Shown one piece after another: positions 1 to 64,000 of a stretch of DNA of 64,000 nucleotides. The DNA comes from Patescibacteria group bacterium (GTDB taxonomy: Bacteria > Patescibacteriota > Minisyncoccia > Phycocordibacterales > SBAW01), in contig JACOWS010000002.1 of NCBI GenBank assembly GCA_016176685.1, positions 30,608 through 94,607 of the forward strand, in the 5' to 3' direction. Position 1 is the first letter of the stretch. Each line of letters begins with the position of its first letter. Made by a program: the position numbers and the translations under genes. Below the pieces are notes generated by a model. The model was given only the letters and a program-made list of their open reading frames with translations. It was not told where the DNA came from and ran no database searches.

Positions 1-663
1 CGTCACCTTAACGAGTACTCCTCAATGGACTTTGAAATGGGCTTTATACACGACCACACCGACGTGATGACTGTGCTTGAAAAGGCAATACGCCATATTG
101 TTGAAAAGGTGCAGGGACACCACCTAGATGTGTTCGAGCTTTTTGGCGCAGAACTTCCCCTTTTACCGGAAAAGATTCCTGTTTTGAAACTGCGCGAAGC
201 ACAAGATATTTTGGGGGTGGAAGAGGAGCCAGACCTCGAGCCGGAGCATGAGAAAAAACTTTGCGAGTGGGCAAAAAAAGAAAAGGGGAGCGATTTTGTG
301 TTTGTCACCCACTACCCAGTTTCCAAACGCCCATTTTATACCTACGAAGACGAGGCGGACCCAGGCTACACCAAGAGTTTCGACCTTTTGTTTCGCGGGC
401 TGGAGATCACCACCGGCGGTCAGCGTGTCCACGACTACGACACTTTAGTGGAGAAAATAAAAGACAAAGGGATGAACTCGGAAAAGTTCTCCTTTTACCT
501 GCAGGCGTTTAAGGTGGGATTACCGCCGCATGGAGGCAGCGCCACGGGGCTTGAGCGTGTAACCGCGCGACTCCTTAACCTGCCCAATGTCAAAGAGGCG
601 ACCCTATTCCCCCGCGACCTCAACCGCATCGACCTCCTCCTCTCCACCGATAAAAAAGAGTAA
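1..663 (+). CDS. Class IIb aspartyl/asparaginyl-tRNA synthetase, C-terminal part (archaeal-type AspRS-like); 5' end lies outside the window
   Basis: Translation contains class II motif 3 and the archaeal-type AspRS/AsnRS C-terminal motifs 'GLPPHGGSATGLERV' and 'FPRDLNRIDL'. The ORF is open to the window start. Confidence 0.75.
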   Translation, partial: RHLNEYSSMDFEMGFIHDHTDVMTVLEKAIRHIVEKVQGHHLDVFELFGAELPLLPEKIPVLKLREAQDILGVEEEPDLEPEHEKKLCEWAKKEKGSDFVFVTHYPVSKRPFYTYEDEADPGYTKSFDLLFRGLEITTGGQRVHDYDTLVEKIKDKGMNSEKFSFYLQAFKVGLPPHGGSATGLERVTARLLNLPNVKEATLFPRDLNRIDLLLSTDKKE

Positions 664-708
664 CTACCGCGCCGGCTTTAAAATCACCTTATTTTTAGCT
701 ACAATAGG

Positions 709-1944
709 GTGGATATGGAAAAAGCGTACACCCCCAGTAAAGTAGTATTAAAGCGCTATGCCGACGTGCTGGTCAAGTTTGCACTTAACCACGGCAAGGG
801 TATTAAAAAAGGAGACGTAGTCAACATCAACGGGCCGGAGAGTTCTAAGCCGCTGTTTTTGGCTGTACGCACGGCAATTTTAAAAGCTGGCGGGCATGTG
901 ATACAGCACTACCTGCCGGATGACGACGACCGCTACAATTTTAGCGCCACGTTTTTTGAGCATGCCAAAGCGCATCAGCTCGACTTTTTTCCGCAACACT
1001 ACTTTAGGGGGTTGGTTGACCAAATGGACCATGTGTTGTTTATACTCGGCAACACCGACCCGCATGCGCTCAAAGGTGTCCATCCTAAAAAAATCATGCG
1101 TCGCGGAGAGGCGATGAAGCCTTACCTAAACTGGCGCCGGCACAAGGAACATCAGGGTAAATTGTCTTGGACTATCGCACTCTACGGCACGCCGGCTATG
1201 GCAAAAGAGGCCGGCCTTTCACCCCGCGCTTACTGGAAGGAAATCGAAAAGGCCTGTTTTCTAAAAGACAAAAACCCCGTCGCCGCTTGGCGCCGCGTCT
1301 ATCGCGACATCCACGCTTACAACCGCAAACTTGACGCCCTTTCTCCTTACATTGAAAAACTCCATATAGAAGGAGCTGATGCGGACCTCTGGATTACTCT
1401 GGGCAAAAAGCGCAGGTGGCTCTCCGGCCGCGGCGCCAACGTACCTAGCTTTGAGATTTTTACCAGCCCCGACTGGCGCGGAACCGAGGGCTGGATACGC
1501 TTCAACCAGCCGCTCTACCGCTACGGCAGCCGTGTAACCGGCATTGAGTTGTGGTTTAAAAAAGGCCGTGTGGTAAAAGCAAAAGCCAAAACAGGCGAGA
1601 AATTGCTTAAAGAGATGGTACACACCCCGGGAGCTGATAGGGTGGGGGAGTTTTCGCTTACAGACAAGCGTTTTTCCCGCATTACCAAGTTTATGGCGGA
1701 AACTTTGTTTGACGAAAACATCGGCGGACCCCAGGGCAACACACACATCGCGCTTGGCGCCTCATATGCCGACTCTTACGCGGGCGACGTACGCACACTG
1801 ACAGAGAAGCAAAAGATAAAGCTCGGCTTTAATGATTCCTCCGTGCACACCGACATCATCTCCACCGCCAAGCGCCGTGTTGTCGCGCACCTCTTTGGCG
1901 GCAAAACAAAAGTGATATATGAAAATGGCGAATTTGTTATATAA
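709..1944 (+). CDS. M29 family aminopeptidase (AmpS/PepS-like)
   Basis: 411 aa; the overall sequence is typical of thermophilic metalloprotease family M29 (e.g. '...GPQGNTHIALG...'). Confidence 0.8.
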   Translation: MDMEKAYTPSKVVLKRYADVLVKFALNHGKGIKKGDVVNINGPESSKPLFLAVRTAILKAGGHVIQHYLPDDDDRYNFSATFFEHAKAHQLDFFPQHYFRGLVDQMDHVLFILGNTDPHALKGVHPKKIMRRGEAMKPYLNWRRHKEHQGKLSWTIALYGTPAMAKEAGLSPRAYWKEIEKACFLKDKNPVAAWRRVYRDIHAYNRKLDALSPYIEKLHIEGADADLWITLGKKRRWLSGRGANVPSFEIFTSPDWRGTEGWIRFNQPLYRYGSRVTGIELWFKKGRVVKAKAKTGEKLLKEMVHTPGADRVGEFSLTDKRFSRITKFMAETLFDENIGGPQGNTHIALGASYADSYAGDVRTLTEKQKIKLGFNDSSVHTDIISTAKRRVVAHLFGGKTKVIYENGEFVI

Positions 1945-1967
1945 CCTTCTGCACGATATGAATCCAG

Positions 1968-2030
1968 CACACCTGCTCAAGAGGGTAGGACTTGGCCTAG
2001 CGGCCCGGAGCGCCCTCTTGAGCAGGTGTG
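1968..2030 (+). repeat. Family 1 conserved-loop hairpin element, copy 1 (18-bp perfect stem plus 27-nt conserved loop TAGGACTTGGCCTAGCGGCCCGGAGCG)
   Basis: cacacctgctcaagaggg / ccctcttgagcaggtgtg is a perfect inverted repeat around the conserved core. It lies just 3' of the aminopeptidase stop. Confidence 0.85.
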
Positions 2031-2043
2031 TTGGCTAAATTAT

Positions 2044-2766
2044 ATGCCCATAACGGTTAAAACTCCTGTGTACGAAGGGCCGCTCGACCTCCTTTTGGAG
2101 TTGGTGGAGAAGCGCAAGCTGCTCATTAACGACATCTCGCTGGCAGCCGTGACCGAAGAATATTTAGAGCGCGTCAACGCTATGGCAAGCGCCCCCGTAG
2201 GGGAAACGGCGGAGTTTGTCGCGCTCGCCGCCACGCTCCTCCTTATAAAATCCCGATCGCTATTGCCTTTTCTATCCCTAACCGGCGAAGAGGAGCGAGA
2301 CATTAAAGAGCTCGAGTACCGCCTTGCGCTTTACCAGATTATTAAAAAGGCTGGGAGCGGTGTTGCTGCAGCCATGAGCGCCCCCTACCTATTTGAGGGA
2401 GGTGAGCCAGAACCAGCGCCTTTATATGCTCCCGACCTTTCTGTAACAGTGGAAAGTATAAGCAATGCGGTGCATGCTCTTATCGACGGCTTTCCGCAAG
2501 CACTCATGCTACCAAAGGTTGCGGTCAAAAAAATGGTTTCGCTTGAAGAGATGGTGACGCGGCTCGAGGCGCGGGTCAGTAATGCCCTGCGCCTTTCGTT
2601 TAAAGAGTTTTCAGGGCTTGGAAAACGCGAGCGTACCGAGGTGGTGGTGAGCTTTTTGGCGCTCCTGGAGCTGGTAAAAAGGGGTATAATAAAAGTCACA
2701 CAGGAGCGAGACTTCGGGGATATTATGCTTGAGTCTGATTCTGTTTCTACACCTACATATGAATGA
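2044..2766 (+). CDS. scpA: Segregation and condensation protein A (ScpA)
   Basis: N-terminus 'PVYEGPLDLLLELVEKRKLLINDISLAAVTEEYLE' is typical of ScpA. It overlaps the downstream scpB. Confidence 0.85.
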   Translation: MPITVKTPVYEGPLDLLLELVEKRKLLINDISLAAVTEEYLERVNAMASAPVGETAEFVALAATLLLIKSRSLLPFLSLTGEEERDIKELEYRLALYQIIKKAGSGVAAAMSAPYLFEGGEPEPAPLYAPDLSVTVESISNAVHALIDGFPQALMLPKVAVKKMVSLEEMVTRLEARVSNALRLSFKEFSGLGKRERTEVVVSFLALLELVKRGIIKVTQERDFGDIMLESDSVSTPTYE

Positions 2767-3322
2767 CCGAGAGCTTATTACACGTCTAGAGGCTCTCCTT
2801 TTTGCGCTGGGGCCATTAAGCCGCGAGGAGCTTGCTAAGTCTCTTGATGTACCTCTGCCGGAGTGCGAGAGGGTTCTTGCGACACTGATTATGGAAAGCC
2901 GTACACGCGGGGTGGTGGTTGTATACGACGGCTCCATGGCCGAGATGCGCGCTTCGCCGCAAGCCGCGGAGCATATAGAGCGTGTGCGTAAAGAAGCGTT
3001 TACCAGAGAAATAGGCCGCGCAGGGCAAGAGACATTGGCCGCGGTGTTGTACCGGGGGCCGCTCACCCGCAGCGAGATAGACTTTATACGCGGGGTCAAC
3101 TCGAGCCACATCCTGCGCACGCTTACCATGCGCGGGTTGGTGCGCAAAGTGGCGAACCCAAAAGATACGCGCTCCTTTTTGTACGAACCCACCACCGAAA
3201 CGTACGCACACCTGGGGGTGCAGGGGCGCGGCGACTTGCCCGGCTATACGACGGTGCGCCAACAGCTGGCCGCGCTTGAGGAAACCTATCGTTCCGAGCA
3301 GGACTCAACCAACTCATCATGA
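2759..3322 (+). CDS. scpB: Segregation and condensation protein B (ScpB)
   Basis: 'LEALLFALGPLSREELAKSL...' winged-helix ScpB signature; start chosen at MNDREL. Confidence 0.8.
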   Translation: MNDRELITRLEALLFALGPLSREELAKSLDVPLPECERVLATLIMESRTRGVVVVYDGSMAEMRASPQAAEHIERVRKEAFTREIGRAGQETLAAVLYRGPLTRSEIDFIRGVNSSHILRTLTMRGLVRKVANPKDTRSFLYEPTTETYAHLGVQGRGDLPGYTTVRQQLAALEETYRSEQDSTNSS

Positions 3323-3329
3323 TATCTAT

Positions 3330-4226
3330 ATGATAAAACCCATCACTCTTACTCGCACTACCTACACTTTTTTATTCGCAACAGCTTCTCTGTGTCTTGC
3401 GGTACTCATCACCATACAGGTGCCGCCATTTATGGGCGTGCCGGTTGAAGCTAAGGAGCTGGCGGTATTCCCCGCTCCTATCACGCTTCCCGCGGAGGAT
3501 ATAGCAGCAAAAGCGGCCGTGCTTTATGACCCAACCACCGGCCAGATTTTATTTGCAAAAAATGCTACAAGGCCTCTCGCGCTCGCGTCCCTTACCAAAC
3601 TCATGACCGCGCAGGTCATTTTGGCTCAATCCAGCGAACAGCAGGTAGTTACCATTACTTCGCAAAACTTGCGGCCGGAAGGCGACTGGGGTCTCCGTCC
3701 CGGAGAGAAGTGGTCGGTTGAGCAATTGCTGCGCTTTGGTCTTGTCGCTTCAGCAAACGACGCAATGGCCGCAGCCGCGGATGCCATTGGCCCCACCATT
3801 ATCGACGAGATGAACCGCACCGCAAGGGTCTTGGGGCTTTCGCAGACGCACTTTTCAAACCCTACCGGGTTGGATCTCGACCTGGAAACCGCCGGGGCGT
3901 ATGGGTCGGCCTACGATGTCGCGCTTCTTGCAACCTCTTTTATGCAACGCTATCCGACTCTTTTGGGGGCTACCGCCCAGCCGTCAGTTACCATAACTTC
4001 AGGCGAAGTACAGCTTAACGCCACCTCAACCGACACGCCGCTCTTGGACATCCCAGGGCTAGTAGGTGCAAAAACAGGATACACTGACCTGGCAGGCGGC
4101 AACCTTATTGTTGTGTTTGATGTAGAGATAGGACATCCGCTTATTGCGGTTGTGCTCGGTTCAACGCGCGAAAAACGTTTTGATGATATACGTGCTCTGG
4201 TGGTGGCCGTGCGCGCCAAACGATAA
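3330..4226 (+). CDS. D-alanyl-D-alanine carboxypeptidase (serine-type, S11/PBP5-like)
   Basis: SxxK (SLTK), SxN (SAND) and KTG (KTGYT) motifs; N-terminal signal/TM segment. Confidence 0.8.
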   Translation: MIKPITLTRTTYTFLFATASLCLAVLITIQVPPFMGVPVEAKELAVFPAPITLPAEDIAAKAAVLYDPTTGQILFAKNATRPLALASLTKLMTAQVILAQSSEQQVVTITSQNLRPEGDWGLRPGEKWSVEQLLRFGLVASANDAMAAAADAIGPTIIDEMNRTARVLGLSQTHFSNPTGLDLDLETAGAYGSAYDVALLATSFMQRYPTLLGATAQPSVTITSGEVQLNATSTDTPLLDIPGLVGAKTGYTDLAGGNLIVVFDVEIGHPLIAVVLGSTREKRFDDIRALVVAVRAKR

Positions 4227-4233
4227 ATAACGT

Positions 4234-5289
4234 ATGACTACTTTAGACCTAATGCGCATATTTTTGCCATCCTTGATCGCATTCCTCTTTGGCGTGGGGA
4301 TGACGCCGTTTGTAAGTCATGTGCTTTATACGTACCGCTTTTGGAAGCCGCGCGCGGGGAAAATCGGACTCGATGGCACGCCCGCCGAAACTTTTAACCG
4401 TCTGCATGAAAAAAGAGAAGTCGGCACGCCGCGCGCCGGGGGCATCTTGGTGTGGGGAAGTGTACTGGTAACCGCAGGGGTCTTGAGACTCCTCTCTATT
4501 AATTTTCCCGAGGTGTTTGCACAAATTGATTTTATCAGCCGCACCCAAACCTGGCTGCCGCTTGCGGCTTTAGCGGCGGGAGCCCTGGTGGGTTTCGCAG
4601 ACGATTACTTCGAAGTGCGCGGGCGCGGCGGTTTGCCATTGCGTGTGCGCCTGCTTGCGGTGGCCATGGTAGCGTCGTTTTGCGCCTGGTGGTTTTTTAG
4701 CAAGCTGGGGGTGTCGGCGATTTCTTTCCCGTTCGTGGAGGGGCCGCTAGAGCTTGGGTGGCTGTTTATACCGTTTTTTGTTTTGACCGCGTTATTTTTA
4801 TACGCCAGCGGCGTTATAGACGGAATAGACGGACTTTCAGGCGGTGTCTACGGAGCAATTTTTGCCGCATACGCAGGGCTCGCATTTTTCCAAAACCAGA
4901 TGGACATCGCCGGGCTGTCTGCAGCAATAACCGGGGCTCTCTTGGCGTTTTTATGGTTTAACATCCCGCCAGCCCGCTTTTACCTTTCTGAAACGGGGAC
5001 CATGGGGCTCGCACTCGCACTGACCGTTATAGCATTTTTAACAGATGCGCACGGTTACGGACGCGGAGTGCTGGCTCTCCCGGTTATTGCGTTTCCGTTG
5101 GTGGTGACCGTTCTGTCTGTCATAGTACAGATGTCTTCCAAAAAACTTTTTGGGCATAAAATCTTACGCGTTGCGCCGCTCCACCATCACTTTGAAGCAA
5201 TAGGTTGGCCGGCATACAAGGTAACCATGCGATACTGGGTCGTCAGTATGATTGCCGCCATTATAGGCCTTTCTATAGCGCTATTGTGA
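4234..5289 (+). CDS. mraY: Phospho-N-acetylmuramoyl-pentapeptide transferase MraY
   Basis: Polytopic membrane protein with 'IDGIDGLSGG' and 'HHHFE' MraY signatures. Confidence 0.9.
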   Translation: MTTLDLMRIFLPSLIAFLFGVGMTPFVSHVLYTYRFWKPRAGKIGLDGTPAETFNRLHEKREVGTPRAGGILVWGSVLVTAGVLRLLSINFPEVFAQIDFISRTQTWLPLAALAAGALVGFADDYFEVRGRGGLPLRVRLLAVAMVASFCAWWFFSKLGVSAISFPFVEGPLELGWLFIPFFVLTALFLYASGVIDGIDGLSGGVYGAIFAAYAGLAFFQNQMDIAGLSAAITGALLAFLWFNIPPARFYLSETGTMGLALALTVIAFLTDAHGYGRGVLALPVIAFPLVVTVLSVIVQMSSKKLFGHKILRVAPLHHHFEAIGWPAYKVTMRYWVVSMIAAIIGLSIALL

Positions 5290-6383
5290 GGAAGCCCGTT
5301 GACACCGCCTTTTTACTCACCGCGAGCGCTCTGGTCGTAGCCGGGCTCCTTATATTTACCTCTGCGGCTCTTGGGCTTTTGGCACGCGACGGAGGGGCCA
5401 CGTTTACCTCGGTGGCGGTCAGCCAACTCTTGCTTGGACTGGTGTGCGGGGGCATTCTGAGCTACCTTCTTGCCCGCACAGACTACCGCTTGTGGCGCCG
5501 ATACACGCCATACCTCTTTGGCTTTGCCCTGCTACTCACCCTGCTGACTCTTATCCCTCACGTAGGACTTACGCTTAAGGGAGCGTCGCGTTGGATTTCT
5601 CTTGGTCCCATCTCCTTTCAACCGTCAGAGTTGTTAAAGTTTGCGACGGTGGCGTTTCTCGCCGCGATGTATGCCACGCATTACAAACAAATAAGAACCT
5701 GGCGCTGGGGCATACTCCCGCTCATCCTTATAGCCGGCAGTGCGACTCTTGTGGTTTTACGCCAGCCAGACACCGCGAGCGCCATGGTGATAGCTCTGTC
5801 CGCAGTGGTTATGTTGTTTACTGCCGGGGGTAAACTTTCGCATCTGGCGCTCCTGGCTCTTATAGGAGTGTCTTTAGTCGGTTTTGCCGCCTACGAGCGT
5901 CCCTATGTGGCCGAACGCCTGCTGACTTTTATCAACCAGGGAGCCGACCCGCAGGGCGCCGGCTGGCAAATACAGCAGTCGCTTATATCGGTTGGCTCCG
6001 GAGGTCTCTTTGGCCGCGGATTTGGACAAAGCATAGAAAAGTTTTCCTACCTGCCGGAGCCTATCGGCGACTCGATTTTTGCAGTTGCCGGTGAGGAGTT
6101 TGGGTTTGTTGGTTCCGGAATACTCCTTGGACTCTTTGTCGCCTTTGCCGTGCTGGGGCTCCGGATAGCGGCGCGCGCGCCAGACCCGTTTGGCGGCCTT
6201 TTGGCTGTTGGCATCGTGGTCTTGATAGTTGGGCAGTCGTTTTTTAACATTGCTTCAACGCTCGGACTGGTACCCTTGGTGGGAGTTCCGCTTATATTTG
6301 TCTCGCACGGCGGGACCGCGCTTGCTATAGCGCTCATCGAGGTGGGAGTGCTGTTGAGTGTCTCTCGACGGATGAAAAAATAA
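5286..6383 (+). CDS. ftsW: SEDS family peptidoglycan polymerase FtsW (or RodA)
   Basis: 'LPEPIGDSIFAVAGEEFGF' SEDS motif; position between mraY and murG. GTG start overlaps the mraY stop. Confidence 0.8.
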   Translation: MRKPVDTAFLLTASALVVAGLLIFTSAALGLLARDGGATFTSVAVSQLLLGLVCGGILSYLLARTDYRLWRRYTPYLFGFALLLTLLTLIPHVGLTLKGASRWISLGPISFQPSELLKFATVAFLAAMYATHYKQIRTWRWGILPLILIAGSATLVVLRQPDTASAMVIALSAVVMLFTAGGKLSHLALLALIGVSLVGFAAYERPYVAERLLTFINQGADPQGAGWQIQQSLISVGSGGLFGRGFGQSIEKFSYLPEPIGDSIFAVAGEEFGFVGSGILLGLFVAFAVLGLRIAARAPDPFGGLLAVGIVVLIVGQSFFNIASTLGLVPLVGVPLIFVSHGGTALAIALIEVGVLLSVSRRMKK

Positions 6384-6408
6384 CAGAGTCTGCTACACTA
6401 CAAAGGAC

Positions 6409-7539
6409 ATGAAGATACTCTTTACCGGATCGGGTTCAGGAGGGCACTTTTACCCGATTATCGCGGTGGCCGAGTCCATGAGCGACGCGGTGCGCGAGAG
6501 AAAACTGCTTGAGCCCACATTGTACTACGCGGCACCAACTCCGTACGATCGCGAACTTCTTATAGCAAACGGTATTACCTTTGTACCGACCGCAGCAGGA
6601 AAAATGCGTCGCTATTTTTCTCTACTTAACATTGTCGACATCTTCAAAACAGGATGGGGAGTGATACGAGCTTTTGTGCGAGTGTTCTTTCTATACCCAG
6701 ACGCCGTCTTTGGCACCGGGGGCTATGCATCGTTTCCAACCATTTTAGCCGCGCGCTTTTTCCGCATACCGGTGGTGATATACGCAGCCGATGTGGTGCC
6801 CAGCCGAGTCAACCTCTGGGCGGGAAAGTTTGCGCGTAAGGTAGCCATAGCTTTTCCCGAGGCATCACGCTATTTTCCTGAAGATCGGGTCGCGCACACG
6901 GGCGCCCCGGTGCGCAAGGCGGCGCTCTTGCCCGCACGCGAGGGCATGCACGAATTCTTAAAGCTTGAACATACTGTACCGGTCCTGTTAATTCTTGGCG
7001 GCTCACAGGGAGCGCAGGTGATCAACGAGGGAGTGTTGGCGGCATTGCCACAGCTGGTGGAGAAATATCAAGTGGTGCACCAAACCGGCGAAAAAAATAT
7101 TGAGGAGATGGTCGGGCGCGCAAAAGTGGCTCTTGAAAATTCAAACCATGCGGAGCGCTATCGTCCTTTTAGCTACCTTAACGACCTGGCCTTGCGCATG
7201 GCTGCGGGCGCCGCGGCGATGGTTGTCTCACGTGCCGGATCGGGGAGCATTTTTGAAATTGCCGCGTGGGGGCTGCCTTCAATCCTAATTCCCATCCCTG
7301 AACCAACTTCCCACGACCAGGAAAAAAACGCATTTGCTTACGCTCGTTCGGGTGCCGCGGTAGTTATTGAGCAAAACAACCTGACCCCCGGGCTCCTCAT
7401 TTCCGAAATCAACCGCATTTTAGAACAGCCGGAACTCTCTCGCGGCATGTCCGAAAAAGCGCGCGCCTTTGCCCGAGTTGACGCTTCCAAAACAATAGCA
7501 AACGCCCTATTAGATATAGCAATCTCCCACGAGTCATGA
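6409..7539 (+). CDS. murG: Undecaprenyl-PP-MurNAc-pentapeptide-UDPGlcNAc GlcNAc transferase MurG
   Basis: 'MKILFTGSGSGGHFYPIIAV' N-terminal G-loop; GT28 architecture. Confidence 0.9.
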   Translation: MKILFTGSGSGGHFYPIIAVAESMSDAVRERKLLEPTLYYAAPTPYDRELLIANGITFVPTAAGKMRRYFSLLNIVDIFKTGWGVIRAFVRVFFLYPDAVFGTGGYASFPTILAARFFRIPVVIYAADVVPSRVNLWAGKFARKVAIAFPEASRYFPEDRVAHTGAPVRKAALLPAREGMHEFLKLEHTVPVLLILGGSQGAQVINEGVLAALPQLVEKYQVVHQTGEKNIEEMVGRAKVALENSNHAERYRPFSYLNDLALRMAAGAAAMVVSRAGSGSIFEIAAWGLPSILIPIPEPTSHDQEKNAFAYARSGAAVVIEQNNLTPGLLISEINRILEQPELSRGMSEKARAFARVDASKTIANALLDIAISHES

Positions 7540-7569
7540 GCCTATAATCACACAAATATTTAAAACTCT

Positions 7570-8067
7570 ATGACTAACTATGAAGCACGCACATCCGACA
7601 ATAAGTGTGTATTTTGCGAAATCGCCAATGGCCACCTGCCGGCAGCAATTTTCTGGGAGGACAGAGAGTTTTTAGCATTCTTGTCTATTGATCCCAATAC
7701 TGAGGGTTTTTCTTGTGTTATCCCAAAACAACATTATGGGAGCGATGTACTTAAAATGCCCGATGAAATACTTATACGTTTTGTCCTGGTTGCTAAAAAA
7801 ATCAGTGAAATTCTTGAGAATTACTACACCGACGTTGGCAGAGTTGGACTTGTAATGGAAGGGACCGGGATAGATCATGCTCATATCAAACTCATACCTT
7901 TACATGATACTGAGCATATGAAGCGTGGAGAATGGAAACAATACCTTTCAAAACAAAACCATTGGTTTGACACATATGAGGGGTGGGTTTCTTCTGCTGG
8001 TGGACCATTAATTGACCGAGAGGAATTAAAAGTATTGGCGGAAAAGATACGGAAATCTCTAAAATAG
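7570..8067 (+). CDS. HIT family hydrolase
   Basis: Histidine triad 'DHAHIKLIP' and 'CVFCEI' zinc-binding N-terminus. Confidence 0.8.
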   Translation: MTNYEARTSDNKCVFCEIANGHLPAAIFWEDREFLAFLSIDPNTEGFSCVIPKQHYGSDVLKMPDEILIRFVLVAKKISEILENYYTDVGRVGLVMEGTGIDHAHIKLIPLHDTEHMKRGEWKQYLSKQNHWFDTYEGWVSSAGGPLIDREELKVLAEKIRKSLK

Positions 8068-8139
8068 GGGGTAGGGCGAGAATGGCCTATTCTCTAGCTT
8101 GACACACTGCGATGATAGGAGTAGTACTGTATCCACGCT

Positions 8140-8472
8140 ATGGGTAGCAAACACGCCGCCAGCAAGATATATTCTAATATTCTGAAGAATAACAGAATAA
8201 AGTCTGCTAGGACGCCAAAGCAATTAGAACGACACTTTAAGGGAGTCGCCAATCATCGTCGGATCGAGATTTTACTGCTTGTGGCAAAACGAGAGGGAAT
8301 CACTACGGAAGCGATTTCAACTACGCTTGACTGCAATTTTAAAACAATTTCTTCTCACACTCAACGCTTGATACAAGCTGGTTTACTAGAGAAAAAGTAC
8401 CTTGCACAAAGCGTACTCCATACGCTTTCGCCTCATGGAAAAATGGTGCACACCTTTATTCAATCATTCTGA
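8140..8472 (+). CDS. ArsR/SmtB family transcriptional regulator
   Basis: 'LERHFKGVANHRRIEILLLV...ISSHTQRLIQAGLL' matches the ArsR HTH layout. Confidence 0.7.
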   Translation: MGSKHAASKIYSNILKNNRIKSARTPKQLERHFKGVANHRRIEILLLVAKREGITTEAISTTLDCNFKTISSHTQRLIQAGLLEKKYLAQSVLHTLSPHGKMVHTFIQSF

Positions 8473-8492
8473 TATTCTGAAGAATATCAGAA
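8467..8492. promoter_or_regulatory. Perfect 11-4-11 palindrome TTCTGATATTC-TGAA-GAATATCAGAA (candidate operator) overlapping the ArsR stop and upstream of gltX; an imperfect copy lies at 8172-8197
   Basis: Read directly from the sequence. The second copy has two mismatches and lies within codons 11-19 of the ArsR ORF; a half-site is near 8523. Confidence 0.5.
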
Positions 8493-8541
8493 TACAAGCA
8501 GCGAAGAGGTCAAGGGTCGGAAATTCTGATATAGTTTTTAC

Positions 8542-9891
8542 ATGGGAGAAAAAATAATAACGCGGTTTGCGCCAAGCCCAACCGGGAACCTCAACATTGG
8601 CGGGGTGCGGGCGGGGATTTTTGCCTACCTGTTTGCCCGCCACAGCAAAGGGGAGTTTATCGTGCGTATAGAAGACACTGACCGGCTACGTAGTACCAAA
8701 GAGTATGAGGAGAATATTTTAGAAGCGCTTGCGTGGCTCGGGCTCGAGTATGACCGCCTCTTTAGACAGAGCGAACATGCCGCACGACACGAGGAGTTGT
8801 TGCGAAAGTTGGTTGCAGAAGGTAAGGCGTATGTGTCTCAAGAAAATACCGAGGCAACACCTTCCAAAGCTAAGGAGTCGCCTCAAAAAGGAGGGAAGGG
8901 GAGGGGTGAAGTAATCCGTTTTAAAAACCCAAATAAAACAATCAGCTTTGACGACGTGGTGCATGGCTCTATTTCCTTTGAAACCGCCGAGCTTAAAGAT
9001 TTTGTTATCGCCAAGAGTTTTACCGAGCCGGTTTTTCACTTTGCAGTCGTCGCTGACGACTGGGACGAAGGCGTAACTCACGTAGTGCGCGGCGAGGACC
9101 ACATCTCCAATACCCCCAGGCAAATACTGATCGGTGAGGCGCTTGGCGCGCCACGGCCCGTGTATGCCCACCTACCGCTTATCCTCGGCCCCGACCGCGC
9201 AAAGCTCTCTAAGCGTAAAGGGGCCAGGGCGCTCACCGAGTACCGCGAAGCGGGCTACCTACCGGAGGCTATTCTTAATTTTGATGCACTGCTGGGATGG
9301 CACCCCAGAGGAGAGGAAGAGATTTTGACCAAAGAGCAGTTGATCGAGCTGTTTACCCTTGAGCGAGTGCAAAAAAGCCCCGCGATATTTGATGAAGGAA
9401 AACTGCTCTGGTTTAACCGCGAGCATATTAAACGCCTTTCGGACGAAGAATTTGCTCGCCGGTTAGAACAATTTTCCTCTACCTCTGTAAACCCGGCACT
9501 CGTGCCGCTCCTTAAAGAGCGGGTACAAACACTCCGCGATGCTTCCGAAACTCTACAGAGCGGGGAACTTAGTTTTTTGAAGGAAGCTGCGGTATATGAC
9601 AAAGAGTTGCTTTTGAAGGGTGCCAAGGCAGAGGGCCCCGACGTGCAGAAAAACCTTTCCCGAGTGGCCGAGATGCTTGGGGAGATAGGGGTAGGAGATT
9701 TTACTGCAGAGAAAGTTACAGAGGTCGTTTTCCCCTACGCAACTAAGGTAGGGAGGGCTAGAGTATTGTGGCCTATGCGGGTAGCGCTCTGTGGGACGGA
9801 AAGGTCGCCAGACCCGTTTACTCTGGCCGGTCTTTTGGGCAAGGAAAAAACGTTGGAGCGGCTGGGTAAAGCGATCAATATGCTACAGTAA
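8542..9891 (+). CDS. gltX: Glutamyl-tRNA synthetase
   Basis: 'FAPSPTGNLNIGGVRAGIFAYLFAR' (HIGH region) and 'KLSKR' (KMSKS) motifs. Confidence 0.9.
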   Translation: MGEKIITRFAPSPTGNLNIGGVRAGIFAYLFARHSKGEFIVRIEDTDRLRSTKEYEENILEALAWLGLEYDRLFRQSEHAARHEELLRKLVAEGKAYVSQENTEATPSKAKESPQKGGKGRGEVIRFKNPNKTISFDDVVHGSISFETAELKDFVIAKSFTEPVFHFAVVADDWDEGVTHVVRGEDHISNTPRQILIGEALGAPRPVYAHLPLILGPDRAKLSKRKGARALTEYREAGYLPEAILNFDALLGWHPRGEEEILTKEQLIELFTLERVQKSPAIFDEGKLLWFNREHIKRLSDEEFARRLEQFSSTSVNPALVPLLKERVQTLRDASETLQSGELSFLKEAAVYDKELLLKGAKAEGPDVQKNLSRVAEMLGEIGVGDFTAEKVTEVVFPYATKVGRARVLWPMRVALCGTERSPDPFTLAGLLGKEKTLERLGKAINMLQ

Positions 9892-9895
9892 AGCA

Positions 9896-11182
9896 ATGTC
9901 ACGCGGTCGCGCTGTCGTTATTTTGTGCACACTATTGGGGGTGCTGTGGGCTATCACCACGTATGCCGACACTGCAAGCGACTTGCAGACCCAGATAGAC
10001 GCCAGTACAGAGCAGATAGCTCAGCTCAAGGCAGAAATCGCGCAATTGCAAACCGAGCTCAACTCCACCAGCGAGCAAAAACAAACACTCCAGATGGCGG
10101 TAAGGGCTCTAGACCTTAACATTCAAAAGCTGACCAAAAATATTTCACTCACCAACGCTCAGATTACACAAAAAGACAAAGAAATAACATCTCTTTCCGG
10201 TTCTATCACCACCACAATCGGCAACATAGTGACTAGTAAAATGGAGATAGCGGGCTTACTTAGAGAGCATGAGCTCCTTGATGCACAGCCAATTGCCGTG
10301 GCCTTACTCGGCGGGACGACTCTCTCGGAGCTTTTTGATCAAGCGGCAACATTGGGGAGCGTGCGCACCGGCTTACAAAATCATATTTATGAACTCTCTT
10401 CTCTCAAGATTACGTACGAAACGGATAAAAATGTTGCAGAAAAAAAACGCATGGAGTTGGCTAACCTCAAGGCAAACCTTAACCAGGAAAAGCAGGGGCT
10501 CGCCATTGCGCGAGACGCGCAAAACCAACTTCTGGCGGAAACAAAAAACAAAGAATCCACCTACCAAGCCCAGATTGCAAAAAAACAGGCTGAGGAAATT
10601 AAGTTTGAGCAGGACTTGCTCAACTTTGAGTCTCAGCTTAACTTACTGGTTAATCCGGGTAGCTTTGCGGCGGCGCAAGCCGGAGTTCTTATGTGGCCGC
10701 TCGACTCGGTATATATTACGCAATATTTTGGCAACACCGACTTTGCAACTAAAAACCCACAGCTCTACAACGGCAAGGGGCACAACGCCATAGACTTGCG
10801 GGCAAGCCCGGGCACCCCGGTACGCGCCGCTCGAGGCGGGGTGGTGCGCGGGGTAGGGAACACCGACCTCACCTGCCCTGGCGCTTCCTACGGCAAGTGG
10901 GTGTTTATAGACCACGACAATGGCCTTTCGACTATTTACGCGCACTTGGCCACTTACACGGTGGGGCAGGGTGACACGGTCTCCCAAGGACAGGTGCTAG
11001 GGTACTCCGATACCACCGGCTATGCCACCGGGCCACACCTGCACTTTGGAGTCTACGCGAGCGCAGGCGCCAAAATCACTTCCTTCCCCAGCAAAAGCTG
11101 TAAGGGCAAAGTGTATACTATGCCGGTTGCCGACCTGTCCGCCTACCTCAACCCGCTTTCCTATCTACCCATTCTGCCCTAA
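9896..11182 (+). CDS. M23 family peptidoglycan metalloendopeptidase with signal peptide and long coiled-coil (EnvC/LytM-like)
   Basis: C-terminal 'HNAIDLRASPGTPVRAARGG...GPHLHFGVY' M23 motifs; Q/L-rich coiled-coil in the N-terminal half. Confidence 0.85.
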   Translation: MSRGRAVVILCTLLGVLWAITTYADTASDLQTQIDASTEQIAQLKAEIAQLQTELNSTSEQKQTLQMAVRALDLNIQKLTKNISLTNAQITQKDKEITSLSGSITTTIGNIVTSKMEIAGLLREHELLDAQPIAVALLGGTTLSELFDQAATLGSVRTGLQNHIYELSSLKITYETDKNVAEKKRMELANLKANLNQEKQGLAIARDAQNQLLAETKNKESTYQAQIAKKQAEEIKFEQDLLNFESQLNLLVNPGSFAAAQAGVLMWPLDSVYITQYFGNTDFATKNPQLYNGKGHNAIDLRASPGTPVRAARGGVVRGVGNTDLTCPGASYGKWVFIDHDNGLSTIYAHLATYTVGQGDTVSQGQVLGYSDTTGYATGPHLHFGVYASAGAKITSFPSKSCKGKVYTMPVADLSAYLNPLSYLPILP

Positions 11183-11301
11183 TGAGATATCAACAGGTAT
11201 ATAAACCAAGATTATACATCTCTTCTGAGGCGTTATAATAGATATACGGTATAGGTCGAACCGTACTTACGCAGCTTTTCCGTACTTATCTGAAAATATC
11301 T

Positions 11302-11526
11302 ATGAATAGTCTTACCATGGTCGTGTATTGGCTGGTTATTATCGGCGGGCTCAACTGGGGCCTGGTCGGCCTTGGAGCATTTGCCGGTGGCAACTGGAAC
11401 GTGGTCAACTTGGTTCTGGGCTCGTGGCCGCAAGTAGAGTGGCTTGTCTATGTTTTAGTTGGCCTCTCGGCAGCGTGGATGTTGGTTAAAAAAATGGGCA
11501 TGAACTCTTCTTCGGATTCGATGTAG
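11302..11526 (+). CDS. DUF378 family small membrane protein
   Basis: 'GGLNWGLVGLGAFAGGNW' DUF378 signature; followed by a hairpin plus T-tract at about 11545-11580. Confidence 0.65.
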   Translation: MNSLTMVVYWLVIIGGLNWGLVGLGAFAGGNWNVVNLVLGSWPQVEWLVYVLVGLSAAWMLVKKMGMNSSSDSM

Positions 11527-11585
11527 GTACCTCGCCCTTTTCGACAAAAACCTGCCCTTGTGGGTGGGTTTTTGTTTTTTGCCCT

Positions 11586-12341
11586 ATGGTATACTTTTCT
11601 ACTGTGACTTCAACTCCTGCCGTTGCTATAAAAGAACTGCACAAGGTGTATAAGGGAGGGACAGAGGCGCTTAGGGGTGCCACTTTAGACATACCAGCGG
11701 GGGACTTTTTTGCGCTCCTTGGGCCAAACGGAGCAGGGAAGACAACGCTCATCAGCATCCTCGCCGGACTTACTGTCAAAACAAGCGGCACGGCGGAAAT
11801 TTTTGGCATGTCCATAGACACTAACCACTCGCTTGCCAAGTCATACCTAGGTCTGGTGCCGCAGGAATTTAACTTCAATATTTTTGAAAGGGTGATTGAC
11901 ATCGTGGTAAACCAGGCTGGCTACTACGGCATTCCACGCGCCAAGGCACTCCGCGATGCCGAGGCAATACTCAAAGAGCTTGGGCTATGGGAAAAGCGCA
12001 CGGAAAAGGCGCAAAAACTCTCCGGCGGTATGAAGCGGCGGTTGATGATAGCGCGCGCGCTTATCCACCACCCGCGGCTATTACTGTTAGACGAGCCGAC
12101 CGCAGGGGTAGATGTGGAGTTGCGCCGCAGCATGTGGAAGTTTTTGCGCAAAATAAACGCCGAGGGCACGACCATCATACTTACCACCCACTACCTGGAG
12201 GAGGCCGAGCAATTGTGCCGCACCGTGGCGGTTATCAACCACGGCGAGATAGTCGTGCACGAGCCCATGCGTGCGCTTTTGACTCGCCACGGCGACAAAG
12301 ACCTCGAGGACATATTTATGGAGCTTATAGAACAAAAGTAG
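11586..12341 (+). CDS. ABC transporter ATP-binding protein
   Basis: Walker A 'GPNGAGKTT', ABC signature 'LSGGMKRRL', Walker B 'LLLDEPTAGVD'. Confidence 0.9.
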   Translation: MVYFSTVTSTPAVAIKELHKVYKGGTEALRGATLDIPAGDFFALLGPNGAGKTTLISILAGLTVKTSGTAEIFGMSIDTNHSLAKSYLGLVPQEFNFNIFERVIDIVVNQAGYYGIPRAKALRDAEAILKELGLWEKRTEKAQKLSGGMKRRLMIARALIHHPRLLLLDEPTAGVDVELRRSMWKFLRKINAEGTTIILTTHYLEEAEQLCRTVAVINHGEIVVHEPMRALLTRHGDKDLEDIFMELIEQK

Positions 12342-12350
12342 CCACACCAT

Positions 12351-13124
12351 ATGGAAACAAACAGGACTCTTATAGCTTATTACACAGTCGTGCGAAAGGA
12401 TGTCGTACGGATGGTCCGTTTGTGGAAGCAGACTTTTTTGCCGTCTATGGTCACCACGGTGTTGTACTTTATTGTTTTTGGCTCTTTAATTGGCTCAAAG
12501 TTGCCGCCTATACATGGCGTTTCCTACATTATGTTTATCGTGCCCGGGCTGGTGATGATGCAGGTCATTATGAACGCGTACAGCAACACCTCTTCCGCAT
12601 TGTTTATGGCAAAGTTCCAGCGCAACCTAGAGGAGATGCTGGTGTCGCCCATGCCCGAGTGGACTATCATAGGCGGGTACGTAACCGCCGGTATAGTGCG
12701 CGGAAGCATCACCGGTGTTTTGGTGCTCGGTGTGGGGCTCTTTTTTACACACCTCACCCTGTACAGCATTCCTATCATCATAGCGGCGTTTGTACTGACC
12801 TGCGCGCTCTTTTCGCTCGGTGGTTTTCTCAACGCTATGTTTGCGGAAAGCTTTGACTCTATATCCATAATTCCAACGTTTGTGCTGACGCCAATGACCT
12901 TTTTGGGCGGCGTATTTTACTCTATACAACAATTCCCTCCATTTTGGCAAACGGTGTCCCTGGCTAACCCGGTGCTTTACATGGTTAACGTATTCCGCTA
13001 CGGTTTTCTAGGCACATCCGATGTCAACATAGGGCTCGCGTTTGGCGTGCTACTAGGGCTCATTGCGCTTTTTCTAATTCTCATACTCTGGCTCTTTAAA
13101 AGGGGAGCGGGGCTTAAAACCTAG
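12351..13124 (+). CDS. ABC-2 type transporter permease
   Basis: Six-TM ABC-2 permease topology; adjacent to the ABC ATPase. Confidence 0.8.
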   Translation: METNRTLIAYYTVVRKDVVRMVRLWKQTFLPSMVTTVLYFIVFGSLIGSKLPPIHGVSYIMFIVPGLVMMQVIMNAYSNTSSALFMAKFQRNLEEMLVSPMPEWTIIGGYVTAGIVRGSITGVLVLGVGLFFTHLTLYSIPIIIAAFVLTCALFSLGGFLNAMFAESFDSISIIPTFVLTPMTFLGGVFYSIQQFPPFWQTVSLANPVLYMVNVFRYGFLGTSDVNIGLAFGVLLGLIALFLILILWLFKRGAGLKT

Positions 13125-13776
13125 TACGTTTGCCCGCCCTGTTCCACTCCTCTAACTCTAACGCCGCACGTTCTATTTTGGCGGCCTTACGCAACTTTGT
13201 TTTTATGATGCCGGCCGAAGCAACAGGGGAGTGCGGCACCCTGTCCAAGGCATCTGCCAGCCACCCCAAGGAGCCCTCTGTAGTGACCCAGCGCCTTGGC
13301 GGGTACCGGCGCAAATCGAAAATTCTTGAGTAACTGCGCATAGTCTTTTCTCCACTTCGCCATAAAAAATATTCATGGAAGTACGACATTGCCAGCTCTC
13401 GCACGCTTTTGTATACCGGGTCGCGCCAACGTAGCACGTGGTTGTTTGTCTTACTTATAGCTCCCCAACGGTCGCCATTTTTAAAAAGCGTCACCACATG
13501 CTCCTCATCCTTGTCGGTTGTTTTAATATCAAGCAAAAGAGGCGGCGATCCGTGGTAGGCGAGGGAAGCCGCGGCAAGCATAGCCCCCTCAAGGCAGTAT
13601 GCCTTGCCCTCGGCCACTGTGCGGCGCACCGAGCGGCAACTCCCCTCCCTACTGCGAGAAAAATTTTGGGGAAGTGCCTCCAGGTAGTCCTGGATGCGCT
13701 GTGGGGAGTCCAACTTTTTAAACACACGATGCTCGGCGGGGGAGAGAAGGGCGCGCAACTTGGTTTGGTACGTCAT
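13114..13776 (-). CDS. Hypothetical protein (possible transglutaminase-like Cys-His-Asp fold)
   Basis: 220 aa; Cys 'CLEGAMLAAASLAYHG', His 'DEEHVV' and downstream Asp in papain/transglutaminase order. The assignment is speculative. Confidence 0.45.
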   Translation of the reverse strand: MTYQTKLRALLSPAEHRVFKKLDSPQRIQDYLEALPQNFSRSREGSCRSVRRTVAEGKAYCLEGAMLAAASLAYHGSPPLLLDIKTTDKDEEHVVTLFKNGDRWGAISKTNNHVLRWRDPVYKSVRELAMSYFHEYFLWRSGEKTMRSYSRIFDLRRYPPRRWVTTEGSLGWLADALDRVPHSPVASAGIIKTKLRKAAKIERAALELEEWNRAGKRTRF

Positions 13777-13867
13777 TGGTATGTATTGTAGCGCGCTGGT
13801 TTGTGAGAGTATAACCGTCGCACAAATTCAATTATACGCGTTTGTGTCACACATTGAACATATCAAA

Positions 13868-13893
13868 AAGAAAACCGCCCACAGATTACTCTG
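13868..13893 (-). terminator. Rho-independent terminator (minus strand) after the 97-aa gene
   Basis: On the minus strand: ccgcccca...gggcgg hairpin followed by TTTTCTTTTT. Confidence 0.6.
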
Positions 13894-13918
13894 GGGCGGC
13901 TTGCGATGGACGAAGAAT

Positions 13919-14212
13919 CTAGGCGGCTTTAGCCTCGTCGCGCGTTGCGGCGAGCCGTTCGGCGACAGACTGCGCAGGGCAGCCATAGGCAACCAACGCC
14001 TTGCCGATCTGCTGTTCACTCAGCTCGTAGCCGAAGAGATTCAGGACCTCTTCTTGCACGCGAGCCACGAGAACTTTGTTCTTGTCCATGATGACTCCGT
14101 AGGTCTCGCCCTCATTGAATGGAACGAAATCCTTGCGGTAGAAATGGATGGTGCCGACAGCGGCATAGATCATCGAGCGATACTTCCAATCGCCCATCTT
14201 AAAGTCATACAT
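13919..14212 (-). CDS. Hypothetical protein (97 aa)
   Basis: Intact ORF bracketed by about 40-bp direct repeats (13807-13850 and 14442-14485) and its own terminator. Confidence 0.45.
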   Translation of the reverse strand: MYDFKMGDWKYRSMIYAAVGTIHFYRKDFVPFNEGETYGVIMDKNKVLVARVQEEVLNLFGYELSEQQIGKALVAYGCPAQSVAERLAATRDEAKAA

Positions 14213-14490
14213 CTGCCTTAGCGTCCTTTGGCGCGATAGGAGAGGGGGACGTCCAAGAAGACTATACCTACTTCCCCGTTAAAAATCAAAAAACCGGGGG
14301 AGGGGGTAAAAAGAGAAGTACGAAAGAATAGAGCCCGAAAATTCTTCCAGGAATTTTTGGGGGCCAGATGCAGGGTAGGGAGTACAACAAGTTAATGGTT
14401 GGTACCAAGGCAGGTGAGCCCTTCGGCGCTTGAGTATAACCGTCGCACAATATATCTTTTACGCGTGTAGTATATACGACATATATAGTA

Positions 14491-15159
14491 TTACGCACGA
14501 AGGACCTTAAGTGGGTCTCTACCACGGCAAAAGACTTCAAATGTCCCCCACTCCATCACATACTGCCCTGTTTGTAGTTTTTTTGCTTTATGTGAGACAA
14601 GCGTGTCTATCTCTTTCTGCTGGATAGACTCATTCATTTGTAAAAAGATCACTGGGTACAGCAGGAGTGACTTGGTCCCGATATATTTCTTAATCTTTAT
14701 GTTTAGGCACCCAGCTAAATTCCGCAAAGAGTTTGGGTAGAATACATCGACGCAAAAACCCCTCTGCTCGTCGTAGACAAAAAAGTCCGCGCGAGTCCGG
14801 TGATCGTCGGTAAAGAAGTACTCGCGGTGGACCATTTCTTTGCCGAAACGTCGTACTAGGCGCTCGTATACTGTTTGCTCGACACGATGAGCGCGCTTGT
14901 TTATAAGATGTGCGCGATTAGTGCTATGCGTGCCAGTTCTAAAATCATGTTCAATACCTAAACCCAATTGCTTGCGTAAAGCGACGAGGCCTCCAAACCG
15001 TCTTTCAATCGACCGAGCCGATGGTAAGTATGCGTACGCGTCAACTTCAGTCGCAGTTGGATATCTTTTCTGTTGTTCATAAAAGTGCTCAAGTCCTGTT
15101 TTGAGCTCCGCAAGTGTCCAGGGAATCTGCTTGCCATTTTTTTGTTGCCGAAGTGACAT
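14491..15159 (-). CDS. Hypothetical protein, possible restriction-endonuclease-like (PD-(D/E)xK / DUF559-like) C-terminal core
   Basis: 'RADFFVYDEQRGFCVDVFYP...K' resembles Vsr/DUF559-type nuclease cores; this is by eye only. Confidence 0.4.
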   Translation of the reverse strand: MSLRQQKNGKQIPWTLAELKTGLEHFYEQQKRYPTATEVDAYAYLPSARSIERRFGGLVALRKQLGLGIEHDFRTGTHSTNRAHLINKRAHRVEQTVYERLVRRFGKEMVHREYFFTDDHRTRADFFVYDEQRGFCVDVFYPNSLRNLAGCLNIKIKKYIGTKSLLLYPVIFLQMNESIQQKEIDTLVSHKAKKLQTGQYVMEWGTFEVFCRGRDPLKVLRA

Positions 15160-15279
15160 GGATAAGAAGGTAACACGTTTGTGTCGTATAAGCTAAAGGA
15201 CCTTCCTGCCCGTGTAATAAAAAGTGAAGGCCCCGAAGGTGAGTTCGGGGCCGTGCGGTTGATGGAGTTCATCGCTTGT

Positions 15280-15492
15280 TCACGAGGTTTTGCTACTTCC
15301 CCAGGGAGTGAGATACTCTAGAACCCCCAAAATCAGGAGCCACAACCCAGCGCCAGCCAGAATGGCCTTAGCACCCAAGATGGACGCCAATGTCGAGGCT
15401 AGCAAAACAACTCCCAAAGTAATCAGGAAGAGAGCACCGCCCTTGTCACTGATGTCTGTGGTGGGTTCCCTTTTCTTTACGTCGGCCATGGC
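15280..15492 (-). CDS. Small membrane protein (about 70 aa)
   Basis: 'MADVKKREPTTDISDKGGALFLITLGVVLLASTLASILGAKAILAGAGLWLLILGVLEYL' has two TM helices; start chosen at MADVKK. Confidence 0.45.
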   Translation of the reverse strand, partial: AMADVKKREPTTDISDKGGALFLITLGVVLLASTLASILGAKAILAGAGLWLLILGVLEYLTPWGSSKTS

Positions 15493-15648
15493 GGACACCT
15501 CCTCCTCTGTATGACCAGTTGACTGAACTAGTGCAAAAAATAACACAAGTTTGTTAAATAAGCAAGTATTTAAAACAAGGATCTCCCCCACCCCGCACAC
15601 TCAACAAAACCGCCCCGGGGTTGCCGGAGCGGTTTTGTTTTGTATTGC

Positions 15649-16077
15649 TTATCCGTTGAGTACTAATTTTTGCGCTTCTGCAGACTTGCCCCAGCACTGT
15701 TTGGACGATAGCCAAGGGCCGGTGCCTTTTTGCTCATACAAGTACCTGGCGTATGCAAGGTTGCCTTGGATGGTGTAGAGGTCTATTCCCAACTGTTCTG
15801 CAATTTTGCCGTGGTAATACTCGTTGACCTGCATGATACCGAGGTCGCTTTTGTTAACGCGACCGCGATGTATGGAACCGTCTTTGTCGAACTGCTTAAA
15901 GCGCGACTCGCACTGTGCAATGTCGGCCAACACGGGCTCGTCGGCAAAGTAATCGCGCGTATATTGCTCGACCGTCTGTGCCGCAGGCATCAAGGGTATC
16001 CGAGGTACGTCTGTCTGCAACGAACTTTGGCCTAATGCCAAAGAGAATGCCAGAGCGATGCTAGCAGTGAGATGCAT
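15649..16077 (-). CDS. Secreted lytic transglycosylase-like protein (SLT/lysozyme-like domain)
   Basis: Signal peptide; 'AQCESRF' (catalytic Glu-Ser), then about 20 aa later 'GIMQVN', then a downstream 'YARYLY' motif. Confidence 0.65.
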   Translation of the reverse strand: MHLTASIALAFSLALGQSSLQTDVPRIPLMPAAQTVEQYTRDYFADEPVLADIAQCESRFKQFDKDGSIHRGRVNKSDLGIMQVNEYYHGKIAEQLGIDLYTIQGNLAYARYLYEQKGTGPWLSSKQCWGKSAEAQKLVLNG

Positions 16078-16296
16078 AAGTGAATGGGCATATAGTCTTT
16101 GTATCGGCTAAATGTCCTTGTAACCGGCCCAAGGAGGGCCGGGAACAAAAAAGCCCCGGGCTCGACAGCACCGGAGATAAGAAAATATTAGCACATTTTT
16201 GTCAAGGTGGTCAAGCAAGAAACTTGACAAATAAAAAGGGTCCTCGGTGGTGCCGAGAACCCCTTATTTGACAACAGTTTTTAGCTGTTGTCTGAG

Positions 16297-16992
16297 TCAA
16301 TCTTCTTCGGTGGTCGGCTCAAGAATGAGCTTACTCAGGGCTGCGGCGGCGGGGACAAAAAGTGCCTCCATAACAATACCGCGCTCTTCTAGCCACTTCT
16401 TGACCGCCTCGTCGCCGATGACGATTTCCCCACCTTCGCTCCGCATTAAGGCGTGGAGTGGCGGTGGACCTTCGTCATAGCCACGCGCAAAGATGTTTTT
16501 CTGCACCACCCCGCCGAGGTTATCTCCCGGCCTGATATACCCCTCTTCACTCTTGATGTAGCGAGAAATGTGGAAAGTGACGGGGGATACCATAGCGGAA
16601 AGACCATCTCCGTCCTTCCACACAAGCTCCTCCCCTTCCAGCACGCCAAGGCGGAAGCATGATGCATCACGGTACTCGACGCCGGTCATACTGTGCTTGA
16701 AGGGAATCTTGGCGTGGTAAGAAAGGAGCACAAACTCGCCCCGCTTCCCTTTCAACTTACCCTCAAGCTCGCGGTATTTTTCCTCAAGCTTGTGGTCGAG
16801 TCCGTGGACCGTAAGCACCATGTCGCGGATATGGTCGCCAGTGCTCTCGCCGGCCGCAAATGCTTTGCGGACCTTTTTGAGCTTTTCGTAGATATCGCGC
16901 TTCAGGGTTGCCGCCTTCACCAGCAGAGCATTTCTGTGCTCTTCTGCACGCTCGATGTATTGGATATCGTCGTGTATAGACACTGTCTGCAC
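16297..16992 (-). CDS. Hypothetical protein (231 aa)
   Basis: Long ORF with a coiled-coil N-terminus, a terminator downstream at 16200-16245 and a promoter-like region upstream. No family recognised. Confidence 0.5.
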   Translation of the reverse strand: MQTVSIHDDIQYIERAEEHRNALLVKAATLKRDIYEKLKKVRKAFAAGESTGDHIRDMVLTVHGLDHKLEEKYRELEGKLKGKRGEFVLLSYHAKIPFKHSMTGVEYRDASCFRLGVLEGEELVWKDGDGLSAMVSPVTFHISRYIKSEEGYIRPGDNLGGVVQKNIFARGYDEGPPPLHALMRSEGGEIVIGDEAVKKWLEERGIVMEALFVPAAAALSKLILEPTTEED

Positions 16993-17135
16993 TCCTTTTC
17001 TCTTTGCTAATTTTCGGAACAGCTGGCGCTAGGGTACCAGAGTGCGGTATCGTAGTAAAGTTATGGCTTTGGCGGGTTTACCTCGCCGAAGCGTTAGCGA
17101 AGGCGGGCGTTGCCTCGCCGTAACTTTAGTGAAGG

Positions 17136-17206
17136 CGGGCCGTAGTATACCGGTAGTACGCGTCCATGGGGTGGATGTAGACCGGGTTCAATTCCCGGCG
17201 GCCCGA
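17136..17206 (+). tRNA. tRNA-Pro (anticodon GGG)
   Basis: Cloverleaf fits: acceptor cgggccg/cggcccg with C1-G72 and A73 (Pro identity), D-stem gtat/gtac, anticodon stem cgtcc/ggatg, loop AUGGGGU, T-arm ccggg-TTCAATT-cccgg. CCA is not encoded. Confidence 0.65.
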
Positions 17207-17222
17207 AATAGTGCGCAGGAAG

Positions 17223-17297
17223 AAAACCCGCTGCAATTTTAAAGGGTAAGACTTGGCCTAGCGGCCCGGAGCGCCCTTTAAAATTGCAGCGGGTTTT
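17223..17297 (+). repeat. Family 1 conserved-loop hairpin element, copy 2
   Basis: 24-bp perfect stem aaaacccgctgcaattttaaaggg / its reverse complement around TAAGACTTGGCCTAGCGGCCCGGAGCGC. It lies between tRNA-Pro (+) and the exonuclease gene (-). Confidence 0.85.
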
Positions 17298-17301
17298 CGG
17301 A

Positions 17302-17901
17302 CTATACCCAGGGGATAGCAAACTGCTCAAATTCCGGCAGGAGTTTTTTGTCGGAGAGGAGGCGCGAGATAACCTCCGCGTGGCTTTTGGCGCCGGTCAA
17401 AGCGTTGTGGGGGGTCGGCTCTTCGGGGATGCCGCAGTACAGCAGTATAGCATCAAGATTGAGCGCGGAGTGTTTTTTTTCTGGGTCTAATGGGGGAGTG
17501 AGTCCCCTCTTTACCATGTGCATCCAGGCAAGCGAGTGGCTGTCTATCGTGCGATGGGCAAAGGGCCACTCTGTGTGCCCCGCACGGCCTGCGGCGTATT
17601 TTAAAAAATCGCGGTCAAACGACGGGTTCTGCCCGGCAAAGGTCCTGTCCCCCGCCTTGAGCGCCCAGGTAATAAATTGATGCACCAATTCCCCTTCGCT
17701 TTGTTTGTTAGGGTCCCCCGCCTCCTCGCGCGTAAAGCCGTTGACCGCGAGCGCCTCGTCTTCTATCTTGGCGCCGTCCCACGCCCGACACTCGGCATAA
17801 AAGGTGGGCCGCGCCGGATTGTCGAGGTCGACAGCTCCCACGCTTAAAATTGAGTGTTTGTGGGCCTCGGTGCCGGTTGCTTCTACATCAACTGCGAGCA
17901 T
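17302..17901 (-). CDS. DEDDh 3'-5' exonuclease (DnaQ/RNase T-like domain)
   Basis: Exo I 'AVDVEATG' and Exo III 'HNALTGAKSHAEV' motifs. Confidence 0.75.
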   Translation of the reverse strand: MLAVDVEATGTEAHKHSILSVGAVDLDNPARPTFYAECRAWDGAKIEDEALAVNGFTREEAGDPNKQSEGELVHQFITWALKAGDRTFAGQNPSFDRDFLKYAAGRAGHTEWPFAHRTIDSHSLAWMHMVKRGLTPPLDPEKKHSALNLDAILLYCGIPEEPTPHNALTGAKSHAEVISRLLSDKKLLPEFEQFAIPWV

Positions 17902-17910
17902 AGTTGGTAG

Positions 17911-18159
17911 TTAAATCTCCCCCACTATCCTGCGGATAAACTGCTCGACGGAGAGCACTGCGCGGTGGAGTTTCGGGTACCTGCGCGTATGCCGCTCGAG
18001 CCACTCCCGCAGCGGGGGAGAAAAGAGCGAAAGGAGCATGAGTCCTATCGCCAAAAAAAGTATCCCCTGCAAAAACGGCAGTACCAGCCCAACCACTCCA
18101 AGGATTAAAAAGAGGATGCCTATAACAAATATAACCGTGCGTTTAGTATTGCGTATCAT
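17911..18159 (-). CDS. DUF454/YbaN-like inner membrane protein
   Basis: 82 aa with two TM helices; 'GLVLPFLQGILFLAIGLMLLS' pattern. Confidence 0.55.
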   Translation of the reverse strand: MIRNTKRTVIFVIGILFLILGVVGLVLPFLQGILFLAIGLMLLSLFSPPLREWLERHTRRYPKLHRAVLSVEQFIRRIVGEI

Positions 18160-18165
18160 ATAGAT

Positions 18166-18333
18166 TTATGGCTCAAGAGCTGGCGGTTGGTGAACAATAA
18201 TACCGACTTTTTGCTCGGTAAGGGCCGAAAGGCGCCCCAGCCCAAAGGCCGCGAGGCCCACCAATACTACAATGGCCGGTACGATCAGTCTATCCAAAAA
18301 GGACTTGCGGCTGGCTATAAATCCTGCTATCAT
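18166..18333 (-). CDS. Possible small membrane protein (55 aa)
   Basis: A minus-strand ORF '[55 protein letters not shown]' fills the gap between ybaN-like and rpmA. It is shorter than the track cutoff. Confidence 0.3.
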
Positions 18334-18353
18334 ACCCCTACCCTAACACACTT

Positions 18354-18632
18354 ATGGCGCATAAAAAGGCGGGCGGTTCAGCACATAACCTTACCGACTC
18401 CGAGGCAAAGTTCCTGGGGGTTAAGCTCTATGCCGGAGAAAAGGCCCGCAAGGGCGCCATTATAGTGCGCCAGCGCGGCACCCGTTACCTCCCGGGGCAG
18501 CACGTGGGGCTGGGCCGTGACCACACCCTCTTTGCACTTGCGGACGGCATAGTTTCCTTCCGCACCGTGCGTAAAACAAGCTTTACGGGCAAAACCGTAC
18601 GCCGTCCAAAAGTAGACGTTGTTACTAAGTAG
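18354..18632 (+). CDS. rpmA: 50S ribosomal protein L27
   Basis: '[24 protein letters not shown]...[13 protein letters not shown]' is the canonical L27. Confidence 0.95.
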
Positions 18633-18634
18633 TT

Positions 18635-19081
18635 TTATACGGCAGAAACCACCGACACCTTGAGCTCCGCTTTTTGTGTCTTACTGGCGAGCATAACCAC
18701 ATGCTCTCCCGTTGTTTTTATATGCTCCGGGACATGCACTGATTCTTGGGGGATGTGTATGTCGTACTCGGCTTTAATCGCACGGACAATGTCTGCTGCA
18801 CAGAGTGCTTTAAATAAACCGCCCTTCTCTGTAGAGCGGGCAGAGATCACAACGCTCTTGCCGCGCAAGGAAAGGATTTTTTGCGTAAGTTCTTCTTCCT
18901 GTTTTATCAACTCCTCGTCGTGCGCCTGTTTTTTTGCTTCAAGCTCCGCTATTTTGGCGTCCGTTGCGAGCTCGGCTAGCCCCTGCGGCAGTAAAAAGTT
19001 GTGTGCGTAGCCGTCAGCCACATTTTTTACCTCTCCACTCCGCCCCGTCCCCCGCACATCCTTTAAGAATAGTACCTTCAT
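18635..19081 (-). CDS. rplI: 50S ribosomal protein L9
   Basis: '[36 protein letters not shown]' L9 N-domain. Confidence 0.9.
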
Positions 19082-19096
19082 ATTATTTTGAGTATA

Positions 19097-20353
19097 CTAC
19101 TGCCCTGAAAGCCACAGAACGGCCGCGTTTTTTTGCGGATCTTTACCCGCCTTCGCATCTTCTGTAGTGCGGTCCTTTTGTATGTCCGGGGCAAGGCCGC
19201 CGTCCGAGATAGAGGAGCCGTTGGGGGTCAGCCAGCGCGCCACGGTTATCTTAAGCTCCGCTCCGCCCCCCAACTCCAAGAGCTCCTGGACCGAGCCCTT
19301 GCCAAAAGAGCGCGTCCCAATGAGCTTTGCTACCCCGTGCTGCTGCAGCGCCCCGGCCAAAATTTCCGACGCGGAGGCGGACCCTTGGTTGATGAGTATC
19401 GCCATAGAAAGTTTTTTGTTGGCAAAAACATTGTAACCGACGCTCCGGTGCACAATGTTATCGTGGTTGCCCTGATAGTCTTCTGTCACCACCACCTCGC
19501 CAACCGGCAAGAAGAAGCTCGCCATCTGTACCGCCGCCTCGAGGTACCCGCCGGGGTTACCGCGCAGGTCAAGAATCATCCTTGTTGAGCCCGACTCAAA
19601 AAACTCGCGGAGCGCGCCGCGGAACAACTCGGCCGAGTTTGCAGAAAAGCTGTACAGCTCTATAACGAATATCCCGTCGCCACGCGCCTCTGTTTTGATA
19701 GTGGGGATGCTAATAGTGTCGCGCACTATTTTTATAGTGAGCGGCCTTGGTTCTCCCTCCCGCCCGACCGTGAGCGTCACGGCGGTACCTTTTGGCCCGC
19801 GAATGACCCTGACCGCGTCGTCAACGCCAAAACCCTCTGTTGACTTGCCGTCTACCGCCAAAATTATGTCTCCGCTTAGCATTCCAGCGCGTTCGGCCGG
19901 CGAGCCCTTAAGCGGGGCCACTACCACCACCTGGGTATCTTTAAGCCCCAGTTCCATACCTACTCCGCCAAAAGAGCCGTTTATGTCTTCCTGAAATGCC
20001 TGCGCGTCTTGCGGAGGCAAGAACACGGTATACGGGTCGCCGTAGCTTTCGGTCAAACCTTTTATGGCACCAAAAAGACGCTCCTGTGCGGTGGGGAGCG
20101 TGTTTGATGCGTGCGTCACCACATAATTTTCTTGCAACAAGTTCCACGCTAGCCATAGTTGCGCGGCAGGTATGTCGGATGGCTCTGCGTCGTTTGGCCA
20201 AAGAGTGAAGGTGAGTGGCGTCGAGGTCGCCGCCCAAGCGGGCGCGCCATACTGACGCTCAACACCGACATATATCCCCGCCCCAAAGACTACTCCCAAC
20301 ACTAAAAAAACCCCCACGGCCTTAAACCGAGCTCTTCTGTACATCATGTACAC
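19097..20353 (-). CDS. Carboxyl-terminal processing protease (S41, CtpA/Prc-like) with PDZ domain
   Basis: PDZ 'GDIILAVDGKSTEG'; S41 catalytic region 'GSASASEILAGALQ' and 'GGYLEAAV'. Confidence 0.85.
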   Translation of the reverse strand: MYMMYRRARFKAVGVFLVLGVVFGAGIYVGVERQYGAPAWAATSTPLTFTLWPNDAEPSDIPAAQLWLAWNLLQENYVVTHASNTLPTAQERLFGAIKGLTESYGDPYTVFLPPQDAQAFQEDINGSFGGVGMELGLKDTQVVVVAPLKGSPAERAGMLSGDIILAVDGKSTEGFGVDDAVRVIRGPKGTAVTLTVGREGEPRPLTIKIVRDTISIPTIKTEARGDGIFVIELYSFSANSAELFRGALREFFESGSTRMILDLRGNPGGYLEAAVQMASFFLPVGEVVVTEDYQGNHDNIVHRSVGYNVFANKKLSMAILINQGSASASEILAGALQQHGVAKLIGTRSFGKGSVQELLELGGGAELKITVARWLTPNGSSISDGGLAPDIQKDRTTEDAKAGKDPQKNAAVLWLSGQ

Positions 20354-20412
20354 AGTATATCACACGTCGCGCGCCGGATGCATCTTGCGAGTAGTGTTAT
20401 ACTTATGGCCAT

Positions 20413-21318
20413 ATGCTCACCCGATACACGCGCAGTAATGTGGCGTGGATAGACCTGGTTGCCCCGACCCCAGGCGAAGTACGTCCGCTGATGCATGAGT
20501 TTGGCATTGATCCGCTCTTTGCAGAAGAGCTGCTCCTGCCGTCATTTAAGCCGAAAGTAGAGAGGCGCGGCGACATTATATATGTCATCCTGCACTTCCC
20601 TACCTTGGGCGGCCACCGGCCGGAACAGGAGATAGATTTTGTTATAGGTAAAAACTTTCTTATCACCACCCACTACGAAAATATCGACCCTCTCCACTCC
20701 TTTGCGCAAGTATTTGAGGTCGACTCGGTGTTAGGGCGCGAAGGTGCCGCCAGTCACGGCGGACACCTTTTTGCCTTCATGGCTCAAAACCTATACCGCG
20801 CGCTCGGGCTCGAGTGTGAGGCGGTTGGCAGGCACCTCAAAGAAATAGAGGAGCGCATTTTTAACGGCGACGAGAAAAAAATGGTGGTTGAACTCTCGCA
20901 GGCGGGGCGCACGATACACGACTTTCGCCAGGCGCTTGCTCCTCACCAAGAAATGCTTTCCTCGCTGGAGCCCGTTGCGACGCGTCTGTTTGGCGCGGAG
21001 TTTTCCTACCATGTGCGCACCGTCTTTGGCGCCTGGGAGCGGGTTGAGCACACGCTTGCCCGCCTGCGCGACTCGCTTAAAGAACTGCGCGAGACTAACA
21101 ATTCGCTCCTTTCCACCAAGCAAAACGAGATCATGAAGACGCTTACCATCATGGCGTTCGTGACCTTCCCGCTGACCCTCATTTCAAGCGTCTTCGGAAT
21201 GAATACGCGCTACCTCCCCATTGTCGGCTACCCGGGCGACTTTTGGATCGTCACGGGACTCATGCTCACACTCGCGGTATCTTTCTTCATTTTCTTTAAA
21301 CACAAAAAATGGTTATAG
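20413..21318 (+). CDS. corA: Magnesium/cobalt transporter CorA
   Basis: C-terminal two TM helices with the 'GMN' motif (VFGMNTRYLP). Confidence 0.85.
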   Translation: MLTRYTRSNVAWIDLVAPTPGEVRPLMHEFGIDPLFAEELLLPSFKPKVERRGDIIYVILHFPTLGGHRPEQEIDFVIGKNFLITTHYENIDPLHSFAQVFEVDSVLGREGAASHGGHLFAFMAQNLYRALGLECEAVGRHLKEIEERIFNGDEKKMVVELSQAGRTIHDFRQALAPHQEMLSSLEPVATRLFGAEFSYHVRTVFGAWERVEHTLARLRDSLKELRETNNSLLSTKQNEIMKTLTIMAFVTFPLTLISSVFGMNTRYLPIVGYPGDFWIVTGLMLTLAVSFFIFFKHKKWL

Positions 21319-21327
21319 TTCTTCCGT

Positions 21328-22797
21328 ATGGGATTACTTTCTTTTTTTTACAAATCACCTCCTAAAGACCTGCCTCCTCTGCGTTTTTACAACACTCTTT
21401 CAGGAAAAGTAGAGGACTTTGTGCCGCTTTCCGGCCCCTCGGCCATGCCCGGCCTACGGGCGAGGCGAACGGTCAAAATGTATAACTGCGGCCCCACCGT
21501 GTACGATGAACAACATATAGGCAACCTGTTTGCGGCGATCTTGCCGGACACCTTGAGGCGAGCGTTGGAGGCGTGGGGATACAAGGTGCAACAGGTTATA
21601 AATATAACCGACTTTGGACACTTAACCGGAGACAACGAGGGAGACCCTGACCTGGGCGAAGACAAAATGTCCAAAGGGCTGAAGCGAGAGGGGCTTACCC
21701 CGACGCTTGAGAACATGCGGGCCCTCGCAGAAAAATATGCCGCACTATATATTGCAGACCTTTCCTCCTTGGGGGTACCCATTGCGAAGATACGCTTTCC
21801 CCGGGCGAGCGACTACATAGAAGAGCAGGCCGCTATTATCAAAAGCCTGGCGCAAAAAGGGTACGCCTATAAAACAAGTGACGGAATGTATTTTGACACT
21901 GCAAAATTTAAGGAGTACGGCGCATTGGGGTCTATAAACCTATCCGGCCAAAGAGAAGCGGCGCGAGTGGAGGTAAATCCGGAAAAACACAACCCTCGAG
22001 ACTTTGCTCTTTGGAAGTTCGACAAAAAACTCGGCTGGAAGTCGCCTTGGGGGTTGGGGTTTCCCGGCTGGCACATCGAGTGTACCGCGATGATATTTAC
22101 GCTTCTTGGCAAACAAATAGACATACACACCGGGGGCATTGAGCATATCCCCATACATCACAACAACGAGATAGCGCAGGCCGAGTCGGCTACGGGCAAA
22201 AAGTACGCCAAATACTGGCTCCACAATGAGCACATTACCATAGAGGGCAAAAAAGTCTCAAAATCCCTCGGCAATACCATATACTTGCGCCAAATAGTCG
22301 ACCGCGGTTACTCGCCGCGCGCGTTTCGCTATTGGGTCTTAACCGGCCACTACCGAACCCCGATGAACTTTACTTGGGAGGCAATCGATGGTGCCGACCA
22401 GACACTCAAACGGCTTACGCGCCATTTCTTGGAAGCTCCAGCCGCGCCTCCCCCAGCTTCTTTTCTCGCAGAGTTCTACGCCGCTATCGGAAACGACCTT
22501 AACACCGCGCAAGGGCTCGCGCTGGTGTGGAAAAACATAAAGACCCTTAACAAAAAAACTTTGCGCGAGGTAGACCAGGTGCTTGGGTTGGGTTTTAGCG
22601 ACTCACAAACGGCGGCCAAGCTTAGTGTGGTTGAAGAGAGCGAGCTCCCCGCTGAAGTGCAAAAATTGGTGGCACATCGCGAGGAGGCGCGGCTGGCCAA
22701 GGATTTTGCCAAGGCAGACGAACTGCGGAGCAATATCGAACAGGCGGGCTACATTGTCAAAGACACCGAGGATGGCCCCAAACTTACACAAAAATAA
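21328..22797 (+). CDS. cysS: Cysteinyl-tRNA synthetase
   Basis: 'MYNCGPTVYDEQHIGN' (HIGH-type) and 'KVSKSLGN' (KMSKS). Confidence 0.9.
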   Translation: MGLLSFFYKSPPKDLPPLRFYNTLSGKVEDFVPLSGPSAMPGLRARRTVKMYNCGPTVYDEQHIGNLFAAILPDTLRRALEAWGYKVQQVINITDFGHLTGDNEGDPDLGEDKMSKGLKREGLTPTLENMRALAEKYAALYIADLSSLGVPIAKIRFPRASDYIEEQAAIIKSLAQKGYAYKTSDGMYFDTAKFKEYGALGSINLSGQREAARVEVNPEKHNPRDFALWKFDKKLGWKSPWGLGFPGWHIECTAMIFTLLGKQIDIHTGGIEHIPIHHNNEIAQAESATGKKYAKYWLHNEHITIEGKKVSKSLGNTIYLRQIVDRGYSPRAFRYWVLTGHYRTPMNFTWEAIDGADQTLKRLTRHFLEAPAAPPPASFLAEFYAAIGNDLNTAQGLALVWKNIKTLNKKTLREVDQVLGLGFSDSQTAAKLSVVEESELPAEVQKLVAHREEARLAKDFAKADELRSNIEQAGYIVKDTEDGPKLTQK

Positions 22798-22802
22798 CAA
22801 AT

Positions 22803-22831
22803 CTCCGCAAGGTTCGACCTTGCGGAGTGGC
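22803..22831 (+). terminator. Hairpin terminator after cysS (ctccgcaaggt-tcga-accttgcggag)
   Basis: 11-bp perfect stem; the downstream U-tract is weak. Confidence 0.45.
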
Positions 22832-22918
22832 TATCCACTGTTTGTCCACCTAATACACAAGAAAAAAGAAAAAACGCCACTTTCCGCACCGTCACAAACA
22901 GAGTACTCTTGAGACACT

Positions 22919-24319
22919 ATGGCGGCTAACCCTTCGAAATCTTTCAGGGCAGGAAAAGCCGACCCTCTGCGCACACCGCCAAACTCCACCGAGTCGGAGA
23001 AGGCTTTTCTCGGTGCGCTCATGATACGCCCCGACGGAATGTTGGAATCTATAGACGTCATCTCGCCGGATGCTTTTTACAGCGAAAAGCATCGCATCAT
23101 TTATCGCGCAATGCTCGGACTCTACGGCAAAAACGAGCCGATAGATATCGAGAGCGTTCGCGCGCACCTTGCCGACCAAAAACAGCTCGAGGGGGTGGGC
23201 GGTGTCCCCTACCTGGCAAGCCTGGTTAGCGACGTGCCGGCGGCAAGCAACGCAAAGCACTACGCTAGTGTGGTGCAAAAAAAGTATATGTTGCGCGGCT
23301 TGATAGACGCGGGCGAGTATGTGGCGGAGCTTGGCTGGAGAGAAGGAGAGGAGCTCGAAGAGGTGCTCGACAAGGCGGAAAAGCGCGTGTACGAAGTCAC
23401 CGCAAGCCCGACCCTTTCCAAATTTACGCCGCTGCGCGACTCTCTGCACGAGGCGTGGACCAGACTCGAGTACCTGCAGGAAAATCACGACCAATTGCGC
23501 GGTGCGCGCACCGGCTTTAAGGAGCTCGATTCTTTACTTGCCGGTTTCCAAAACTCCGACCTGATAATCCTCGCCGCGAGGCCCTCCATGGGCAAAACAG
23601 CGCTCGCCCTCGACATTGCGCGGCAGTCTGCCGTGCATCACAAAACGGTAGTGGGTATCTTCTCTCTTGAAATGAGCTCTCAACAGCTAGTGGACCGCAT
23701 GGTATCGGCCGAGGCCAAGGTAGACTCCTGGGGCCTGCGCACCGGCCGCATCAAAGATGAGGGCGATTTTGCCCGCATCCGCGACGCGTACGACCGCCTT
23801 TCTCAAGCGCCGATATTTATAGACGACCAGCCGGGCAACAATATCCTCAAAATGCGCGCGGTGGCGCGGCGGCTCAAGCGCGAAAATGGGCTCGGACTGC
23901 TCATCGTCGACTATCTGCAGCTTATGGTCCCCACCAACGCACGTTCATCGGACAACCTGGTGCAGCAGGTGACCGAAATTTCCCGCTCGCTCAAGATTCT
24001 GGCGCGAGAACTCAATGTGCCGGTGTTAGCGCTCTCGCAGCTTTCCCGTGCGGTAGAGCAGCGTCGCGGCAAGCCGCGCCTATCGGACCTGCGCGATTCC
24101 GGCTCCATAGAGCAAGATGCCGATGTGGTTATGTTTATCCACCGAGACGACAAAATAAATGAAAATTCCGAACGCCCAAATATCGCGGAGATTCTGGTGG
24201 AAAAGCACCGGAACGGCCCCGTGGGCAAAGTAGAGTTGTATTTTGACGACAAGAGAACTACCTTCCTTTCCATAGACAAAAGCGACTTCGGCGTGTTTGA
24301 AACCGCCGCTCCTTTTTAG
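22919..24319 (+). CDS. dnaB: Replicative DNA helicase DnaB
   Basis: N-terminal 'SEKAFLGALMIRPDG' and Walker A 'ARPSMGKTALALDIA'. Confidence 0.9.
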   Translation: MAANPSKSFRAGKADPLRTPPNSTESEKAFLGALMIRPDGMLESIDVISPDAFYSEKHRIIYRAMLGLYGKNEPIDIESVRAHLADQKQLEGVGGVPYLASLVSDVPAASNAKHYASVVQKKYMLRGLIDAGEYVAELGWREGEELEEVLDKAEKRVYEVTASPTLSKFTPLRDSLHEAWTRLEYLQENHDQLRGARTGFKELDSLLAGFQNSDLIILAARPSMGKTALALDIARQSAVHHKTVVGIFSLEMSSQQLVDRMVSAEAKVDSWGLRTGRIKDEGDFARIRDAYDRLSQAPIFIDDQPGNNILKMRAVARRLKRENGLGLLIVDYLQLMVPTNARSSDNLVQQVTEISRSLKILARELNVPVLALSQLSRAVEQRRGKPRLSDLRDSGSIEQDADVVMFIHRDDKINENSERPNIAEILVEKHRNGPVGKVELYFDDKRTTFLSIDKSDFGVFETAAPF

Positions 24320-24943
24320 TTGCGTATGAACCCGCTTGAGCGCCTAACCAAAAACTTTGAACGGTTCCCCGGCATTGGCCCCCGGCAGGCAAGACGCTTT
24401 GTGCAGTTTTTACTTGTACAGCAGGGCGCCTATCGCACGGCGCTCGCCGACGACATCAAACGTCTCGGGGCAAACTCCTTCCAGTGCAAAAAATGTTTTC
24501 GGTGGTCGGTTAAAAACGGCAGCTCGCACGCCGTGTGTACTATATGTAGAGATGCTCACCGTGAGACCGGGCTTTTATGTGTGGTGGAAAAAGACGCCGA
24601 CCTCGACAACGTCGAGCGCAGCGGCTTTAAGGGTCTCTACTTTGTTTTGGGAGGGACCATACCTCTCGCCGCCGAAGAGCCAGAGGCCCATGTCCGCGCA
24701 CGAGAGTGTATAATGCGCATAGAGGAAGACGGCACTAAGGGTGTGTTAAAGGAGGTTATTTTGGGCCTCTCCGCCACCACCCTAGGCGACCACACCAGGG
24801 GCTTCCTACAAGAAAAGATACTGCCTATAGCGCAAGCGCTCAATTTTAAAATTACATCACTGGGTCGCGGGCTCTCAACCGGCTCGGAGCTGGAATATGC
24901 CGACCCGGACACCATCGCCAGCGCATTATCCTCTAGATACTAG
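24320..24943 (+). CDS. recR: Recombination protein RecR
   Basis: HhH 'FPGIGPRQARRF', C4 zinc finger and Toprim domain. Confidence 0.9.
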   Translation: MRMNPLERLTKNFERFPGIGPRQARRFVQFLLVQQGAYRTALADDIKRLGANSFQCKKCFRWSVKNGSSHAVCTICRDAHRETGLLCVVEKDADLDNVERSGFKGLYFVLGGTIPLAAEEPEAHVRARECIMRIEEDGTKGVLKEVILGLSATTLGDHTRGFLQEKILPIAQALNFKITSLGRGLSTGSELEYADPDTIASALSSRY

Positions 24944-25018
24944 AGAAACAAAAAAGTCCTTTGTACAGGAGTAGGGCTCCCGTTCATCTCTCCGGAACAA
25001 AGGACTTTTTTGTTTCTC
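24943..25018. repeat. Family 2 conserved-loop hairpin, copy A (22-bp perfect stem; loop contains GGAGTAGGGCTCCCGTTCATCTCTCC)
   Basis: gagaaacaaaaaagtcctttgt / acaaaggacttttttgtttctc around a 32-nt loop. It fills the gap between the recR stop (+) and the rplU stop (-). Confidence 0.8.
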
Positions 25019-25359
25019 TACGCAATCTTTGTTATCTTTACCTCAAAAAAGGGCTGGCGGTGGCCGCGTTTTTTAAAATAGTTGGACTTTGCTTTGTACT
25101 TGATAACCACCACCTTCTTGGCGCGGTCTATTTTTTGTATCTCTGCCGAAACCTTAGCCCCCGCAATGTAAGGCGTCCCCAAGGTGGTGTCTTTTCCATT
25201 GTCTACCACTAGCACCTTGTCAAAAGTTACCGCGTCGCCAATCGCGTAAGCTCCCTGCTCCGGGCTTGCAGGAGCAAGCTTCTCTATTTTGAGGGTGTCA
25301 CCCTGGGATACCATATACTGTTTCCCGCCGGTTTCTATGATGGCAAACTCCTTTTGCAT
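25018..25359 (-). CDS. rplU: 50S ribosomal protein L21
   Basis: 'MQKEFAIIETGGKQYMVSQGDTLKIEKL' L21 N-terminus. The longer track ORF is a read-through of the adjacent hairpin. Confidence 0.9.
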   Translation of the reverse strand: MQKEFAIIETGGKQYMVSQGDTLKIEKLAPASPEQGAYAIGDAVTFDKVLVVDNGKDTTLGTPYIAGAKVSAEIQKIDRAKKVVVIKYKAKSNYFKKRGHRQPFFEVKITKIA

Positions 25360-25405
25360 GAGCGCTACTATAGCGCAAAAAAACCAGTAATACAAGGTCA
25401 GACTG

Positions 25406-25489
25406 GATGAGAATCCGCAGCCATTTTGGATGGTAAGACTTGGGTCTTTAGCGGCCCGGAGCGCCATCCAAAATGGCTGCGGATTCTCA
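25406..25489 (+). repeat. Family 1 conserved-loop hairpin element, copy 3 (loop variant with a 3-nt insertion)
   Basis: 27-bp perfect stem atgagaatccgcagccattttggatgg / its reverse complement; loop TAAGACTTGGGTCTTTAGCGGCCCGGAGCGC. It lies just 3' of rmuC and 5' of rplU. Confidence 0.85.
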
Positions 25490-25496
25490 TATTGTA

Positions 25497-26600
25497 TTAC
25501 TCCTTCCCTTCCAACTCCGGTTTTTCAACCCCCTCAAGCTCAAAGCCGATCGCCTCGCCGGTGATTTTTAATACGTCTTTATCAATCTTCCCCAGCTCGC
25601 GGCTCCCGCCGTTGTAGTGGTTTATCGTGGTCGAGAGCGAGGCCCCAAGCCGTTTGTAGATATCTTCATACGCCTTCATATGGCGCGAAAGCGCCTCAAC
25701 ATTTTTAGCAATGTCCTTTGCCGCCTCTTCTATCTTAAAGGCCTTAAATCCGTACAGCACCGACTGCAAATAGGCGGCGAAGGTAGTGGGCGAGACAATT
25801 ATCACCTTTTTTTCGTTGTAGGCGTAGTCTATAAGGTTGCGCGTGTTTACCTTAACCGCCCCCACCTCATTTATCAAAAGGTCGTAGTAAATGGCCTCTG
25901 CCGGAATATACATAAAAGCAAACGGCAGTGTGCCGTCTTTGGGCCGCACGTACTTGGCGCTCTCGTCGATACGCGTCTTGAGGTCGTTTTTAAACTGCTT
26001 TTCTAGCTCCTCGCGCTGGGTCTGATCTATCGCATTCACCAGCCGGTTGTAGTTTTCTAAGCTAAACTTGGCATCAACCGGTATGACCCCCTCTTTGGTC
26101 ATAATTACCGCATCCACCGTCTCCCCGCCCGGAAATTCATACTGCATTTTGTAGGCGGTGGGCGGTAAAATGTTGCCCAAAATGAGCTCGAGCGACGCTT
26201 CGCCCAAGTTGCCGCGCTGTTTTTGGTGCGTGAGCACTTTTTCCAGATTTTGCAGCTGCTCGGCCAGGGTAAACACCTGCTTGTTGGACTCCTTCGTTTC
26301 GGCAACGCCCTTAGTTACCTCGAGCAGCTGCTCGGAGACCTGCTTGGTGATGTTGCTCATCAGCCGCTCGGCCTGCTCGGACTGCGTCTTCATGCTTTCA
26401 AACATTCGGTCGGAGCCCTCGCCAAGCTTGTTCTCCACCACCCGAGAAAGGTCTTGCAGCTGGTTTTGCAGGAGCATAAGCCCTTGGCTGTCGGCCAGAG
26501 CGTCCTGTGCGGGACCTGTGGAGCCGCGCCTCCACAACAGATACATAGTCGCTATGTTGCCAAGCACGAGGAACACCAGTAGCAGTATGAGCGGATCCAT
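25497..26600 (-). CDS. rmuC: DNA recombination protein RmuC
   Basis: N-terminal TM helix, long coiled-coil and RmuC C-terminal domain. Confidence 0.8.
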   Translation of the reverse strand: MDPLILLLVFLVLGNIATMYLLWRRGSTGPAQDALADSQGLMLLQNQLQDLSRVVENKLGEGSDRMFESMKTQSEQAERLMSNITKQVSEQLLEVTKGVAETKESNKQVFTLAEQLQNLEKVLTHQKQRGNLGEASLELILGNILPPTAYKMQYEFPGGETVDAVIMTKEGVIPVDAKFSLENYNRLVNAIDQTQREELEKQFKNDLKTRIDESAKYVRPKDGTLPFAFMYIPAEAIYYDLLINEVGAVKVNTRNLIDYAYNEKKVIIVSPTTFAAYLQSVLYGFKAFKIEEAAKDIAKNVEALSRHMKAYEDIYKRLGASLSTTINHYNGGSRELGKIDKDVLKITGEAIGFELEGVEKPELEGKE

Positions 26601-26646
26601 ACTCCCAGTGTATCACGACGCGTTTTTTTGCTATACTTTTTTGCAT

Positions 26647-27099
26647 ATGACACACCTGGAGTTGAAGGAGGCCATCAAAACCACCATGAAGGCAAAAGAC
26701 ACTGTGCGGCTCGGGGTCTTGCGCGGGCTCTCTGCCGCGGCCGTGAACGACTTGGTGGCCAAAAGCCGTAAGCCGGACGAAATGCTAACCGAAGAGGAGT
26801 TGATGACGGTTATCATGCGTGCGGCCAAACAGCGCAAAGACTCGATAGAGCAGTTTGAGAAGGGCGGCCGGCCCGAGCTTGCACAGGGCGAGCGGGCGGA
26901 GCTTGTAATACTCCAAGCACTCCTCCCCTCCCAGCTCTCGCGCGAGGAGATAGAAAAAGCGGTAAAAGAGAAAGCCACCACGCTTGGAGTAACTGACAAA
27001 AGCGGTGCCAATAAGCTCATGGGTATGCTAATGAAAGACCTCAAGGGCAAGGCCGACGGCACGGTAGTTAAGGAAGTCGTTGATTCCCTCTTTTCCTAA
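26647..27099 (+). CDS. GatB/YqeY domain protein
   Basis: 'MTHLELKEAIKTTMKAKDTVRLGVLRGLSAA...' is the typical YqeY family sequence. Confidence 0.8.
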   Translation: MTHLELKEAIKTTMKAKDTVRLGVLRGLSAAAVNDLVAKSRKPDEMLTEEELMTVIMRAAKQRKDSIEQFEKGGRPELAQGERAELVILQALLPSQLSREEIEKAVKEKATTLGVTDKSGANKLMGMLMKDLKGKADGTVVKEVVDSLFS

Positions 27100-27228
27100 A
27101 GTTGGACTTACGAAGTCCAACTTTGGGGACAAATGGCTTGACAAACAAGCAAAAATCTGCATAATCTGTAACGGAAGTGTTGCGTTCCTACCAATCCTAA
27201 AGTTGGACTTACGAAGTCCTACTTTCCA
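27098..27228 (+). promoter_or_regulatory. Consensus sigma70-like promoter (TTGACA at 27138-27143, CATAAT at 27160-27165) flanked by two copies of the 27-bp palindrome AAAGTTGGACT-TACGA-AGTCCAACTTT
   Basis: Palindrome 1 is at 27098-27124 (perfect). Palindrome 2 is at 27199-27225 (one arm degenerate). The -35 and -10 boxes are 16 nt apart. Confidence 0.6.
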
Positions 27229-27250
27229 ATATAGGCGCGAGGAGGCGCAA

Positions 27251-27442
27251 ATGCTCAAATACACACGATGGGAAAAAACAGCCCCACTTCCGTGGGCCTC
27301 TGGCCTGCCGATGAGGCCGGGCGAAACGTCGCGGCGCACACCGGCCCAATCGCTGGCCGACGCCGAAAAGCTCGCGGCAGAAAAACAACGTGCGCGCCTG
27401 CGCGAGCAAGCTCGCAGGCTCGGGGAGAAGTTCGATGAATAA
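27251..27442 (+). CDS. Small hypothetical protein (63 aa, basic/coiled C-terminus); first gene of the GC-rich cassette
   Basis: GAGGAGG Shine-Dalgarno 6 nt upstream of the ATG; the stop overlaps the next ORF's start (ATGAATAA). Confidence 0.5.
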   Translation: MLKYTRWEKTAPLPWASGLPMRPGETSRRTPAQSLADAEKLAAEKQRARLREQARRLGEKFDE

Positions 27443-27779
27443 TATCCCCTTCTCCCCAAATGACGGGGTCCTGCGCTTCAACCTTCTTTCTGGCGATAAG
27501 CTTCGCCAGGCGGAAGAAGAGTGCGCAGGCGTCGTTCGTGTAATCGCCGCGGGGCGATACACTGCGCGGCTGCGGGTTGGTGAGGAGGTGTGGAAGTTTT
27601 TTCTCACCGACGACCCGAGCGTCGAGTTCGCCGCTAGCGGCGGCGATGCAAACTGCGACGACCTGCTGCGCCGCCTGGCTTTCCATCGCGCCGCCGAGGT
27701 GATGCTGGCTCTGCGCCAGGGACACAAGGAGGCCGTGCTCAGCCGCCAGCAAAAAAAACTGGCCAAGGAACCCGCGTAG
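27435..27779 (+). CDS. Hypothetical protein (114 aa); second gene of the GC-rich cassette
   Basis: Translationally coupled to the upstream ORF and followed by a terminator. Antisense ORFs are Arg/Ser-rich, which indicates this is the coding strand. Confidence 0.5.
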   Translation: MNNIPFSPNDGVLRFNLLSGDKLRQAEEECAGVVRVIAAGRYTARLRVGEEVWKFFLTDDPSVEFAASGGDANCDDLLRRLAFHRAAEVMLALRQGHKEAVLSRQQKKLAKEPA

Positions 27780-27788
27780 CAAGTTTCA

Positions 27789-27822
27789 AGGGCGGACGTC
27801 TTTCAGACGTCCGCCCTTTCCT
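27789..27822 (+). terminator. Hairpin terminator (13-bp perfect stem gggcggacgtct/agacgtccgccc)
   Basis: Immediately after the cassette ORFs; followed by TTTCCTATATAT. Confidence 0.55.
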
Positions 27823-27908
27823 ATATATCTAAATACAGTAAAAAACTCCCAAACGCATTAACTTTAAGCTATAGCGTAGAGTTAATGCGTTTACTAATGA
27901 ACTAATGA

Positions 27909-29078
27909 CTAGCGGAGGTATTTTTTGTTTTTGAGTTTGTCGGGCAGGTAGGACTCCTTTTCGCCCGCGGGTGGATATTTTTCATACCCCTCGCCGTATT
28001 TCAACTCTTTCATCAGTTTGGTTGGTGCATTGCGTATTTTGAGCGGCACCGGGAGGTTGCCAAACGCCGCCACGTCCGCCTGCGCCGCGGTGAGTGCGTC
28101 GTACGCGCGCCTATCTTTTTTAGAGCCCGAAAGGTACGCCACCCCGTGTGCCAAGTTTATGGCACACTCCGGGTAGCCGATTTTATTGCACGCTTCAAAC
28201 ACCGCATTGGCCACCACGAGCGCGGTCGGCACTGCCAACCCCACGTCCTCGCTCGCAAATATAACCATACGCCGCGCGATAAACAGCGGGTCCTCCCCCG
28301 CCTCGACCATCCTCGCCAGGTAGTAGAGCGCAGCATCCGCTTGCCCTGCCCGCATCGACTTAATAAACGCGCTAATGGTGTTGTAGTGCTCCTCGCCCTT
28401 TTTGTCGTAGCGCAAGTTTTTGCTCTGTATAGTCTCCTTGAGCGTCTCTATAGATATCTTGCCGTACAGTTTTTGCGCGTTCTCAAGCACGGTTATGGCT
28501 TGCCGCGCGTCTCCCTGCGCCATCTGCACGAGCCAGTTCCTCGCTTCGTTCGGGATTTTCAATCTCGTGCGTTTGATAATTATCTTCATGTCTTTCTCGG
28601 ACAGTTCGTTTAACACAAACACACGGCAACGAGAAAGGAGGGCTGAAATGATTTCAAAACTGGGGTTCTCGGTCGTGGCGCCAATGAGAGTCAGGTCACC
28701 GCGCTCGACATACGGCAGTAAAAAATCCTGCTGCGCTTTGTTAAAGCGGTGTATCTCGTCTATAAAAAGTATTTTTGGCTTGCCGATTTGCAGTTGCCCG
28801 CGCTTCCCTACTATTTTTTTGATGTCCTCCTTGCCGGAGTCTACCGCCGAAAGTTCGTGGAACTCCGCATCAAGCGCGTTGGCGTAGATGCGCGCGAGCG
28901 TTGTTTTGCCGCTACCCGGCGGCCCCCAAAGGATAAAGGAAAAAAGGTGCTTGTTTTTAATAGCTTCCCACAGCGGACCGCCTCGGCCTAAACTCGTCGA
29001 AGACTCCCCTACCAAATGTTCTTGGCCGGAAAATTCCTTGAGACTCTTGGGGCGTATTTGTGATGCCAACGGCTCCAT
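27909..29078 (-). CDS. rarA: Replication-associated recombination protein A (RarA/MgsA AAA+ ATPase)
   Basis: Walker A 'GPPGSGKTTLARIYANAL'; overall RarA architecture. Confidence 0.9.
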   Translation of the reverse strand: MEPLASQIRPKSLKEFSGQEHLVGESSTSLGRGGPLWEAIKNKHLFSFILWGPPGSGKTTLARIYANALDAEFHELSAVDSGKEDIKKIVGKRGQLQIGKPKILFIDEIHRFNKAQQDFLLPYVERGDLTLIGATTENPSFEIISALLSRCRVFVLNELSEKDMKIIIKRTRLKIPNEARNWLVQMAQGDARQAITVLENAQKLYGKISIETLKETIQSKNLRYDKKGEEHYNTISAFIKSMRAGQADAALYYLARMVEAGEDPLFIARRMVIFASEDVGLAVPTALVVANAVFEACNKIGYPECAINLAHGVAYLSGSKKDRRAYDALTAAQADVAAFGNLPVPLKIRNAPTKLMKELKYGEGYEKYPPAGEKESYLPDKLKNKKYLR

Positions 29079-29132
29079 ACCAAGCCAGTATAACCGCTTG
29101 GCATATGCTATGCGATAGTACTTTAAAATTGG

Positions 29133-29789
29133 CTAATTGCCGGTTTCCTGGTTATCGGTAGAGCTTGCAGTAGTGGTTGGTGTTATGGTTGCTCCATTTG
29201 GCATCACCTCTTCTATAGGGAACTCTGTGGCGGAAGTGCCCTCTGTTGATGTGGGGAAGAAGATGCTTCTTACCGCTTCCGTGCCGCCAACTAATTGAGG
29301 GTAAAACCAATAGGCCAGACCTCCCAGACACAAGAGTATCACCAGCACAAAGATAAACAGCCAGGGAACCCGACTTTTGGTTAGTGGCGGGAATATGGCA
29401 GAGGTGCGCGCCGTGCTTGGAGAGACAGGCCCTGTGTCTATTTCCAACCGCGGCATAGTCGACAGTGGAGTTAAATGCACGGACGGTTGTTGCACGGTGA
29501 CAACCGGCTCTTGTGAGCCGCTCTGTGCCATGCGCGCGGCCTCGCCTATGCCGATTGAGACAGTCGGCCGTATTGTTGCAGGAGCTGGTGCCTTTGGCGC
29601 CATAGATGGTTTAGGAGCCATAGGGACCGGCGGTGCTGGAGGTTTTACTACGCCGTCGATAGCATCAAAGGCCTCTTTTGCATCTTGCTCGCTCCACCCG
29701 CCGGTGGCAAGCGCCTTTTTAATAGCATCACGCGAGGCGCCCGCCTTGAGTTGCCCGCGTATGTAAGAAAGTAGCTCTTCGTTAATCAT
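29133..29789 (-). CDS. Hypothetical membrane-anchored protein with Pro/Ala-rich linker
   Basis: 218 aa; N-terminal helical domain, PAPPVPMAPKPSMAPKAPAP linker, one TM helix. Confidence 0.5.
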   Translation of the reverse strand: MINEELLSYIRGQLKAGASRDAIKKALATGGWSEQDAKEAFDAIDGVVKPPAPPVPMAPKPSMAPKAPAPATIRPTVSIGIGEAARMAQSGSQEPVVTVQQPSVHLTPLSTMPRLEIDTGPVSPSTARTSAIFPPLTKSRVPWLFIFVLVILLCLGGLAYWFYPQLVGGTEAVRSIFFPTSTEGTSATEFPIEEVMPNGATITPTTTASSTDNQETGN

Positions 29790-29821
29790 ACTTATTGAAT
29801 TATACCACTATTGTACCACTC

Positions 29822-29894
29822 GCTGACAAGGCAAAAAAAGAGAGTAAGACTTGGCCTAGCGGCCCGGAGCGCTCTCTTTTTTTGCCTTGTCAGC
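29822..29894 (+). repeat. Family 1 conserved-loop hairpin element, copy 4; supplies the last codons and TAG stop of the FAD oxidase gene
   Basis: 22-bp perfect stem gctgacaaggcaaaaaaagaga / its reverse complement around TAAGACTTGGCCTAGCGGCCCGGAGCGC. The minus-strand reading of the arm plus core gives ...ADKAKKESAPGR*. Confidence 0.85.
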
Positions 29895-31631
29895 TGTGGT
29901 AACCGGCAAATCCAGGTGTGCAAACGCGTCGGAAAAGGTCGTCCCCACCTTTTTTCCTGGGTTAAAGATATTTTGCGGGTCAAATATTGACTTTACTTCG
30001 TGGAAGAGTGCAAACATCTCCTTTCCAAACATCTTTTCCACATAGGGCGTGCGGACTAGCCCGTCGTTATGCTCGCCGGTGATAGAGCCGTGGTAGGAAA
30101 GCACCAGGTCGTACACTTTGTGAGAAAGTTCGTCCAGTACCTTTCGCACACCGGGGTCCCGCGGGTCGACCAGAGGAATAATATGAAAGTTGCCGTCGCC
30201 CACATGGCCCGCAACCGTGTAGGTAAGCTTGTAGCGCGAGAGTATCTTTTCAAGTTTCGGCAAAAATTCAACAAGCGACGACGGGGGCACCACAAAGTCG
30301 TCTATAAAAGGGGCGGTGCGGCGGCCGACCACTTTTTTACGCAAGAGGTTAAAACTCTCGCGCCGCACCACCCAGTATTTGCGTGCGGCTCGCTTTGTCT
30401 TTGCAACGCGCACTTTCAGGTGTGTGCGGTTCTGCCTCACCTCCTGTGCAAGAGCTTGGGCTTTTCCTGTTGCCTCTTTTTGGGTCTCGGCACGGAACTC
30501 TACCAAAAGCACCAGCTTGGGCACCCCGCCGGAGAGCACCATCCACACTTCCGGCAAAAATGAGAGCCCCAGTTTAACCAGACCAACTATTCCGCCCAAG
30601 GCGAATTGGCCTTGGGCCGACATTTGTTGGGCAAACTCAAAGAAGTACTTGGTTGCCAGAGTAAACGTATGGTCGTCGTACGACTCAAAGCTGTCCGGCT
30701 CGTGCTTTAAAACCTCCGGCACCACCTCGCCAAGTTCGGACAGCGAGCGGAGGAAAATGACGGTCATCGCGGCATAGGGTTTGGGGCGCACCAGAGTGAA
30801 CCATATTTTTGTGATGATGCCGAGCGTACCCTGGGCTCCCACCATAAGGCGCGCCAAGTTAAGCGAGGGAGTACCGCCTGCCCGGCCTTCCGACGGATCG
30901 CCCACCTCCCACAGCGCATAGCCGGAGGAATTTTTTTCAACCTTTGGTTTGTGCTCCGCTATCACCTTGCGGTGCAGGGGGGTGCTTATCAGTGCGCGGA
31001 CACGGCGGTACACGCTACCTTCCCACGAGTCTTCGGCAAGTTTTTGCTGTAACTCCTCCCCTTCCAGTTTTTTAAAGTGATGTACCGCTCCGTCGGCGCA
31101 CACGACGTCGAGCTTTTCTACATACCGGGCAGTTTTGCCGTATTTTAAGTTCTTTTCCCCGCCGGAGTCGTTGGCAACCATGCCGCCTACGGCGTTGAGC
31201 TCGCGGCTGGCGGTATAGCTTGGGAGTTCCAGCCCCTTCTTCTTCGTCTCTTTGTCAAAGTCGCGGAAAAACATCCCCGGCTCTGCCACCGCATGGCCTG
31301 CCACTCCCGCGGCGCCGGGGATAGCATCAAGCTCCAGCAGGCGGTGTAGGTGTTTAGTGACGTCCAGGACTATAGAGTCGCCCAAGGGGCCTCCACCCAT
31401 GTCTGTACCCGCCGCGCGCGGGGTAATGGAGAGGTGCGTCTTGGGGACCTTTTTCTTTTCGTCTACAAAGCGCACTGCGGCGCAGATATCCTCCGCGTCT
31501 TTTGGATACACTACAACCTGCGGCCGCACGGCAAACAAGCTCGCGTCGCGACTGTAATGCGCCAAGGTCTCTGGCGAGTCATCCACCTCGCCGCGCAGTA
31601 TTTTACGCAGTTCTTCCCCCAAACTGCTCAT
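29856..31631 (-). CDS. FAD-binding oxidoreductase (FAD-linked oxidase, GlcD/D-lactate dehydrogenase-like)
   Basis: PCMH-type FAD-binding domain motifs and a C-terminal oxidase domain; 591 aa. Confidence 0.8.
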   Translation of the reverse strand: MSSLGEELRKILRGEVDDSPETLAHYSRDASLFAVRPQVVVYPKDAEDICAAVRFVDEKKKVPKTHLSITPRAAGTDMGGGPLGDSIVLDVTKHLHRLLELDAIPGAAGVAGHAVAEPGMFFRDFDKETKKKGLELPSYTASRELNAVGGMVANDSGGEKNLKYGKTARYVEKLDVVCADGAVHHFKKLEGEELQQKLAEDSWEGSVYRRVRALISTPLHRKVIAEHKPKVEKNSSGYALWEVGDPSEGRAGGTPSLNLARLMVGAQGTLGIITKIWFTLVRPKPYAAMTVIFLRSLSELGEVVPEVLKHEPDSFESYDDHTFTLATKYFFEFAQQMSAQGQFALGGIVGLVKLGLSFLPEVWMVLSGGVPKLVLLVEFRAETQKEATGKAQALAQEVRQNRTHLKVRVAKTKRAARKYWVVRRESFNLLRKKVVGRRTAPFIDDFVVPPSSLVEFLPKLEKILSRYKLTYTVAGHVGDGNFHIIPLVDPRDPGVRKVLDELSHKVYDLVLSYHGSITGEHNDGLVRTPYVEKMFGKEMFALFHEVKSIFDPQNIFNPGKKVGTTFSDAFAHLDLPVTTADKAKKESAPGR

Positions 31632-31636
31632 GAGTA

Positions 31637-32191
31637 TTATTCTACCGTGTCAACATCTGCACCCATCAAGGACTCTATGTCTAGAAAGTCTACGCCATCC
31701 GGGAGCACAAAAATGCCCGCATCGGCCGCCCACGGCTCGCACGAGTAGTCGGCCAGTGCGTTTGGGTCAACTGCACTTTGCCCGCCTTCCTGCCCCGCCG
31801 TCATGGCGTCAAACGACATCATCATCCCTTGCGGGTAATTATCGGTCCATACATAACTGGTGTTGTCCGTAACCAAGAGGTGGCTCATCACCGACTGCCC
31901 GCCCGCCGCAGAGGTAAAGTCGCCGCGCATTTGCCCATCCGCAACGTAGACTGTCCCTGACGACTCGGAGTCGTCGGTTACACTAGAAAAGGCGCATTTT
32001 TGCGAACCGCCCTCTGTCAAAAGGTCTTTGAGCGACATTTGGGTGCCTGCATTGCCTGCGGCCGCAGGGCCGCCAGGCGCGCCGCCAAGGTATGCCCACG
32101 CTCCGGCAAGCACCAGCACCACCGCTACCGCCCCAAGCCCGTACCATACTGTCCCGCCCATTGCGCCTCCCGAACCGTTTTCTGTTTCCAT
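31637..32191 (-). CDS. Hypothetical secreted/membrane-anchored protein
   Basis: Start chosen at METENGSG; hydrophobic anchor followed by a Gly/Ala-rich region. Confidence 0.4.
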   Translation of the reverse strand: METENGSGGAMGGTVWYGLGAVAVVLVLAGAWAYLGGAPGGPAAAGNAGTQMSLKDLLTEGGSQKCAFSSVTDDSESSGTVYVADGQMRGDFTSAAGGQSVMSHLLVTDNTSYVWTDNYPQGMMMSFDAMTAGQEGGQSAVDPNALADYSCEPWAADAGIFVLPDGVDFLDIESLMGADVDTVE

Positions 32192-32258
32192 ATACATTAT
32201 AAAAATCACCTGGTAAATTGCGCACAATTTATACGTCTCATAAAAGTATACCACCTTG

Positions 32259-32921
32259 CTACCCCTTTTTGTCGAGAACAAACCGCCACGGCTTGTTTAC
32301 ATACTCACCCGCGGAGTCAATGCCGATGCGCGGGGTGCATCGCACTTGACCACGCCCTACCTCTACTCCTCTGTCCTCAACCCACAGGCCGGTCTTTTTG
32401 CCGAGCGGTTTGTTGTTTAGCTTTTTGTCTACCTGCAAAAACTTGGTGAGTTTTGCCGGACCGTCAAGGCGCACGCCAACAGGGCGAAAAAAGAGGGCGC
32501 TCCGGGCCGCTAGGCCAAGTCCTACCCTCTTTTTTCGCCCTGTTGGCGGCAGCTCACCGTGTGACAAGATTCGACTTTGCCATTGCGGTTCAAGGCCGCG
32601 TATCAGAACAGCCGCAGGATATCTTTCTTTCCCGCACACCAGGTTAAGCATCCAGTGCATGCCGTAGGTAAAGTACACGTACACCACTCCGGGGCGGCCA
32701 AACATCGGCGTGTTGCGAGCGGTTTGCCCGCGGTGGGCATGGCTGGCTTTGTCTCTTGGGCCGTCGTACGCTTCGGTCTCAACAATCATAAGTGCTACTT
32801 CACTGCCCCGTACCCTGCGCACTAAAAATTTTCCCACAAGTTCCCGCGCCACGGTAAGTGTTGGCCGGTCAAAAAACGCCGCTTGTAGAACTTTGCGCAT
32901 AGGTTGCATGATACGCAACAT
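32259..32921 (-). CDS. mpg: DNA-3-methyladenine glycosylase (Mpg/AAG family) carrying an in-frame hairpin-element insertion
   Basis: 'FLVRRVRGSEVALMIVETEAYDGPRDKASHAHRGQTARNTPMFGRPGVVYVYFTYGMHWMLNLV...IRGLEP...DGPAKL'. The 220-aa length equals a typical roughly 196-aa Mpg plus a 24-aa insert. Confidence 0.85.
   Translation of the reverse strand: MLRIMQPMRKVLQAAFFDRPTLTVARELVGKFLVRRVRGSEVALMIVETEAYDGPRDKASHAHRGQTARNTPMFGRPGVVYVYFTYGMHWMLNLVCGKERYPAAVLIRGLEPQWQSRILSHGELPPTGRKKRVGLGLAARSALFFRPVGVRLDGPAKLTKFLQVDKKLNNKPLGKKTGLWVEDRGVEVGRGQVRCTPRIGIDSAGEYVNKPWRFVLDKKG
32475..32545 (-). repeat. Family 1 conserved-loop hairpin element, copy 5, embedded in-frame in mpg (translated as PPTGRKKRVGLGLAARSALFFRPVG)
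   Basis: 22-bp perfect arms ccaacagggcgaaaaaagaggg / reverse complement around GTAGGACTTGGCCTAGCGGCCCGGAGCGC on the gene strand. The reading frame is preserved. Confidence 0.85.
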
Positions 32922-32968
32922 CGGCCTACCATGCGAGCAGGAGAACCTATAACCAATGGAGGTGGGCT

Positions 32969-33241
32969 ATGAAAACTTTATTAGTTGCTCTGGCGTGTCT
33001 CATGGTGCTTGCCCCGGTAGCACAGGCCAACGTAGACCCGCGCGGAGGAGCAGCGGAGGCATACATGCCTTATGAGAACAATGCTGACACCATAATCATC
33101 CCCGGCAAGTGCGCCGAGATTTTGGTGCAGCCAGCGGCCGTGTGGATTCTTATCTTCCTCGCAAGCGGCGGCAAGGAAGAAAATCTGCCCGACCTCGGCC
33201 ACTACCTGCGCGAGACGCTCCTGTGTATCGGGAGGCAGTAG
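32969..33241 (+). CDS. Small secreted hypothetical protein (90 aa)
   Basis: Signal peptide 'MKTLLVALACLMVLAPVAQA'. Confidence 0.4.
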   Translation: MKTLLVALACLMVLAPVAQANVDPRGGAAEAYMPYENNADTIIIPGKCAEILVQPAAVWILIFLASGGKEENLPDLGHYLRETLLCIGRQ

Positions 33242-33313
33242 TGTTATGAATCGAAAACAAACAGCGCGGACGATGAGCCACAAAATCTCGTCCGCGCTTC
33301 CATTTTTTAAAAC

Positions 33314-33388
33314 TGGTGACCCCTACGGGATTCGAACCCGTATTTGCGCCGTGAGAGGGCGCCGTCCTAACCATTAGACGAAAGGGCC
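33314..33388 (-). tRNA. tRNA-Glu (anticodon CTC), CCA encoded
   Basis: Reverse-complement sequence GGCCCUUUCGUCUAAUGGUUAGGACGGCGCCCUCUCACGGCGCAAAUACGGGUUCGAAUCCCGUAGGGGUCACCA aligns closely with canonical bacterial tRNA-Glu. Confidence 0.85.
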
Positions 33389-33516
33389 TCGCCCGTAAGA
33401 TGGGGCTACGGCCAAGGGCCGTTGCAATACAATAAAATAAAAATAGATAAAAAGAAAGAGCGCCCCGGAAGTCACGGAGCGCCCCAACACAACTAACTAA
33501 AAGCCAAAAACGCTGG

Positions 33517-33777
33517 TCAGGTGACTCGGCCCCTTAACAATGACGAGGGGCACGTACATTCTTCGTGAGTCGGGAGAATCTCAATGACGAGCATATTCTT
33601 CTCCCATCCCAGAAATTTGCCCTTGAATTGGCCGATTTCCGGGGACTCAAAACTCAAGATTGCCCCTTTTGGGAGGTTCTTCTTGAGTCGCTTGATTCGC
33701 TGCGACTCTCGTTTCCTGTTTAAGGAAACGATTTTGGACTCATCCACCACTTTTCGAGCAATCCAGCTTTTGGTCAC
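33517..33777 (-). CDS. Hypothetical protein (86 aa)
   Basis: Intact ORF between murF and tRNA-Glu; no family recognised. Confidence 0.35.
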   Translation of the reverse strand: MTKSWIARKVVDESKIVSLNRKRESQRIKRLKKNLPKGAILSFESPEIGQFKGKFLGWEKNMLVIEILPTHEECTCPSSLLRGRVT

Positions 33778-33859
33778 AATAGTTCCCTCCTAAATTATTT
33801 AGTTGTGGGTGCCGTCCCAAGTTACTATACCAGACTATACGAAAAAAGGAAGGGTTTGC

Positions 33860-35155
33860 CTACCGCCGCTTCCACTCCGGGTCCTGGCGCACCAAGAGTT
33901 CCGCCGCGCGCTCGGGCTCTGCCATTATCTCTTCCACCGCACGCTCCATGCGCGCGCTCTGCGAGCCCTTTACCAGCACCACGTCGCCCCGTTTTAGCAT
34001 CACCTCCAGCTCTTTACCGGCGCGGCGCGCGTCTTCATATTGAAAAATGTTTGCATCCAGCATCCCAGCGTCGAGCGCCCCCTGTGCCATGTCGCGGGCG
34101 CGGAAGCCCACGGTGAAAAGCAGGTCGCCTGTTTTTGCGGCTAGCGCCCCTGCCTTGCGATGCTCTTCCACCGAGTGGCGGCCAAGCTCCAGCATGTCTC
34201 CCAAAACAGCGACGCGTCTGCCCTTTACGGGCAGGTGCTTAAGCGTTTCCAGAGCCGCCTCTACCGCCGCGGGGGATGAGTTATAGGTGTCGTCTATAAT
34301 AAGCGTCTCCTTAAGCCCAAGGACAAGTCGCATGCGCCCCTGCGGGGGCTCGTAGGCGCCGAGCGCCTTAACCACCTCTTCCAAACCGTGTCCAAGCGCC
34401 TTGCCCACCGCGGCTGCGGCCAAAAAAGGCTGCAGGGCATGCGTGCCAACCGCGCCTCTAACTATAAACGGCGCCGACTCTTCACCGCACACCACCCTTC
34501 CCTGCATACCAAGGGGCTCCCCATCCTCGCCCAAATGCACTGCCACTGCTTCGGCGCGCACCTCTGCATTTTTTGAAAGGCCGAAGGTTATAACGCTCTT
34601 TCCTTGTGCACGAGCGCGCAAAACTGCTACCTTTTCGTCGTCACCATAAAGTACCAGGGTGCCGCCTTGTTTGAGCGAGCTTATAAGCGATGCCTTTTCT
34701 TCCACCACTTCCCTTGGCGAGTCAAAATACTCCACATGCACCGGTACCTCCGGCAGCCGGGTGATAACCACCACGTCAACCGGCAGCCACTTTGCCACAC
34801 GCTTAACATCGCCCGGGCGGTCCGCCCCCACTTCGAGCACCAGCCACCTGGGGTAGCGCGCCTTAAGCAACAGCAAAAAAAGTCCGTCCAGTAAATTTTG
34901 TGCCCAACGCAGCGGGTTTTGCCAAGCATTTGGCACGCCAAGTATAGTGAGCGGCAGACCCACCTCGCTGTTAAAGCTTTTTTCACTGCGGCGCACGTAT
35001 GTACTCGCCGCCAACACCGCATATATCGCGTCCTTGGTTGAGGTCTTGCCGACGCTGCCGGTGACCGCCACAATGTGGGGATGATATTTTTTTACCACCC
35101 CGCGCGCCTCAAGCGTCAAGAGTGTCACCAATATTTTTTTAAGTAGCGTCCACAT
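33860..35155 (-). CDS. murF: UDP-N-acetylmuramoyl-tripeptide--D-alanyl-D-alanine ligase MurF
   Basis: 'VAVTGSVGKTSTKD' P-loop and 'IIDDTYNSSPAAVEAAL' MurF motif; start chosen at MWTLLKK to avoid overlap with ftsI. Confidence 0.8.
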   Translation of the reverse strand: MWTLLKKILVTLLTLEARGVVKKYHPHIVAVTGSVGKTSTKDAIYAVLAASTYVRRSEKSFNSEVGLPLTILGVPNAWQNPLRWAQNLLDGLFLLLLKARYPRWLVLEVGADRPGDVKRVAKWLPVDVVVITRLPEVPVHVEYFDSPREVVEEKASLISSLKQGGTLVLYGDDEKVAVLRARAQGKSVITFGLSKNAEVRAEAVAVHLGEDGEPLGMQGRVVCGEESAPFIVRGAVGTHALQPFLAAAAVGKALGHGLEEVVKALGAYEPPQGRMRLVLGLKETLIIDDTYNSSPAAVEAALETLKHLPVKGRRVAVLGDMLELGRHSVEEHRKAGALAAKTGDLLFTVGFRARDMAQGALDAGMLDANIFQYEDARRAGKELEVMLKRGDVVLVKGSQSARMERAVEEIMAEPERAAELLVRQDPEWKRR

Positions 35156-35160
35156 AAGGG

Positions 35161-36882
35161 CTAGCGGTCCGGCGGTATGTCGTAGTAGCTGATAAGAAAT
35201 TGCGTGAGCGAGTGGAACGGCAATGCCCATGTTTGCGAGGAATAGGAAGCGCCCTGTGGCTCCAACGCAAACAAAAAGACTATAAACCTCGCGTCATACG
35301 AAGGGAAGTATCCAAAAAAGCTGTGCAAGAACCTGTCTGTATAGTAGCCGCCGCCCCCGGGGTTGGCAATCTGGGCGGTACCGGTTTTTGCCGCAACACT
35401 ATGGCGCTCAATTTTTATTTTGCCGTCTACCAAAGCGGTATCCACCACCTTGGTGAGCATGCGGCTCACCGCAAGCGCCGAGCCGGGCAAGAGCGCCTGC
35501 GAGCTGCCGGCCCACGAGAGCGTCCGGGTAATGCCCGAGTCGTATCGCACCGCGCGTACAAAGTGCGGCGGTACCAGCTTCCCGCCGTTTGCCAGCGCCG
35601 CGAGTGCTTGCACCATGGCGATTGGGGTGACGGCTATCCCCTGGCCAAACGATGCGGTGTCAAATTCTACCTGCCTCGAGCTTTTGGCTATGTTGTCTAC
35701 CAACCCGCGTGCCTCACTGGGGAGGTCAATGCCGGTTTCCTCGCCAAACTTGTAGCGATTTAAAAAGTAATCGCGCATCACCGCGGGGCCCATCTCTGTT
35801 GCCACGTAGGAGGCACCGAGGTTGAGAGACTGGCTTAAAATTTCTTGCATGGGCACCTCCCCGCGTGCACGCAGGTCGTAGTTGCATATTTTTTTCGTGT
35901 CGACCGTGATGCATCCTGTGTCTTTATAGGTGCTCTCCGGCGTTATAACACCGGCGTCGATACCCGCGGCGAGAGTCAGCGGCTTCATAATGGAGCCCAT
36001 TTCAAACACGTCCTCAACCATGGCGTTTTTAAAAATAAACGGGTCCTTCTGTGCACCAAATGCGTTGAGGTCAAAGGTCGGGTTTATCGCCATGGCGTAT
36101 ATATCACCCGTTTGCGGGTCCATAATAATGCCGCCGGCAAGGCGCGGGTGCCAATTATCTGCATAGGCGACGAGAGCGCGCTCAAGCTCCGCCTGTACGG
36201 ACGGCTCTATGGTGGTCAAGAGGTCGCCGGTTTGAGGAGCTCCATTAAAAACCGCCTGCGCTGCGCCGAAAAGTTGTACAAAAAAGTTCGTATATAGGTC
36301 CTTGTCTTGGCGCGCCAGCGTCTGCTCAAAGTACCGCTCGAGCCCGTAGCGGCCTTCAAGCACATTGCCGTCGTTGTACGCAACAAACCCGAGCTCCTGC
36401 GCCGCCAAAGACCCGCCCGGGTAAAAACGCCACTGGTTTTTAGAGAGTATAACGCCGGGCAGTGAGAGCTTTTGTATAATTTCGGCGGTTTGTACATCCA
36501 AACGCTCTACCACCATTTGATACAAGCTCCCCTCCTTGGTCGCACGGGCTATGAAGTCGTCGTGGGAAAGCTCCGCCACTAGGGGACTAAGCGCAAGGTA
36601 AAGCGACTCCCCGTCCGCCACCTTGGATGGGTTTATCGCGAGCGTAAAGCCCTGGGTGAGGGTCGCCGCGGTTATGAGCGTGCCATTTTTGTCGGTAAAG
36701 TAGATGTTGTCACGTAGAAGGAGCGGGGATGCCGGCGGCGCAAATTGCGCGTCCGCGCGCGTAATGTACATATCTGCGCGCACCACCTGCAGCAGGTACA
36801 GTCGACCGACGATAACCATGCTTAAAAGCGCAAAGAGTGCGGTTACCAATCTAACGCGGCCGACAAAGAGGGCCTTGGTCAT
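35161..36882 (-). CDS. ftsI: Class B penicillin-binding protein (FtsI/PBP3-like transpeptidase)
   Basis: SxxK 'SIMKP', KTG 'KTGTAQ', N-terminal TM anchor; position after ftsL in the dcw cluster. Confidence 0.85.
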   Translation of the reverse strand: MTKALFVGRVRLVTALFALLSMVIVGRLYLLQVVRADMYITRADAQFAPPASPLLLRDNIYFTDKNGTLITAATLTQGFTLAINPSKVADGESLYLALSPLVAELSHDDFIARATKEGSLYQMVVERLDVQTAEIIQKLSLPGVILSKNQWRFYPGGSLAAQELGFVAYNDGNVLEGRYGLERYFEQTLARQDKDLYTNFFVQLFGAAQAVFNGAPQTGDLLTTIEPSVQAELERALVAYADNWHPRLAGGIIMDPQTGDIYAMAINPTFDLNAFGAQKDPFIFKNAMVEDVFEMGSIMKPLTLAAGIDAGVITPESTYKDTGCITVDTKKICNYDLRARGEVPMQEILSQSLNLGASYVATEMGPAVMRDYFLNRYKFGEETGIDLPSEARGLVDNIAKSSRQVEFDTASFGQGIAVTPIAMVQALAALANGGKLVPPHFVRAVRYDSGITRTLSWAGSSQALLPGSALAVSRMLTKVVDTALVDGKIKIERHSVAAKTGTAQIANPGGGGYYTDRFLHSFFGYFPSYDARFIVFLFALEPQGASYSSQTWALPFHSLTQFLISYYDIPPDR

Positions 36883-36885
36883 GCT

Positions 36886-37206
36886 CTAGTATGGTCCACT
36901 GAGCGATAAAGAACGAGTTGCGTCCGTTGCAAACACCGTTGTAACCGCCGTAGGCGGGACAAAACCAAGCTCCTGCGCGCGCCCGGGCGTCATGGTGCGC
37001 GTAAGCGTCAAGTATTGGCTCTCCAAAATACTTAGGCGCGCATTTGTTGCGAGTATTTCAACCTCGGCATCCGCGCGCGCCGCAGTATGCATAACCGCCT
37101 CAAGTAAAAAGAATCCGTATAAAAATAGTGCGACAACCACCAACCCGGCGAGAGCCGCTATGATTTTGGAAAGGTGGTCTTGATATACTAAGGCAACGGT
37201 GTTCAT
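36886..37206 (-). CDS. ftsL: Cell division protein FtsL-like
   Basis: Small single-TM protein between rsmH and ftsI. Confidence 0.55.
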   Translation of the reverse strand: MNTVALVYQDHLSKIIAALAGLVVVALFLYGFFLLEAVMHTAARADAEVEILATNARLSILESQYLTLTRTMTPGRAQELGFVPPTAVTTVFATDATRSLSLSGPY

Positions 37207-37213
37207 ACCATAT

Positions 37214-38230
37214 TTAGAGCGGCGATTTTTCTATACCTCGCAGCTTGGCGCTGCGCGCGGAAGGGTTTTTAACGCTCTCTTCGCGTGCCGGTGTGAGCGG
37301 TTTTTTCGACAGTAAACGACCGCCTTCTTTTACAAATCCGGCAAACAGGTGTTTGACCAGCCTATCTTCTATACTGTGGAAGGTAATAACCGCCATGCGT
37401 CCGCCCTGTGGAAGTAAGTTCCACACAGCCGTAAGCCCCGCCCCAAGCGCACCGAGCTCGTCGTTGACCGCGATGCGCAGTGCTTGAAAAGTTTTCGTCG
37501 CCGGATGTATGCGCCCGTGGCGATACATTGCCGGTACGGCGTCCTGCACCACTTCAACCAACTCCACGCTGGTCTCAAATGGTTTTCGGGATCTTCGCTC
37601 TACCACGGCGCGCGCAATCCTGCGTGCAAAACGCTCCTCGCCGTAACCAAAGAAAACGTCGGCCAGCACCTTTTCGCTCCAGGAGTTGAGAATCTGTGCC
37701 GCACTAAAGCCCGAGCGCGGGGTACTGCCATATACCATGGAAAGCGGCTCATCGTGGAGGAAGGAAAAACCCCGGCCGCTTTTGAGCTGGCCCCGGTTCC
37801 ATCCCAGGTCAAAGACCGCTTTGTCGAGCGTTTCTACCCCGGCATGTTTAAGCAGTGCGCCGACGTCGGCAAAATTGCCTTCTATAATGCTTGCCCGCTT
37901 CTTAAAGGGCGCGAGACGCTTTGCGGTCGCGGCTACTGCGGCTTGGTCCGCATCCAGCGCAATAAGTTTGCTCCCGGCGGCCGCCCGCAAAAGCGCTTCG
38001 CTGTGGCCGCCTTCCCCTGCGGTTGCATCAAACAAAAGCTCCCCTTTTTGGGGGGAAAGAAAGTCAACCACCTCGCGCACCATCACGCTCTTGTGGACAC
38101 GCTCTGACTCCTGCCCGCCCCGCGGTTCGCGGCCACTATCGCCCTCCTCTCGAGTGGAGCGAAACTGTGCACGAACCCCAAGCGCCCCAAGGCGGGGCAC
38201 GCGGCGGGCAAGAGTCAAAGAATATATCAT
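37214..38230 (-). CDS. rsmH: 16S rRNA (cytosine1402-N4)-methyltransferase RsmH (MraW); start uncertain
   Basis: 'HKSVMVREVVDFLSPQKGELLFDATAGEGGHSEALL' N-terminal signature. The first in-frame ATG after mraZ gives a 45-aa basic extension, so the true start may be internal. Confidence 0.8.
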   Translation of the reverse strand: MIYSLTLARRVPRLGALGVRAQFRSTREEGDSGREPRGGQESERVHKSVMVREVVDFLSPQKGELLFDATAGEGGHSEALLRAAAGSKLIALDADQAAVAATAKRLAPFKKRASIIEGNFADVGALLKHAGVETLDKAVFDLGWNRGQLKSGRGFSFLHDEPLSMVYGSTPRSGFSAAQILNSWSEKVLADVFFGYGEERFARRIARAVVERRSRKPFETSVELVEVVQDAVPAMYRHGRIHPATKTFQALRIAVNDELGALGAGLTAVWNLLPQGGRMAVITFHSIEDRLVKHLFAGFVKEGGRLLSKKPLTPAREESVKNPSARSAKLRGIEKSPL

Positions 38231-38265
38231 ACGTAAATTTTGAATGAACCTACATTGACAAAGAA

Positions 38266-38703
38266 CTACAGCACTCCCATGTCGCCCAAGGTCTGCGCCA
38301 TCCCCTCGGCATCGTGCTCGATGCGATGCTTGTACTCCTCCCAGGTTTTGTCGCTCCATATCTCAACCCGGTCGGAAACGCCCGCAAGCACGACCCTGCT
38401 TTGCAACCCGGCAAATTCCTTCAAAAACTCCGGAATAAGGATCCGCCCCGTGCGGTCTACCTCCATCTCGACCGCACCGGAAAGGAGAAATCTGCTCATC
38501 CCCCGGGTGTTTGCCTGGCCAAACGGCAGCTCCTCAAGCTTGCCTGCTATCTCTTTCCACGTCCGCTCCGGGAACATGAAGAGGCAGGTGTCGAGTCCGC
38601 GGGTAATGACGACTTTTTTCCCTATTTCCTTGCGGAACTTCGCGGGAAGAGAGAGGCGTTTTTTGGAATCCAGCGTGTGTATATATTCTCCAATCAACAT
38701 CAT
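38266..38703 (-). CDS. mraZ: Transcriptional regulator MraZ
   Basis: 'MMLIGEYIHTLDSKKRLSLPAKFR' and tandem SpoVT/AbrB-like halves. Confidence 0.9.
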   Translation of the reverse strand: MMLIGEYIHTLDSKKRLSLPAKFRKEIGKKVVITRGLDTCLFMFPERTWKEIAGKLEELPFGQANTRGMSRFLLSGAVEMEVDRTGRILIPEFLKEFAGLQSRVVLAGVSDRVEIWSDKTWEEYKHRIEHDAEGMAQTLGDMGVL

Positions 38704-38752
38704 CCCACTCTATCCCACTAATGTAGGATTGTATAGCACTTTTACCCACCTT
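38704..38752 (-). promoter_or_regulatory. Candidate MraZ operator: GTGGGAT direct repeats at 10-bp spacing (plus-strand atcccac at 38704-38710 and 38714-38720; a third GGTGGGT at 38744-38750)
   Basis: MraZ is known to bind GTG[G/T]G direct repeats upstream of mraZ. Here the repeats abut the start codon, which is atypical. Confidence 0.4.
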
Positions 38753-38774
38753 TCCTACACACTTTATCCACATC

Positions 38775-38803
38775 TTGACAAATACATAATATAGGTATAT
38801 AAT
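38775..38803 (+). promoter_or_regulatory. Perfect consensus sigma70 promoter (TTGACA-17 nt-TATAAT) driving the 85-aa ORF divergently from mraZ
   Basis: TTGACA at 38775-38780 and TATAAT at 38798-38803; AAAGGAG Shine-Dalgarno upstream of the ATG at 38869. Confidence 0.65.
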
Positions 38804-38868
38804 TAATATTAGAAGAATCAAAAAAATAAAAAACGGGGAGGCGTTCGCCTCATCAAAGGAGTACAGAG

Positions 38869-39126
38869 ATGAACACTTCAAACCCCTTCGACTTCAAAAG
38901 AATTCGAGGGGAAATAAGGGACATCGCCGACGCTGCGGCGCAGCGTCGGCGAAAGGGCTTGAGGGTTATTGCCCTCTCCCTTCTGGCGGCGCTGGCCGCA
39001 ATGCTCGTCGCAGTCGCAGCGAGCATCCAGACCTTGCCCAGGGCAGGGTTGGACTACGAGGGCATCAAGGTCCTCTCGGAACGGGCTGCGTTTGAGCAGC
39101 TCGTCGCGGATGCCAGCCGCCAGTGA
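38869..39126 (+). CDS. Small hypothetical membrane protein (85 aa)
   Basis: Strong promoter, Shine-Dalgarno and a downstream intrinsic terminator; one TM helix (LRVIALSLLAALAAMLVAVAASI). Confidence 0.6.
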   Translation: MNTSNPFDFKRIRGEIRDIADAAAQRRRKGLRVIALSLLAALAAMLVAVAASIQTLPRAGLDYEGIKVLSERAAFEQLVADASRQ

Positions 39127-39132
39127 GTTTAG

Positions 39133-39172
39133 GGGTCGTCTGCGTTTGAGCAGACGACCCCATTTATTTTTG
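39133..39172 (+). terminator. Rho-independent terminator (ggggtcgtctgc...cagacgacccc followed by a T-tract)
   Basis: 12-bp perfect stem followed by ATTTATTTTT. Confidence 0.75.
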
Positions 39173-39272
39173 CTTACTTTTTACGAATTACACCAACCAC
39201 ACCTTACCATCTATGCCGCTATAGCATTAGTTATGGTAAAATATATTTTAATAATAAACTCTGTACGCAATT

Positions 39273-40933
39273 CTACAAAAGTATCTCGACTAGTCGGCTT
39301 AATACAAAGTCGCGTTCCAGTGCGGAAAGGAACCACCCGGCTTGCGGACCGTGCGTTTTGCCGAGGAAAGCCAGGTAGATTGCTTTAAACAGCTCCGCCG
39401 GGGCTATGCCCTGCCCTTCCTTTATTTCATGCAGTTTTTTGTGCAAGTCATCACCGCTTGGCATCTGCGGCGACACTTCTATATATCGAAGTAGCTCGCC
39501 GAGAGCTTTTTTCTGCGCGTCGCTTAAACTGTTAGCTGCGTCCGGGAGCGTTTTCTGCAGTTCATAGACAAACCTCTCCGGCGCATATTGTGCGAGCCAT
39601 TTTTTTGCATACGAGGCGCGCTCCTTGAGCTCTGTTTTATCCTCTGCGGTGAGCGCACCGCCTTTTATTTTTTCCACCTCCACTTCCACCTTAAGGTGCG
39701 GCATCTGCACGATGAAGGCCACTTGCGAAAACCGCGGGAGAAAGACCGGTGGCGGAATCCGCCGGAGAAATGGTCTGGCCTCGCCTTGCCCGCCAGGAGA
39801 TTGCGGGCGAGCGAGGAGACCCGAGGACCTTTCTCCGGCGGATTCCGCCGTAGGTTCAAACAAATATGAAAACAACCGCGCGTAGTCGTCTTTGACGCCG
39901 GCCCAATAGCTCAAGGCGAGTTTGTCGTACTGGTCGTAGAGCACCGGTATGGTATCGCCCTCGGGGTCGAAATTTATTTGCTGGTTGATGTCGCGGCCCA
40001 GCAGTGCCAAACGGAAAATCTTTGTGGGTACCAGGTCTGAAATTTCTTTAGCACTGCTCCCCCTCCCTTTGCTTGACGACATCTTTTTGCCGCCCGCGAG
40101 CAAAAACTCGTAGGGGATGTCAAACGGCGGCTCGTAGTTGAAGACTTCTTTGGAAATATGGTTGGCCACGTCGCGCGAGCCGCCGCGCGTCGAGTGGTCT
40201 TTGCCCGCGCCCTCTACCAAAACTCCGCCCACCTTCCACTTTGCGGCCCACTCAACCTTCCACGGCAACTTGGCTTTACCGCCAAACGGGGAAACTCTGC
40301 CCGCAAATCCGCATCCTTTTGTATATTCAACCTTATCTTCTCTGCAGAGGACGGCCACTGTTTTGCCATCGAAGTCGCTTGCTTCTGTGGTTGCTATCTT
40401 TCCGCACCCCGGGCACACTACGGAGAGCGGGAGCCACTCCCCTTCTTTTTGCGAGCCGGAAACTTCTTTATATATAGTGCGGATTTTTTCGGCATTCTTG
40501 AGCGCCCCGGTAATAGCCCCGTCCATGCGGCCAGAAAGATATAGGTCGCTTGCCCACGAGTATTCTGGGGTAAACCCCGCATGCGCTATGGCTTTCTTAA
40601 AGTCGTCGGCAAAGTACTCGGCAAAGTTTAGGGCGCTGGGCTCTGGTGATGGCACGTTTTTAAGCGGCATTCCCAAATAGTGCTCAAATTGTTCGCGCGG
40701 GAGGTAGGCGGGGATGTCATCCATCGGGTCAAAGTCGTTCATCTCAAAGCGAAATACGTTCGGGACTTTTGCTCCGCGAGTATCTTGGCCACCGCGCCGT
40801 GTATTGCCACCCCGCGCATAGAACCTATGTGTACGCGGCCGGAGACCGTCTTTTCGTCGCGTACGACAATGGTACCCTTCCGGCCCTTGTAGCGCTCGAC
40901 TATCTCCCCCGCTATCCGCTCTGCCCAAAACAT
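39273..40933 (-). CDS. lysK: Class I lysyl-tRNA synthetase (LysK type) with an apparent single-base frameshift near 40765-40768
   Basis: Frame A (40933 to about 40766) encodes 'MFWAERIAGEIV...SGRVHIGSMRGVAIHGAVAKILAEQK' (HIGH region). Frame B continues 'VPNVFRFEMNDFDPMDD...CPGCGK...KMSSSKG' and matches archaeal-type LysRS throughout. The junction lies in an A4 run on the coding strand (TTTT on plus) that would need to be A5. Confidence 0.8.
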
Positions 40934-40942
40934 GGGCTTATT

Positions 40943-41410
40943 CTACTCTACTTTCAAAATTTTGTATTTGTTGGTGCCTTTGGGAGTATGGAAGGAAAAT
41001 TCGTCCCCCCTTTTTTTACCCATGAGCGCCGCGCCCAAGGGCGAGTGGTAGGAAATTTTACCCTCAAACATGTTTGTCTCCTCGGAGCCGACAATGGTGT
41101 AGGTGCGCTTCTCCTCACTGCCTTTTGCGGCAGTGGGCTGCACGGTAACCATAGAGCTCATGCCGACGGTTTCGCTTTTACTGCCCTGCACTATCTTTGC
41201 ATTCTTAAGCATCGCCTCGAGTTTGCTGATGCGCTCCTCCACCGCCGCCTGCATCTCGCGCGCCTCTTGGTACTCGGCGTTTTCCGACAGGTCGCCGAGC
41301 GAGCGGGCGTATTCCAACTGCTCGGCAATTTCTTTGCGGCGCGTGGTACGCAGTTGGTCGAGTTCGCGGGTTAATTCCTCGAACTTCTCTTTAGAAAATA
41401 ATTCTTCTCC
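40943..41410 (-). CDS. greA: Transcription elongation factor GreA
   Basis: 'LTRELDQLRTTRRKEIAEQLEYARSLGDLSENAEY...' plus a C-terminal FKBP-like domain; start at MGEELF. Confidence 0.9.
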   Translation of the reverse strand, partial: GEELFSKEKFEELTRELDQLRTTRRKEIAEQLEYARSLGDLSENAEYQEAREMQAAVEERISKLEAMLKNAKIVQGSKSETVGMSSMVTVQPTAAKGSEEKRTYTIVGSEETNMFEGKISYHSPLGAALMGKKRGDEFSFHTPKGTNKYKILKVE

Positions 41411-41451
41411 CATAGCTATGCCGAAGTAGTGTAACGGAGTGAGCAGTAAAG

Positions 41452-43155
41452 TCAAGGAAGAACTTCCAGGTACTGCGGTGCGTTGGCATTGAGCCAGTCT
41501 AGGAATGCGCGAACAGCGGCCGAGGCGCCCACGGCGGTGCCCGCGGGGCCGCGCTCCAAAACCACTGCATACGCATAACGCGGATGTTCGTACGGGAAAA
41601 ATCCTATCATCCAGGAGTTCATGTACTCATTCTTGACTCCCACCTGCGCAGTGCCGGTTTTTGCCGCTACCGAAACATAGGGAGTATTGACCGCACTTGC
41701 AATTCCTTCGGTGACCCCAAGCCGCATACCTTCGCGCGCCACTTGCATCGCCTCGCTTGAGGCGCCGACTCTGCGCGAATACGGGGTCGAGCTTGCCACA
41801 ATAGTGGGTGTGAGCAGATGTCCATCGTTTGCAAGAGCCGCGGTGGCGCGCACGGCCTGCAGAGGAGTGGTTTGCATGCCATACTGCCCTATTGCGGTGT
41901 GATACGTGTTGCCGATGCGCCACGGGTCGCCGGGGAAGGTTGCCTCCTTCCATGCCGGCGAGGGGATGGCTCCCGCTTGGCTGCTAAAACCTAGGAGTCC
42001 TGCATCCTCGCCGAACCCAAACGCCCTTAACCACTGGCCGAGCCGGTCTATGCCTAACCCGGGCTGGCCTTCAAACCCGCCGCCCACTTCGTAAAAATAT
42101 ATGTCGGAGGAAACGGCGATAGCGCGGCGCATGTCGGCCCAGCCGTTTACGCGCCAATCTTTAAACACGGTGGGGTGCGCCTCATCGTATGGGTTGGGAA
42201 TGCTAATCGAGCCGGTGGAGAGTATTTGCTTGTGCTCGTCTATTACTCCCTCATCAAGCGCCGCGACGCCGACAAACGGCTTCACAATTGAGCCGGGTGC
42301 ATAGAGACCGTCGACCACGCGATTAAGAAACGGTTCTCTCTTGTCCTCCGTGAGCATTGCGAGCGCTTCGGCGCTTCCCTCCGACAGAGTTTGGGAAGTA
42401 TATTCCGGGTAGCTCGTGAGCGCCAGCAACTCGCCGGTATCTACGTCCATCAACACCCCGGCCCCGGCTTGGAAATGAGAGCCGGAGACGCGCGCGGCTA
42501 TGGCATCATATAGCCCCTGGGTGACGCCCGCGTCTATGGAAAGTTGTAGAGTGCTTCCGGCGATAGGAGGATCCTCGGCGCTTTGGGAAACGATAGTGCC
42601 GCGTGCGTCCGTTTCGGTAAGTATGCGGCCATTTTTTCCGCTTAATATGCCGTCAAACACGCGCTCCGCGCCATCTATGCCGACAAAAGAGGTCTGATAG
42701 TACACGCCGGAGGCATCCTTTGCCGGCGGCTTGGTATACCCCACCATATGGGCAACCCCTCGATAAGCACTGTAGGCGCGCACTACCGCCCCCGCGCCAG
42801 AGGCTGTGGTGCTTGCGGCGCGCACATTATTGTAGGCAAGTTCCACCCCCGCGCGGTCTTTGAGCGCGCCGCGGTCGGCAAACAGCAGTTGCTCGGTCAA
42901 CTGATTTTCGGCGGCTTGTGTGGCATATGCAATACCGTTGGTAAACATGAGGTTCCACGCGCGCGTGCCAAAGGCAAAAAAGAGCAGGGCCACAACCCCC
43001 CCCACAACCGCAAGAGTCTGCCGGCGGATAGGTTTCTCCAGCCGACCCTCAAAATGCAGCGTGTCGTACGCGGGTAGATTTGAGGAGTCTAGAAATATTT
43101 CGTCCGGCGCTATCTCCTGACTCCTACGCTTTGCGGAGTGCCTAAACCAAGCCAT
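41452..43155 (-). CDS. mrdA: Penicillin-binding protein 2 (MrdA, class B transpeptidase)
   Basis: SxxK 'SIVKP', KTG 'KTGTAQV'; lies upstream of mreD/mreC/mreB on the same strand. Confidence 0.85.
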   Translation of the reverse strand: MAWFRHSAKRRSQEIAPDEIFLDSSNLPAYDTLHFEGRLEKPIRRQTLAVVGGVVALLFFAFGTRAWNLMFTNGIAYATQAAENQLTEQLLFADRGALKDRAGVELAYNNVRAASTTASGAGAVVRAYSAYRGVAHMVGYTKPPAKDASGVYYQTSFVGIDGAERVFDGILSGKNGRILTETDARGTIVSQSAEDPPIAGSTLQLSIDAGVTQGLYDAIAARVSGSHFQAGAGVLMDVDTGELLALTSYPEYTSQTLSEGSAEALAMLTEDKREPFLNRVVDGLYAPGSIVKPFVGVAALDEGVIDEHKQILSTGSISIPNPYDEAHPTVFKDWRVNGWADMRRAIAVSSDIYFYEVGGGFEGQPGLGIDRLGQWLRAFGFGEDAGLLGFSSQAGAIPSPAWKEATFPGDPWRIGNTYHTAIGQYGMQTTPLQAVRATAALANDGHLLTPTIVASSTPYSRRVGASSEAMQVAREGMRLGVTEGIASAVNTPYVSVAAKTGTAQVGVKNEYMNSWMIGFFPYEHPRYAYAVVLERGPAGTAVGASAAVRAFLDWLNANAPQYLEVLP

Positions 43156-43161
43156 AACGCC

Positions 43162-43455
43162 CTAGTATAGCGTTTCCGACTGCATTCTGCCTAAAAGGTA
43201 GCGTTTGGCGAGCGCGCGGCCGAGCATCGCGGCAAGCGCGATAATCGTAAAAGGAAACCATACAAAGTGCGGCGCGCCCATGGGCGCGCCGTAGGCAATA
43301 TCAAACAAAAGACCCATCGCTATGGCAAACAAGTACCGGCCCGAGAGTCCCGCAAGCAGTATGCCGAGTGCCGAGAGCGGCCACAAAGGGAGCAAAAAGC
43401 CGAGTGCGGCGAGGAGGAAGCTGGCGGCGAGGAGGAGGCGGGTTTTGTTCATCAT
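43162..43455 (-). CDS. mreD: Rod shape-determining protein MreD-like
   Basis: 97-aa multi-TM protein immediately downstream of mreC. Confidence 0.55.
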   Translation of the reverse strand: MMNKTRLLLAASFLLAALGFLLPLWPLSALGILLAGLSGRYLFAIAMGLLFDIAYGAPMGAPHFVWFPFTIIALAAMLGRALAKRYLLGRMQSETLY

Positions 43456-44264
43456 AATGCTGTTTGCGGACGCACCTCTACATACTGTAATCCAAACAAA
43501 TTAACCGGCAACGACATAGAAAGCGTTAAAAACGAACCGCCTTCGGTTGGAGTTACGCTCACCACCGCGGCGGCAAATGATGGGGCAATGCCCGGGAATA
43601 GTACCGCATCGCCCACGCGTACTACGGTGCCGGACGGCACGTCGCCCGCAAGCGACCCGCCGCCCATGCCGGCAACAGTAAGCGGCACGGTGCCGTCTTG
43701 TGTTTTGAGCAACGCGTCGTACGACTCACCCGGTGCGGAGAGCAGGACCACGCGCGCGGCGTGCGGGTATACCTGCGACACTTTCCCTACTATGACCGAA
43801 CCGCCGGCAAACACCGGCGCCCCCGCCACGACCCCCTCTATACTCCCCGCATCTATAAAGAGCGTGTCGTATGGCACCCCGGGGGGCGCGAGCAGTACGG
43901 CGGCAAGTATGCTTGCCGTGCTCGCCTCCCTGCCAAGGCGGCGTTTTAGGTCGCTGTTTTCAAGGTATAGCAGGTTGCGGTCGAGGAGCAGTATGCTTGA
44001 TGAAGCGAGGGCGGCGCGCAGGGCATCATTCTCCGCAACCAGGGCGGTTTTTGATGCAAATGGCGTTGCTATAGAACTAAACACGCCCGCGGAGAATGTC
44101 CGTGTTTCGAGTACCGGAGTAGCAACGCTCCACAGCACGATTGAGAGTTGCTCTCGCCAGAGCGCCGCCATGGCGAACAGCGCTATACAAAGAACCAAAA
44201 ACACTACGGTGCGAGGAGACCCAAAGCGCCGGCCGTGACGCCGGCTAGGAGAAATCGTCGTCAT
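43452..44264 (-). CDS. mreC: Rod shape-determining protein MreC
   Basis: N-terminal TM helix, coiled-coil and C-terminal beta domain 'GGSLAGDVPSGTVVRVGDAVLF'. Confidence 0.8.
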   Translation of the reverse strand: MTTISPSRRHGRRFGSPRTVVFLVLCIALFAMAALWREQLSIVLWSVATPVLETRTFSAGVFSSIATPFASKTALVAENDALRAALASSSILLLDRNLLYLENSDLKRRLGREASTASILAAVLLAPPGVPYDTLFIDAGSIEGVVAGAPVFAGGSVIVGKVSQVYPHAARVVLLSAPGESYDALLKTQDGTVPLTVAGMGGGSLAGDVPSGTVVRVGDAVLFPGIAPSFAAAVVSVTPTEGGSFLTLSMSLPVNLFGLQYVEVRPQTAL

Positions 44265-45312
44265 ACTCTAAAAATACATCCCGGTAGGCGTCAAGGTTTT
44301 CCAAAATAACACCGGTGCCGCGCGCCACGGCGGTCAAGGGGTCGTCGGCAACCACCACCGGGACCTTGAGCCATTGCGAGAGCAGTTGGTCGAGCCCTTT
44401 AAATAGCGCTCCCCCGCCGACAAGCACTATACCCTGCCGCATTATGTCGGAGAGGATTTCGGGCGGCGTAGTTTCAAGCACCTCGCGGATAGTTTCAACC
44501 AGCGTGTCCATAGACTGCGAGACGGCCTCGCGGATGTCGGAGTCGGTTATTATAACCTCGCGAGGGAGCCCGGTTATAAGGTCGCGGCCGCGCACCACCG
44601 CCTCGAGGTGCCCGCCACCTTCTGTGACAGAGCCGATAGCAACTTTAACGTTCTCGGCGGTCTTTTCGCCTATCAAAATCTTAAATTCAGAACGTAGGTG
44701 AGAGATGATGTCTTGGTCGAGCTTGTCGCCCGCTATTCTAAGATTTTTTGAGCGCACGACTCCGCCGAGAGAGAGAACGGCAATGTCCGTGTTGCCGCCG
44801 CCAATGTCGACTATCATGCTCCCCATAGCCTCGCGTATGGGGAGGCGCGTGCCGATTGCCGCGGCCATCGGCTCTTCGACAATGTAAACTTCTCGGGCTC
44901 CGGCGTTGCGCGTCGCGTCTTTAACCGCGCGTATCTCTACATTGGTGATGCCGCTTGGCACGCCTATCACCACGCGCGGGCCCAATAGTTTGCGCGCGGT
45001 ACCTGCCGGCGAGCTCTGCGCGCGGTTTATAAGGTACGCAAGCATCTCTTCGGTCGCCTCAAAGTCCGACACCACACCCTCTACCAATGGGCGCACGGCG
45101 GCCAAGTGCCCGGGGGTCCTTCCGAGCATTGCTTTGGCAACACTCCCCACCGCCACCACCTGGCCGGTTTTTTGGTTGACCGCCACTACCGAGGGCTCGG
45201 TCACCACGATGCCCTTGCCGCGCAAATATACCAGCGTGTTTGCCGTGCCAAGGTCTATCCCGAGGTCGTTGGAAAAAATCGGAAACACTCGGTTTGTAAT
45301 CAGTTTAAACAT
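44245..45312 (-). CDS. mreB: Rod shape-determining protein MreB (paralog 1)
   Basis: 'LGIDLGTANTLVY...' actin-fold motifs; start at MFKLI. Confidence 0.9.
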   Translation of the reverse strand: MFKLITNRVFPIFSNDLGIDLGTANTLVYLRGKGIVVTEPSVVAVNQKTGQVVAVGSVAKAMLGRTPGHLAAVRPLVEGVVSDFEATEEMLAYLINRAQSSPAGTARKLLGPRVVIGVPSGITNVEIRAVKDATRNAGAREVYIVEEPMAAAIGTRLPIREAMGSMIVDIGGGNTDIAVLSLGGVVRSKNLRIAGDKLDQDIISHLRSEFKILIGEKTAENVKVAIGSVTEGGGHLEAVVRGRDLITGLPREVIITDSDIREAVSQSMDTLVETIREVLETTPPEILSDIMRQGIVLVGGGALFKGLDQLLSQWLKVPVVVADDPLTAVARGTGVILENLDAYRDVFLEYDDDFS

Positions 45313-46561
45313 GGGTAAGGCGCGTCTGCAGTTCTGAAATGGAGAGATGCTGAGTTTTGCCGCCCTTGCGCTCGGTACACTCAAACGCTCCTTCGGACAG
45401 CGTCTTTTCCGACACCACCACTCTAAGAGGAACGCCCAAAAGGTCGCTGTCGGAAAACTTTTCCCCCGCGCGCAAGTCGCGGTCGTCCCACAACACCTCT
45501 ATGCCGGCCTCGGTCAGCGTGCGATACAGCTCGCCGGCTTCTGCGGACACTTCCTTGTTGCCGCCGGAGAGCTCAACCAGGTGTACGGCAAACGGAGCGA
45601 TGGACTCGGGCCATACCATGCCCTTTTCGTCGCAGAGTAGTTCCACCACGGTGCCCATGGCGCGCGCCGGGCCGATACCGTAGGAGCCCATGACAACCGG
45701 CACAGACTCGCCCGCCTCGTTTTTATAGGTAAGCCCCAAGGGAGCCGAGTACTTGGTGCCAAGCGGAAAAATGTTGCCGACCTCTATTGACTTCGCCTCG
45801 CGCAGATAGGTCTTGTCGAGGCCTAGCGAGTCGAGCGTCTCGTCGTTGTATACCTCTTTGTTGACGGCAATATGCCGTCGCTCGTCTATATATATGGTGT
45901 CCTCGCCGGCATCCGACACGGTTTGGAACTCATCGCTAAACTTGCTGAACGAGCCGCCTGACGCAAAGGTGCGGAAGGTTTTGTCTCCGATCCCAAGCCT
46001 GTTAAAAATCCGTACATATGCCTCCGCACACTGCTCGTAAAACTCGCGGAACTCCTCTTGCGTTTTGCTGAATGAGTACAGGTCCTTCATGATAAACTCG
46101 CGGGTGCGCATGATGCCGCTCTTGGCCCGTAGCTCGTTGCGGAACTTGGTTTGGAACTGGTACACGTAGCGGGGCAGGTCTTTGTGGGAGGAGATGTGCT
46201 GGGTTAGAAGCCGCGTCAATGGCTCTTCGTGCGTGTTGGCAAATCCCACCTCTCCGCCCGCCTTAAGCTCCGACTTAAACCATATATCCACCACCTCGTC
46301 ATTCCACCGGCCGGAGACCTTCCACACCTCGGGCTCTTGGAGTGCGGTCATCGAAATTTCCTGCCCGCCGATGGCGTTCATCTCCCCGCGGATTACCGCC
46401 ATTATGTTGTTAAGTACCCGGAGCCCCAGCGGCAAAAAAGTGTAAGCCCCGGCCATCTCTTTGTGGATGTATCCGGCGCGTATTAGCAGCTGTGCGTTTT
46501 TAGAAACCTCGTCTTTTGGCGCCTCGCGGCGCGTCTTGGTAAACAATTGCGATTGGCGCAT
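45305..46561 (-). CDS. proS: Prolyl-tRNA synthetase
   Basis: Class II motifs; 'MRQSQLFTKTRREAPKDEVSKNAQLLIRAGYI' N-terminus; anticodon-binding C-terminal domain. Confidence 0.85.
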   Translation of the reverse strand: MRQSQLFTKTRREAPKDEVSKNAQLLIRAGYIHKEMAGAYTFLPLGLRVLNNIMAVIRGEMNAIGGQEISMTALQEPEVWKVSGRWNDEVVDIWFKSELKAGGEVGFANTHEEPLTRLLTQHISSHKDLPRYVYQFQTKFRNELRAKSGIMRTREFIMKDLYSFSKTQEEFREFYEQCAEAYVRIFNRLGIGDKTFRTFASGGSFSKFSDEFQTVSDAGEDTIYIDERRHIAVNKEVYNDETLDSLGLDKTYLREAKSIEVGNIFPLGTKYSAPLGLTYKNEAGESVPVVMGSYGIGPARAMGTVVELLCDEKGMVWPESIAPFAVHLVELSGGNKEVSAEAGELYRTLTEAGIEVLWDDRDLRAGEKFSDSDLLGVPLRVVVSEKTLSEGAFECTERKGGKTQHLSISELQTRLTHV

Positions 46562-46608
46562 ATGAGAGCCATTGTACGGCGAAACGGCAGGGGAAGCAAA
46601 AAGAGAAA

Positions 46609-47694
46609 CTAGCTTATGAGGCGGGTAATATCGTGGAAAGACACCAGCACCATAAGAGCGATGAGTAGCGCGAAGCCGCCCACGGTAAACCACAAGGTTA
46701 ACCGCTCCGGCAGGGGGCGGCGCGTCACACTTTCTATAAAGATAAAAAATAGCCGGCCGCCGTCGAGCCCCGGTATCGGCAAAATATTTAAAAGCGCCAG
46801 GTTTATTGAAATGAGCGCGGTTAGGGTTACCGCCGCGGCAAACCCGCTTGCGACCGCGCGGCTGCCTATGCCGGCTATCCCGATGGGCCCGGCGATGTCG
46901 GCAAAGTTTCCCGCACCGATGAAGAGCCCCGAAAAAAACTCTGCAAGACCTTCCGCCGTGGCGAGAGTCATGCGGTAGGTCAAGATACCGCCCTCAAGTA
47001 GCGCCAGGTGGGGCGGCAAGGTAAGCACGCCGACATCGTCGAGGTTGATGCCCACCGCCTTGCGCCCGGGCACCAGTCCCGCTTCCGCTTTTGCCAAAAA
47101 GTGCTCCTCGGCGCCGTCGCGCAGTACCGTAAATACGATGCTTTCTTCCTGATGCTCTGTTATAAACGTTTGTACCTCGGCCGAGGAAGCGCCTTGGTGG
47201 AGTGCCGCGCTACCGGTGTCGATATTTTCAACTACATCGCCCGGCAAAAGCCCGGCACGCGCCGCAGGCGAGTCCGGGAAAACGCCCACGACGGTAGCGC
47301 GTACATCGGTGACAGCGCCAAACCCGACATGCTCCGCCGAGGTCGGAAGCCCCGCCAGGTAGCCCGCGGAAAGCACCAACCAGGCAAATAGTATATTCAT
47401 CACGATGCCGGCCGCGATGACTGCCGCCTGCTTGGGCCGGGACTTGCTTGCAAATGCGCGCGGATTGCTTCCCGCCTCATCTTTTCGTTCGCCAAAAATG
47501 CGCACAAAACCGCCAAAAAACAGCAAGTTTATAGAGTAGCGGGTTTCGCCCAATTGGAGCGAGAGTAGACGCGGCGGGAAGCCGATGCCGAACTCCTCCA
47601 CCTTTATACCAAAAAGTTTTGCCGCAAAAAGGTGCCCGAACTCGTGCACGACAATAAGCCCGGTCAATATGAGTATAAATATGAGAAGCGACAT
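46609..47694 (-). CDS. rseP: RIP metalloprotease RseP (site-2 protease, M50) with PDZ domain
   Basis: 'HEFGHLFAAKLFGI' HExxH and 'NILPIPGLDGG' LDG motif. Confidence 0.85.
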   Translation of the reverse strand: MSLLIFILILTGLIVVHEFGHLFAAKLFGIKVEEFGIGFPPRLLSLQLGETRYSINLLFFGGFVRIFGERKDEAGSNPRAFASKSRPKQAAVIAAGIVMNILFAWLVLSAGYLAGLPTSAEHVGFGAVTDVRATVVGVFPDSPAARAGLLPGDVVENIDTGSAALHQGASSAEVQTFITEHQEESIVFTVLRDGAEEHFLAKAEAGLVPGRKAVGINLDDVGVLTLPPHLALLEGGILTYRMTLATAEGLAEFFSGLFIGAGNFADIAGPIGIAGIGSRAVASGFAAAVTLTALISINLALLNILPIPGLDGGRLFFIFIESVTRRPLPERLTLWFTVGGFALLIALMVLVSFHDITRLIS

Positions 47695-47698
47695 AGTG

Positions 47699-48250
47699 CT
47701 AGGCGGCTATCTCCTTTTCCTTGCGTGCCAGCGCCTCGTCAAAGAGCTTGTTGGCCGCATCAACGCGTTTTTGCATTTCGTCTTTGGCGCGGAACTTGTC
47801 ATCTTCCGCCATTTTTTTGTCTTTTTCCTGCTTTTGGATGTCGTTCCATGCATCGTCTCGCGCCGCCCGCAGCTCTTTGCGCACATCTTCAACCTTTTCT
47901 TTTGCGAGCTTCAGCAGCATAGTGCGGCGCTCGGAGGTAAGCTCGGGGAAAAAGACGCGCACACCTTTTTCGTCGCTCCCGACCGAGAGTCCCAAATTTG
48001 CCACGGTGATGGCCTTTTCTATTTCCTTGCCTAAGCTGTGGTCCCACGGGGTAATGCGCAATGTCCGCGCATCCTCAACGGAAATAGTTGCCACCTGCGG
48101 CAAGGTCATCCGCGAACCAAAAGACTCCACGGTAACGCCGTCCAGTATTGCCGGTGTGGCGCGCCCAGTGCGCACGCCCGCAAGCTCTTTGCCGAGCCGC
48201 TCGACTATATCTGCAACACGCTTTCCGAATGGTTTAAAGTCGTATGCCAT
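47699..48250 (-). CDS. frr: Ribosome recycling factor
   Basis: Full-length RRF similarity ('...RTGRATPAILDGVTVE...'). Confidence 0.9.
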   Translation of the reverse strand: MAYDFKPFGKRVADIVERLGKELAGVRTGRATPAILDGVTVESFGSRMTLPQVATISVEDARTLRITPWDHSLGKEIEKAITVANLGLSVGSDEKGVRVFFPELTSERRTMLLKLAKEKVEDVRKELRAARDDAWNDIQKQEKDKKMAEDDKFRAKDEMQKRVDAANKLFDEALARKEKEIAA

Positions 48251-48263
48251 CGCTTTTAGTATA

Positions 48264-48926
48264 TCAAACTCTAAATTTTTTTGCCGCCTTGGAATATGTC
48301 TTTACCAGTGGGTCTTGGCTTGTGTCGTAGCGCCTCGCGGGTGCCAGGTATCGGCCGTAGTGTATGACCCGGTTTGAAAAAGAGCCCCACTCTTTTTTGG
48401 GCAAGAGCTGCATTAAGTCTTTTTCAATCTTGACAGGGTTGCGGTGGTTTGAGAGGTCAAACCGGTGCACAAAACGTATCATGTGTGTGTCCACGGTAAC
48501 CCCCGCGACAGTGCCATATACCTCTTGCAAAACCACGTTGGCGGTTTTGCGCGCCACACCCGGCAACAGCAAAAGCTCTTCCATAGTGCGCGGCACCGAG
48601 CCCTTAAACTTGGCCTTAACCATTTTGGCCGCGGCCAAAATGGTTTTTGTTTTATTGCGATAAAAGCCGCTAGACTTTATGTCTTGCTCAAATGCGCGCG
48701 GCCGTGCCAGTACATACGCTTCGAGTGTTTTATATTTTTTAAAAAGCTTCTTTGTAATTTTGTTGACCATTTTGTCAGTGCACTGCGCAGAAAGTTGCAC
48801 CGCCACCACAAGCTCCCATGGGGTATGGTAGGTAAGTTCTATTTCCGCATTGGGAAAAAGCTTTTTAAGCGCCCGGTTGAGTTTTTGTATCCGCACCTTT
48901 CTTTCTTTAAATATTTTAGGATTCAT
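48264..48926 (-). CDS. nth: Endonuclease III (Nth, HhH-GPD) lacking the C-terminal [4Fe-4S] cysteine ligands
   Basis: HhH 'LPGVARKTANVV' (catalytic Lys) and 'VDTHMIRF' (Asp). There are no Cys residues in the C-terminal 60 aa. Start chosen at MNPKIF; the upstream extension is read-through of the hairpin element. Confidence 0.8.
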   Translation of the reverse strand: MNPKIFKERKVRIQKLNRALKKLFPNAEIELTYHTPWELVVAVQLSAQCTDKMVNKITKKLFKKYKTLEAYVLARPRAFEQDIKSSGFYRNKTKTILAAAKMVKAKFKGSVPRTMEELLLLPGVARKTANVVLQEVYGTVAGVTVDTHMIRFVHRFDLSNHRNPVKIEKDLMQLLPKKEWGSFSNRVIHYGRYLAPARRYDTSQDPLVKTYSKAAKKFRV

Positions 48927-48934
48927 ACGTATTT

Positions 48935-49012
48935 CAGCCAGCGGAGCAAAAAAAGAGGGCACTCCGGGCCGCTAGGCCAAGTCTAACCCTCTTTTTTTGC
49001 TCCGCTGGCTTG
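48935..49012 (-). repeat. Family 1 conserved-loop hairpin element, copy 6 (core variant TTAGACTTGGCCTAGCGGCCCGGAGTGC); supplies the holB-like C-terminus and TAG stop
   Basis: 25-bp arms cagccagcggagcaaaaaaagaggg / reverse complement. On the gene strand the arm plus core reads ...ASGAKKEG-TAG. Confidence 0.85.
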
Positions 49013-49699
49013 CAGTTGTGGCAAGGTAGCGGCCAAGTGCTCCAGGAGCATTTTGTAGGAGGGGGCGCGGTCGTTTGCGTAGCCGCGGATTTTTGCAATG
49101 TCTTCAAGCCCTTCTCGCACCCTACTATTCCCTTTTGCCAGGTGCGGATACATTTCCACCTCGAGCGCGTCTAAAAATGCGCGCACCGACTCGCGTAGGC
49201 CTTCGTCGTCCCCGACCGAACGACCGGAGTCGTCCGGTCGGGCGGGTTTGAGCATTTTGGCTATTTCCGCACTGCGCGCCGTTTGCGAGCTAGCAAGAAA
49301 TTTCCTGGCAAGCGCATGCTCAACAATGATGGATTTACGAAGTCCATCATTGGGGTATGGAGTCATTCTCGAGCGCAGGGTCGGTATGACCGTGCCATGT
49401 GGAGTTAACAAAACAAAGATGGTCCCCTGCTGCGGCTCTTCAAACAATTTTAAAAGCGCCTGCTGGGCTTCTATGGTCATGGTGGAAACGCCCACTACAA
49501 AAAGCGCGCGGCCCGTGGCCGACCTAAGCCCTGCCGCTTGCCGCAAGGCGCGCGCCTCGCCTATACCAAAAGTCTCTTCACTAACCACCCTAACGTCCGG
49601 GTCACCCTGTTTTGTAAAAGTAAAACGTGTACGCGCATCCTCTACGAGCCCTACAAGGTTTGAAAGAGGCCCTTCAAAAAGGTAGGCGTGGTGCTGCAT
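48983..49699 (-). CDS. holB: DNA polymerase III delta-prime subunit-like (HolB-like clamp-loader subunit)
   Basis: 'ALLKLFEEPQQGTIFVLLTPHGTVIPTLRSR' clamp-loader box; start chosen at MQHHAYLFEGP. Confidence 0.65.
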   Translation of the reverse strand: MQHHAYLFEGPLSNLVGLVEDARTRFTFTKQGDPDVRVVSEETFGIGEARALRQAAGLRSATGRALFVVGVSTMTIEAQQALLKLFEEPQQGTIFVLLTPHGTVIPTLRSRMTPYPNDGLRKSIIVEHALARKFLASSQTARSAEIAKMLKPARPDDSGRSVGDDEGLRESVRAFLDALEVEMYPHLAKGNSRVREGLEDIAKIRGYANDRAPSYKMLLEHLAATLPQLQASGAKKEG

Positions 49700-49710
49700 G
49701 TACGCAGTAT

Positions 49711-49795
49711 AGCGAAGCAAAAACCCTTTGCGAAGGAGTAGGGTTCCCGTTCATCTCTCCTTTGCAAAGGGTTTTTGAGCAGTTTACCGCTTCGC
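49711..49795. repeat. Family 2 conserved-loop hairpin, copy B (loop GGAGTAGGGTTCCCGTTCATCTCTCC; inner 13-bp stem plus outer 7-bp stem)
   Basis: aaaaaccctttgc / gcaaagggttttt plus gcgaagc / gcttcgc. It lies between the mreB-2 stop (-) and the holB-like start (-). Confidence 0.8.
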
Positions 49796-50797
49796 TATGA
49801 TTGCTTTTTTGTAGGAGTCGAGGTGCTCGAGTGCCACCCCGGTGCCGCGCACCACGCAAAACAGCGCGTCTTCTGCCAATTGGGCTTTGACCCCGGTGCG
49901 GCGCAGAACCAGCTCGGGAAAGTTGCGCAGTTGCGAGGTGCCGCCCGTCATGGTTATGCCGCGGTCTATTATGTCGGCGGCCAACTCCGGCGGCGTTTCT
50001 TGCAGTACGTTGCGTATCGCTTTGATAATTTCGCGCAGCTCTTTGCCCATGGCGCGCACCACGTCGTTGGTCTTGAGCTCAAACTGACGCGGGAGCCCCG
50101 ATACAAAGTCGCGGCCGCGTACCTGCATGGCCAGCTCGTCTTCGACCGGCACGGCGGAGCCTATTTCTATTTTTATCCGCTCGGCGGTCTTTTCGCCTAT
50201 GCCGAGGTTATAGGTCTTCTTTACAAAATCGGCTATCGCGTGGTCGAGCCGGTCTCCCGCACACTTCACCGAGGTGGAGGCGACAATGCCTCCCAAGGAA
50301 ATTACCGCCACGTCGGTGGTGCCGCCGCCGATGTCAACCACCATGTTGCCGCGCGCCTCTTGTATGGGAATCCCTGCACCAATGGCCGCGAGTACCGGCT
50401 CTTTAACCACATAGGCGGCGCGGGCGCCGGCGCGTATCGTCGCCTCTACCACCGCGCGCCGCTCGGTCGAGGTCACCCCGGCGGGGACCGACACCATCAC
50501 CTCGGGGCGAAATAGTTGGAAGCGTCCCATTGCTTTGCGTATAAAGTAGCGCAGCATCGCCTGGGTCACGCGGTAGTCGGCAATAACACCGTCTTTAAGC
50601 GGCCGGTAGGCGATGATTTCCTCCGGCGTGCGGCCTATCATCTCCTTCGCTTCAACCCCGACCGCTAGGATGCGTTTGTCGACGTCGGAAATAGCTACCA
50701 CGGAGGGCTCGTTTAAAATAACTCCCCTCCCCGGCGCGAACACCAGGGTGTTGGCGGTGCCGAGGTCAATACCGAGTTTTGGGTTAAAGAAAGACAT
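49784..50797 (-). CDS. mreB: Rod shape-determining protein MreB (paralog 2, Mbl-like)
   Basis: 'LGIDLGTANTLVFAPGRG...' full-length actin-like ATPase. Confidence 0.9.
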   Translation of the reverse strand: MSFFNPKLGIDLGTANTLVFAPGRGVILNEPSVVAISDVDKRILAVGVEAKEMIGRTPEEIIAYRPLKDGVIADYRVTQAMLRYFIRKAMGRFQLFRPEVMVSVPAGVTSTERRAVVEATIRAGARAAYVVKEPVLAAIGAGIPIQEARGNMVVDIGGGTTDVAVISLGGIVASTSVKCAGDRLDHAIADFVKKTYNLGIGEKTAERIKIEIGSAVPVEDELAMQVRGRDFVSGLPRQFELKTNDVVRAMGKELREIIKAIRNVLQETPPELAADIIDRGITMTGGTSQLRNFPELVLRRTGVKAQLAEDALFCVVRGTGVALEHLDSYKKAIIAKR

Positions 50798-50829
50798 ACG
50801 GAGTGTTGCTATGGTACGCTATTTAAGCT

Positions 50830-52149
50830 ATGCAGACAACGCTCAATTTTAATATTGAGGGCGGGAGGAAGTTGCACGGGACCATCGAGATAAACTCCTC
50901 CAAAAACGGCGCGGTGGCGCTTTTGTGCGCCTCGCTCCTTAACCGCGGCATTACCACGCTAACCCGCGTGCCAAAAATAGAAGAGGTTAACCGTCTTATA
51001 GAGGTACTGCTCTCTATTGGGGTTGGGGTGGAGTGGCACGGAAGCACCGTTACCATCACCCCGCCAAAAAAATTTACACTTGGCGCGATAGACCGCGCGG
51101 CCGCAGAGAAAACCCGCAGTATTTTGATGTTTACCGGGGCGCTGGTCCACTCGCTCGCCTCTTTCTCGCTCCCGCAGGCGGGCGGTTGCAAGCTGGGCTC
51201 TCGCACGGTGCGCCCACACCTCTTTGCGCTCCAAAAGTTTGGCGTGGCGATAAAAACCACCAGAAGCTTGTGGCGGGTTACGCGCTCGAACTTGCACCGG
51301 GGAGAGGTGGTGATGTACGAGTCCGGCGACACCGCAACCATCAATGCGCTTTTATGTGCCGCCGGAATACCGGGTAAAAGCGTCATCAAGTATGCCTCGG
51401 CAAACTACCAGGTGCAGGAGGTGTGTTTTTTCCTCCAAAAACTCGGCATACAAATAGAAGGGGTGGGCACTACGACGCTAGTGGTCAATGGCAAAAAAGT
51501 AATCAAAAAAAACGTCGCCTATTCCGTGAGCGAGGACCCGACGGATGCGATGTTTTTTCTCGCGGCGGCAATAGTGACCAACTCTTCTATCACCATACGC
51601 CGCTGCCCAATAGACTTTTTAGAGCTCGAACTTTTGGTGTTGGAAAAGATGGGCTTTTGCTACCACATACTGCGGCGCTACAAAGGTCGCGGAGGGCGCG
51701 TACATTTGGTTGATATAAAAACCTTCCCTGGCTCGCTCATTGCGGCGCCGGAAAAAATCGCCGCGCGCCCCTACCCGGGGCTCAATATGGACAATCTGCC
51801 GTTTTTTGCGGTCATCGCCACCCAAGCTAAGGGCACCACGCTTATACATGACTGGGTGTACGAAAAGCGCGCACTGTACTTTACCGAGCTCGACAAGCTG
51901 GGCGCCACCACGCTTTTGGCCGACCCGCACCGCATCTACATCACCGGCAAGACTCCGCTAAAGCCCGCCGACCTGGTGTGCCCGCCGGCATTGCGGCCTG
52001 CAACCATTTTGCTTATCGCGATGCTCGCGGCGCCCGGCCGCTCGACCCTGCGCAACGTCTACAGCATCAACCGCGGGTACGAGGGGCTCGCTTTAAAGCT
52101 TTCTTCTTTGGGGGCGCGGGTGGAGCTGGTTGAGGAGTCTCACCCGTAG
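50830..52149 (+). CDS. murA: UDP-N-acetylglucosamine 1-carboxyvinyltransferase MurA
   Basis: EPSP-synthase fold; 'KLHGTIEINSSKNGAVALLCASLL' N-terminus. Confidence 0.9.
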   Translation: MQTTLNFNIEGGRKLHGTIEINSSKNGAVALLCASLLNRGITTLTRVPKIEEVNRLIEVLLSIGVGVEWHGSTVTITPPKKFTLGAIDRAAAEKTRSILMFTGALVHSLASFSLPQAGGCKLGSRTVRPHLFALQKFGVAIKTTRSLWRVTRSNLHRGEVVMYESGDTATINALLCAAGIPGKSVIKYASANYQVQEVCFFLQKLGIQIEGVGTTTLVVNGKKVIKKNVAYSVSEDPTDAMFFLAAAIVTNSSITIRRCPIDFLELELLVLEKMGFCYHILRRYKGRGGRVHLVDIKTFPGSLIAAPEKIAARPYPGLNMDNLPFFAVIATQAKGTTLIHDWVYEKRALYFTELDKLGATTLLADPHRIYITGKTPLKPADLVCPPALRPATILLIAMLAAPGRSTLRNVYSINRGYEGLALKLSSLGARVELVEESHP

Positions 52150-52510
52150 GGCTACGACCGAGGGTGTGCTTTTTAGGATTTATTTCCCACCAGAACTTTT
52201 TTGAGAAATTAGACGCTTGGTCGCACACGCTTTTAAGATAGTACAGGTCTTTGGTGGGGATAGCTTGGAGTACCCGCCCCATGCGCGGCATGGTTAAGGG
52301 CAAAATGCCGTCGCGCGCGCGCGAGCGGTTGAGCGCTTGAAGAAAGTATTGCATCAGCTCGCCGCGCTCGGTGGCGCGTTCTTTTTTACTGGTGATCGCT
52401 TTGATGTGCGCCCTGATGTGCTCCACTGCTCTATTGTACCCCTTGGCGTACCTCTAGCCCGCCTATGGGCAGTAGGTTGACAAAAAACAGGCAATCGTGT
52501 AGCATACCTA

Positions 52511-52702
52511 CTAGTAGTTGCATATTTACTTCTTTCAGGTGTCTTCGGCACCCCCCGCTCTCCGAAGGCTGCCTGACTGAAGGCCGGGGGCGCTTCACAG
52601 CGGCACTCCGGCAAAAGCGGCGCGACGTCATTCCCCCCGCGTTGCGCCTGTTTCGGCCGGTTCGCTTGTCTCCCACCCAAGCGAACCGGCCTATTTTTTT
52701 AT
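52511..52702 (+). ncRNA. Candidate small RNA (about 190 nt) between a TTGACA/TAGCAT promoter (52476-52504) and a strong intrinsic terminator (52655-52702), upstream of def
   Basis: GC-rich and internally self-complementary (e.g. ggcgc...gcgcc; cttcgg tetraloops). Terminator ggccggttcgcttg...agcgaaccggcc plus T9. No convincing ORF; no match by eye to SRP, 6S or RNase P RNA. Confidence 0.4.
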
Positions 52703-52727
52703 AAAAAAATATTTTAGTATAAATAGT

Positions 52728-53261
52728 GTGAAAGCGACAAAAGACCCGATAGTGCAAAACGGCGAGGAGGTGCTGCGCCAAACCGCCGCCCCTATTGCAA
52801 AAAAAGACATCGCCTCGCGCGCAGTGCGCGGGCTTATCGCTCGGATGAAGAAAGTTTTAAACAAAGAGCCGCACGGCGTGGGGCTTGCGGCCTGCCAGCT
52901 GGGGGTGCCGCTCCAGCTGTTTATCATCTCCGGCCGCGCGTTTGTTGCTGACCACAAAAACCAAAAGCAAGAAAAAAAGCTCCCCCCCGACCTGGTGGTG
53001 ATAAACCCGGAGTTGGTTCGCAGTTCTAAAAAACAAAAAGAGATGTCGGAGGGGTGTCTTTCGGTGCGCGGCAAGTACGGCTCCGTGGTGCGGTTTGAGA
53101 AGGTGACCATACGCGCGCTAGATGAGAGCGGAAAGCCGTTTGTATACAACGCATCGGGCCTGCCGGCGCATGTTATCCAACACGAGCTCGACCACCTCCG
53201 TGGCCAACTGTTTATCGACAAAACAAAAAAACTCGAAGAGTGGGAGGATGACCATGAGTAA
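52728..53261 (+). CDS. def: Peptide deformylase
   Basis: Motifs 'GVGLAACQ', 'EGCLS' and 'HELDH'. Confidence 0.9.
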   Translation: MKATKDPIVQNGEEVLRQTAAPIAKKDIASRAVRGLIARMKKVLNKEPHGVGLAACQLGVPLQLFIISGRAFVADHKNQKQEKKLPPDLVVINPELVRSSKKQKEMSEGCLSVRGKYGSVVRFEKVTIRALDESGKPFVYNASGLPAHVIQHELDHLRGQLFIDKTKKLEEWEDDHE

Positions 53262-54129
53262 ACCCATGCCTCGATGTGCCTTTTTTGGGACGCCGCAGTT
53301 CGCGGTGCACGCTCTTAAAGCGCTTGAGGCGCAGGGGCTCTCGCCTGCGCTTGTGGTAACCGCGCCAGAGAGGCCGGCAGGCCGCGGGCTAAACCTCCAA
53401 CCATCCCCCGCAAAAGTGTGGGCCGAGGAGCGCGAGATAGATGTACTTGAGCCCTTAAGTCTTAGGGATAAGTCTTTTGTAGCCGAGCTTGGCAATACCG
53501 ACTGGGATGTGTTTGTGGTCTCGGCCTATGCCAAACTCATCCCAAAAAATATCCTTGACATCCCGCGCAAGGGCTCGCTCAACCTCCACCCATCGCTCTT
53601 GCCGAAGTTTCGCGGGCCCTCGCCGGCCGTCTCCGCCATCTTGGCAGACGAGCGCGCTACCGGCGTCTCTGTCATGCTGATGACCGAAAAGATGGACGCG
53701 GGGCCGGTTTTAGCGCAGGCCCGCATCGAGCTGGAAGAAGGTGCGGATGGGTGGCCGCCCACCGGTTCTTTTTTGGAGGAGCTCTTGGCAACCGAGGGCG
53801 GCAACCTTCTGGCGGAAATTTTGCCAGAGTGGCTCGCGGGTACCCTTACACCCGAGCCGCAGGACGAAAGCAAGGCGACGTACACACACAAGTTTAAAGA
53901 CCAAGATGCTTTGGTCGACCTCATGGGCGACGCGCGCCAAAACCTCTTAAAAATCCGTGCATTCGACCAGGGCCCGCGGGCGCATTTTTTTACAAAAGAC
54001 GGCAAGCGAGTACTCATCACCGACGCCCGCATAAGCGACAGTACTTTGGAAATCCTCAAGGTAATCCCCGAGGGGAAGCGGGAGATGTCGTATGAAGTGT
54101 TTGCCAAACGAGAAGCAACACAGAAGTGA
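53253..54129 (+). CDS. fmt: Methionyl-tRNA formyltransferase
   Basis: N-terminal formyltransferase domain 'RCAFFGTPQFAV' and C-terminal domain. ATG overlaps the def stop (ATGAGTAA). Confidence 0.9.
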
Positions 54130-54186
54130 AGAATGCGGAGCAAAACAAACTTTGCCGCCCTCCGGCAAAGTTTGTTTTGTGCAGTC

Positions 54187-54549
54187 TTAAAACCTATCGC
54201 GCAAGCCGCGTAGCATATCTTTTATAATCGCTCCGCTACGGCGCACCAGCACCAGGGCGCGCTTTTTATTGCGCCGCACCACGCGCGTAAACTCGGAGGC
54301 GGCCAAGTCTATCGCCTCGTGCATGGTATCGCCGCGCTCCTCTGCCCGGTACGTTTCGCCCCCGGCGGTGGCGGTAAACTCGGCGCGGTTCTTCTTGCCG
54401 CGCTCACCACCTAAAAACTGGAGCTCGACATCTACATGCACGGTCGAGTCCCCCGCTAAAAATTTGTCCGCCAGCTCAAGTTTGGCTTCTACATAAGCGC
54501 GCAATTCTGGAGTAATAGAGACATCGGTGCCCTTGATGTTGTAGTGCAT
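54187..54549 (-). CDS. hpf: Ribosome hibernation promoting factor / ribosome-associated inhibitor A (HPF/RaiA)
   Basis: 'MHYNIKGTDVSITPELRAYVEAKLELADKFL' sigma54-modulation-protein fold. Confidence 0.85.
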   Translation of the reverse strand: MHYNIKGTDVSITPELRAYVEAKLELADKFLAGDSTVHVDVELQFLGGERGKKNRAEFTATAGGETYRAEERGDTMHEAIDLAASEFTRVVRRNKKRALVLVRRSGAIIKDMLRGLRDRF

Positions 54550-54594
54550 AGCTCTTTTTATACTAATACTACTGCTTCTTTTTATAAGTTCCTA

Positions 54595-54894
54595 TCAGCT
54601 GTGCTTGCGCCAGGACACTGCCCTGTATTGCGGAAAGCACCTTGGGTTTTGAGGCGCCCGGCGCGAGCCCGAGCGTTGTTTTAAGTGCATAGAGTACAAA
54701 TTCTTGGTTTTGTCGCCGTCGCAGGTGTACCGGGCTGGGATAGCCCCGCCCTCGGTAAATGCACTGTTCGTAAGCTCCATACCAGTAGTATACCCGTTTG
54801 CCTGCTGTTTTGGTGCAGGGCGGCCAGCATACCACCACACTGCGGCAAACAGCGCCACAAGTACCACGAAAGTCGGCAGTGCGGCATACCTCAT
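54595..54894 (-). pseudogene. Possible truncated PEBP (YbhB/YbcL) family remnant
   Basis: Signal peptide plus 'ELTNSAFTEGGAIPARYTCDGDK' matches the PEBP N-terminal motif (FxLxSxAFxxGGxIPxxYTCDGxN). Similarity is lost after about 60 aa and a stop follows; the other frames do not continue the family. Confidence 0.35.
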
Positions 54895-54978
54895 ACATTC
54901 AAGTATACAAAAAGCGGCCGCCCGGGTGGCGGGCGACCGCGAAAGTTGTGCGGGATAGCGGTCCGCCAGCCGGCGGAC

Positions 54979-55362
54979 TTAGCCTGCCCTGCGGAAGGTC
55001 TTGCTTTCCCACTCGGAGAGCGCATTTCTGGCCGACCCCAATGCACCGCTGAACAGCCTTTCGGCAAGTGCAACAACCATGGCCTCGGCCTCTTGCGGAC
55101 TTTCTGCCTGGGCGGTCAGCTCCTTGTAGAGCTGGTCGGCAATCATCCGCGCCCCCTCCTCAAACGAGGGGTCAAAGGGGCGGCCTTGCTGCCGCTCTAT
55201 GCCCCCCTTAGCCAAAAGGTGCGCAAGCTGCCCAAGTGCCTCTGCAGGGCTCACGTGCCCCTGGAAGGACACAAAATCGTAAGCTTCTTCCAAGGCCCCC
55301 TCAACAGCGTGCTGGCGCGCGGCGCCGCGCTCCATCCATGCGTCATGGTCAAAGTCAGACAT
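54979..55362 (-). CDS. Acidic hypothetical protein (127 aa) in a GC-rich patch
   Basis: Intact ORF; local GC is clearly higher than the flanks. Confidence 0.4.
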   Translation of the reverse strand: MSDFDHDAWMERGAARQHAVEGALEEAYDFVSFQGHVSPAEALGQLAHLLAKGGIERQQGRPFDPSFEEGARMIADQLYKELTAQAESPQEAEAMVVALAERLFSGALGSARNALSEWESKTFRRAG

Positions 55363-55460
55363 GCTCTCCTCCTTTCTAGCTGATGCAGTCTTAAAATACT
55401 ATATCACATTATATAAAATTTGTCAGACCTCCGTGGGGCGAGGGGTGCGTGTTTCAGCAT

Positions 55461-57302
55461 CTAGTACCCTATTGGTGCCGGCATGTCCAAAAGGTCCTTC
55501 ACCTTTCGCACATAATTTGCGGGGGTATCGGTCGTGCAGTCGGTTTGTACCGCGCCATTGCGGAAAAGAAATACCCCTCCAAGTTTGTTATCGAGGATAA
55601 ATTGCCGCGTGTCGTACATAAGGTTTTCGTCGTCGCTCATGTCGGCGACAACAAACATTTTCTTTTTCTGCCACGAGGTGGGGGTACCGTTTGCCGCAAG
55701 CTGCATTTGGGCAGTAAGGCGGTTGACAACGGTGTCGGTGCGGTTGTTGCACTGCCCGCCAGGAAAGAGCCAAAGCGACACATGGTCGAATTTTTTAAGC
55801 AAGAGCGGCCCCAGCGCGCTTACTCCGGAGGTATTGTTACCCCACGCACCCCACGAATTGACCATGATGGCCAGCCGCGTGTTGGGGCTTAATGTATTTA
55901 TAGCGCTGGTATAGTTGTTGAAAAAGGTGCGCGTCTGCGCCGTGGTTCGATCATCTTGCACCTCCCAGTCAAGCCAGATACCCGCAATATACTGCGTGAG
56001 GGATCCGTCGAACGCCTCGGGGGGGATGTAGCAGGTGTCCCCCACCCAGGGTTGCGTCCGGTTGACACTCTCGGTCATATACTGGTCGAGCCGAGCCCGA
56101 CTACCCACAAAGGCAATTTTTGACGAGGTACTCTGCAGGAGCGCGGCTTGAGACTGCATGTCAGTGTCATAGGAAGCGAGCGTGAGTCCGGCCGCAGAAA
56201 GGCGGTTTTTGATTTGAGACTGCGGCTCGCCCAGGGCCGAAAGTGTTTGAGAGAGGGTGCAGGTATCTGCTTTGGCGAGAGAGGCGAAGAAAGCGCGGTA
56301 CATTATCCCATTTACGTTCATAGGATTTCCTTCTACGTTATTGCCCGTACAAACCGCAGAGTTGGTGTCTGTAGCATGGCAACGGTTACCCCATATGGTC
56401 CAGAATTTTTTAACCCCGCCCACGGTGCCCCCCGGGGTACGCTGAAATGCGCTGGGTGAGCGAGAAAATCCGATCGTGGCTGGGTAGAGATAGTCAGGGT
56501 CATTTACAGACTTAGGTATGTTGTTCTGGAAAACGACAAGCCCGTTGTTGGCTGGGGACGAGTAGAGCGCCGACTCGTCCCAACAGTGTGGAAGTGCGGG
56601 GAGCCCCGGAATATTGTCGTCCGATGCGCCATTTGCGTATGTACACTGGTTGATGGTGTAGGAGTATGTGGTAACCCCAGAGTCTCCGTATGCATTACAC
56701 CCTATAGCTTTAAGCTCTCTGGGGACTGGCTGGGCAGCAGTGGCAGAAGAGCGATAGTAAACCACACTTACACCGCCATCGTAGTGAATACCGGAAGTGC
56801 AGGTAGGGTTGATACCGTCGAGCGTGTAGCGGATAAACCCAGCCCGAGACGATGCAAGAGTGACTGTTTGGGTATCTGTGTACGTGCTTGGGGCTGGCGT
56901 AACTTGTATCTTGCCTGGGGGAATTTCGATAATGTAGCTATAGAGCATGGAGGCCGAGGTTCCATCGGGGTAGCAGGCAATGGTGTTGAGTGTGCGGCTC
57001 ACCCCAATATTGAAAGGTCCTGTGTAGAGGGTACCGGTTGAACAGGTGATAGAGTTGCTGGTACCCCGCCAGCGTATCTGTGAAGCTTCGGGGGCGGAGA
57101 GCGTAATGGTGACTACGGAGGTGTACGTACCCGGTGCAGGGGAAATGGATGGAGGTAGAATATTCGTGGTACCAGAGGCAAAAGGAGCATTGGTAAACGT
57201 AGTAAAAAAGACTGTACTCACAGCGAGCACAACAAAGGCCAAGAGAATACTGCGAGCATCCGTTGATAAAAAAGAAGGGCCACGTTCCTTAAGAGTATTC
57301 AT
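55461..57302 (-). CDS. Large secreted/cell-surface protein with two chitobiase/beta-hexosaminidase C-terminal-like (CHB_HEX_C) repeats and a putative glycoside-hydrolase-like C-terminal domain
   Basis: N-terminal TM/signal. Repeats 'PGTYTSVVTITLSAPEASQIRWRG...C' and 'PSTYTDTQTVTLASSRAGFIRYTLDGINPTC'. Cys-rich C-terminal half. Confidence 0.5.
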   Translation of the reverse strand: MNTLKERGPSFLSTDARSILLAFVVLAVSTVFFTTFTNAPFASGTTNILPPSISPAPGTYTSVVTITLSAPEASQIRWRGTSNSITCSTGTLYTGPFNIGVSRTLNTIACYPDGTSASMLYSYIIEIPPGKIQVTPAPSTYTDTQTVTLASSRAGFIRYTLDGINPTCTSGIHYDGGVSVVYYRSSATAAQPVPRELKAIGCNAYGDSGVTTYSYTINQCTYANGASDDNIPGLPALPHCWDESALYSSPANNGLVVFQNNIPKSVNDPDYLYPATIGFSRSPSAFQRTPGGTVGGVKKFWTIWGNRCHATDTNSAVCTGNNVEGNPMNVNGIMYRAFFASLAKADTCTLSQTLSALGEPQSQIKNRLSAAGLTLASYDTDMQSQAALLQSTSSKIAFVGSRARLDQYMTESVNRTQPWVGDTCYIPPEAFDGSLTQYIAGIWLDWEVQDDRTTAQTRTFFNNYTSAINTLSPNTRLAIMVNSWGAWGNNTSGVSALGPLLLKKFDHVSLWLFPGGQCNNRTDTVVNRLTAQMQLAANGTPTSWQKKKMFVVADMSDDENLMYDTRQFILDNKLGGVFLFRNGAVQTDCTTDTPANYVRKVKDLLDMPAPIGY

Positions 57303-57444
57303 CTCACGATTATGACATGCCAGAGCGGCCTGTATAGGTATTGAAGTGTAGAGCGGTGTAAAAAATAAAAGGAGCGGCCCGGGAGTAAACTCCCGAACCG
57401 CCCCTGAACTTACACCCTTTCGGATGCAAACTGCCGCCGGCCGG

Positions 57445-57747
57445 CTAGGCCTTGAGAGCCGTGACGTTGTAGCCGAAGCTCTCGGCCAGAGCCACCGCCA
57501 GCATCTCGGTGTCGCCCAGCGGCATCGACAGCGTGTGGCCGTCGGCGCCCTGGATCACGGCCGTGCCACCGACCTTGGCGAAGCGCCCGCTGTTGATCGT
57601 CTTGCCGTCGCGGGTGGTGCCGTGGGCATCCTGCCAGCCGCGGATCGAATCGATCGGGATGAGACCGGTGTTGTAAGCGTCGATGTTGACGGGGACGGTC
57701 TTGGCGCGGTGGCGAGTGCTCGGCGAGAAGGAACGATTGCTGTTCAT
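57445..57747 (-). CDS. Hypothetical protein (100 aa) in a 65% GC patch immediately upstream of tRNA-Asn
   Basis: GGAGG Shine-Dalgarno 7 nt upstream of the ATG (MNSNRSF...). Confidence 0.5.
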   Translation of the reverse strand: MNSNRSFSPSTRHRAKTVPVNIDAYNTGLIPIDSIRGWQDAHGTTRDGKTINSGRFAKVGGTAVIQGADGHTLSMPLGDTEMLAVALAESFGYNVTALKA

Positions 57748-57965
57748 AAATGAACCTCCGTTTGTGTGTATTCGCTCCCCTGCCCTGCAAAAAGGGCTAG
57801 GGACAGCGAAATCGGCCACCATTGGCCGACCAGAGGAGCTTAGCATAGGCCAATTTTGGTGTCAAGCTCCGCGGGTAGGACTCGACCTAGAGCTTTGTGA
57901 CTCCGGCCACATTCTTGATATGACAAAATCCATAAAATTAGGTATAGTTTTTTTGTTCGACATAT

Positions 57966-58250
57966 TCCGCGGTAGCTCAATGGTAGAGCAGCTCCCTGTC
58001 AGCAGGCAGCCTCCCACAGGAATGTGGGTTGCAAACGAGGTGAATTCGGGGAAATCCTAAGCTTTGTCGAAGGACAATCCCGAGCCAAGCTCCAGATTTT
58101 GGAGAAGGTGTAGAGACTATCCCGCAAGGGAGTACTCTCAAAAAGAGGAAGCCCCTCGCATCCAGAACGGATGATGATATAGTCCACGCCCGCAGTAATG
58201 TGGGGAAACGTGTAAGGAGTTGGTTGTAGGTTCGAGTCCTACCCGCGGAG
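57966..58250 (+). tRNA. tRNA-Asn (GUU) interrupted by a 213-nt group I intron in the anticodon loop (mature length 72 nt)
   Basis: Exons UCCGCGGUAGCUCAAUGGUAGAGCAGCUCCCUGU / UAAGGAGUUGGUUGUAGGUUCGAGUCCUACCCGCGGAG fold as tRNA-Asn with loop CUGUUAA and G73. The 5' splice site is after U, the intron ends with G, and a GCAGG internal guide-like segment follows the splice site. Confidence 0.7.
58000..58212 (+). ncRNA. Group I self-splicing intron (subgroup IC3-like) within tRNA-Asn
   Basis: Contains blocks nearly identical to the Azoarcus/cyanobacterial tRNA introns: AATTCGGGGAAATCCTAAGC, GAGCCAAGC and GAAGGTGTAGAGACTA (J8/7-P7). No ORF. Confidence 0.7.
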
Positions 58251-58482
58251 CCCAGTCCCCCGACCCCCGTCTGGGTAACCTCTCGGTTTCCCAACATCTC
58301 GCTACGCTCAATCCTTCCTCCACGAGGGACTAGGCGTCTTTTGCTCTGCAAAAGCCGAGGGTAGGACGAGAACGAGGGGTGGGTCGGAGGGGAAACTATA
58401 GTGTCCCCTCCGTGGAGGAAATTATTCAAAACCGTGGGTTTTGAAAGCGCAGTCTCGTTATAGCGGGACGAGCAGTGAGTAC

Positions 58483-58501
58483 TCCTACCCGCGGAGCCCA
58501 G
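58483..58501 (+). repeat. 19-bp exact direct repeat of the tRNA-Asn 3' end (TCCTACCCGCGGAGCCCAG; first copy 58237-58255); att-like
   Basis: Read directly from the sequence. This is the classical signature of site-specific integration at a tRNA 3' end. Confidence 0.6.
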
Positions 58502-58537
58502 ATAACCCTTTGCGACGGCAAAGGGTTATCTGGGCTC
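58494..58537 (+). repeat. 20-bp perfect hairpin with GACG loop (gagcccagataaccctttgc-gacg-gcaaagggttatctgggctc); left arm overlaps the att-like repeat
   Basis: Read directly from the sequence. Confidence 0.6.
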
Positions 58538-58780
58538 ATCTATACGAATTGGCTCGTACCTATTTTACCCTAAACCCCTAGTCGCGCGCTCCGCGCGCGT
58601 GGTGGCTTTGTACCGCATCGTACGTCCCGATTTCCGTGCTGACTCTCTCGGGCGCGAGTACGCCGCGCCCTCGACCCCGCCCCGCCGCTTTCCATTCTTT
58701 CTTATTTTCGCGGGGGGGGGAATGCAAAACTGAATGGCAGCGGGGACGGGGACCCGAAAAATCCCCGATTTTTGGCGTAG

Positions 58781-58809
58781 TTGACAGAAATTATTAGGAA
58801 TCGTATAAT
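58781..58809 (+). promoter_or_regulatory. Perfect consensus sigma70 promoter (TTGACA-17-TATAAT) with an about 150-nt leader preceding the GC-rich ORF
   Basis: TTGACA at 58781-58786, TATAAT at 58804-58809. The leader contains an RNA-only 13-bp stem (two G-U pairs) and three GAACACGT motifs at 58920-58965. Confidence 0.6.
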
Positions 58810-58966
58810 ACATTGAGTTCTTTGAGAAAATCCCTTATTTGCCGTGGCAGAAAGCCCTTGAAAACAATCGAGTTTTTTCTGCTATGGCAAACCGAGGTCA
58901 GCTCGGAGCCCAATGGCCCGCAACACGTTCCGAGAGGAACACGTTGCATAACGGAGTGAACACGTC

Positions 58967-59617
58967 ATGACTGACAGGTTCATCATGTCTAGCCGCCAAG
59001 CGGCAGAACTCGACCATGCGCTTGAGCGCAACGGTTGGACGTCTGCGGACGTCAAAACGGCGACGAAGGGCAATACCCTTGCTCAATTCCGCAAGGTGTT
59101 GCTCGGGACTGCTACGGTCGTCGACAATCCTGTGACGAAAAAGAAGCAGTCGAAGCTTCTCGTCTCCGACGGCCACTATGCCGTCGTCGAAGTCGGCGAG
59201 CGGCACGATCCGGGCAGTTTGTGGCAGACTCGCCCGGGTCTCTACGTGTACGACGACTTTCGGAATCGAATCGTCGCGGCCGCCAAGCCGACCGAGACGG
59301 GAGCGAAGTTCAAGAAACTCCCGCGTTTCAAGCTCGGCCGCAATGCGACTGGTGAGGAACTGAAAGGTGCACGTCCGAATGGGATTTGGACGGCGACCGA
59401 TTTCTGTCCGTGGCTTGCCGCGAAGCTTGCGAAGCAAGCAGGTGGCAAGGACGGGGAATTCCTCAACAACGGCTGGGCCAACCTCTTCTTGGTCGAAGGG
59501 GTAAACGGCGAGGTCTTCGTCGTCGTCGTGGGCTGGTTCGGCGGCGAGTGGATCGTCGACGCGTGGCGGCTCGACGACGACTGGCCCGGTGGCAGCCAGT
59601 TCGGCTCCCGCAACTGA
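58967..59617 (+). CDS. Hypothetical protein (216 aa), about 63% GC, foreign-looking
   Basis: Long ORF with a strong promoter; no recognisable family. Confidence 0.5.
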   Translation: MTDRFIMSSRQAAELDHALERNGWTSADVKTATKGNTLAQFRKVLLGTATVVDNPVTKKKQSKLLVSDGHYAVVEVGERHDPGSLWQTRPGLYVYDDFRNRIVAAAKPTETGAKFKKLPRFKLGRNATGEELKGARPNGIWTATDFCPWLAAKLAKQAGGKDGEFLNNGWANLFLVEGVNGEVFVVVVGWFGGEWIVDAWRLDDDWPGGSQFGSRN

Positions 59618-60026
59618 CCGATTGCAACTTTGTGCGCTCGCCGGTGGCGGGCGCATTGACCCCTTGGATACTTTGGCCCTGTGCCGGAGTCCAAGGGGTT
59701 TTCGTTTGATATACTGAAATTGAAATTTCTGGCGGCGTTCCGATAACAGGGACAATAACGGGATAACGGGGACAGGCACAGTTAAATAAGCAAGAGTGTG
59801 GTATAGTTAAAAGGATTATACATTAAGCGATTTTTTATGATGGGTTATAGCTGGTCAATGATGGGAGGCGCGGGTATTTTTGGTTCTCTTATTGCAATCG
59901 TAATATTCGTGAACCTCGTTCTCGTCGGCATCTGGCTCTGGCAGCAGATCTCAAAGAAGTGACTACTTTAAACGAAACAGAGCGGCAAAAGCCGCTCTGT
60001 TTCGTTTTATGGATGGCCAAAGAATA

Positions 60027-60602
60027 TCATTCCCCGTACCAACTTGTGAGCCACCCGCGCATCATGTCGATTTCTCGCGACTGCGATGTGATGATGTTGT
60101 CAGAAAGCTCCTTCATTTCTGAACGCTGTGTAGAAGCTTGGAGCATTTGTGCCATCATGATGGCCATCTCGTGATGCGGGATCATCTGCTCGATGAACTC
60201 ACGATCAAACTCTGAAGTAGAAACACCTGCGAGTACTGCCGTGTCGCCACTCATACCGTCCATGTGCATCATACCCATACCGCCTTCTGGTGGCGCAGAG
60301 CCGAACCATGATTGATACCACGAACGCATGTCTCGATTTTCGCTCTCCTGAGCTTCAATAATGCCATTTGCCAGCGAGAGTATCTCGGGACGCTTTGAGC
60401 GTTCCAGGGCGACCTTAGCCATTTTTATCGCTCCCTCATGGTGTGGAATCATCTGGACAATAAAGTGCTGATCGATCGGATTATTGCCCCAGACCAGGTA
60501 TCCACCAAGAAGACCGAGTACAAGAGCTACGACACCTACTGCGATACTACTCGTATTCATGAGCGGAATATACCATATTTTGGAAATAGGGTCAGACCCC
60601 AT
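60027..60602 (-). CDS. DUF305 domain protein (tandem 'MIPHHEGAI'/'MIPHHEMAI' motifs; metal-resistance-associated family)
   Basis: Two DUF305 HH motifs and one N-terminal TM helix; alternative start at 60560. Confidence 0.7.
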   Translation of the reverse strand: MGSDPISKIWYIPLMNTSSIAVGVVALVLGLLGGYLVWGNNPIDQHFIVQMIPHHEGAIKMAKVALERSKRPEILSLANGIIEAQESENRDMRSWYQSWFGSAPPEGGMGMMHMDGMSGDTAVLAGVSTSEFDREFIEQMIPHHEMAIMMAQMLQASTQRSEMKELSDNIITSQSREIDMMRGWLTSWYGE

Positions 60603-60665
60603 CCCCTAGGGGTACTCTGTCAAAACAGTCGGGGAACCTTTAGTCTTTAAGTACTACCCTATGGA

Positions 60666-61202
60666 TTGATGGGAGGAGGGTCTGGTATTATTACAACAAT
60701 GACAAACCTATTTATACTCGCCGGTATACTACTATTTATCGCCATTGCGGTGGCGTTATTTTCAGGAAAGTTCGAAAATATAAACGGGGAAAAGGCGCAG
60801 TATCAATACAGAAGGAAAAACTTCTTTCTTACTCGAGCAGAGCATGAATGCTATGACGCTTTCGTCGAGGCGGTTGGTGCGGAGTATCGCATTTTCGCAC
60901 AGGTGCATCTACCTACTCTAGTTGACCACACAATTCGAGGGCAGGATTGGCGTGCCGCTCTGGCACACATAAACCGGAAGTCTGTTGATTTCGTGCTTTG
61001 TGACAAAGCGTATCTCTCACCAAAGCTAGCTATCGAGCTGGATGATAAATCACACGAGCGTCCGGATCGGCAGGAACGTGATCGTGAAGTGGAGCGTATC
61101 CTGCGTGAAGCCGGTGTGCCACTCTTGAGACTGGAAAATCACGGCAATTTTAATCCAAGCGAATTAGCTCAACAAATCAAAGAAACCCTTAACCCCAAAT
61201 AA
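60666..61202 (+). CDS. DUF2726 (NERD/restriction-endonuclease-like) domain membrane-anchored protein
   Basis: N-terminal TM helix; 'RKSVDFVLCDKAYLSPKLAIELDDKSHERPDRQERDREVERILREAGVPLLRL' DUF2726 core. Confidence 0.65.
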   Translation: MMGGGSGIITTMTNLFILAGILLFIAIAVALFSGKFENINGEKAQYQYRRKNFFLTRAEHECYDAFVEAVGAEYRIFAQVHLPTLVDHTIRGQDWRAALAHINRKSVDFVLCDKAYLSPKLAIELDDKSHERPDRQERDREVERILREAGVPLLRLENHGNFNPSELAQQIKETLNPK

Positions 61203-61248
61203 CATCCCTATAAACTGGAGTATGTAAGGATATTGAAAAAACAAATAT

Positions 61249-61749
61249 ATGCGTATAAATAATTTTTTCAAATCAGTAATTGCCATTGGCGTTTCGCTGG
61301 GAGCAGGAGTGATCGGCTCATTCTTTACCACACCGGCAGTTCAATCCAGTTGGTATCTGGAACTTATTAAACCGGCTCTCAATCCTCCGACGTGGATGTT
61401 CGGTCCGGTCTGGACGACACTATTTGCGCTTATGGGCATTTCTCTTTTTCTTGTCTGGAAACAACATCCTTACATACTTGAGAATGTAAGGATGTTACGA
61501 GTGTGGAGATGGGCGATCGCGCTATTTTTTATTCAGCTGGTACTCAACACCCTTTGGTCGATTATCTTTTTTGGTCTGCATAGCCCCGGCGGTGCGCTTG
61601 TTGAGATCGTGTTCCTTTGGCTTGCTATCCTCGCCACAATCATTGCATTTTATAAAATCTCCCGGCCGGCCGCGTGGCTCTTGGTGCCGTATATCCTTTG
61701 GGTCAGCTTTGCCGCTTATTTAAACTATGCCATTTGGTCGCTGAATTAA
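61249..61749 (+). CDS. tspO: TspO/MBR family tryptophan-rich sensory protein with an in-frame palindromic insertion
   Basis: 'FGPVWTTLFALMGIS', 'WSIIFFGL' and 'YILWVSFAAYLNYAIWSLN'. The loop 'KQHPYILENVRMLR' is encoded by the hairpin element. Confidence 0.8.
   Translation: MRINNFFKSVIAIGVSLGAGVIGSFFTTPAVQSSWYLELIKPALNPPTWMFGPVWTTLFALMGISLFLVWKQHPYILENVRMLRVWRWAIALFFIQLVLNTLWSIIFFGLHSPGGALVEIVFLWLAILATIIAFYKISRPAAWLLVPYILWVSFAAYLNYAIWSLN
61459..61496 (+). repeat. Family 3 hairpin element, copy 1 (AAACAACATCCTTACA-T-ACTTGAGAA-TGTAAGGATGTT), inside tspO
   Basis: 13-bp stem aacatccttacat/aatgtaaggatgtt. The second copy at 62618-62655 is identical except for one nucleotide. Confidence 0.8.
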
Positions 61750-62149
61750 ATCCAATTAAGCAAACAGACTTCGGTATAATTTCTTAACATCGTTCGAGTT
61801 AATCAAATCGTTCCAAAGGTTCAAATTTGGTCAAACCGGTGGGTAGTGGTGGCAACTGGTGATAGTGTGATGTACCCTAGGCACAAATCTCTCCACAGGG
61901 GCAAATAGCTGGCAAATCGGGGTGCATTTACCAGTAATTCACTATCTTAAACGGCGAGATATTGCCGGGAATCTGCCAAATGGCGGTTCGGAATGCATGA
62001 AGCGCGCGGAGCTCGTAAAAGTCGTTATTTTAATAGGGCCATTTTGAGTACCCGCGGATAAGACTCGAACTCTTGACTTGTTTATATATCTAATATATAT
62101 TACCTACAGATAATCTTTTCAGTCAATTCATTTCATAGAGGAGCTAGCA

Positions 62150-62428
62150 ATGCCGACCACAGACGATATCAAAAAATTCTGCGAAAGCATCGACTTCGAT
62201 TTATTGAAAAAGGCGAGGCGGAAAGAGTCTCTGACACCCGGCGAGCGCATCAAGGTACTTGCCGCACTCGCGTCGCCGACTCCATATATTAACGGTGGCA
62301 AGGTAGATGTGATGCGCAACCCCATCTTCGATCTTTCTTCAGTCGAAATTGCAAATATGTCTCGCGATAGAGGTTTCGCTGCAGCAGGCTACACGCCCGC
62401 AGCAATTGACTACATCCTACATCACTGA
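62150..62428 (+). CDS. Hypothetical protein (92 aa)
   Basis: Intact ORF followed by a hairpin plus T-tract (62450-62500). Confidence 0.4.
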   Translation: MPTTDDIKKFCESIDFDLLKKARRKESLTPGERIKVLAALASPTPYINGGKVDVMRNPIFDLSSVEIANMSRDRGFAAAGYTPAAIDYILHH

Positions 62429-62617
62429 AATGCCCGCCCAACAAACCGCACCGTCCACAACGCGAACCCGTTGGAGGACGGTTTCGCTTTTTACGCCAGC
62501 AAACAGGTTCGAACTTCGTAGGGCAGGCAGGGCAACTTTATTCAATCATGCGAGTTGTAAAGGAATATTGACTAAAAATCCAATTATAAACGATGGATAG
62601 AAAGGCATCGACCCCAT

Positions 62618-62655
62618 AAACAACATCCTTACAAACTTGAGAATGTAAGGATGTT
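62618..62655 (+). repeat. Family 3 hairpin element, copy 2 (intergenic, between convergent genes)
   Basis: caacatccttaca-aacttgagaa-tgtaaggatgttg. Confidence 0.8.
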
Positions 62656-62690
62656 GTGTGTTTGGAAATTGGCGATTGTTTCCCTGGAAT

Positions 62691-63407
62691 TTAGCGAGTA
62701 CTGACTAGCTTTTGGTACAGGCCGCCAAAGTATGAGGATTTTTGCCATCTGCGGCCGGCCATTTGTGCCGGTATAACATCTGCCAGTTCCCTGCCCCATA
62801 GGTCGACCGCGTAGGGCTCGAGTCTGGCGAGAAAAAGGTAAATTAAAAAACGCACCGGGTGCCATTTGGCCGGCTGTGCGTAGTCGACTATCACCAACTT
62901 GCCTCCTGGTTTTAGCACGCGCAGAGCCTCGCTCACGGATTTTTCTCTATATGCCTGCGGCTCTTCGTGCAGCAAAAAAAATAGCAGTACCCTGTCGTAG
63001 CTCTGGTCGGGCAGAGCGAGGGCCGTAGCGTCCATAAGGAGCGTCTGCGCATGCATCTCGGGCGTCATTTTCCTGCGCAGATTGTCTAGCTGGACCTCTA
63101 GTATGTCTATAACATCGAGTGAACCGCCGTTTTTTGCGGCGCGTGCCGCCAGGCGGGGCGAGAGGTCTCCATAACAGCACGACATTTGCAGGGTGCGCCC
63201 GGCCAGATCGTCGCCAAACTCGTCGAGCACGGCATTGCGTAGTGTTACGTAGTTGCCAAAAAGGATGAAGTTGATAAGCCACTGGCGCTCAAAAAAACGT
63301 ACTGCAGAGGGGCGCACATACGCCCACCAGTAAGTCTCCTCAAGATAGTCTGGTATTGGTGGGGCTATCTTGTGGGACATAGTTATAAAAAAAATACCCA
63401 GATACAC
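62691..63407 (-). CDS. Class I SAM-dependent methyltransferase-like protein (Methyltransf_11/RquA-like)
   Basis: 'PDYLEETYWWAYVRPSAVRFFERQWLINFILFGNY...LDVIDILE...LKPGGKLVIVDY'. Confidence 0.6.
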   Translation of the reverse strand: MYLGIFFITMSHKIAPPIPDYLEETYWWAYVRPSAVRFFERQWLINFILFGNYVTLRNAVLDEFGDDLAGRTLQMSCCYGDLSPRLAARAAKNGGSLDVIDILEVQLDNLRRKMTPEMHAQTLLMDATALALPDQSYDRVLLFFLLHEEPQAYREKSVSEALRVLKPGGKLVIVDYAQPAKWHPVRFLIYLFLARLEPYAVDLWGRELADVIPAQMAGRRWQKSSYFGGLYQKLVSTR

Positions 63408-63439
63408 TCAACAATAGCACGGTGGCCAGACCGAGTGGA

Positions 63440-63731
63440 TTTTTTTATCAACATCAGGCATACTAGCGGCAGACAGACCCGAGGGAGTGTTTGGCATAGT
63501 AAGCCGCGCAAGGGGTCACCCATCCTTTTGTGCGGAGATGAGGTGCCAAGCACACTTCTTTTAGACGACCGCGGTGGAAGTGATCTCCCCACCGCTCTTC
63601 GTTTAGACAGAAGAACCCCCGGTTGCCGCTCGGGAGCGCGCGAGCTCTGGTGCCTTATACGCTGGAGGCACACCAAAGCTATCGCCCCCCGAGCGGCACT
63701 TTTACACCACCCCTAGCCGGGTGGTGTTTTT
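63440..63731 (+). ncRNA. Candidate structured RNA (about 290 nt, GC-rich) ending in a strong intrinsic terminator (63704-63731); class unknown
   Basis: A 340-bp gap without a credible ORF. Long-range complementarity (gccgctcggg...cccgagcggc) and nested hairpins. Terminator acaccaccc-ctagcc-gggtggtgt plus T5 on the plus strand. It could alternatively be the 5' UTR of the minus-strand methyltransferase. Confidence 0.3.
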
Positions 63732-63747
63732 ACTCACCGACCAAAAG

Positions 63748-63903
63748 CTACTTTTTGTTGCCCAAAATCTTAAACATCTTGGTGCTACAGGTTGCACAGG
63801 TGCCAGACATAGCGCGACGGCCCCCCTTCATCTCAACTTCTTTTGGGTCAACCATTTCCTTCTTCTCGCGGCACTTAACACAATATGCAATTTCCTTTTC
63901 CAT
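63748..63903 (-). CDS. Small zinc-ribbon protein (51 aa; two CxxC pairs)
   Basis: 'MEKEIAYCVKCREKKEMVDPKEVEMKGGRRAMSGTCATCSTKMFKILGNKK'; below the ORF-track length cutoff. Confidence 0.5.
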   Translation of the reverse strand: MEKEIAYCVKCREKKEMVDPKEVEMKGGRRAMSGTCATCSTKMFKILGNKK

Positions 63904-64000
63904 ATCGTTACGTTAGTAGTACGTACAAATTAATAAAATAAGCCTCCTCTTCTATTCTATGGCTAAAATAGGCATATAAGAAGAGTGGTGGGGACAACCC

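Follow-up and report, generated by a model that had tools for sequence, protein, structure and literature searches.

The window (the whole stretch of 64,000 nucleotides that was analysed) carries six copies of a hairpin repeat, here called family A, which is a previously undescribed palindromic repeat family of ultra-small Patescibacteria (CPR). We give a probability of about 0.9 to the claim that the window copies are members of a genuine family of hairpin repeats spanning the phylum, with the properties stated plainly below. Six copies had been listed in the first-pass annotation, and a covariance model trained on 108 family members and run on the window with filters off returned exactly six, at 66-86 bits. 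The runners-up, which were reverse strands and other hairpins, reached at most 28 bits, so that six can be taken as the full count of the window. The earlier listing of hairpin families had left out a second one (B), which has a different conserved loop and two copies in the window. The copies of both families are as follows.

Family A copy 1, 1964-2034 (+): arms of 22 nt, 95% complementary; 84.3 bits; an M29 aminopeptidase gene (709-1944, +) stops 20 nt before it and scpA follows, the module being sense to the flanking genes.
Family A copy 2, 17222-17298 (+): arms of 25 nt, 100% complementary; 83.4 bits; 16 nt 3' of tRNA-Pro (17136-17206, +), abutting the stop codon of an RNase T-like exonuclease gene (17302-17901, -) that runs convergently.
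Family A copy 3, 25407-25490 (+): variant module GACTTGGGTCTTTAGCGGCCCGGAG (A2); arms of 27 nt, 100%; 66.1 bits; in the interval that separates the rmuC stop (25497) from the rplU start; the module is antisense to rmuC and rplU alike.
Family A copy 4, 29822-29894 (+): arms of 23 nt, 100% complementary; 85.7 bits; overlaps the end of an FAD-linked oxidase gene (29856-31631, -), namely its final 13 codons and stop, and lies upstream of a TGGTATAAT-like -10 belonging to the gene that follows; the module is antisense to the two genes.
Family A copy 5, 32474-32548 (-): arms of 24 nt, 100% complementary; 83.7 bits; in frame within mpg (32259-32921, -; PF02245) and sense to it, encoding the peptide ..PPTGRKKRVGLGLAARSALFFRPVG..
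Family A copy 6, 48936-49010 (-): module with C>T; arms of 24 nt, 100%; 83.0 bits; extends across the stop codon of a DNA pol III delta'-like gene (48983-49720, -) and stands before an HhH-GPD glycosylase gene (48264-48962, -); sense.
Family B copy 1, 24941-25020 (+, the folding strand being assigned by wobble excess): module GGAGTAGGGCTCCCGTTCATCTCTCC; arms of 31 nt, 94%; the palindrome opens on the recR stop (TAG, 24941-24943) and closes on the rplU stop (25018-25020) of these convergent genes.
Family B copy 2, 49718-49777 (+): module GGAGTAGGGTTCCCGTTCATCTCTCC; arms of 21 nt, 95%; flanked by the mreB stop (49784) on one side and the beginning of the pol III delta'-like gene on the other, with the module antisense to these genes; its stem AACCCTTTGC/GCAAAGGGTT reappears in a plain hairpin at 58494-58537.

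Each of the six family A copies folds as a single hairpin (z = -8 to -11 against shuffles), with 27 nt between the arms, or 30 nt in copy 3. The core GACTTGGCCTAGCGGCCCGGAGCGC, for which no chance occurrence is expected in the window, was found there five times with at most one mismatch (1989, 17250 and 29848 on the plus strand; 32497 and 48959 on the minus strand), and the sixth copy, near 25437 on the plus strand, has a core variant longer by 3 nt (GACTTGGGTCTTTAGCGGCCCGGAGCGC). The core had been described as invariant, which is right in so far as the module is near-invariant, but not for copy 3 with its variant or copy 6 with its C>T change. An exact-core scan detected at least 116 loci, every one of them in Patescibacteria/CPR, and conservation of the core within this sample is partly circular, because the copies were collected by requiring an intact core in each. 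The elements are about 84 nt long, and their density in this genome, 6 copies in 64 kb, is roughly six times that elsewhere, where about 1 extra copy is seen per 75 kb. The whole window searched against Rfam 15 at the gathering threshold gave only two tRNAs and a group I intron, with no hairpin family match; around copy 2, relaxing the cutoff to E=10 brought up nothing but spurious miRNA models of long hairpins, far under threshold, and the literature that we searched gave no match to the family A hairpins.

Conservation is concentrated at the apex, where a nearly invariant module consists of GUAR-GA, then the mini-hairpin CUUGGCC-UAGC-GGCCCGG, then AGCGC. The module sits atop a stem of about 29 bp whose sequence is free while its pairing and length persist; the stem varies at its base, and the outer arms are specific to each copy, as had already been seen in the window. 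The stem register is ungapped from k=3 to 31; the pairs U·G at k=3 and G-C at k=4 are invariant, and purine-purine pairs recur at k=5 and again at k=27-28. Paired cells make up 82.7% of the stem, compared with 57.4% after shuffling and 38-48% with slid partners, both sides have changed in 28 of the 29 stem pairs, and the covariation score is 0.603 vs 0.166. Within the mini-hairpin, a C-G to G-C swap is found in L021, L161 and L113. The prospect, raised at first, of a handful of copies without stem covariation is contradicted by these values together with the locus count, and none of the other outcomes named at first as speaking against the family was seen, neither identical stems nor a core matching a known IS terminal repeat. 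A third module family, C, brings the module dialects to A1, A2, A3, B and C, and the family B module also has GTAGG.

The constant module with copy-specific arms would fit a hairpin-based defence system whose guides or "spacers" are the arms and whose processing handle is the loop. Only the architecture favours this idea, which we regard as hardly credible: three window arms (22-24 nt) had no exact match in 2.9 million viral contigs, copies lie within housekeeping genes, no associated gene recurs near the copies, and the arms obey a family-wide consensus, an A-run followed by GNGGG, that carries A/T tracts. The two arm sub-lineages proposed earlier are likewise partly just this consensus.

Selection to fold acts on the strand that bears the module, regardless of the direction of the host gene. 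The mean fold energy of this strand is -41.2 kcal/mol against -35.2 kcal/mol for the antisense strand, and in 110 of 118 copies it is the better folder of the two. The strand specificity of the mismatches shows selection on one strand, with 129 G·U on the module strand vs 16 on the opposite one and 205 purine-purine vs 17 pyrimidine-pyrimidine mismatches, so that the module strand shows G·U and G·A where the opposite strand would show C·A and C·U. The G·U excess is present in tandem-sense (18:2) and tandem-antisense (17:4) contexts alike, and also in 13 verified genes in which the module is antisense to the mRNA (22:5, p=0.0015). Selection on a single-stranded hairpin, either RNA or ssDNA, had been proposed at first pass from the always-paired stems, and both the family-wide covariation and the strand-specific mismatches support it.

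The perfect pairing in the window is itself poor evidence of selection, because 4 of the 5 scored window copies have a stem that is Watson-Crick throughout k=4..26, as does only 1 of 103 copies elsewhere. The arms that had been called perfectly complementary are so at 100% in five copies, copy 1 reaching 95%. The window copies have lost the family's conserved non-Watson-Crick positions, and this points to young copies or to DNA-level palindrome self-correction.

Could the hairpin work as RNA, with its module bound by a conserved RNA-binding protein or ribonucleoprotein? Such a structured motif might serve in 3'-end protection or processing, or as a small RNA, and its antisense copies would be by-products of in-place inversion. 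G·U pairs, sheared G·A pairs and an internal loop closed by an invariant U·G are classic hallmarks of RNA, and the strong covariation with G·U pairs, the invariant U·G closing pair, the G·A pairs recurring at fixed positions, the compensatory swap in the mini-hairpin, the identical module across the classes of the phylum, and the location at mRNA and tRNA 3' ends all argue for it. Nevertheless, about half of the copies lie antisense to the gene that flanks or hosts them, the asymmetry is kept in the 13 verified genes whose mRNA is the other strand, and no Rfam family matches. Furthermore, no promoter signal at a fixed distance was found on either side of the copies, which disfavours an independent sRNA gene. 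On balance we consider an RNA motif doubtful, though with a real share of the probability.

Copies persist only just 3' of stop codons or at in-frame, permissive positions of genes. In the window, the distance from an intergenic copy to a stop codon or tRNA end is always 0-25 nt, in agreement with the early placement of five copies at 3' ends, and the position of copy 5 inside mpg was likewise borne out, in frame within the PF02245 coding sequence. Of the A copies 28 of 121, and of the B copies 17 of 47, lie in reading frames that run uninterrupted across the element and extend for 50 codons or more to either side of it. The host genes include ValRS, LeuRS, ArgRS, IF-2, DnaX, RarA, IscS, HemK, MiaA and MPG. 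Recognisable genes could be assigned to 23 of the 28 in-ORF A copies, some by Pfam and most by reading of the translation or by alignment, and RarA, HemK, ValRS and others have homologues without the inserted segment.

Like bidirectional intrinsic terminators, the elements stand right after stops, convergent pairs included (family B copy 1 exactly spans two convergent stops), with A and T tracts around a GC-rich stem. Among intergenic copies, an A-run and a T-run bracket the inner stem in 62% of those of family A and 83% of those of family B, flanking A/T tracts accompany 58 of 93 intergenic vs 10 of 28 in-ORF A copies (p=0.017), and plain long hairpins of the same genome have stem sequence in common with family B copy 2. 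It is nevertheless improbable that these are ordinary terminators whose oversized loop was conserved by common descent and gene conversion, since the structured loop measures 27-36 nt rather than the typical 3-8 nt and is conserved in sequence, 23-36% of copies lie within essential genes where termination would be harmful, the folding asymmetry tracks the module and not the direction of transcription, copy 1 is without a T tract, and termination leaves the phylum-wide identity of the 27-nt loop unexplained. The loop and the in-gene copies are in line with the early statement that the elements are not classical terminators; for most intergenic copies, position and A/T tracts fit a terminator, and those with flanking A/T tracts have probably been co-opted as bidirectional intrinsic terminators.

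Between close relatives, copies are gained, lost, inverted in place and swapped for other module families (A1, A2, B, C). At the orthologous loci of relatives, presence/absence was seen for copies 2 and 3, copy 2 being absent at the tRNA-Pro locus of L128 and the copy 3 site being empty in L125 and L145. A family B element occupies the copy 4 site in L157 and the mpg site in L120, and at the mpg site the same arms hold an A1 module in the window and an inverted A2 module in L117. At the locus of family B copy 1, the element is flipped between L125 and L145, with different and recompensated arms in flanks that are 99.5% identical, and family C offers a clean insertion polymorphism between L163 and L133. 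This presence/absence, in-place inversion and module swapping lend weight to the unusual mobile element that had been offered as an alternative, and loss or allelic recombination could also be a source of the presence/absence.

The element might also be a duplex or cruciform DNA site that serves a conserved DNA-binding function, such as nucleoid organisation or a DUS/USS-like uptake signal propagated through biased uptake and recombination; this would be compatible with an orientation independent of genes, with copies both in terminators and in frame within genes, with the existence of dialects, and with the replacement of alleles between near-identical strains; cultured Saccharibacteria are, moreover, naturally transformable. 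DUS/USS, however, are about 10-12 bp and need no covarying 29-bp stem, strand-specific G·U and G·A pairs are not expected of a duplex, and the density outside this genome is only about 1 per 75 kb, all of which makes this reading an unlikely one.

Taken as a whole, a non-autonomous RPE/REP-like palindromic DNA element that acts as a single-stranded hairpin is our tentative reading, held at slightly less than even odds. The single strand would most simply be ssDNA exposed in replication, repair or transposition, and the module would be a putative recognition site for a conserved trans-acting factor. Spread and inversion may proceed via copying or template switching between hairpins, and the perfect copy-specific arms of this genome may reflect recent proliferation, intra-palindrome template-switch correction in which a change in one arm is copied to the other, or both. 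Against such an element, Pfam revealed no transposase, recombinase or reverse transcriptase, and no RAYT (Y1 HUH transposase) gene, among the approximately 50 window ORFs, all of which are housekeeping or have no Pfam match; no gene recurs among the neighbours of the copies, and no target-site duplication or conserved terminal repeat was visible at the empty/filled pairs. The RNA-type G·U and G·A pairs and the invariant U·G also count against it. REP, RPE and other selfish repeats are usually limited to a species or genus, and a module that is identical across the classes of the phylum is more in keeping with a host function and a conserved partner in the cell.

Rickettsia palindromic elements (RPE) are short dispersed non-coding palindromes in the reduced genomes of host-dependent bacteria, found between genes and also in frame in conserved protein-coding genes, where they add a peptide segment; they are not known to have a transposase. 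Family A similarly inserts in frame in conserved protein-coding genes (mpg; RarA, HemK, ValRS). RPE are 100-150 bp, conserved along their length and restricted to one genus, whereas family A, compared with RPE by description, conserves only the apex of about 27 nt on a free stem, is about 84 nt long and is phylum-wide.

REP and REPIN sequences are small imperfect palindromes of 20-40 bp thought to act as ssDNA hairpins, with a GTAG-type (or CGTC) tag 5' of a small GC-rich hairpin. In family A, G(-4)T(-3)A(-2)R(-1) is present in 110, 110, 93 and 116 of 118 copies, two bases ahead of the mini-hairpin but inside the long stem-loop, a layout that may or may not be equivalent to that of GTAG-tagged REPs (PMC3733652). 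Both kinds of element sit at gene ends, where REPs affect termination and mRNA stability. REPs, in contrast, conserve the stem and are extragenic and species-specific, while family A conserves an apex on a long stem that differs between copies and is phylum-wide, with 28 of 121 copies in ORFs, in line with the early separation from REP/BIME elements. Correia, ERIC and BOX MITEs are also multi-copy, non-autonomous, hairpin-forming and variable between strains, and can act as terminators, but family A has no conserved terminal inverted repeats or target-site duplication and its arms are copy-specific.

Integron attC sites and the ssoA of rolling-circle plasmids work only as a folded single strand, so that one strand tolerates mismatches, a behaviour similar to that of family A. 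The ssoA terminal loop has a conserved TAGCGT ("CS-6"), which the TAGCGG tip of the module resembles over 5 nt, a likeness that may be chance. Unlike family A, with its conserved apex and copies dispersed among housekeeping genes, attC conserves the R''/R' boxes of the stem base rather than the loop, is variable in its centre and occurs in tandem cassettes, and ssoA is a plasmid element of about 150 nt.

A further thought, speculative and rather unlikely, is that the modules (A, B, C) are "hairpin-tip" units of about 30 nt and the entity truly replicated or recognised, copied in either orientation into the loops of existing palindromes or terminators. The route might be template switching via shared inner-stem microhomology, or a Patescibacteria-wide enzyme acting on single-stranded hairpins, and such copying could explain why one stem holds different modules and one site different families. 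If true, it would represent a new mode of sequence propagation or a new recognition system across the phylum, even within essential genes. With respect to GC skew, the orientation of the copies shows a weak bias (65 loci vs 40, p=0.006).

Family A, in which a near-invariant apical module sits on a variable stem, is a real and widespread repeat family of palindromic hairpins about 84 nt in full length, and it has apparently not been described before. The first-pass annotation had claimed six hairpin copies in the window; the 25-nt core was found five times at no more than one mismatch, with none expected by chance, and the sixth copy (copy 3) was confirmed as carrying a variant of the core longer by 3 nt, here called the A2 module as distinct from the usual A1. 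The arms, measured by repeat search at 22–27 nt, were perfectly complementary in five copies, as had been stated, whereas those of the remaining copy reached 95%. Every window copy folded into a single long hairpin (z −8 to −11). The covariance-model search that had been suggested, run with filters off and with a model trained on 108 family members, returned exactly the same six copies at 66–86 bits, while the rest of the window scored no higher than 28 bits; family A makes up about 1% of the window sequence.

A core scan in which each species was represented by a single genome yielded at least 116 loci for the pattern GACTTGG-N(2-8)-TAGCGGCCCGGAG; the sampled copies were selected by an intact core. 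The titles among the matches listed (80 of 116) were all Patescibacteria/CPR under their labels as deposited, and the taxa among the matches listed included Saccharibacteria (Nanosyncoccus among them), Paceibacterota/Parcubacteria, Kaiserbacteria, Adlerbacteria, Nomurabacteria, Peribacteria, and Minisyncoccia. No relevant match was found in Rfam 15, either for the whole window at the gathering threshold or for the copy 2 region at E values up to 10, and a full-text literature search that included the core sequence did not find a description of the family. RPE and REP-type elements are the closest analogues, but the architecture of family A is inverted, in that the loop stays constant while the stem is free.

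In the core-anchored alignment, near-invariance extended beyond the core to G(-8)..R G U A R on the 5′ side and C G C on the 3′ side, and the stem register was ungapped from k=3 to about k=31, where k is the stem pair position.

Stem positions of family A
k=3: U·G, invariant
k=4: G-C, invariant
k=5: purine-purine or Watson-Crick pair
k=8: G-C
k=9-14: A/U-rich
k=27-28: tandem A·G/G·A, frequent

Standard pairs filled 82.7% of the cells in the gap-free alignment of 108 copies, compared with 57.4% in shuffled controls and 38–48% for slid partners; in the 108-copy alignment both sides changed at 28 of the 29 stem pairs, and the covariation score was 0.603 versus 0.166. The apical mini-hairpin CUUGGCC-UAGC-GGCCCGG was invariant in this sample by construction, since it was fixed in the search pattern, but it varied among the copies found by the model, with C8-G15 changed to G8-C15 at three loci (L021, L161, and L113), single changes that yielded U·G, and a shorter variant, GTTGAATYGGCCTAGCGGCCCGAGCGC. 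Comparison by eye with K-turn, loop-E, T-loop, SRP domain IV, and 5S rRNA/23S helix 43 gave no fit. Two loci outside the window carried copies of unusual build, the second resembling an element that has been duplicated in part and in tandem.

L078 1200-1300 (−): family A copy with a nested perfect palindrome, TCCGCCAGCTGGCGGA, in place of the apical mini-hairpin
L031 1777-1919 (−): two family A modules at a spacing of 84 nt, with the 5′ arm in common

Folding of one strand, the module-bearing one, is under selection. With the loop swapped for GAAA, the mean fold energy was −41.2 kcal/mol for the module strand and −35.2 kcal/mol for its complement, and the module strand folded better in 110 of 118 copies. 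When the 5′ arm was compared with the reverse complement of the 3′ arm, G·U-type mismatches numbered 129 on the module strand against 16 on the other, and purine-purine mismatches in family A numbered 205 against 17 pyrimidine-pyrimidine ones. The G·U asymmetry was 18:2 with flanking genes running along the module and 17:4 with flanking genes running against it, and it was 22:5 (p=0.0015) in 13 in-gene copies whose module is antisense to the mRNA. These copies, hosted by IF-2, MiaA, LeuRS, TruB, DnaX, ArgRS, RarA (two), IscS (two), HemK, O-antigen ligase, and MPG, were oriented by genes recognised from translation or Pfam, not by the longest ORF; at L040, the true gene faces a long ORF on the other strand. 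The strand asymmetry is thus independent of host gene direction, indicating that the module strand is selected to fold and that this strand is often not the mRNA.

The best-supported reading is that family A is a non-autonomous palindromic DNA element working as a single-stranded hairpin. Its main rival, an RNA structure bound by a conserved protein, gives the better account of module identity across the phylum, but it is hard to square with a strand asymmetry that persists where the module is antisense to verified genes, and with the want of promoters; no −10-like signal was found at a fixed upstream distance on either strand, which speaks against an independent sRNA gene. A signal bound or taken up as duplex DNA is less likely than a single-stranded hairpin for these strand-asymmetric elements. 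The GC-skew profile of the window was uninformative on replication-linked orientation; across the A-family loci L001–L116, GC skew of the module strand was slightly negative (65 versus 40 loci, p=0.006), a bias that family B did not share; this may reflect a slight preference in orientation with respect to replication or coding-strand composition.

Two further hairpin families, B and C, have other loops.

24941-25020: B1, family B, conserved loop GGAGTAGGG(C/T)TCCCGTTCATCTCTCC
49718-49777: B2, family B, same conserved loop
L163 5077-5147 and L133 5093-5169, also L141: family C, shared loop core CAGGTCAGCGAGGGGA

Family B was found at 49 loci in the metagenome scan, co-occurs with A on four contigs (L130, L150, L161, and L165), and has as its folding strand, judged by wobble excess, the one beginning GGAGUAGG. 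Family C shows a clean insertion polymorphism, directly adjoining a B element in L163, with the otherwise near-identical L133 being without it.

Each intergenic A copy of the window (five in all), like the two B copies, is located within 0–25 nt of a stop codon or of the 3′ end of a tRNA; B1 starts at the recR stop and ends at the stop of the convergent rplU, and alignments place copies 3 and 4 between the stop codon and the −10-like box of the following gene. Of these five A copies, three are sense and two antisense to neighbouring genes. An A tract and a T tract around the inner stem were present in 58 of 93 intergenic copies versus 10 of 28 in-ORF copies (p=0.017), an enrichment predicted by co-option as bidirectional terminators, and from these sequence features intergenic copies probably serve as such. 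That the family consists of terminators and nothing else is less likely: an ORF reads uninterrupted through 28 of 121 A copies and 17 of 47 B copies and extends for 50 codons or more to either side, a class in which ORF calls are crude except where Pfam or translation was checked. In-gene copies make use of every one of the module's four stop-free frames (GLGLAARSA, TWPSGPER, ALRAARPS, and RSGPLGQV). In protein alignments, the in-gene segment is missing from short CPR MPGs of about 175 aa, the window's own RarA is without the segment present in L019, L057, and L097, and the segment in ValRS, where L001 and L008 were compared with L040 and L048, has homologues without it.

The first-pass annotation had suggested comparing orthologous loci for presence or absence, and such differences were found, copy 3 being missing in L125 and L145 (flanks 80–90% identical to the window) and copy 2 being missing after tRNA-Pro in L128. 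At the copy 4 site, L157 carries a B element with unrelated arms and its folding strand on the same strand. The site in mpg holds an A1 module in the window and L119, an inverted A2 module on the same arms in L117, and a B element in L120; the mpg homologues P0011 and P0016 have another insert at the same position (..RPLRGGLAGQTFSQ.., alignment columns ~118–165), whose sequence may represent a further element family. In HemK and in RarA, orthologues have the element at one shared position but in opposite orientations. The sequences around the B element of L125 and L145 agree at about 99.5% over ~350 nt to either side, yet the element itself is flipped between the two, with many arm differences that are matched by compensating changes in the partner arm. 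An internal ValRS site has family A in L040 and L113, and in L001 (~4250-4290, ValRS coding region) the same site has a perfect 14-bp palindrome, GACCGCATCGCTCG CAA CGAGCGATGCGGTC, which is a stem without a module. On the best-supported reading, the family A element turns over, flips, and swaps its apical module, and it survives solely at the ends of genes or in frame at positions that tolerate it.

Between the filled and empty copy 3 sites, the difference is the whole element plus ~15 extra bases, and the arms are unlike the flanks, so that arms made as a fold-back copy of adjacent host sequence were rejected. Neither a target-site duplication nor a conserved terminal repeat was seen at the filled and empty sites compared, no transposase was found among the window genes, and no neighbour gene recurred beside the copies, since clustering of flanking ORFs gave housekeeping families only. 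Spacer-like arms are a less likely explanation of the free stem than a palindromic DNA element, and these as well as a phage origin were rejected, as neither the cores of A and B nor three arms from the window had an exact match in viral contigs.

Family A is dense in the window, with six copies per 64 kb versus about one further copy per 75 kb elsewhere (ascertained copy excluded). Four of five scored window copies are fully Watson-Crick over k=4..26, compared with 1 of 103 elsewhere, and window copies have even lost the non-Watson-Crick pair that the family usually has at k=5. Template-switch correction of quasi-palindromes is established in E. coli, and the perfect window stems are better explained by recent proliferation, by such correction at the DNA level, or by both, than by selection.

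Patescibacteria, whose genomes are tiny, comprise a large share of bacterial diversity and can hardly be handled in the laboratory. In these supposedly streamlined genomes, family A contributes variation to both genome and proteins, with host genes that include aminoacyl-tRNA synthetases, IF-2, and DnaX, and is likely part of transcription termination. It also offers a handle for tracing a putative conserved nucleic-acid-binding factor and a practical marker for CPR metagenome-assembled genomes, as well as a hazard for mis-assembly and mis-annotation, and its constant loop and free stem, together with module swaps on a fixed stem, provide a natural setting in which self-correction and inversion of palindromes can be studied cleanly.

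The window also contains plain perfect hairpins (16–20 bp, loops of 4–5 nt, A/T-rich outer ends) that look like terminators, and two features of other kinds.

58494-58537: plain hairpin, stem AACCCTTTGC/GCAAAGGGTT in common with B2
54141-54179, 59970-60007, and 15603-15639: plain hairpins
57965-58254 (+): tRNA gene, anticodon loop split by a 213-nt group I intron
60666-61202 (+): DUF2726 protein, weak matches to restriction-endonuclease-like families (MTES_1575, DUF559)

The intron matched Rfam RF00028 at 56.7 bits (57986-58205), and its tRNA was called tRNA-Thr(tgt) by ARAGORN with introns allowed and tRNA-Tyr(gta) with the intron removed by hand. The DUF2726 gene lies in a lower-GC stretch (~0.48–0.51) at the right end of the window.

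Follow-up and report, generated by a model that had tools for sequence, protein, structure and literature searches.

In this study, we show that a family of long hairpins (family 2) in a Patescibacteria genome is copied to new places as a whole hairpin, that it occupies very short spacers at gene 3' ends as well as in-frame positions inside genes, and that it flips orientation in situ, with the two arms changing in concert. We consider it probable (roughly 0.65) that family 2 is a non-autonomous, terminator-like mobile palindromic DNA element of the Patescibacteria (Paceibacteria/Parcubacteria lineage), akin to the Rickettsia palindromic elements (RPEs). The window, by which we mean the whole 64-kb stretch of DNA that was analysed, contains two copies of family 2 and six of another hairpin family (family 1).

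Structure and gene context of the two hairpins

The two family 2 copies and their conserved apical blocks are as follows.

24941 to 25020, plus strand: family 2 copy 1, complete hairpin element, covariance-model score 99.8 bits
24968 to 24993, plus strand: conserved 26-nt apical block of copy 1, GGAGTAGGGCTCCCGTTCATCTCTCC, loop variant A
49709 to 49798, plus strand: family 2 copy 2, with outer helix, inner stem and apical loop, covariance-model score 81.8 bits
49735 to 49760, plus strand: conserved 26-nt apical block of copy 2, GGAGTAGGGTTCCCGTTCATCTCTCC, variant A with one C to T change

The first-pass annotation had reported hairpins at these two loci, and both were borne out, with extents of 24941-25020 and about 49709-49798. 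The perfect stem of copy 1, given as 22 bp, measures 24 bp (24941-24964 pairing with 24997-25020). Copy 2, for which 13-bp and 7-bp stems had been given, has inner arms of 21 nt (49718-49738 and 49757-49777, 95% complementary with one G.U), an 11-nt bulge on the 3' side (49778-49788) and, formed by 49709-49718 and 49789-49798, an outer helix of some 8-10 bp. Above its stem, copy 1 has a 3x3 internal loop (ACA/GGA), a GGAG/CTCC helix (24968-24971 with 24990-24993) and an 18-nt apical loop, TAGGGCTCCCGTTCATCT, at 24972-24989; the apical loop of copy 2 is TAGGGTTCCCGTTCATCT, at 49739-49756.

The window contains exactly two instances of the 26-nt block GGAGTAGGG(C/T)TCCCGTTCATCTCTCC, and none of 100 dinucleotide shuffles contained one with up to 3 mismatches permitted. 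The folding z-scores of the two hairpins were -6.6 to -7.8. An unfiltered covariance-model scan of the window returned these two copies as the only members of family 2, and under the same model the family 1 hairpins scored 15-28 bits. An inner GGGC/GUUC mini-helix predicted in the loop by RNAfold was rejected, since loop variant B disrupts it without compensation, and inspection by eye found no convincing likeness to K-turn, loop E or T-loop motifs.

Across the family, an element measures about 75-110 nt. Its outer stem of 8-12 bp has a different sequence at each locus and is accompanied by conserved A-tract and T-tract blocks (AAAAGTCC... and ...GGA(G)CTTTT), which look like the base of a bidirectional intrinsic terminator. 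The inner stem is variable, frequently with a GNA/GGA internal loop, and the apex consists of the GGAG/CTCC helix and a family-specific 18-nt apical cassette.

The genes next to the two copies are the following.

24320 to 24943, plus strand: recR, whose TAG stop (24941-24943) makes up bases 1 to 3 of the copy 1 palindrome
25018 to 25467, minus strand: rplU (ribosomal protein L21), longest open reading frame
48983 to 49720, minus strand: holB-like gene (DNA polymerase III delta-prime), with copy 2 directly upstream and a family 1 hairpin overlapping its 3' end
49784 to 50797, minus strand: mreB, whose last codons and stop overlap the outer part of copy 2

The placement of both hairpins between gene ends (recR/rplU and mreB/holB), as first proposed, was confirmed. 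Copy 1 takes up the whole spacer of the convergent recR and rplU, with the rplU stop (25018-25020, minus strand) providing the last three bases of the palindrome; the true rplU start is probably near 25360, and the recR product is 100% identical to P0121. The 3' bulge of copy 2 contains the mreB stop (49784-49786, minus strand), and the holB-like gene likely starts at the ATG at 49700. Since mreB and holB are both minus-strand genes and copy 2 falls between the stop of the former and the start of the latter, the motif of copy 2 is antisense to the operon. A search of the contig index gave no record for the mreB protein of the window.

Distribution and covariation

A pattern scan of genomes gave 20 matches, 19 of which were true copies from CPR genomes, all with one architecture, and a scan of metagenomes gave at least 120 loci. 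Together the scans provided at least 120 distinct copies, and more than 140 copies exist in other genomes. Their presence there excludes a segmental duplication as the explanation of the two loci in the window and, with the covarying stems, establishes that the pair reported initially belongs to a real hairpin family. Two loop variants, A and B, occur in a dialect-like manner, with A the commonest in public data (60 of 139 hairpin matches).

The proposal of a nearly invariant loop on stems that differ and yet pair holds well: the copies share a 26-nt apex, its invariance being in part a matter of ascertainment because both scans required an exact pattern, and the stems covary very strongly. 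In the 120 distinct copies, 94.8% of the cells were paired, compared with 66.3% in shuffles and 46-61% in slid controls; there were 700 double-change cells (193 in shuffles) and a covariation score of 0.764 (0.20 in shuffles). Compensatory changes were present at 19 of 27 pairs. Several unrelated loop families coexist within the same genomes, and we distinguish families 1 and 2 and at least three more hairpin families with distinct apices. A phage origin was rejected, viral contig scans with both loop patterns having given 0 matches.

Mobility, inversion and sharing of sites

That the whole hairpin moves is seen at several loci. In L114, two near-identical 78-nt copies have unrelated flanks. 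Comparison of L017 with L055 and L090, in which the flanks are 98% identical, revealed a full 69-nt hairpin of a sister family newly inserted in frame in TGT; the empty allele lacks both of its arms. Among LigA homologues there are two length classes, and the nearest relatives of a filled allele are without the element. Flanking bases showed no definable duplication at either of two filled/empty junctions, that in TGT and that of the family 1 copy at 25407-25490 in the window, nor were the terminal inverted repeat or target-site duplication of a classical MITE, the whole element being one inverted repeat.

The 51-nt net insertion in LigA had led to the idea that the arms are an inverted duplication of the target, which was rejected. 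The arms carry the family consensus blocks, arms are identical between the two L114 copies, which lie at different loci, both arms of the new TGT insertion, a member of family 4, are missing from the empty allele, and the 'empty' LigA allele of L141 keeps an arm remnant, from which it follows that it is a deletion product.

The in situ inversion is documented at the recR/rplU site, where the orthologous copy has the same orientation in L101 and, among close relatives, is inverted in L036, L131 and L145. In the inverted copies the outer arms have covaried, and both stop codons have changed together from TAG to TAA. Relatives whose RecR is 72-83% identical carry at this site either a plain short-loop hairpin or nothing.

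The family 1 copies in the window, together with the host gene of one of them, are listed here.

1964 to 2034, plus strand: family 1 hairpin between the M29 peptidase gene and scpA
17222 to 17298, plus strand: family 1 hairpin between tRNA-Pro and the RNase T-like exonuclease gene
25407 to 25490, plus strand: family 1 hairpin in the rmuC/rplU spacer
29822 to 29894, plus strand: family 1 hairpin, intergenic, family 2 being present at the orthologous site in L131
32259 to 32921, minus strand: Mpg (methylpurine-DNA glycosylase) gene, host of a family 1 hairpin
32474 to 32548, minus strand: family 1 hairpin in frame within Mpg
48936 to 49010, minus strand: family 1 hairpin, covering the holB stop as well as the HhH-GPD glycosylase gene start

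The 25407-25490 copy is missing from the close relatives L036 and L101 and thus provides a filled and an empty site. At the position of the family 1 insert in Mpg, the only intragenic element of the window, L011 and L043 have a family 2 element at the same protein position, and at the 29822-29894 site the family 2 hairpin of L131 has arms unrelated to those of the family 1 copy. Because family 1 in one genome and family 2 in another are found at orthologous sites, the kinship suggested for them stands in the sense that they are the same kind of element. It does not stand on the GTAGG block that had been taken as a hint of a common recognition module, a weakly supported one: family 1 has GTAGG, GTAAG or GTTAG, and the major family 2 variant has GTTGG. 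Reuse of a site by different families could reflect targeted homing or selection for a few permissive sites.

Copies inside genes

Among the 120 distinct copies listed, 61 lie in long open reading frames, in at least 12 annotated host gene families that include TGT, class I tRNA synthetase, HhH-GPD glycosylase, RecG, LigA, PNPase, Dus, UvrC, Mpg, MnmA and PolA; LigA, PolA and the class I tRNA synthetase are presumably essential. Genome-maintenance functions are enriched among the hosts. The intragenic copies are read in five frames and both orientations, a stop-containing frame is never used, and the frame stays open in all 61. The encoded peptide is not conserved across them (five frames and two orientations), whereas the apex is conserved as nucleotides whatever the reading frame. 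To judge from the open frames, the copies would be translated as 17-30 added residues in tolerant surface loops; an example of an insert peptide is GRDEHDPN in LigA. The 'intergenic' copies are not split genes, as their flanking reading frames belong to different genes; the one exception is the PNPase of L099, where an in-frame TAA unrelated to the element occurs.

Long perfect hairpins within coding sequences have the form expected for RNase III-type excision or ribosomal bypassing, and they might be RNA-level intervening sequences that leave the host protein unchanged. We find this scarcely credible, as neither the open frame of every intragenic copy nor the divisibility of the new 69-nt insertion by three is needed if the hairpin is removed, and one and the same site holds both orientations.

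Orientation, strand asymmetry and the question of function

The idea raised initially was that the hairpins might act as transcription terminators or that their loops might be bound by a protein. Several observations agree with a host-functional RNA, be it a terminator or an mRNA 3' stabiliser whose loop is bound by a dedicated RNA-binding protein. Copies between genes lie against stop codons, and their contexts are more often co-directional (28) or convergent (12) than divergent (2). The A-tract and T-tract blocks recall a bidirectional intrinsic terminator, the recR/rplU site of relatives has a simple hairpin of the terminator type, and in 110 of 120 copies RNA folding favours the motif strand over its complement. 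However, about half of the copies are in frame within genes, some presumably essential; the intergenic copies are sense to transcription in 14 cases and antisense in 14; and in each host gene copies run both with and against transcription. Neither is family 2 an intrinsic terminator as defined by a G+C-rich stem, a 3-8 nt loop, a 3' U-tract and a restriction to operon ends, and a terminator scan did not call the hairpins because their loops are 18-32 nt; given the A-tract and T-tract blocks, weak terminator activity is possible. Rfam 15 had no family at gathering score for the whole window, also in a permissive local search, the matches being generic hairpins or miRNA-like and far under the gathering scores.

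The strand asymmetry points in the same direction. Counted by arm-to-arm alignment, minimum-free-energy G.U counts being uninformative because of constant loop pairs, G.T wobbles numbered 141 on the motif strand and 47 on the other, counts that are not independent since a variant B master copy has passed on some of the U.G pairs. The ratio was 53:23 in intergenic copies, 13:5 in copies sense to a reading frame and 75:19 in antisense ones, so that the asymmetry tracks the strand of the element and not the host transcript, even where the motif is antisense to mRNA. We therefore regard a host-functional RNA as quite unlikely to be the general role of family 2, and the functions first suggested are not supported as general ones.

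Another possibility is that family 2 is the recognition site of an enzyme that acts on single-stranded DNA with sequence and structure specificity (the Ssn/NTS model), spread mainly by recombination or transformation instead of transposition and modulating DNA uptake or recombination. The asymmetry is strand-specific, folding with DNA parameters favours the motif strand in 88 of 120 copies, the nucleotides of the apex are conserved in any frame, and the host genes have a genome-maintenance bias like that reported for uptake sequences. Hairpin repeats with cognate GIY-YIG ssDNA nucleases are known, NTS/SRM having a conserved palindromic stem (ATTCCC-N8-GGGAAT-like), a short variable loop and, in the case of NTS, a cognate ssnA gene (GIY-YIG cd10448) adjoining the repeats (PMC11893778). 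Family 2 resembles NTS/dRS3 in its many hairpin repeats near genes, but its stem is variable and its loop conserved, a single-domain GIY-YIG frame is absent among the window frames searched, density is low at two family 2 and six family 1 copies per 64 kb, and complete hairpins are seen inserted de novo. We consider such a recognition site unlikely as the explanation of the family, even if recognition as ssDNA by a dedicated enzyme may serve as a model for a putative trans factor here.

A DNA uptake signal (DUS/USS-like) embedded in hairpins, in CPR bacteria dependent on DNA uptake, would account for a conserved sequence of 20-26 nt that occurs either way round, within genes as well as at terminator positions, for the dialect-like variants A and B and for the bias to genome-maintenance genes, a bias reported for the uptake sequences of Neisseria and Pasteurellaceae. 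Uptake sequences, however, occur at about one copy per kb, compared with two in 64 kb here, and as one motif per species, compared with several unrelated loop families per genome. In DUS terminators the signal itself builds the arms, whereas here it is single and in the loop, and the copied unit is the whole hairpin including its non-signal arms. We hold an uptake signal to be very unlikely.

Mobilisation and comparison with known elements

The reading of family 2 as a mobile palindrome accords with its many dispersed copies, palindromic hairpin form, intragenic and intergenic positions and presence/absence polymorphism, as in RPE/MITE-like elements. The asymmetry between the strands, together with the better folding of the one that carries the motif, suggests mobilisation as a single-stranded hairpin, in which a putative trans-acting enzyme would read both apex and A/T blocks of a single strand; flipping may come about by recombination between the arms. 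A Pfam search of about 48 open reading frames in the window found no transposase, HUH/Y1, RAYT or single-domain GIY-YIG protein. Any local effect of the window copies, such as that of a 3' hairpin for recR/rplU or an intercistronic hairpin for mreB-holB, would be a by-product and not the cause of the sequence conservation. That the apex is strongly conserved even in copies that are old and vertically inherited (LigA peptides) agrees poorly with a purely neutral parasite, and it may be due to homogenisation among copies or to a function at the level of the host.

Protein-coding palindromes inserted in frame have been documented mainly in Rickettsia so far. Like the RPEs, families 1 and 2 are small palindromic repeats of several families, likened here by form, that are scattered in a reduced genome, intergenic and in frame in unrelated genes to which they add a peptide segment, with no known autonomous partner. 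We know of neither in situ inversion nor the sharing of one site by different families in RPEs. As outlined in PMC10969869, RPEs are about 100-150 bp, each family with a conserved peptide (Ogata et al. 2000, 2002). Family 2, in contrast, is about 75-110 nt, is read in five frames and both orientations, has a conserved apex and covarying stems, and belongs to CPR bacteria, an unrelated lineage.

Further likenesses are partial. REP sequences have a conserved stem, are extragenic by definition and have GTAG 5' of the hairpin. Family 2 shares with REP/BIME the short hairpin repeats at gene 3' ends, a GTAG-like motif by the hairpin and a plausible strand-specific single-strand recognition, but its stems vary, half of its copies are intragenic, the GTAG-like motif is in the loop, and, unlike in the REP/RAYT system, no RAYT or Y1/HUH gene was found among the approximately 48 window frames. 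SPRITE, one of the terminator-like MITEs listed in PMC10969869, is likewise a mobile repeat shaped as a rho-independent terminator (A-tract, stem, T-tract) at gene ends; unlike SPRITE, family 2 has a large conserved apical cassette, frequent in-frame coding insertions and no discernible TIR or TSD.

Significance

The literature searched contained no description of such elements in CPR bacteria. Tentatively, they may represent an undescribed class of CPR mobile elements, consisting of terminator-shaped palindromes with swappable apical 'cassettes', strand-specific single-stranded mobilisation by a putative apex-reading enzyme, same-site homing and mutual replacement, in-place flips and remodelling of enzyme surface loops. 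If this is true, the surface loops of DNA-repair, replication and tRNA-modification enzymes have been repeatedly remodelled in minimal genomes. The combination of a conserved apex, covarying stems, in situ flips and shared sites poses a mechanistic problem that points to a putative enzyme reading the hairpin loop. For annotators, unexplained insertions of 17-30 residues in CPR proteins and long hairpins at gene ends could be such elements, and the filled, empty and flipped alleles are usable as markers for the population genetics of uncultured CPR bacteria. Family 2 and its relatives would be an independent, widespread and apparently active Patescibacteria counterpart to the Rickettsia palindromes and, to our knowledge, the second well-documented case. 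Core enzymes (LigA, PolA, RecG, TGT, tRNA synthetase) would then be known to be reshaped by small selfish palindromes in two unrelated groups with reduced genomes.

The two family 2 hairpins and their relatives

The first-pass annotation had described two hairpins with a shared loop (family 2), each lying between gene ends. Both are present at those places in the window, and the flanking genes are confirmed by Pfam as recR/rplU (convergent) and mreB/holB (both on the minus strand), with gene calls in this analysis comprising ORFs and Pfam only.

24941-25020, copy 1, between recR and rplU: perfect 24-bp stem, ACA/GGA internal loop, GGAG/CTCC helix and 18-nt loop
~49709-49798, copy 2, between mreB and holB: 21-nt inner stem (one G.U), 3'-side bulge of 11 nt and 8-10-bp outer helix

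In copy 1 the palindrome is bounded by the recR and rplU stop codons, which supply its outermost bases, and the mreB stop falls inside the outer part of copy 2. A 26-nt block common to both copies occurs exactly twice in the window and is matched in 0 of 100 shuffles of it, with up to 3 mismatches allowed; the folding z-scores of the two hairpins are about -7. An unfiltered run of a family 2 covariance model over the window gave these two copies as the only family 2 matches, and Rfam contained no family matching them.

A genome scan with the exact 20-nt loop pattern, using one genome per species, returned 20 loci, 19 of them in Patescibacteria (Adlerbacteria, Kaiserbacteria, Paceibacterota, Parcubacteria and MAGs labelled Saccharibacteria). 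All 19 hold the same apex, the conserved loop block at the hairpin tip, inside a long self-complementary stem whose sequence differs at each locus; the remaining locus (Actinomycetota) is a chance match with no hairpin. A metagenome scan with a relaxed loop pattern yielded at least 120 loci, and the census that had been proposed for the family now stands, over genomes and metagenomes combined, at at least 120 distinct copies, a count that exceeds the number of independent events because the metagenome copies are partly orthologous. The viral contigs scanned gave no family 2 matches. A function of the repeated sequence as a DNA uptake signal was considered and failed in at least one tested feature.

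Among the copies listed, the loop has two main variants, A (GAGTAGGGCTCCCG...) and B (GAGTTGGGGTCGTG...), together with recombinants; loop positions fixed by the search patterns are invariant by construction, a bias that does not extend to the stems, the context or the flanking GGA/TCC. About 20 nt outside the apex lie conserved blocks, 5' AAAAGTCCTT and 3' AAGGAGCTTTT, the 3' one often with an additional bulged G. The 6-8 bp from these blocks to GGAG/CTCC are variable, and the outermost 8-12 bp are paired but locus-specific in sequence. The earlier claim that the stems covary around a conserved loop is very strongly borne out: RNAalifold found compensatory changes in 19 of 27 pairs, and in 111 matches aligned by covariance model 94.8% of cells were paired vs 66.3% in shuffles, with 700 vs 193 double-change cells and slid controls at 46-61% paired. 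A small in-loop helix predicted by RNAfold is unsupported, because variant B breaks it.

Mobility of the hairpin and inversion in place

Four lines of evidence support mobility. Firstly, locus L114 contains two near-identical 78-nt copies, arms and loop, in unrelated flanks. Secondly, locus L017, whose flanks are 98% identical to those of L055 and L090, contains an extra, complete 69-nt hairpin of a sister family, family 4 (5077-5147; loop CCTCCCTGCAGGTCAGCGAGGGGATGGTCGC), in frame in TGT and six bases from a resident family 2 copy; of several TGT alleles with 98% identity one carries it, and the empty alleles L055 and L090 have neither of its arms. Thirdly, LigA homologues fall into two length classes, and the nearest relatives of a filled allele are without the element. 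One 'empty' LigA allele retains an arm remnant and others are composite; allele L144 (protein P0002) keeps a family 2-like 5' arm at the insertion site, but in place of the apex it has another palindromic core, made of two copies of TAGGGAAGTC(C/G)GACTTCCCTA that are inverted relative to each other. Fourthly, in an unbiased sample of recR neighbourhoods obtained by protein search, family 2 occurs only in the close clade of the window, and relatives further away show either nothing or a plain hairpin of the terminator type with a short loop. No target-site duplication was definable, and the possibility that the arms are inverted copies of the target is ruled out by the L114 pair, the L017 insertion and the consensus blocks in the arms. 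Even copies that are old and were passed down vertically retain the apex strongly.

The window and loci L101, L036, L131 and L145 have orthologous recR/rplU copies. In L036, L131 and L145 the entire inner part is inverted, the asymmetric internal loop with it. Both outer arms have changed jointly, and in L131 and L145 both arm-embedded stop codons have gone from TAG to TAA. Recombination between the arms would produce such an inversion and may thereby account for the mixed orientation at orthologous sites.

Copies inside coding sequence

Of the 120 distinct copies listed, 61 lie within an open frame that extends 40 codons or more to each side of the hairpin. All annotated intragenic hosts among these copies (L001-L140) are DNA- or RNA-handling enzymes, namely TGT, a 1190-residue class I tRNA synthetase, an HhH-GPD (Nth-like) glycosylase, RecG, LigA, PNPase, Dus, UvrC, Mpg, a SAM (rRNA/tRNA) methyltransferase, MnmA and PolA. 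This bias could reflect insertion tolerance, low expression or a mechanistic link. Hairpins of the window adjoin recR, dnaB, rmuC, holB, an nth-like gene and an RNase T-like gene.

In alignments to solved structures, the inserts of TGT, LigA and Mpg fall between conserved blocks. Among the intragenic copies listed, five reading frames are in use and stop-containing frames never are; the encoded peptides include GVGLPFIS, SRAPVHLS, RDEREPY/RDEHDPN and GEMNGSPT, with ELGSCSSL in variant B only. Since five frames and both orientations are used, the latter even within one host-gene site, it is the nucleotide sequence that is conserved and not the peptide. An intervening sequence acting at the RNA level was weighed for these copies and failed in at least one tested feature; the maintenance of open frames argues that the insert would be translated rather than removed from the RNA, with predicted peptides spanning it such as ...KAPAKGRDEHDPNSLL... 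in LigA and ...RRSRAPVHLSGEK... in TGT. The intragenic copies listed are antisense by about 3:1, and one possible reason is that the hydrophilic peptides of antisense frames may be better tolerated in surface loops. A PNPase gene harbouring variant B differs between L099 (292-1761) and L008 (633-2945) at a codon ~40 nt away from the hairpin, which is an in-frame TAA in the former and TCA in the latter; the TAA could denote a pseudogene or a sequencing error.

Strand asymmetry

Among the copies listed, transition mismatches in the stems comprise 141 G.T on the motif strand, which reads the family 2 loop sequence, vs 47 on the other strand (53:23 intergenic, 75:19 ORF-antisense and 13:5 ORF-sense). 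The counts are not independent, some of the wobble pairs having come down from a master copy. With RNA parameters, 110 of the 120 copies listed fold better on the motif strand than on its complement; with DNA parameters the figure is 88 of 120. The intergenic copies listed are sense to transcription as often as antisense (14 each), and they favour gene 3' ends, with 12 convergent vs 2 divergent contexts. A terminator or a protein-binding RNA was entertained as the function of such hairpins and failed in at least one tested feature. Given that the G.T bias holds in intergenic, antisense and sense copies and that intergenic copies have no orientation preference, the asymmetry is that of the element and not of the host transcript. 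It fits, and does not prove, a single-stranded, strand-specific intermediate.

Relation to family 1 and other loop families

It had been suggested that a GTAGG module is common to family 2 and to family 1, the sister family with six copies in the window. The block itself carries little weight, as the sequence is GTAGG, GTAAG or GTTAG in family 1 copies and GTTGG in variant B of family 2. What holds is that the two families are equivalent in kind, because they share sites and because the family 1 copy at 25407-25490 is absent in L036 and L101. The window Mpg gene (32259-32921, minus strand) has an in-frame family 1 hairpin at 32474-32548, adding ~25 residues (...GELPPTGRKKRVGLGLAARSALFFRPVG...), and the same protein position holds family 2 in L011 (antisense) and L043 (sense). 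Likewise, the L131 site orthologous to the family 1 copy at 29822-29894 has a family 2 hairpin whose arms are unrelated. The same architecture recurs in these genomes in at least three further loop families. The long-stem, conserved-loop hairpins below represent family 1 in other genomes, where the middle of its loop is variable (GGTWRGACTTGG...GGAGCGC), and at least two more loop families.

L016, 1563-1635
L088, 1123-1207
L002, 5111-5172, and L047, 2367-2428
L048, 5363-5439, and L115, 2033-2109

The syntenic relative L131 has no Mpg gene at the position of window 32259-32899, and its rmuC-rplU spacer (7051-7296) has ~245 nt in place of the window's family 1 hairpin, with a small ORF, whose product is apparently a short and hydrophobic peptide, and after it a short hairpin. 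The tRNA-Pro gene (window 17100-17360) has the opposite orientation in syntenic L036, and its neighbour in L004 and L036 is a hairpin of another family, where the window has its family 1 copy.

Other features of the window were as follows.

57965-58256, plus strand: tRNA gene split by a group I intron at 57986-58205 (Rfam, 56.7 bits)
~58481-58498: recurrence of the 3' end of the split tRNA (CCTACCCGCGGAGCCCAG)
58494-58537: perfect 20-bp hairpin
39751-39849: longest inverted repeat of the window, 44-nt arms, 80% complementary, 11 nt between, inside a long ORF (39273-40928, minus strand)

ARAGORN recognised the split tRNA only once ~200 nt were removed, and the exact splice sites set its anticodon. 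The repeat of CCTACCCGCGGAGCCCAG and the adjoining hairpin resemble a scar left by an insertion at the 3' end of the tRNA.

Nature of the element

No transposase-like gene was found among ~48 ORFs of the window that were searched, and no description of such elements in CPR bacteria (Patescibacteria) was found in the searchable literature. An alternative modelled on the Ssn/NTS system (PMC11893778), in which the hairpin is the target repeat of a single-stranded DNA nuclease, failed in at least one tested feature, but the idea of a single-stranded DNA enzyme is still compatible with a putative trans factor that would mobilise family 2. The best-supported reading is that family 2 is a non-autonomous mobile palindrome with the shape of a bidirectional terminator and a family-specific apical cassette, analogous to the Rickettsia palindromic elements (review PMC10969869).

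Follow-up and report, generated by a model that had tools for sequence, protein, structure and literature searches.

A predicted two-gene operon in an exchangeable slot downstream of yqeY in Paceibacteria (Patescibacteria)

Comparable described systems

The relBE, parDE and hicAB operons resemble the locus described here in that two small, co-directional and overlapping genes are read from a promoter of their own with palindromes nearby. Partners that can be mixed and a presence that varies between close relatives are further likenesses to type II toxin-antitoxin systems. However, the cassette showed no sequence or fold kinship to known toxins or antitoxins. Its position is fixed over deep divergence, whereas type II modules are patchy and mobile, and its palindromes are not conserved together with the gene pair, unlike those of type II systems. 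In addition, the first of the two proteins is basic, and no DNA-binding domain was recognised in it by Pfam or PDB sequence searches.

Conserved core genes can flank variable cargo slots, also called integration hot-spots, as described for defence islands. The locus is similar to these in having conserved flanks (yqeY and rarA), with flanking proteins approximately 90% identical, around unrelated cargo. In contrast to typical cargo slots, the cargo next to yqeY measures only ~0.55 kb and is accompanied by neither an integrase nor att sites. A resident promoter and terminator are reused, the breakpoints falling at the -10 hexamer and in the terminator stem, and, unlike in hot-spots, the cargo families are known from nowhere but this slot.

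A gene for a small basic protein is also found beside yqeY in Firmicutes, in the rpsU-yqeY arrangement, which is taken here as a lead only. Common to both is a gene, apparently strongly expressed, that adjoins yqeY and encodes a basic protein of ~60-70 aa. Here, however, the small genes follow yqeY and form a transcription unit of their own. The possibility that their products (families a1 and a2) are divergent ribosomal protein S21 was rejected, since neither family matched Ribosomal_S21 or any other Pfam entry.

Elements of the 5'UTR that sequester the Shine-Dalgarno sequence, such as RNA thermometers and ribosomal-protein leaders, offer a further comparison. As in these, a conserved pyrimidine-rich motif is located near the mRNA 5' end and can pair, in several loci, with the Shine-Dalgarno sequence and the bases just after it. 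Unlike the known elements, it corresponds to no Rfam family, and its duplex energies are only marginally better than those of composition-matched shuffles.

The transcription unit and its signals

The analysed window was a 64-kb stretch of DNA from a Patescibacteria group bacterium, to which all positions refer; two sequencing runs gave independent assemblies of the same locus. The cassette is preceded by yqeY (26647..27099, plus strand), which encodes a GatB/YqeY-domain protein of 150 aa (Pfam PF09424, E=9e-38) and whose start codon was taken from the alignment with the closest relative (L083). The convergent downstream neighbour is rarA/mgsA (27909..29078, minus strand), encoding a RarA/MgsA protein of 389 aa with the Pfam domains MgsA_C, AAA_assoc_2 and AAA (PF12002, PF16193 and AAA).

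All the sequence features listed in the original prediction were found to be present, with small corrections, and they form a self-contained transcription unit. A sigma-70-type promoter, TTGACA-16-CATAAT (27138..27165, plus strand), agrees with the consensus at 11 of 12 positions, and transcription is inferred to start at ~27172. In the closest relative this promoter is kept up to the -10 hexamer, while other relatives carry an equivalent one directly past the yqeY stop, often as TTGCAA-17-TGgTATAAT. A Shine-Dalgarno sequence, GAGGAGG (27239..27245, plus strand), lies 5 nt upstream of the ATG of ORF1 (27251..27442, plus strand), whose stop overlaps the start of ORF2 (27435..27779, plus strand) as ATGAATAA. 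The same GAGGAGG signal, overlapping a and b genes and a terminator were observed in relatives. The unit ends with a hairpin resembling an intrinsic terminator (27788..27818, plus strand), with a perfect GC-rich stem of 14 bp, rather than the 13 bp originally claimed, a 3-nt loop and a following TTTCC. Its arms (27788-27801 and 27805-27818) yield -26.6 kcal/mol (z = -8.1), and the terminator is kept in the closest relative. Further downstream, a palindrome with 21-nt arms followed by a T-run on the minus strand (27851..27892, minus strand) is the terminator of the convergent rarA and lies outside the cassette. The interior of this rarA terminator is flipped with respect to the closest relative.

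The 5'UTR contains the motif GTGTTGCGTTCCT (27177..27189, plus strand), a candidate anti-Shine-Dalgarno arm that pairs with GAGGAGGCGC(AA) in the minimum free energy fold. The form TGCGT(T/C)CC was found at the matching place of the 5'UTR in six other loci (L083, L098, L103, L097, L096 and L171). RNAalifold on six 5'UTRs returned no consensus structure, the Shine-Dalgarno side having been left unaligned by MAFFT.

Two palindromic elements flank the promoter. The first, P1, is a 30-nt hairpin unit overlapping the yqeY stop codon (27095..27124, plus strand). It contains the perfect 27-bp palindrome AAAGTTGGACTTACGAAGTCCAACTTT (27098-27124; 11+5+11), for which zero chance matches are expected (100 shuffles). 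Folded as RNA, P1 has a longer stem of 17 bp and is stable (-23.5 kcal/mol, z = -6.3). It is followed by ACAAAUGG, without a U-tract, and the terminator scan made no call at P1. P1 forms the 3' hairpin of the yqeY transcript and would serve there as a terminator or a stabiliser. The true repeat unit is the 30-nt sequence CCTAAAGTTGGACTTACGAAGTCCnACTTT, present at 27095-27124 and, 101 bp away, at 27196-27225. This second copy, together with the CCAAT direct repeats that bracket it (27191-27195 and 27226-27230), constitutes P2 (27191..27230, plus strand). Its palindrome (27199-27225) has one mismatch and its RNA hairpin reaches only -10 kcal/mol. The P1 sequence is identical in the closest relative, despite the different cassette there; P2 was not found in that relative, and no exact match to the 15-nt core of P1 was detected in the other 165 fetched loci. 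When P2 and one CCAAT are removed, the 5'UTR aligns to that of the closest relative (z = 3.2). P2 can be read as a hairpin copy of P1 inserted into the 5'UTR, and its 5-bp CCAAT flanks would agree with a small, local insertion comprising just the hairpin.

It had been proposed that the promoter lies between two operators. This layout did not hold in relatives with the same gene families, as no palindromes surround the promoters of the other a1-b1 operons (L164, L166, L098 and L103), and the closest relative combines P1 and the promoter with an unrelated gene pair. Judged from these comparisons, P1 and P2 are probably not cassette-specific operators.

Two uncharacterised protein families

ORF1 encodes a protein of 63 aa (pI 10.3; NCBI hypothetical protein HYS79_01160) and ORF2 one of 114 aa (pI 7.8; hypothetical protein HYS79_01165). 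Codon statistics and the GC1/GC2/GC3 pattern favour both proposed frames. By a local jackhmmer and a database profile search, ORF1 was placed in a family of about a dozen members (a1). These are small basic proteins with an N-terminal F-[AV]-S-G-L-P and a C-terminal R-[IL]-x-G-E-K-x-D-E motif, all annotated as hypothetical and, where the source is named, originating from Paceibacterota or Patescibacteria.

A word-indexed search of 5.8 billion proteins with ORF2 returned only ORF2 itself. This orphan call was misleading, since a full HMMER scan revealed 34 related clusters at E<=1e-3 (family b1). The family is characterised by the motifs GRY.ARL and WHRAAEAMLAVRxGH, by five nearly invariant polar residues (R41, H84, E88, R94 and H97) and by C-terminal tails rich in Lys and Arg. 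With the family alignment, AlphaFold2 produced a model of ORF2 with pLDDT 90.2 and pTM 0.81, whereas the single sequence gave an unusable one (pLDDT 43). The confident model obtained from the alignment indicates that ORF2 is a real protein. The predicted fold begins with two short helices, continues as a meander of four strands and ends in a long C-terminal helix.

No significant match to this model was found among PDB or viral structures; the best Foldseek hit in the PDB had E 0.11 and TM <= 0.3. The ORF2 profile was likewise without a significant match among PDB sequences. Its best hit, a GNAT segment of NAA10 (E=0.18), was discarded as a lead to a GNAT toxin: it lacks significance, ORF2 is not long enough and no support came from the fold search. 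Searches of ORF1 and ORF2 against Pfam, PADLOC, PHROGs and NCBIfam returned nothing, and in PADLOC-DB 2.0 there were zero hits to defence-system protein models at E<=10. None of the 35 b1 members matched a toxin, antitoxin or defence family of Pfam or PADLOC; two isolated PADLOC hits among them (E ~0.02) are noise. ORF1 and the a1 alignment were without Pfam or PDB sequence matches, DNA-binding domains included. ORF2 could be assigned to none of the known toxin superfamilies (RelE/ParE, MazF/CcdB, PIN, Doc/Fic, HipA, GNAT, HicA, MqsR and zeta).

The original statement that neither protein belongs to a recognised family is thus right for curated families, although both are members of uncharacterised ones. 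Housekeeping homologues, which would have spoken against the original interpretation of the cassette, were not found for either, nor were paralogues of the cassette proteins detected elsewhere in the window. From charge alone, nucleic-acid binding would be the likeliest activity: ORF1 is basic, as is the C-terminal helix of ORF2, and the proteins of the type II cassettes have pI values of 9.9-11.

The slot downstream of yqeY and its possible explanations

Genomic contexts were recovered from metagenome fragments for L098, L103, L162, L163-L168 and L169-L172. In every one of them, ORF1- or ORF2-family genes directly follow yqeY, within a conserved block that can be written recR-rplU-rmuC-yqeY-slot-(NUDIX)-rarA. 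Genes of these families occupy the same slot in at least 8 independent lineages, over a range in which YqeY identity falls to about 50%, and none of the relatives examined has yqeY adjacent to rarA without a cassette. The view of the cassette as an insert into the rarA-yqeY junction does not agree with this synteny, in which its families are resident at that very position. Conservation at this place is one of the findings that the original prediction had itself named as counting against it.

The closest relative is highly similar in its flanking proteins (96% aa identity for RmuC, 89% for YqeY and 90% for RarA). The DNA is 90% identical up to the -10 hexamer (27165) and 86% identical again from 27785. 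Between promoter and terminator, that relative has an unrelated pair of 69 aa and 106 aa. The two cassette types, I and II, were also considered as diverged homologues, but this was rejected on profile-profile comparison (hhalign probabilities <2%). The comparison with the closest relative supports the view that the unit behaves as a discrete, exchangeable cassette.

The combination of genes also varies. Gene a1 stands alone in L171 and L096 and has a different, 105-aa partner in L172; b1 is paired with a KGG-like small gene in L167, and in L168 a b2-like gene lies downstream of b1. In no case was b1 found without an upstream small gene, while a1 can stand alone. The b1 proteins are far less conserved than YqeY, with 37-53% identity where YqeY has about 70%. 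Their identity tracks that of YqeY weakly (rho 0.39, from non-independent pairs), which is faintly suggestive of vertical descent.

The explanation that best accounts for these data, with a probability of roughly 60%, is that the cassette is a genuine autonomous operon in a lineage-restricted, exchangeable slot behind yqeY of Paceibacteria, encoding a predicted accessory pair. The near-consensus promoter just after yqeY would drive an mRNA with a 5'UTR of ~80 nt, a strong Shine-Dalgarno sequence, ORF1 coupled to ORF2 and a GC-rich terminator hairpin. The anti-Shine-Dalgarno stem may gate translation, although the statistics for it are weak. The slot would retain its expression signals (promoter, 5'UTR motif, Shine-Dalgarno sequence and terminator), while its coding content would evolve fast and be swapped by recombination, small a and larger b genes joining in varying combinations. 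Exchange between related alleles of the slot appears to fit the data better than import from outside the clade. ORF1 and ORF2 would act together as a strongly expressed but non-essential accessory pair. Two observations may weaken the accessory reading: the need of b for an upstream small gene, with a able to stand alone, is what toxin-antitoxin logic would predict too, and an unrelated pair in a close relative is typical of accessory, defence or addiction cargo and not of a gene pair with a conserved cellular function.

A novel type II toxin-antitoxin module, with ORF1 as labile antitoxin, ORF2 as a toxin of new fold and P1 and P2 as autorepression operators, is considered rather unlikely. 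As would be expected of such a module, the genes form a small bicistronic operon that has its own promoter, a small gene before a larger one and a stop/start overlap, and this part of the original proposal of a toxin-antitoxin or defence minimodule was confirmed. It is further favoured by the unrelated pairs at the same site in close relatives, by the shuffling of a and b partners, by the constant company of b1 and by its five nearly invariant residues, which could form an active site. The helix-helix-beta-sheet-helix order of the ORF2 model loosely recalls RelE/ParE-type toxins, which we counted in favour of this reading. However, the proposal found no family match in the Pfam, PADLOC HMM, PDB profile and fold searches, for the 35 b1 members as for ORF1 and ORF2, even though the PDB is rich in RelE, ParE, MazF, PIN and HicA. 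The chromosomal context is fixed across deep divergence, and the families are missing from the phage and plasmid collections searched. Promoter palindromes do not accompany other a1-b1 operons and P1 is common to a genome with an unrelated pair. The charges are also atypical, the putative antitoxin being basic and the putative toxin near neutral.

A related alternative, in our view unlikely, is that the slot is a dedicated expression platform, its promoter, 5'UTR gate and terminator being fixed, on which unrelated two-protein modules are swapped in the manner of alleles. The a1-b1 pair would then be a new system of toxin-antitoxin-like or immunity type, with an effector fold outside the PDB.

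It is very improbable that the cassette is a recently acquired, foreign GC-rich mobile element between rarA and yqeY, with the repeats as scars of attachment sites or target duplication. GC reaches 62.6% in the coding part, compared with 53.8% on average in the window, and so lies within the top 0.5% of 529-nt windows, a level also reached by several other regions of the window. The markedly higher GC originally ascribed to the whole ~730-bp module applies to its coding part; the full span (27098-27830) has 57.7% GC, only in the top 13%, because the promoter and the 5'UTR are AT-rich. Taken as a mark of foreign origin, the raised GC fails, as it recurs in the same genes of relatives: the cassette exceeded its locus in 11 of 11 loci compared, with both cassette types. 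Raised GC is a trait of these families.

The complete difference between the cassette and that of the closest relative would also suit a mobile insert, as would a 58-nt direct repeat of 78% identity that takes in the 3' end of yqeY and in which the yqeY-like part by itself reaches z = 3.2 relative to shuffled sequences. This part overlaps the 5'UTR motif conserved in relatives with differing yqeY ends, and that motif competes with the weakly supported idea that a yqeY 3' end was imported and left the repeat as a scar. The copies of the 30-nt repeat, moreover, enclose only the promoter and not the genes. The same families reside at the exact slot in many lineages, no integrase, transposase or recombinase ORF was found, and a tblastn search for the a1 and b1 families in 50,697 phage and 72,556 plasmid records gave no match.

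That neither ORF is real and the GC-rich segment is instead transcribed into a structured non-coding RNA is barely credible: promoter and terminator do bracket ~650 nt of GC-rich DNA in which both strands have open frames, and the word-indexed search recovered nothing but ORF2, yet against it stand the protein-level motif conservation across 34 clusters, the confident model, the codon scores, the frames and stop/start overlap conserved in relatives, and scans in which tRNA/tmRNA searches found nothing relevant to the segment and Rfam 15 (cmscan of 25000-30000, E<=1) gave only two sub-threshold hits to miRNA models at an unrelated hairpin (25409-25488).

At 114 aa, ORF2 is a tractable target, with a fold that is predicted with confidence and was matched by neither the PDB nor the viral structures searched. 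The genomes of candidate phyla radiation (CPR) bacteria are very small, yet a large fraction of their genes has no known function, and some of the genes that look like orphans belong to small families that evolve fast and are bound to a single chromosomal slot. A fixed slot that holds unrelated pairs in close relatives points to strong diversifying or conflict-driven selection in these episymbionts.

Organization of the operon

In the metagenome-assembled genome of this Patescibacteria (Paceibacteria-type) bacterium, two small genes, ORF1 and ORF2, are located between yqeY, which ends at 27099 (PF09424, E = 9e-38), and rarA/mgsA on the minus strand (27909-29078). They constitute an autonomous bicistronic operon. 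The palindromes, promoter, Shine-Dalgarno (SD) sequence, coupled ORFs and terminator of the original prediction were all found in this interval. A perfect 27-bp palindrome (P1, 27098-27124) overlaps the yqeY stop codon; by chance, no such match would be expected. It is followed by the promoter TTGACA-16-CATAAT (27138-27165), which agrees with the consensus at 11 of 12 positions. A second copy of the palindrome with one mismatch (P2, 27199-27225; 27196-27225 when taken as a 30-nt copy of P1) lies in the 5'UTR, upstream of the SD sequence GAGGAGG (27239-27245). ORF1 (27251-27442, 63 aa) and ORF2 (27435-27779, 114 aa) overlap in the sequence ATGAATAA, and the perfect stem of the terminator (27788-27818) was measured as 14 bp instead of the predicted 13 bp. 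Both reading frames were favoured by codon statistics and by the GC1/GC2/GC3 pattern. Two sequencing runs gave identical assemblies of the locus. The GC content of the coding part was 62.6%, within the top 0.5% of same-size windows (window mean 53.8%), and that of the full cassette, the small-gene segment directly after yqeY, was 57.7%.

Protein families and the slot after yqeY

ORF1 and ORF2 are real proteins of two lineage-restricted families, a1 and b1, respectively. Neither gave a match in Pfam, PADLOC, PHROGs or NCBIfam, and for these libraries the expectation that they belong to no recognisable family was borne out. At NCBI, ORF2 is listed as hypothetical protein HYS79_01165, 'Patescibacteria group bacterium'. 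The a1 family has roughly a dozen members, basic and 60-73 aa long, with an N-terminal motif F-[AV]-S-G-L-P and a C-terminal motif R-[IL]-x-G-E-K-x-D-E; about 20 internal residues present in the other members are missing from ORF1. In the search for a DNA-binding domain of the kind carried by antitoxins, neither ORF1 nor the a1 alignment matched Pfam or PDB sequences. When ORF2 was run in a word-indexed search of 5.8 billion proteins, it found nothing but itself. Full HMMER scanning of 1.84 billion representatives retrieved 34 clusters at E ≤ 1e-3, including 7 at E ≤ 1e-10, with lengths all between 97 and 175 aa. For short, fast-evolving proteins, orphan calls from the word-indexed search are thus not trustworthy.

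The b1 alignment (A1) displayed the motif D..LR..LL.D..L..AE..PG.VRL..GRY.ARL together with a conserved Phe, and the motif WHRAAEAMLAVRxGH, after which comes a tail rich in Lys and Arg. R94 is invariant, and R41, F55, H84, E88 and H97 are nearly so. AlphaFold2 with the family alignment gave a confident model of ORF2 (pLDDT 90.2, pTM 0.81); that from the single sequence was useless. The predicted fold consists of two short helices, a four-strand meander and a C-terminal helix of 36 residues. Foldseek found nothing significant in PDB (best E = 0.11, TM ≤ 0.3) or BFVD (best E = 0.05), and the ORF2 profile matched only a GNAT segment among PDB sequences, at a non-significant E = 0.18.

Both families reside at a fixed slot. 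All the a1/b1 contexts recovered from relatives' loci (L098, L103, L162, L163-L168 and L169-L172) were directly downstream of yqeY, in the conserved block recR-rplU-rmuC-yqeY-[small gene + larger gene]-(NUDIX)-rarA. The relatives' cassettes carry a promoter immediately 3' of the yqeY stop, often TTGCAA-17-TGgTATAAT, a GAGGAGG-type SD sequence, an ATGA or ATGAATGA gene overlap, and a terminator. The identity of b1 proteins was 37-53% where that of YqeY was about 70%, and the two tracked each other weakly (rho 0.39).

Close relatives differ in the coding content of the slot, which has been replaced while the expression signals around it were conserved. In the closest relative, L083, RmuC, YqeY and RarA are 96%, 89% and 90% identical in amino acids to those of the window. 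Nucleotide identity to the window is 90% as far as the final base of the -10 hexamer (27165); it resumes at 27785, immediately ahead of the terminator stem, at 86%. Over the intervening stretch, L083 encodes two unrelated proteins of 69 aa and 106 aa (the type II pair). In profile-profile comparisons, no relationship was detected between the type II proteins and those of the a1/b1 pair (type I), with probabilities below 2%. Further type II 'a' genes were found in L004, L084, L085 and L097; type II 'b' genes are present in L097 and also in L168, where the gene stands third, behind b1. Partners are combined in various ways: the a1 gene was found alone in L171 and L096, and with a different 105-aa partner in L172; in L167, b1 follows a KGG-like small gene.

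Several slot proteins appeared alike by eye (L087, L137/L139, L138, L162 at 584-847 of the downstream extract, and L167 at 4001-4200). These KGG-like proteins combine a Gly-rich motif, ...G.(K/E)GG..., with an acidic tail behind it, and the L167 gene is translationally coupled to b1. A NUDIX hydrolase gene separates the cassette from rarA in some relatives (L004 5381-5839, 152 aa, co-directional with rarA; L166 4723-5187). It is absent from the window and L083 loci, another sign of a fluid intergenic neighbourhood.

Palindromes and leader signals

As RNA, P1 forms a 17-bp stem (-23.5 kcal/mol) just where yqeY ends, with no U-tract, and we read it as the yqeY 3' hairpin. Its sequence is identical in L083 despite the different cassette, and its exact 15-nt core was found in none of the other 165 fetched loci. 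P2 is bracketed by 5-bp CCAAT direct repeats (27191-27195 and 27226-27230) and is absent from L083. When P2 and one CCAAT were removed, the 5'UTR aligned to that of L083 (z = 3.2; 15 of 2000 shuffles reached the score). P2 therefore looks like a local insertion of the hairpin. The CCAAT repeats resemble a target-site duplication. Judged from the 64 kb of genome searched for further copies, this 30-nt unit could be a very small palindromic element, either mobile or prone to copying. A 58-nt repeat called by the repeat tool also takes in the yqeY 3' end; the yqeY part alone gave z = 3.2, and a fragment of yqeY may have been duplicated together with the hairpin. This stretch, however, overlaps a 5'UTR motif, TGCGT(T/C)CC, kept in relatives with different yqeY ends.

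This motif, in the form TGCGT(T/C)CC(C)T, is located about 10-20 nt past the predicted transcription start in the window (27177-27189) and in L083, L098, L103, L097, L096 and L171, and is common to type I and type II cassettes. In several loci it can pair with the SD sequence and the following CGC (27239-27250 in the window). The pairing energies were modestly better than those of shuffles, no more, making the motif a candidate translational gate with weak statistics.

Three other palindromes or inverted repeats were observed. The first, CAATGATGGATTTACGAAGTCCATCATTG (49323-49353, 13-nt arms), has in common with P1 and P2 the 15-nt core GGAyTTACGAAGTCC, which with one mismatch allowed gave 3 matches in the window against 0.14 expected. 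It falls within a 245-aa ORF on the minus strand (48983-49720), and may be due to chance or be a shared protein-binding site. The second terminates rarA (27851-27892, 21-nt arms). Its reverse complement matches L083 5182-5222 at 40 of 41 positions, better than the same orientation, so its imperfect interior has apparently flipped between close relatives; inversion or template switching at the hairpin would fit better than four independent substitutions. The third, on the minus strand between the rmuC end and the rplU (L21) start, is a long inverted repeat (25409-25488) whose arms, about 25 nt each, enclose a loop of roughly 30 nt. It gave sub-threshold matches to two microRNA models and could be an rmuC terminator or an rplU leader element.

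Nature of the module

The layout of the operon, the allele-like replacement of the pair, and the fact that a small gene preceded b1 wherever b1 was recovered would all suit a toxin-antitoxin module. Such a module, predicted together with addiction and defence functions, is nevertheless unlikely: its two-gene layout stands, but no homology to a known toxin family was found and the recovered contexts do not show a mobile distribution. Operators that go with the gene pair are also missing. No other a1-b1 operon compared has a palindrome at its promoter, which leaves the proposed operator-promoter-operator arrangement without comparative support.

A foreign mobile insert, which the raised GC content might suggest, is improbable. 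The excess is real in the coding part, but the GC of the cassette exceeded that of the locus in 11 of 11 loci compared, which makes it a property of these genes and no mark of recent import. The slot is conserved: no junction of yqeY with rarA lacking a cassette was seen among 80 rarA and 80 yqeY loci, contrary to what an insertion between the two would imply. No recombinase gene is present, and the cassette proteins gave no match in phage and plasmid collections. A non-coding RNA is highly improbable, given the conservation at the protein level, the confident ORF2 model and the lack of a match for the segment in Rfam.

We infer that ORF1 and ORF2 would work as a pair, strongly expressed and with an accessory, non-essential role. 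The pI of ORF1 (10.3) and of the type II proteins (9.9-11), and the basic C-terminal tail of b1, suggest nucleic-acid binding as the likeliest activity. Both proteins had already been deposited as hypothetical, none of the curated libraries searched contains their families, and neither PDB nor BFVD gave a fold match to the ORF2 model. The locus itself is probably a small bicistronic accessory module. Unrelated small-gene pairs have been swapped in between a promoter and a terminator that are themselves conserved; this is unusual, although not without precedent in kind, and resembles the variable slots between core genes.
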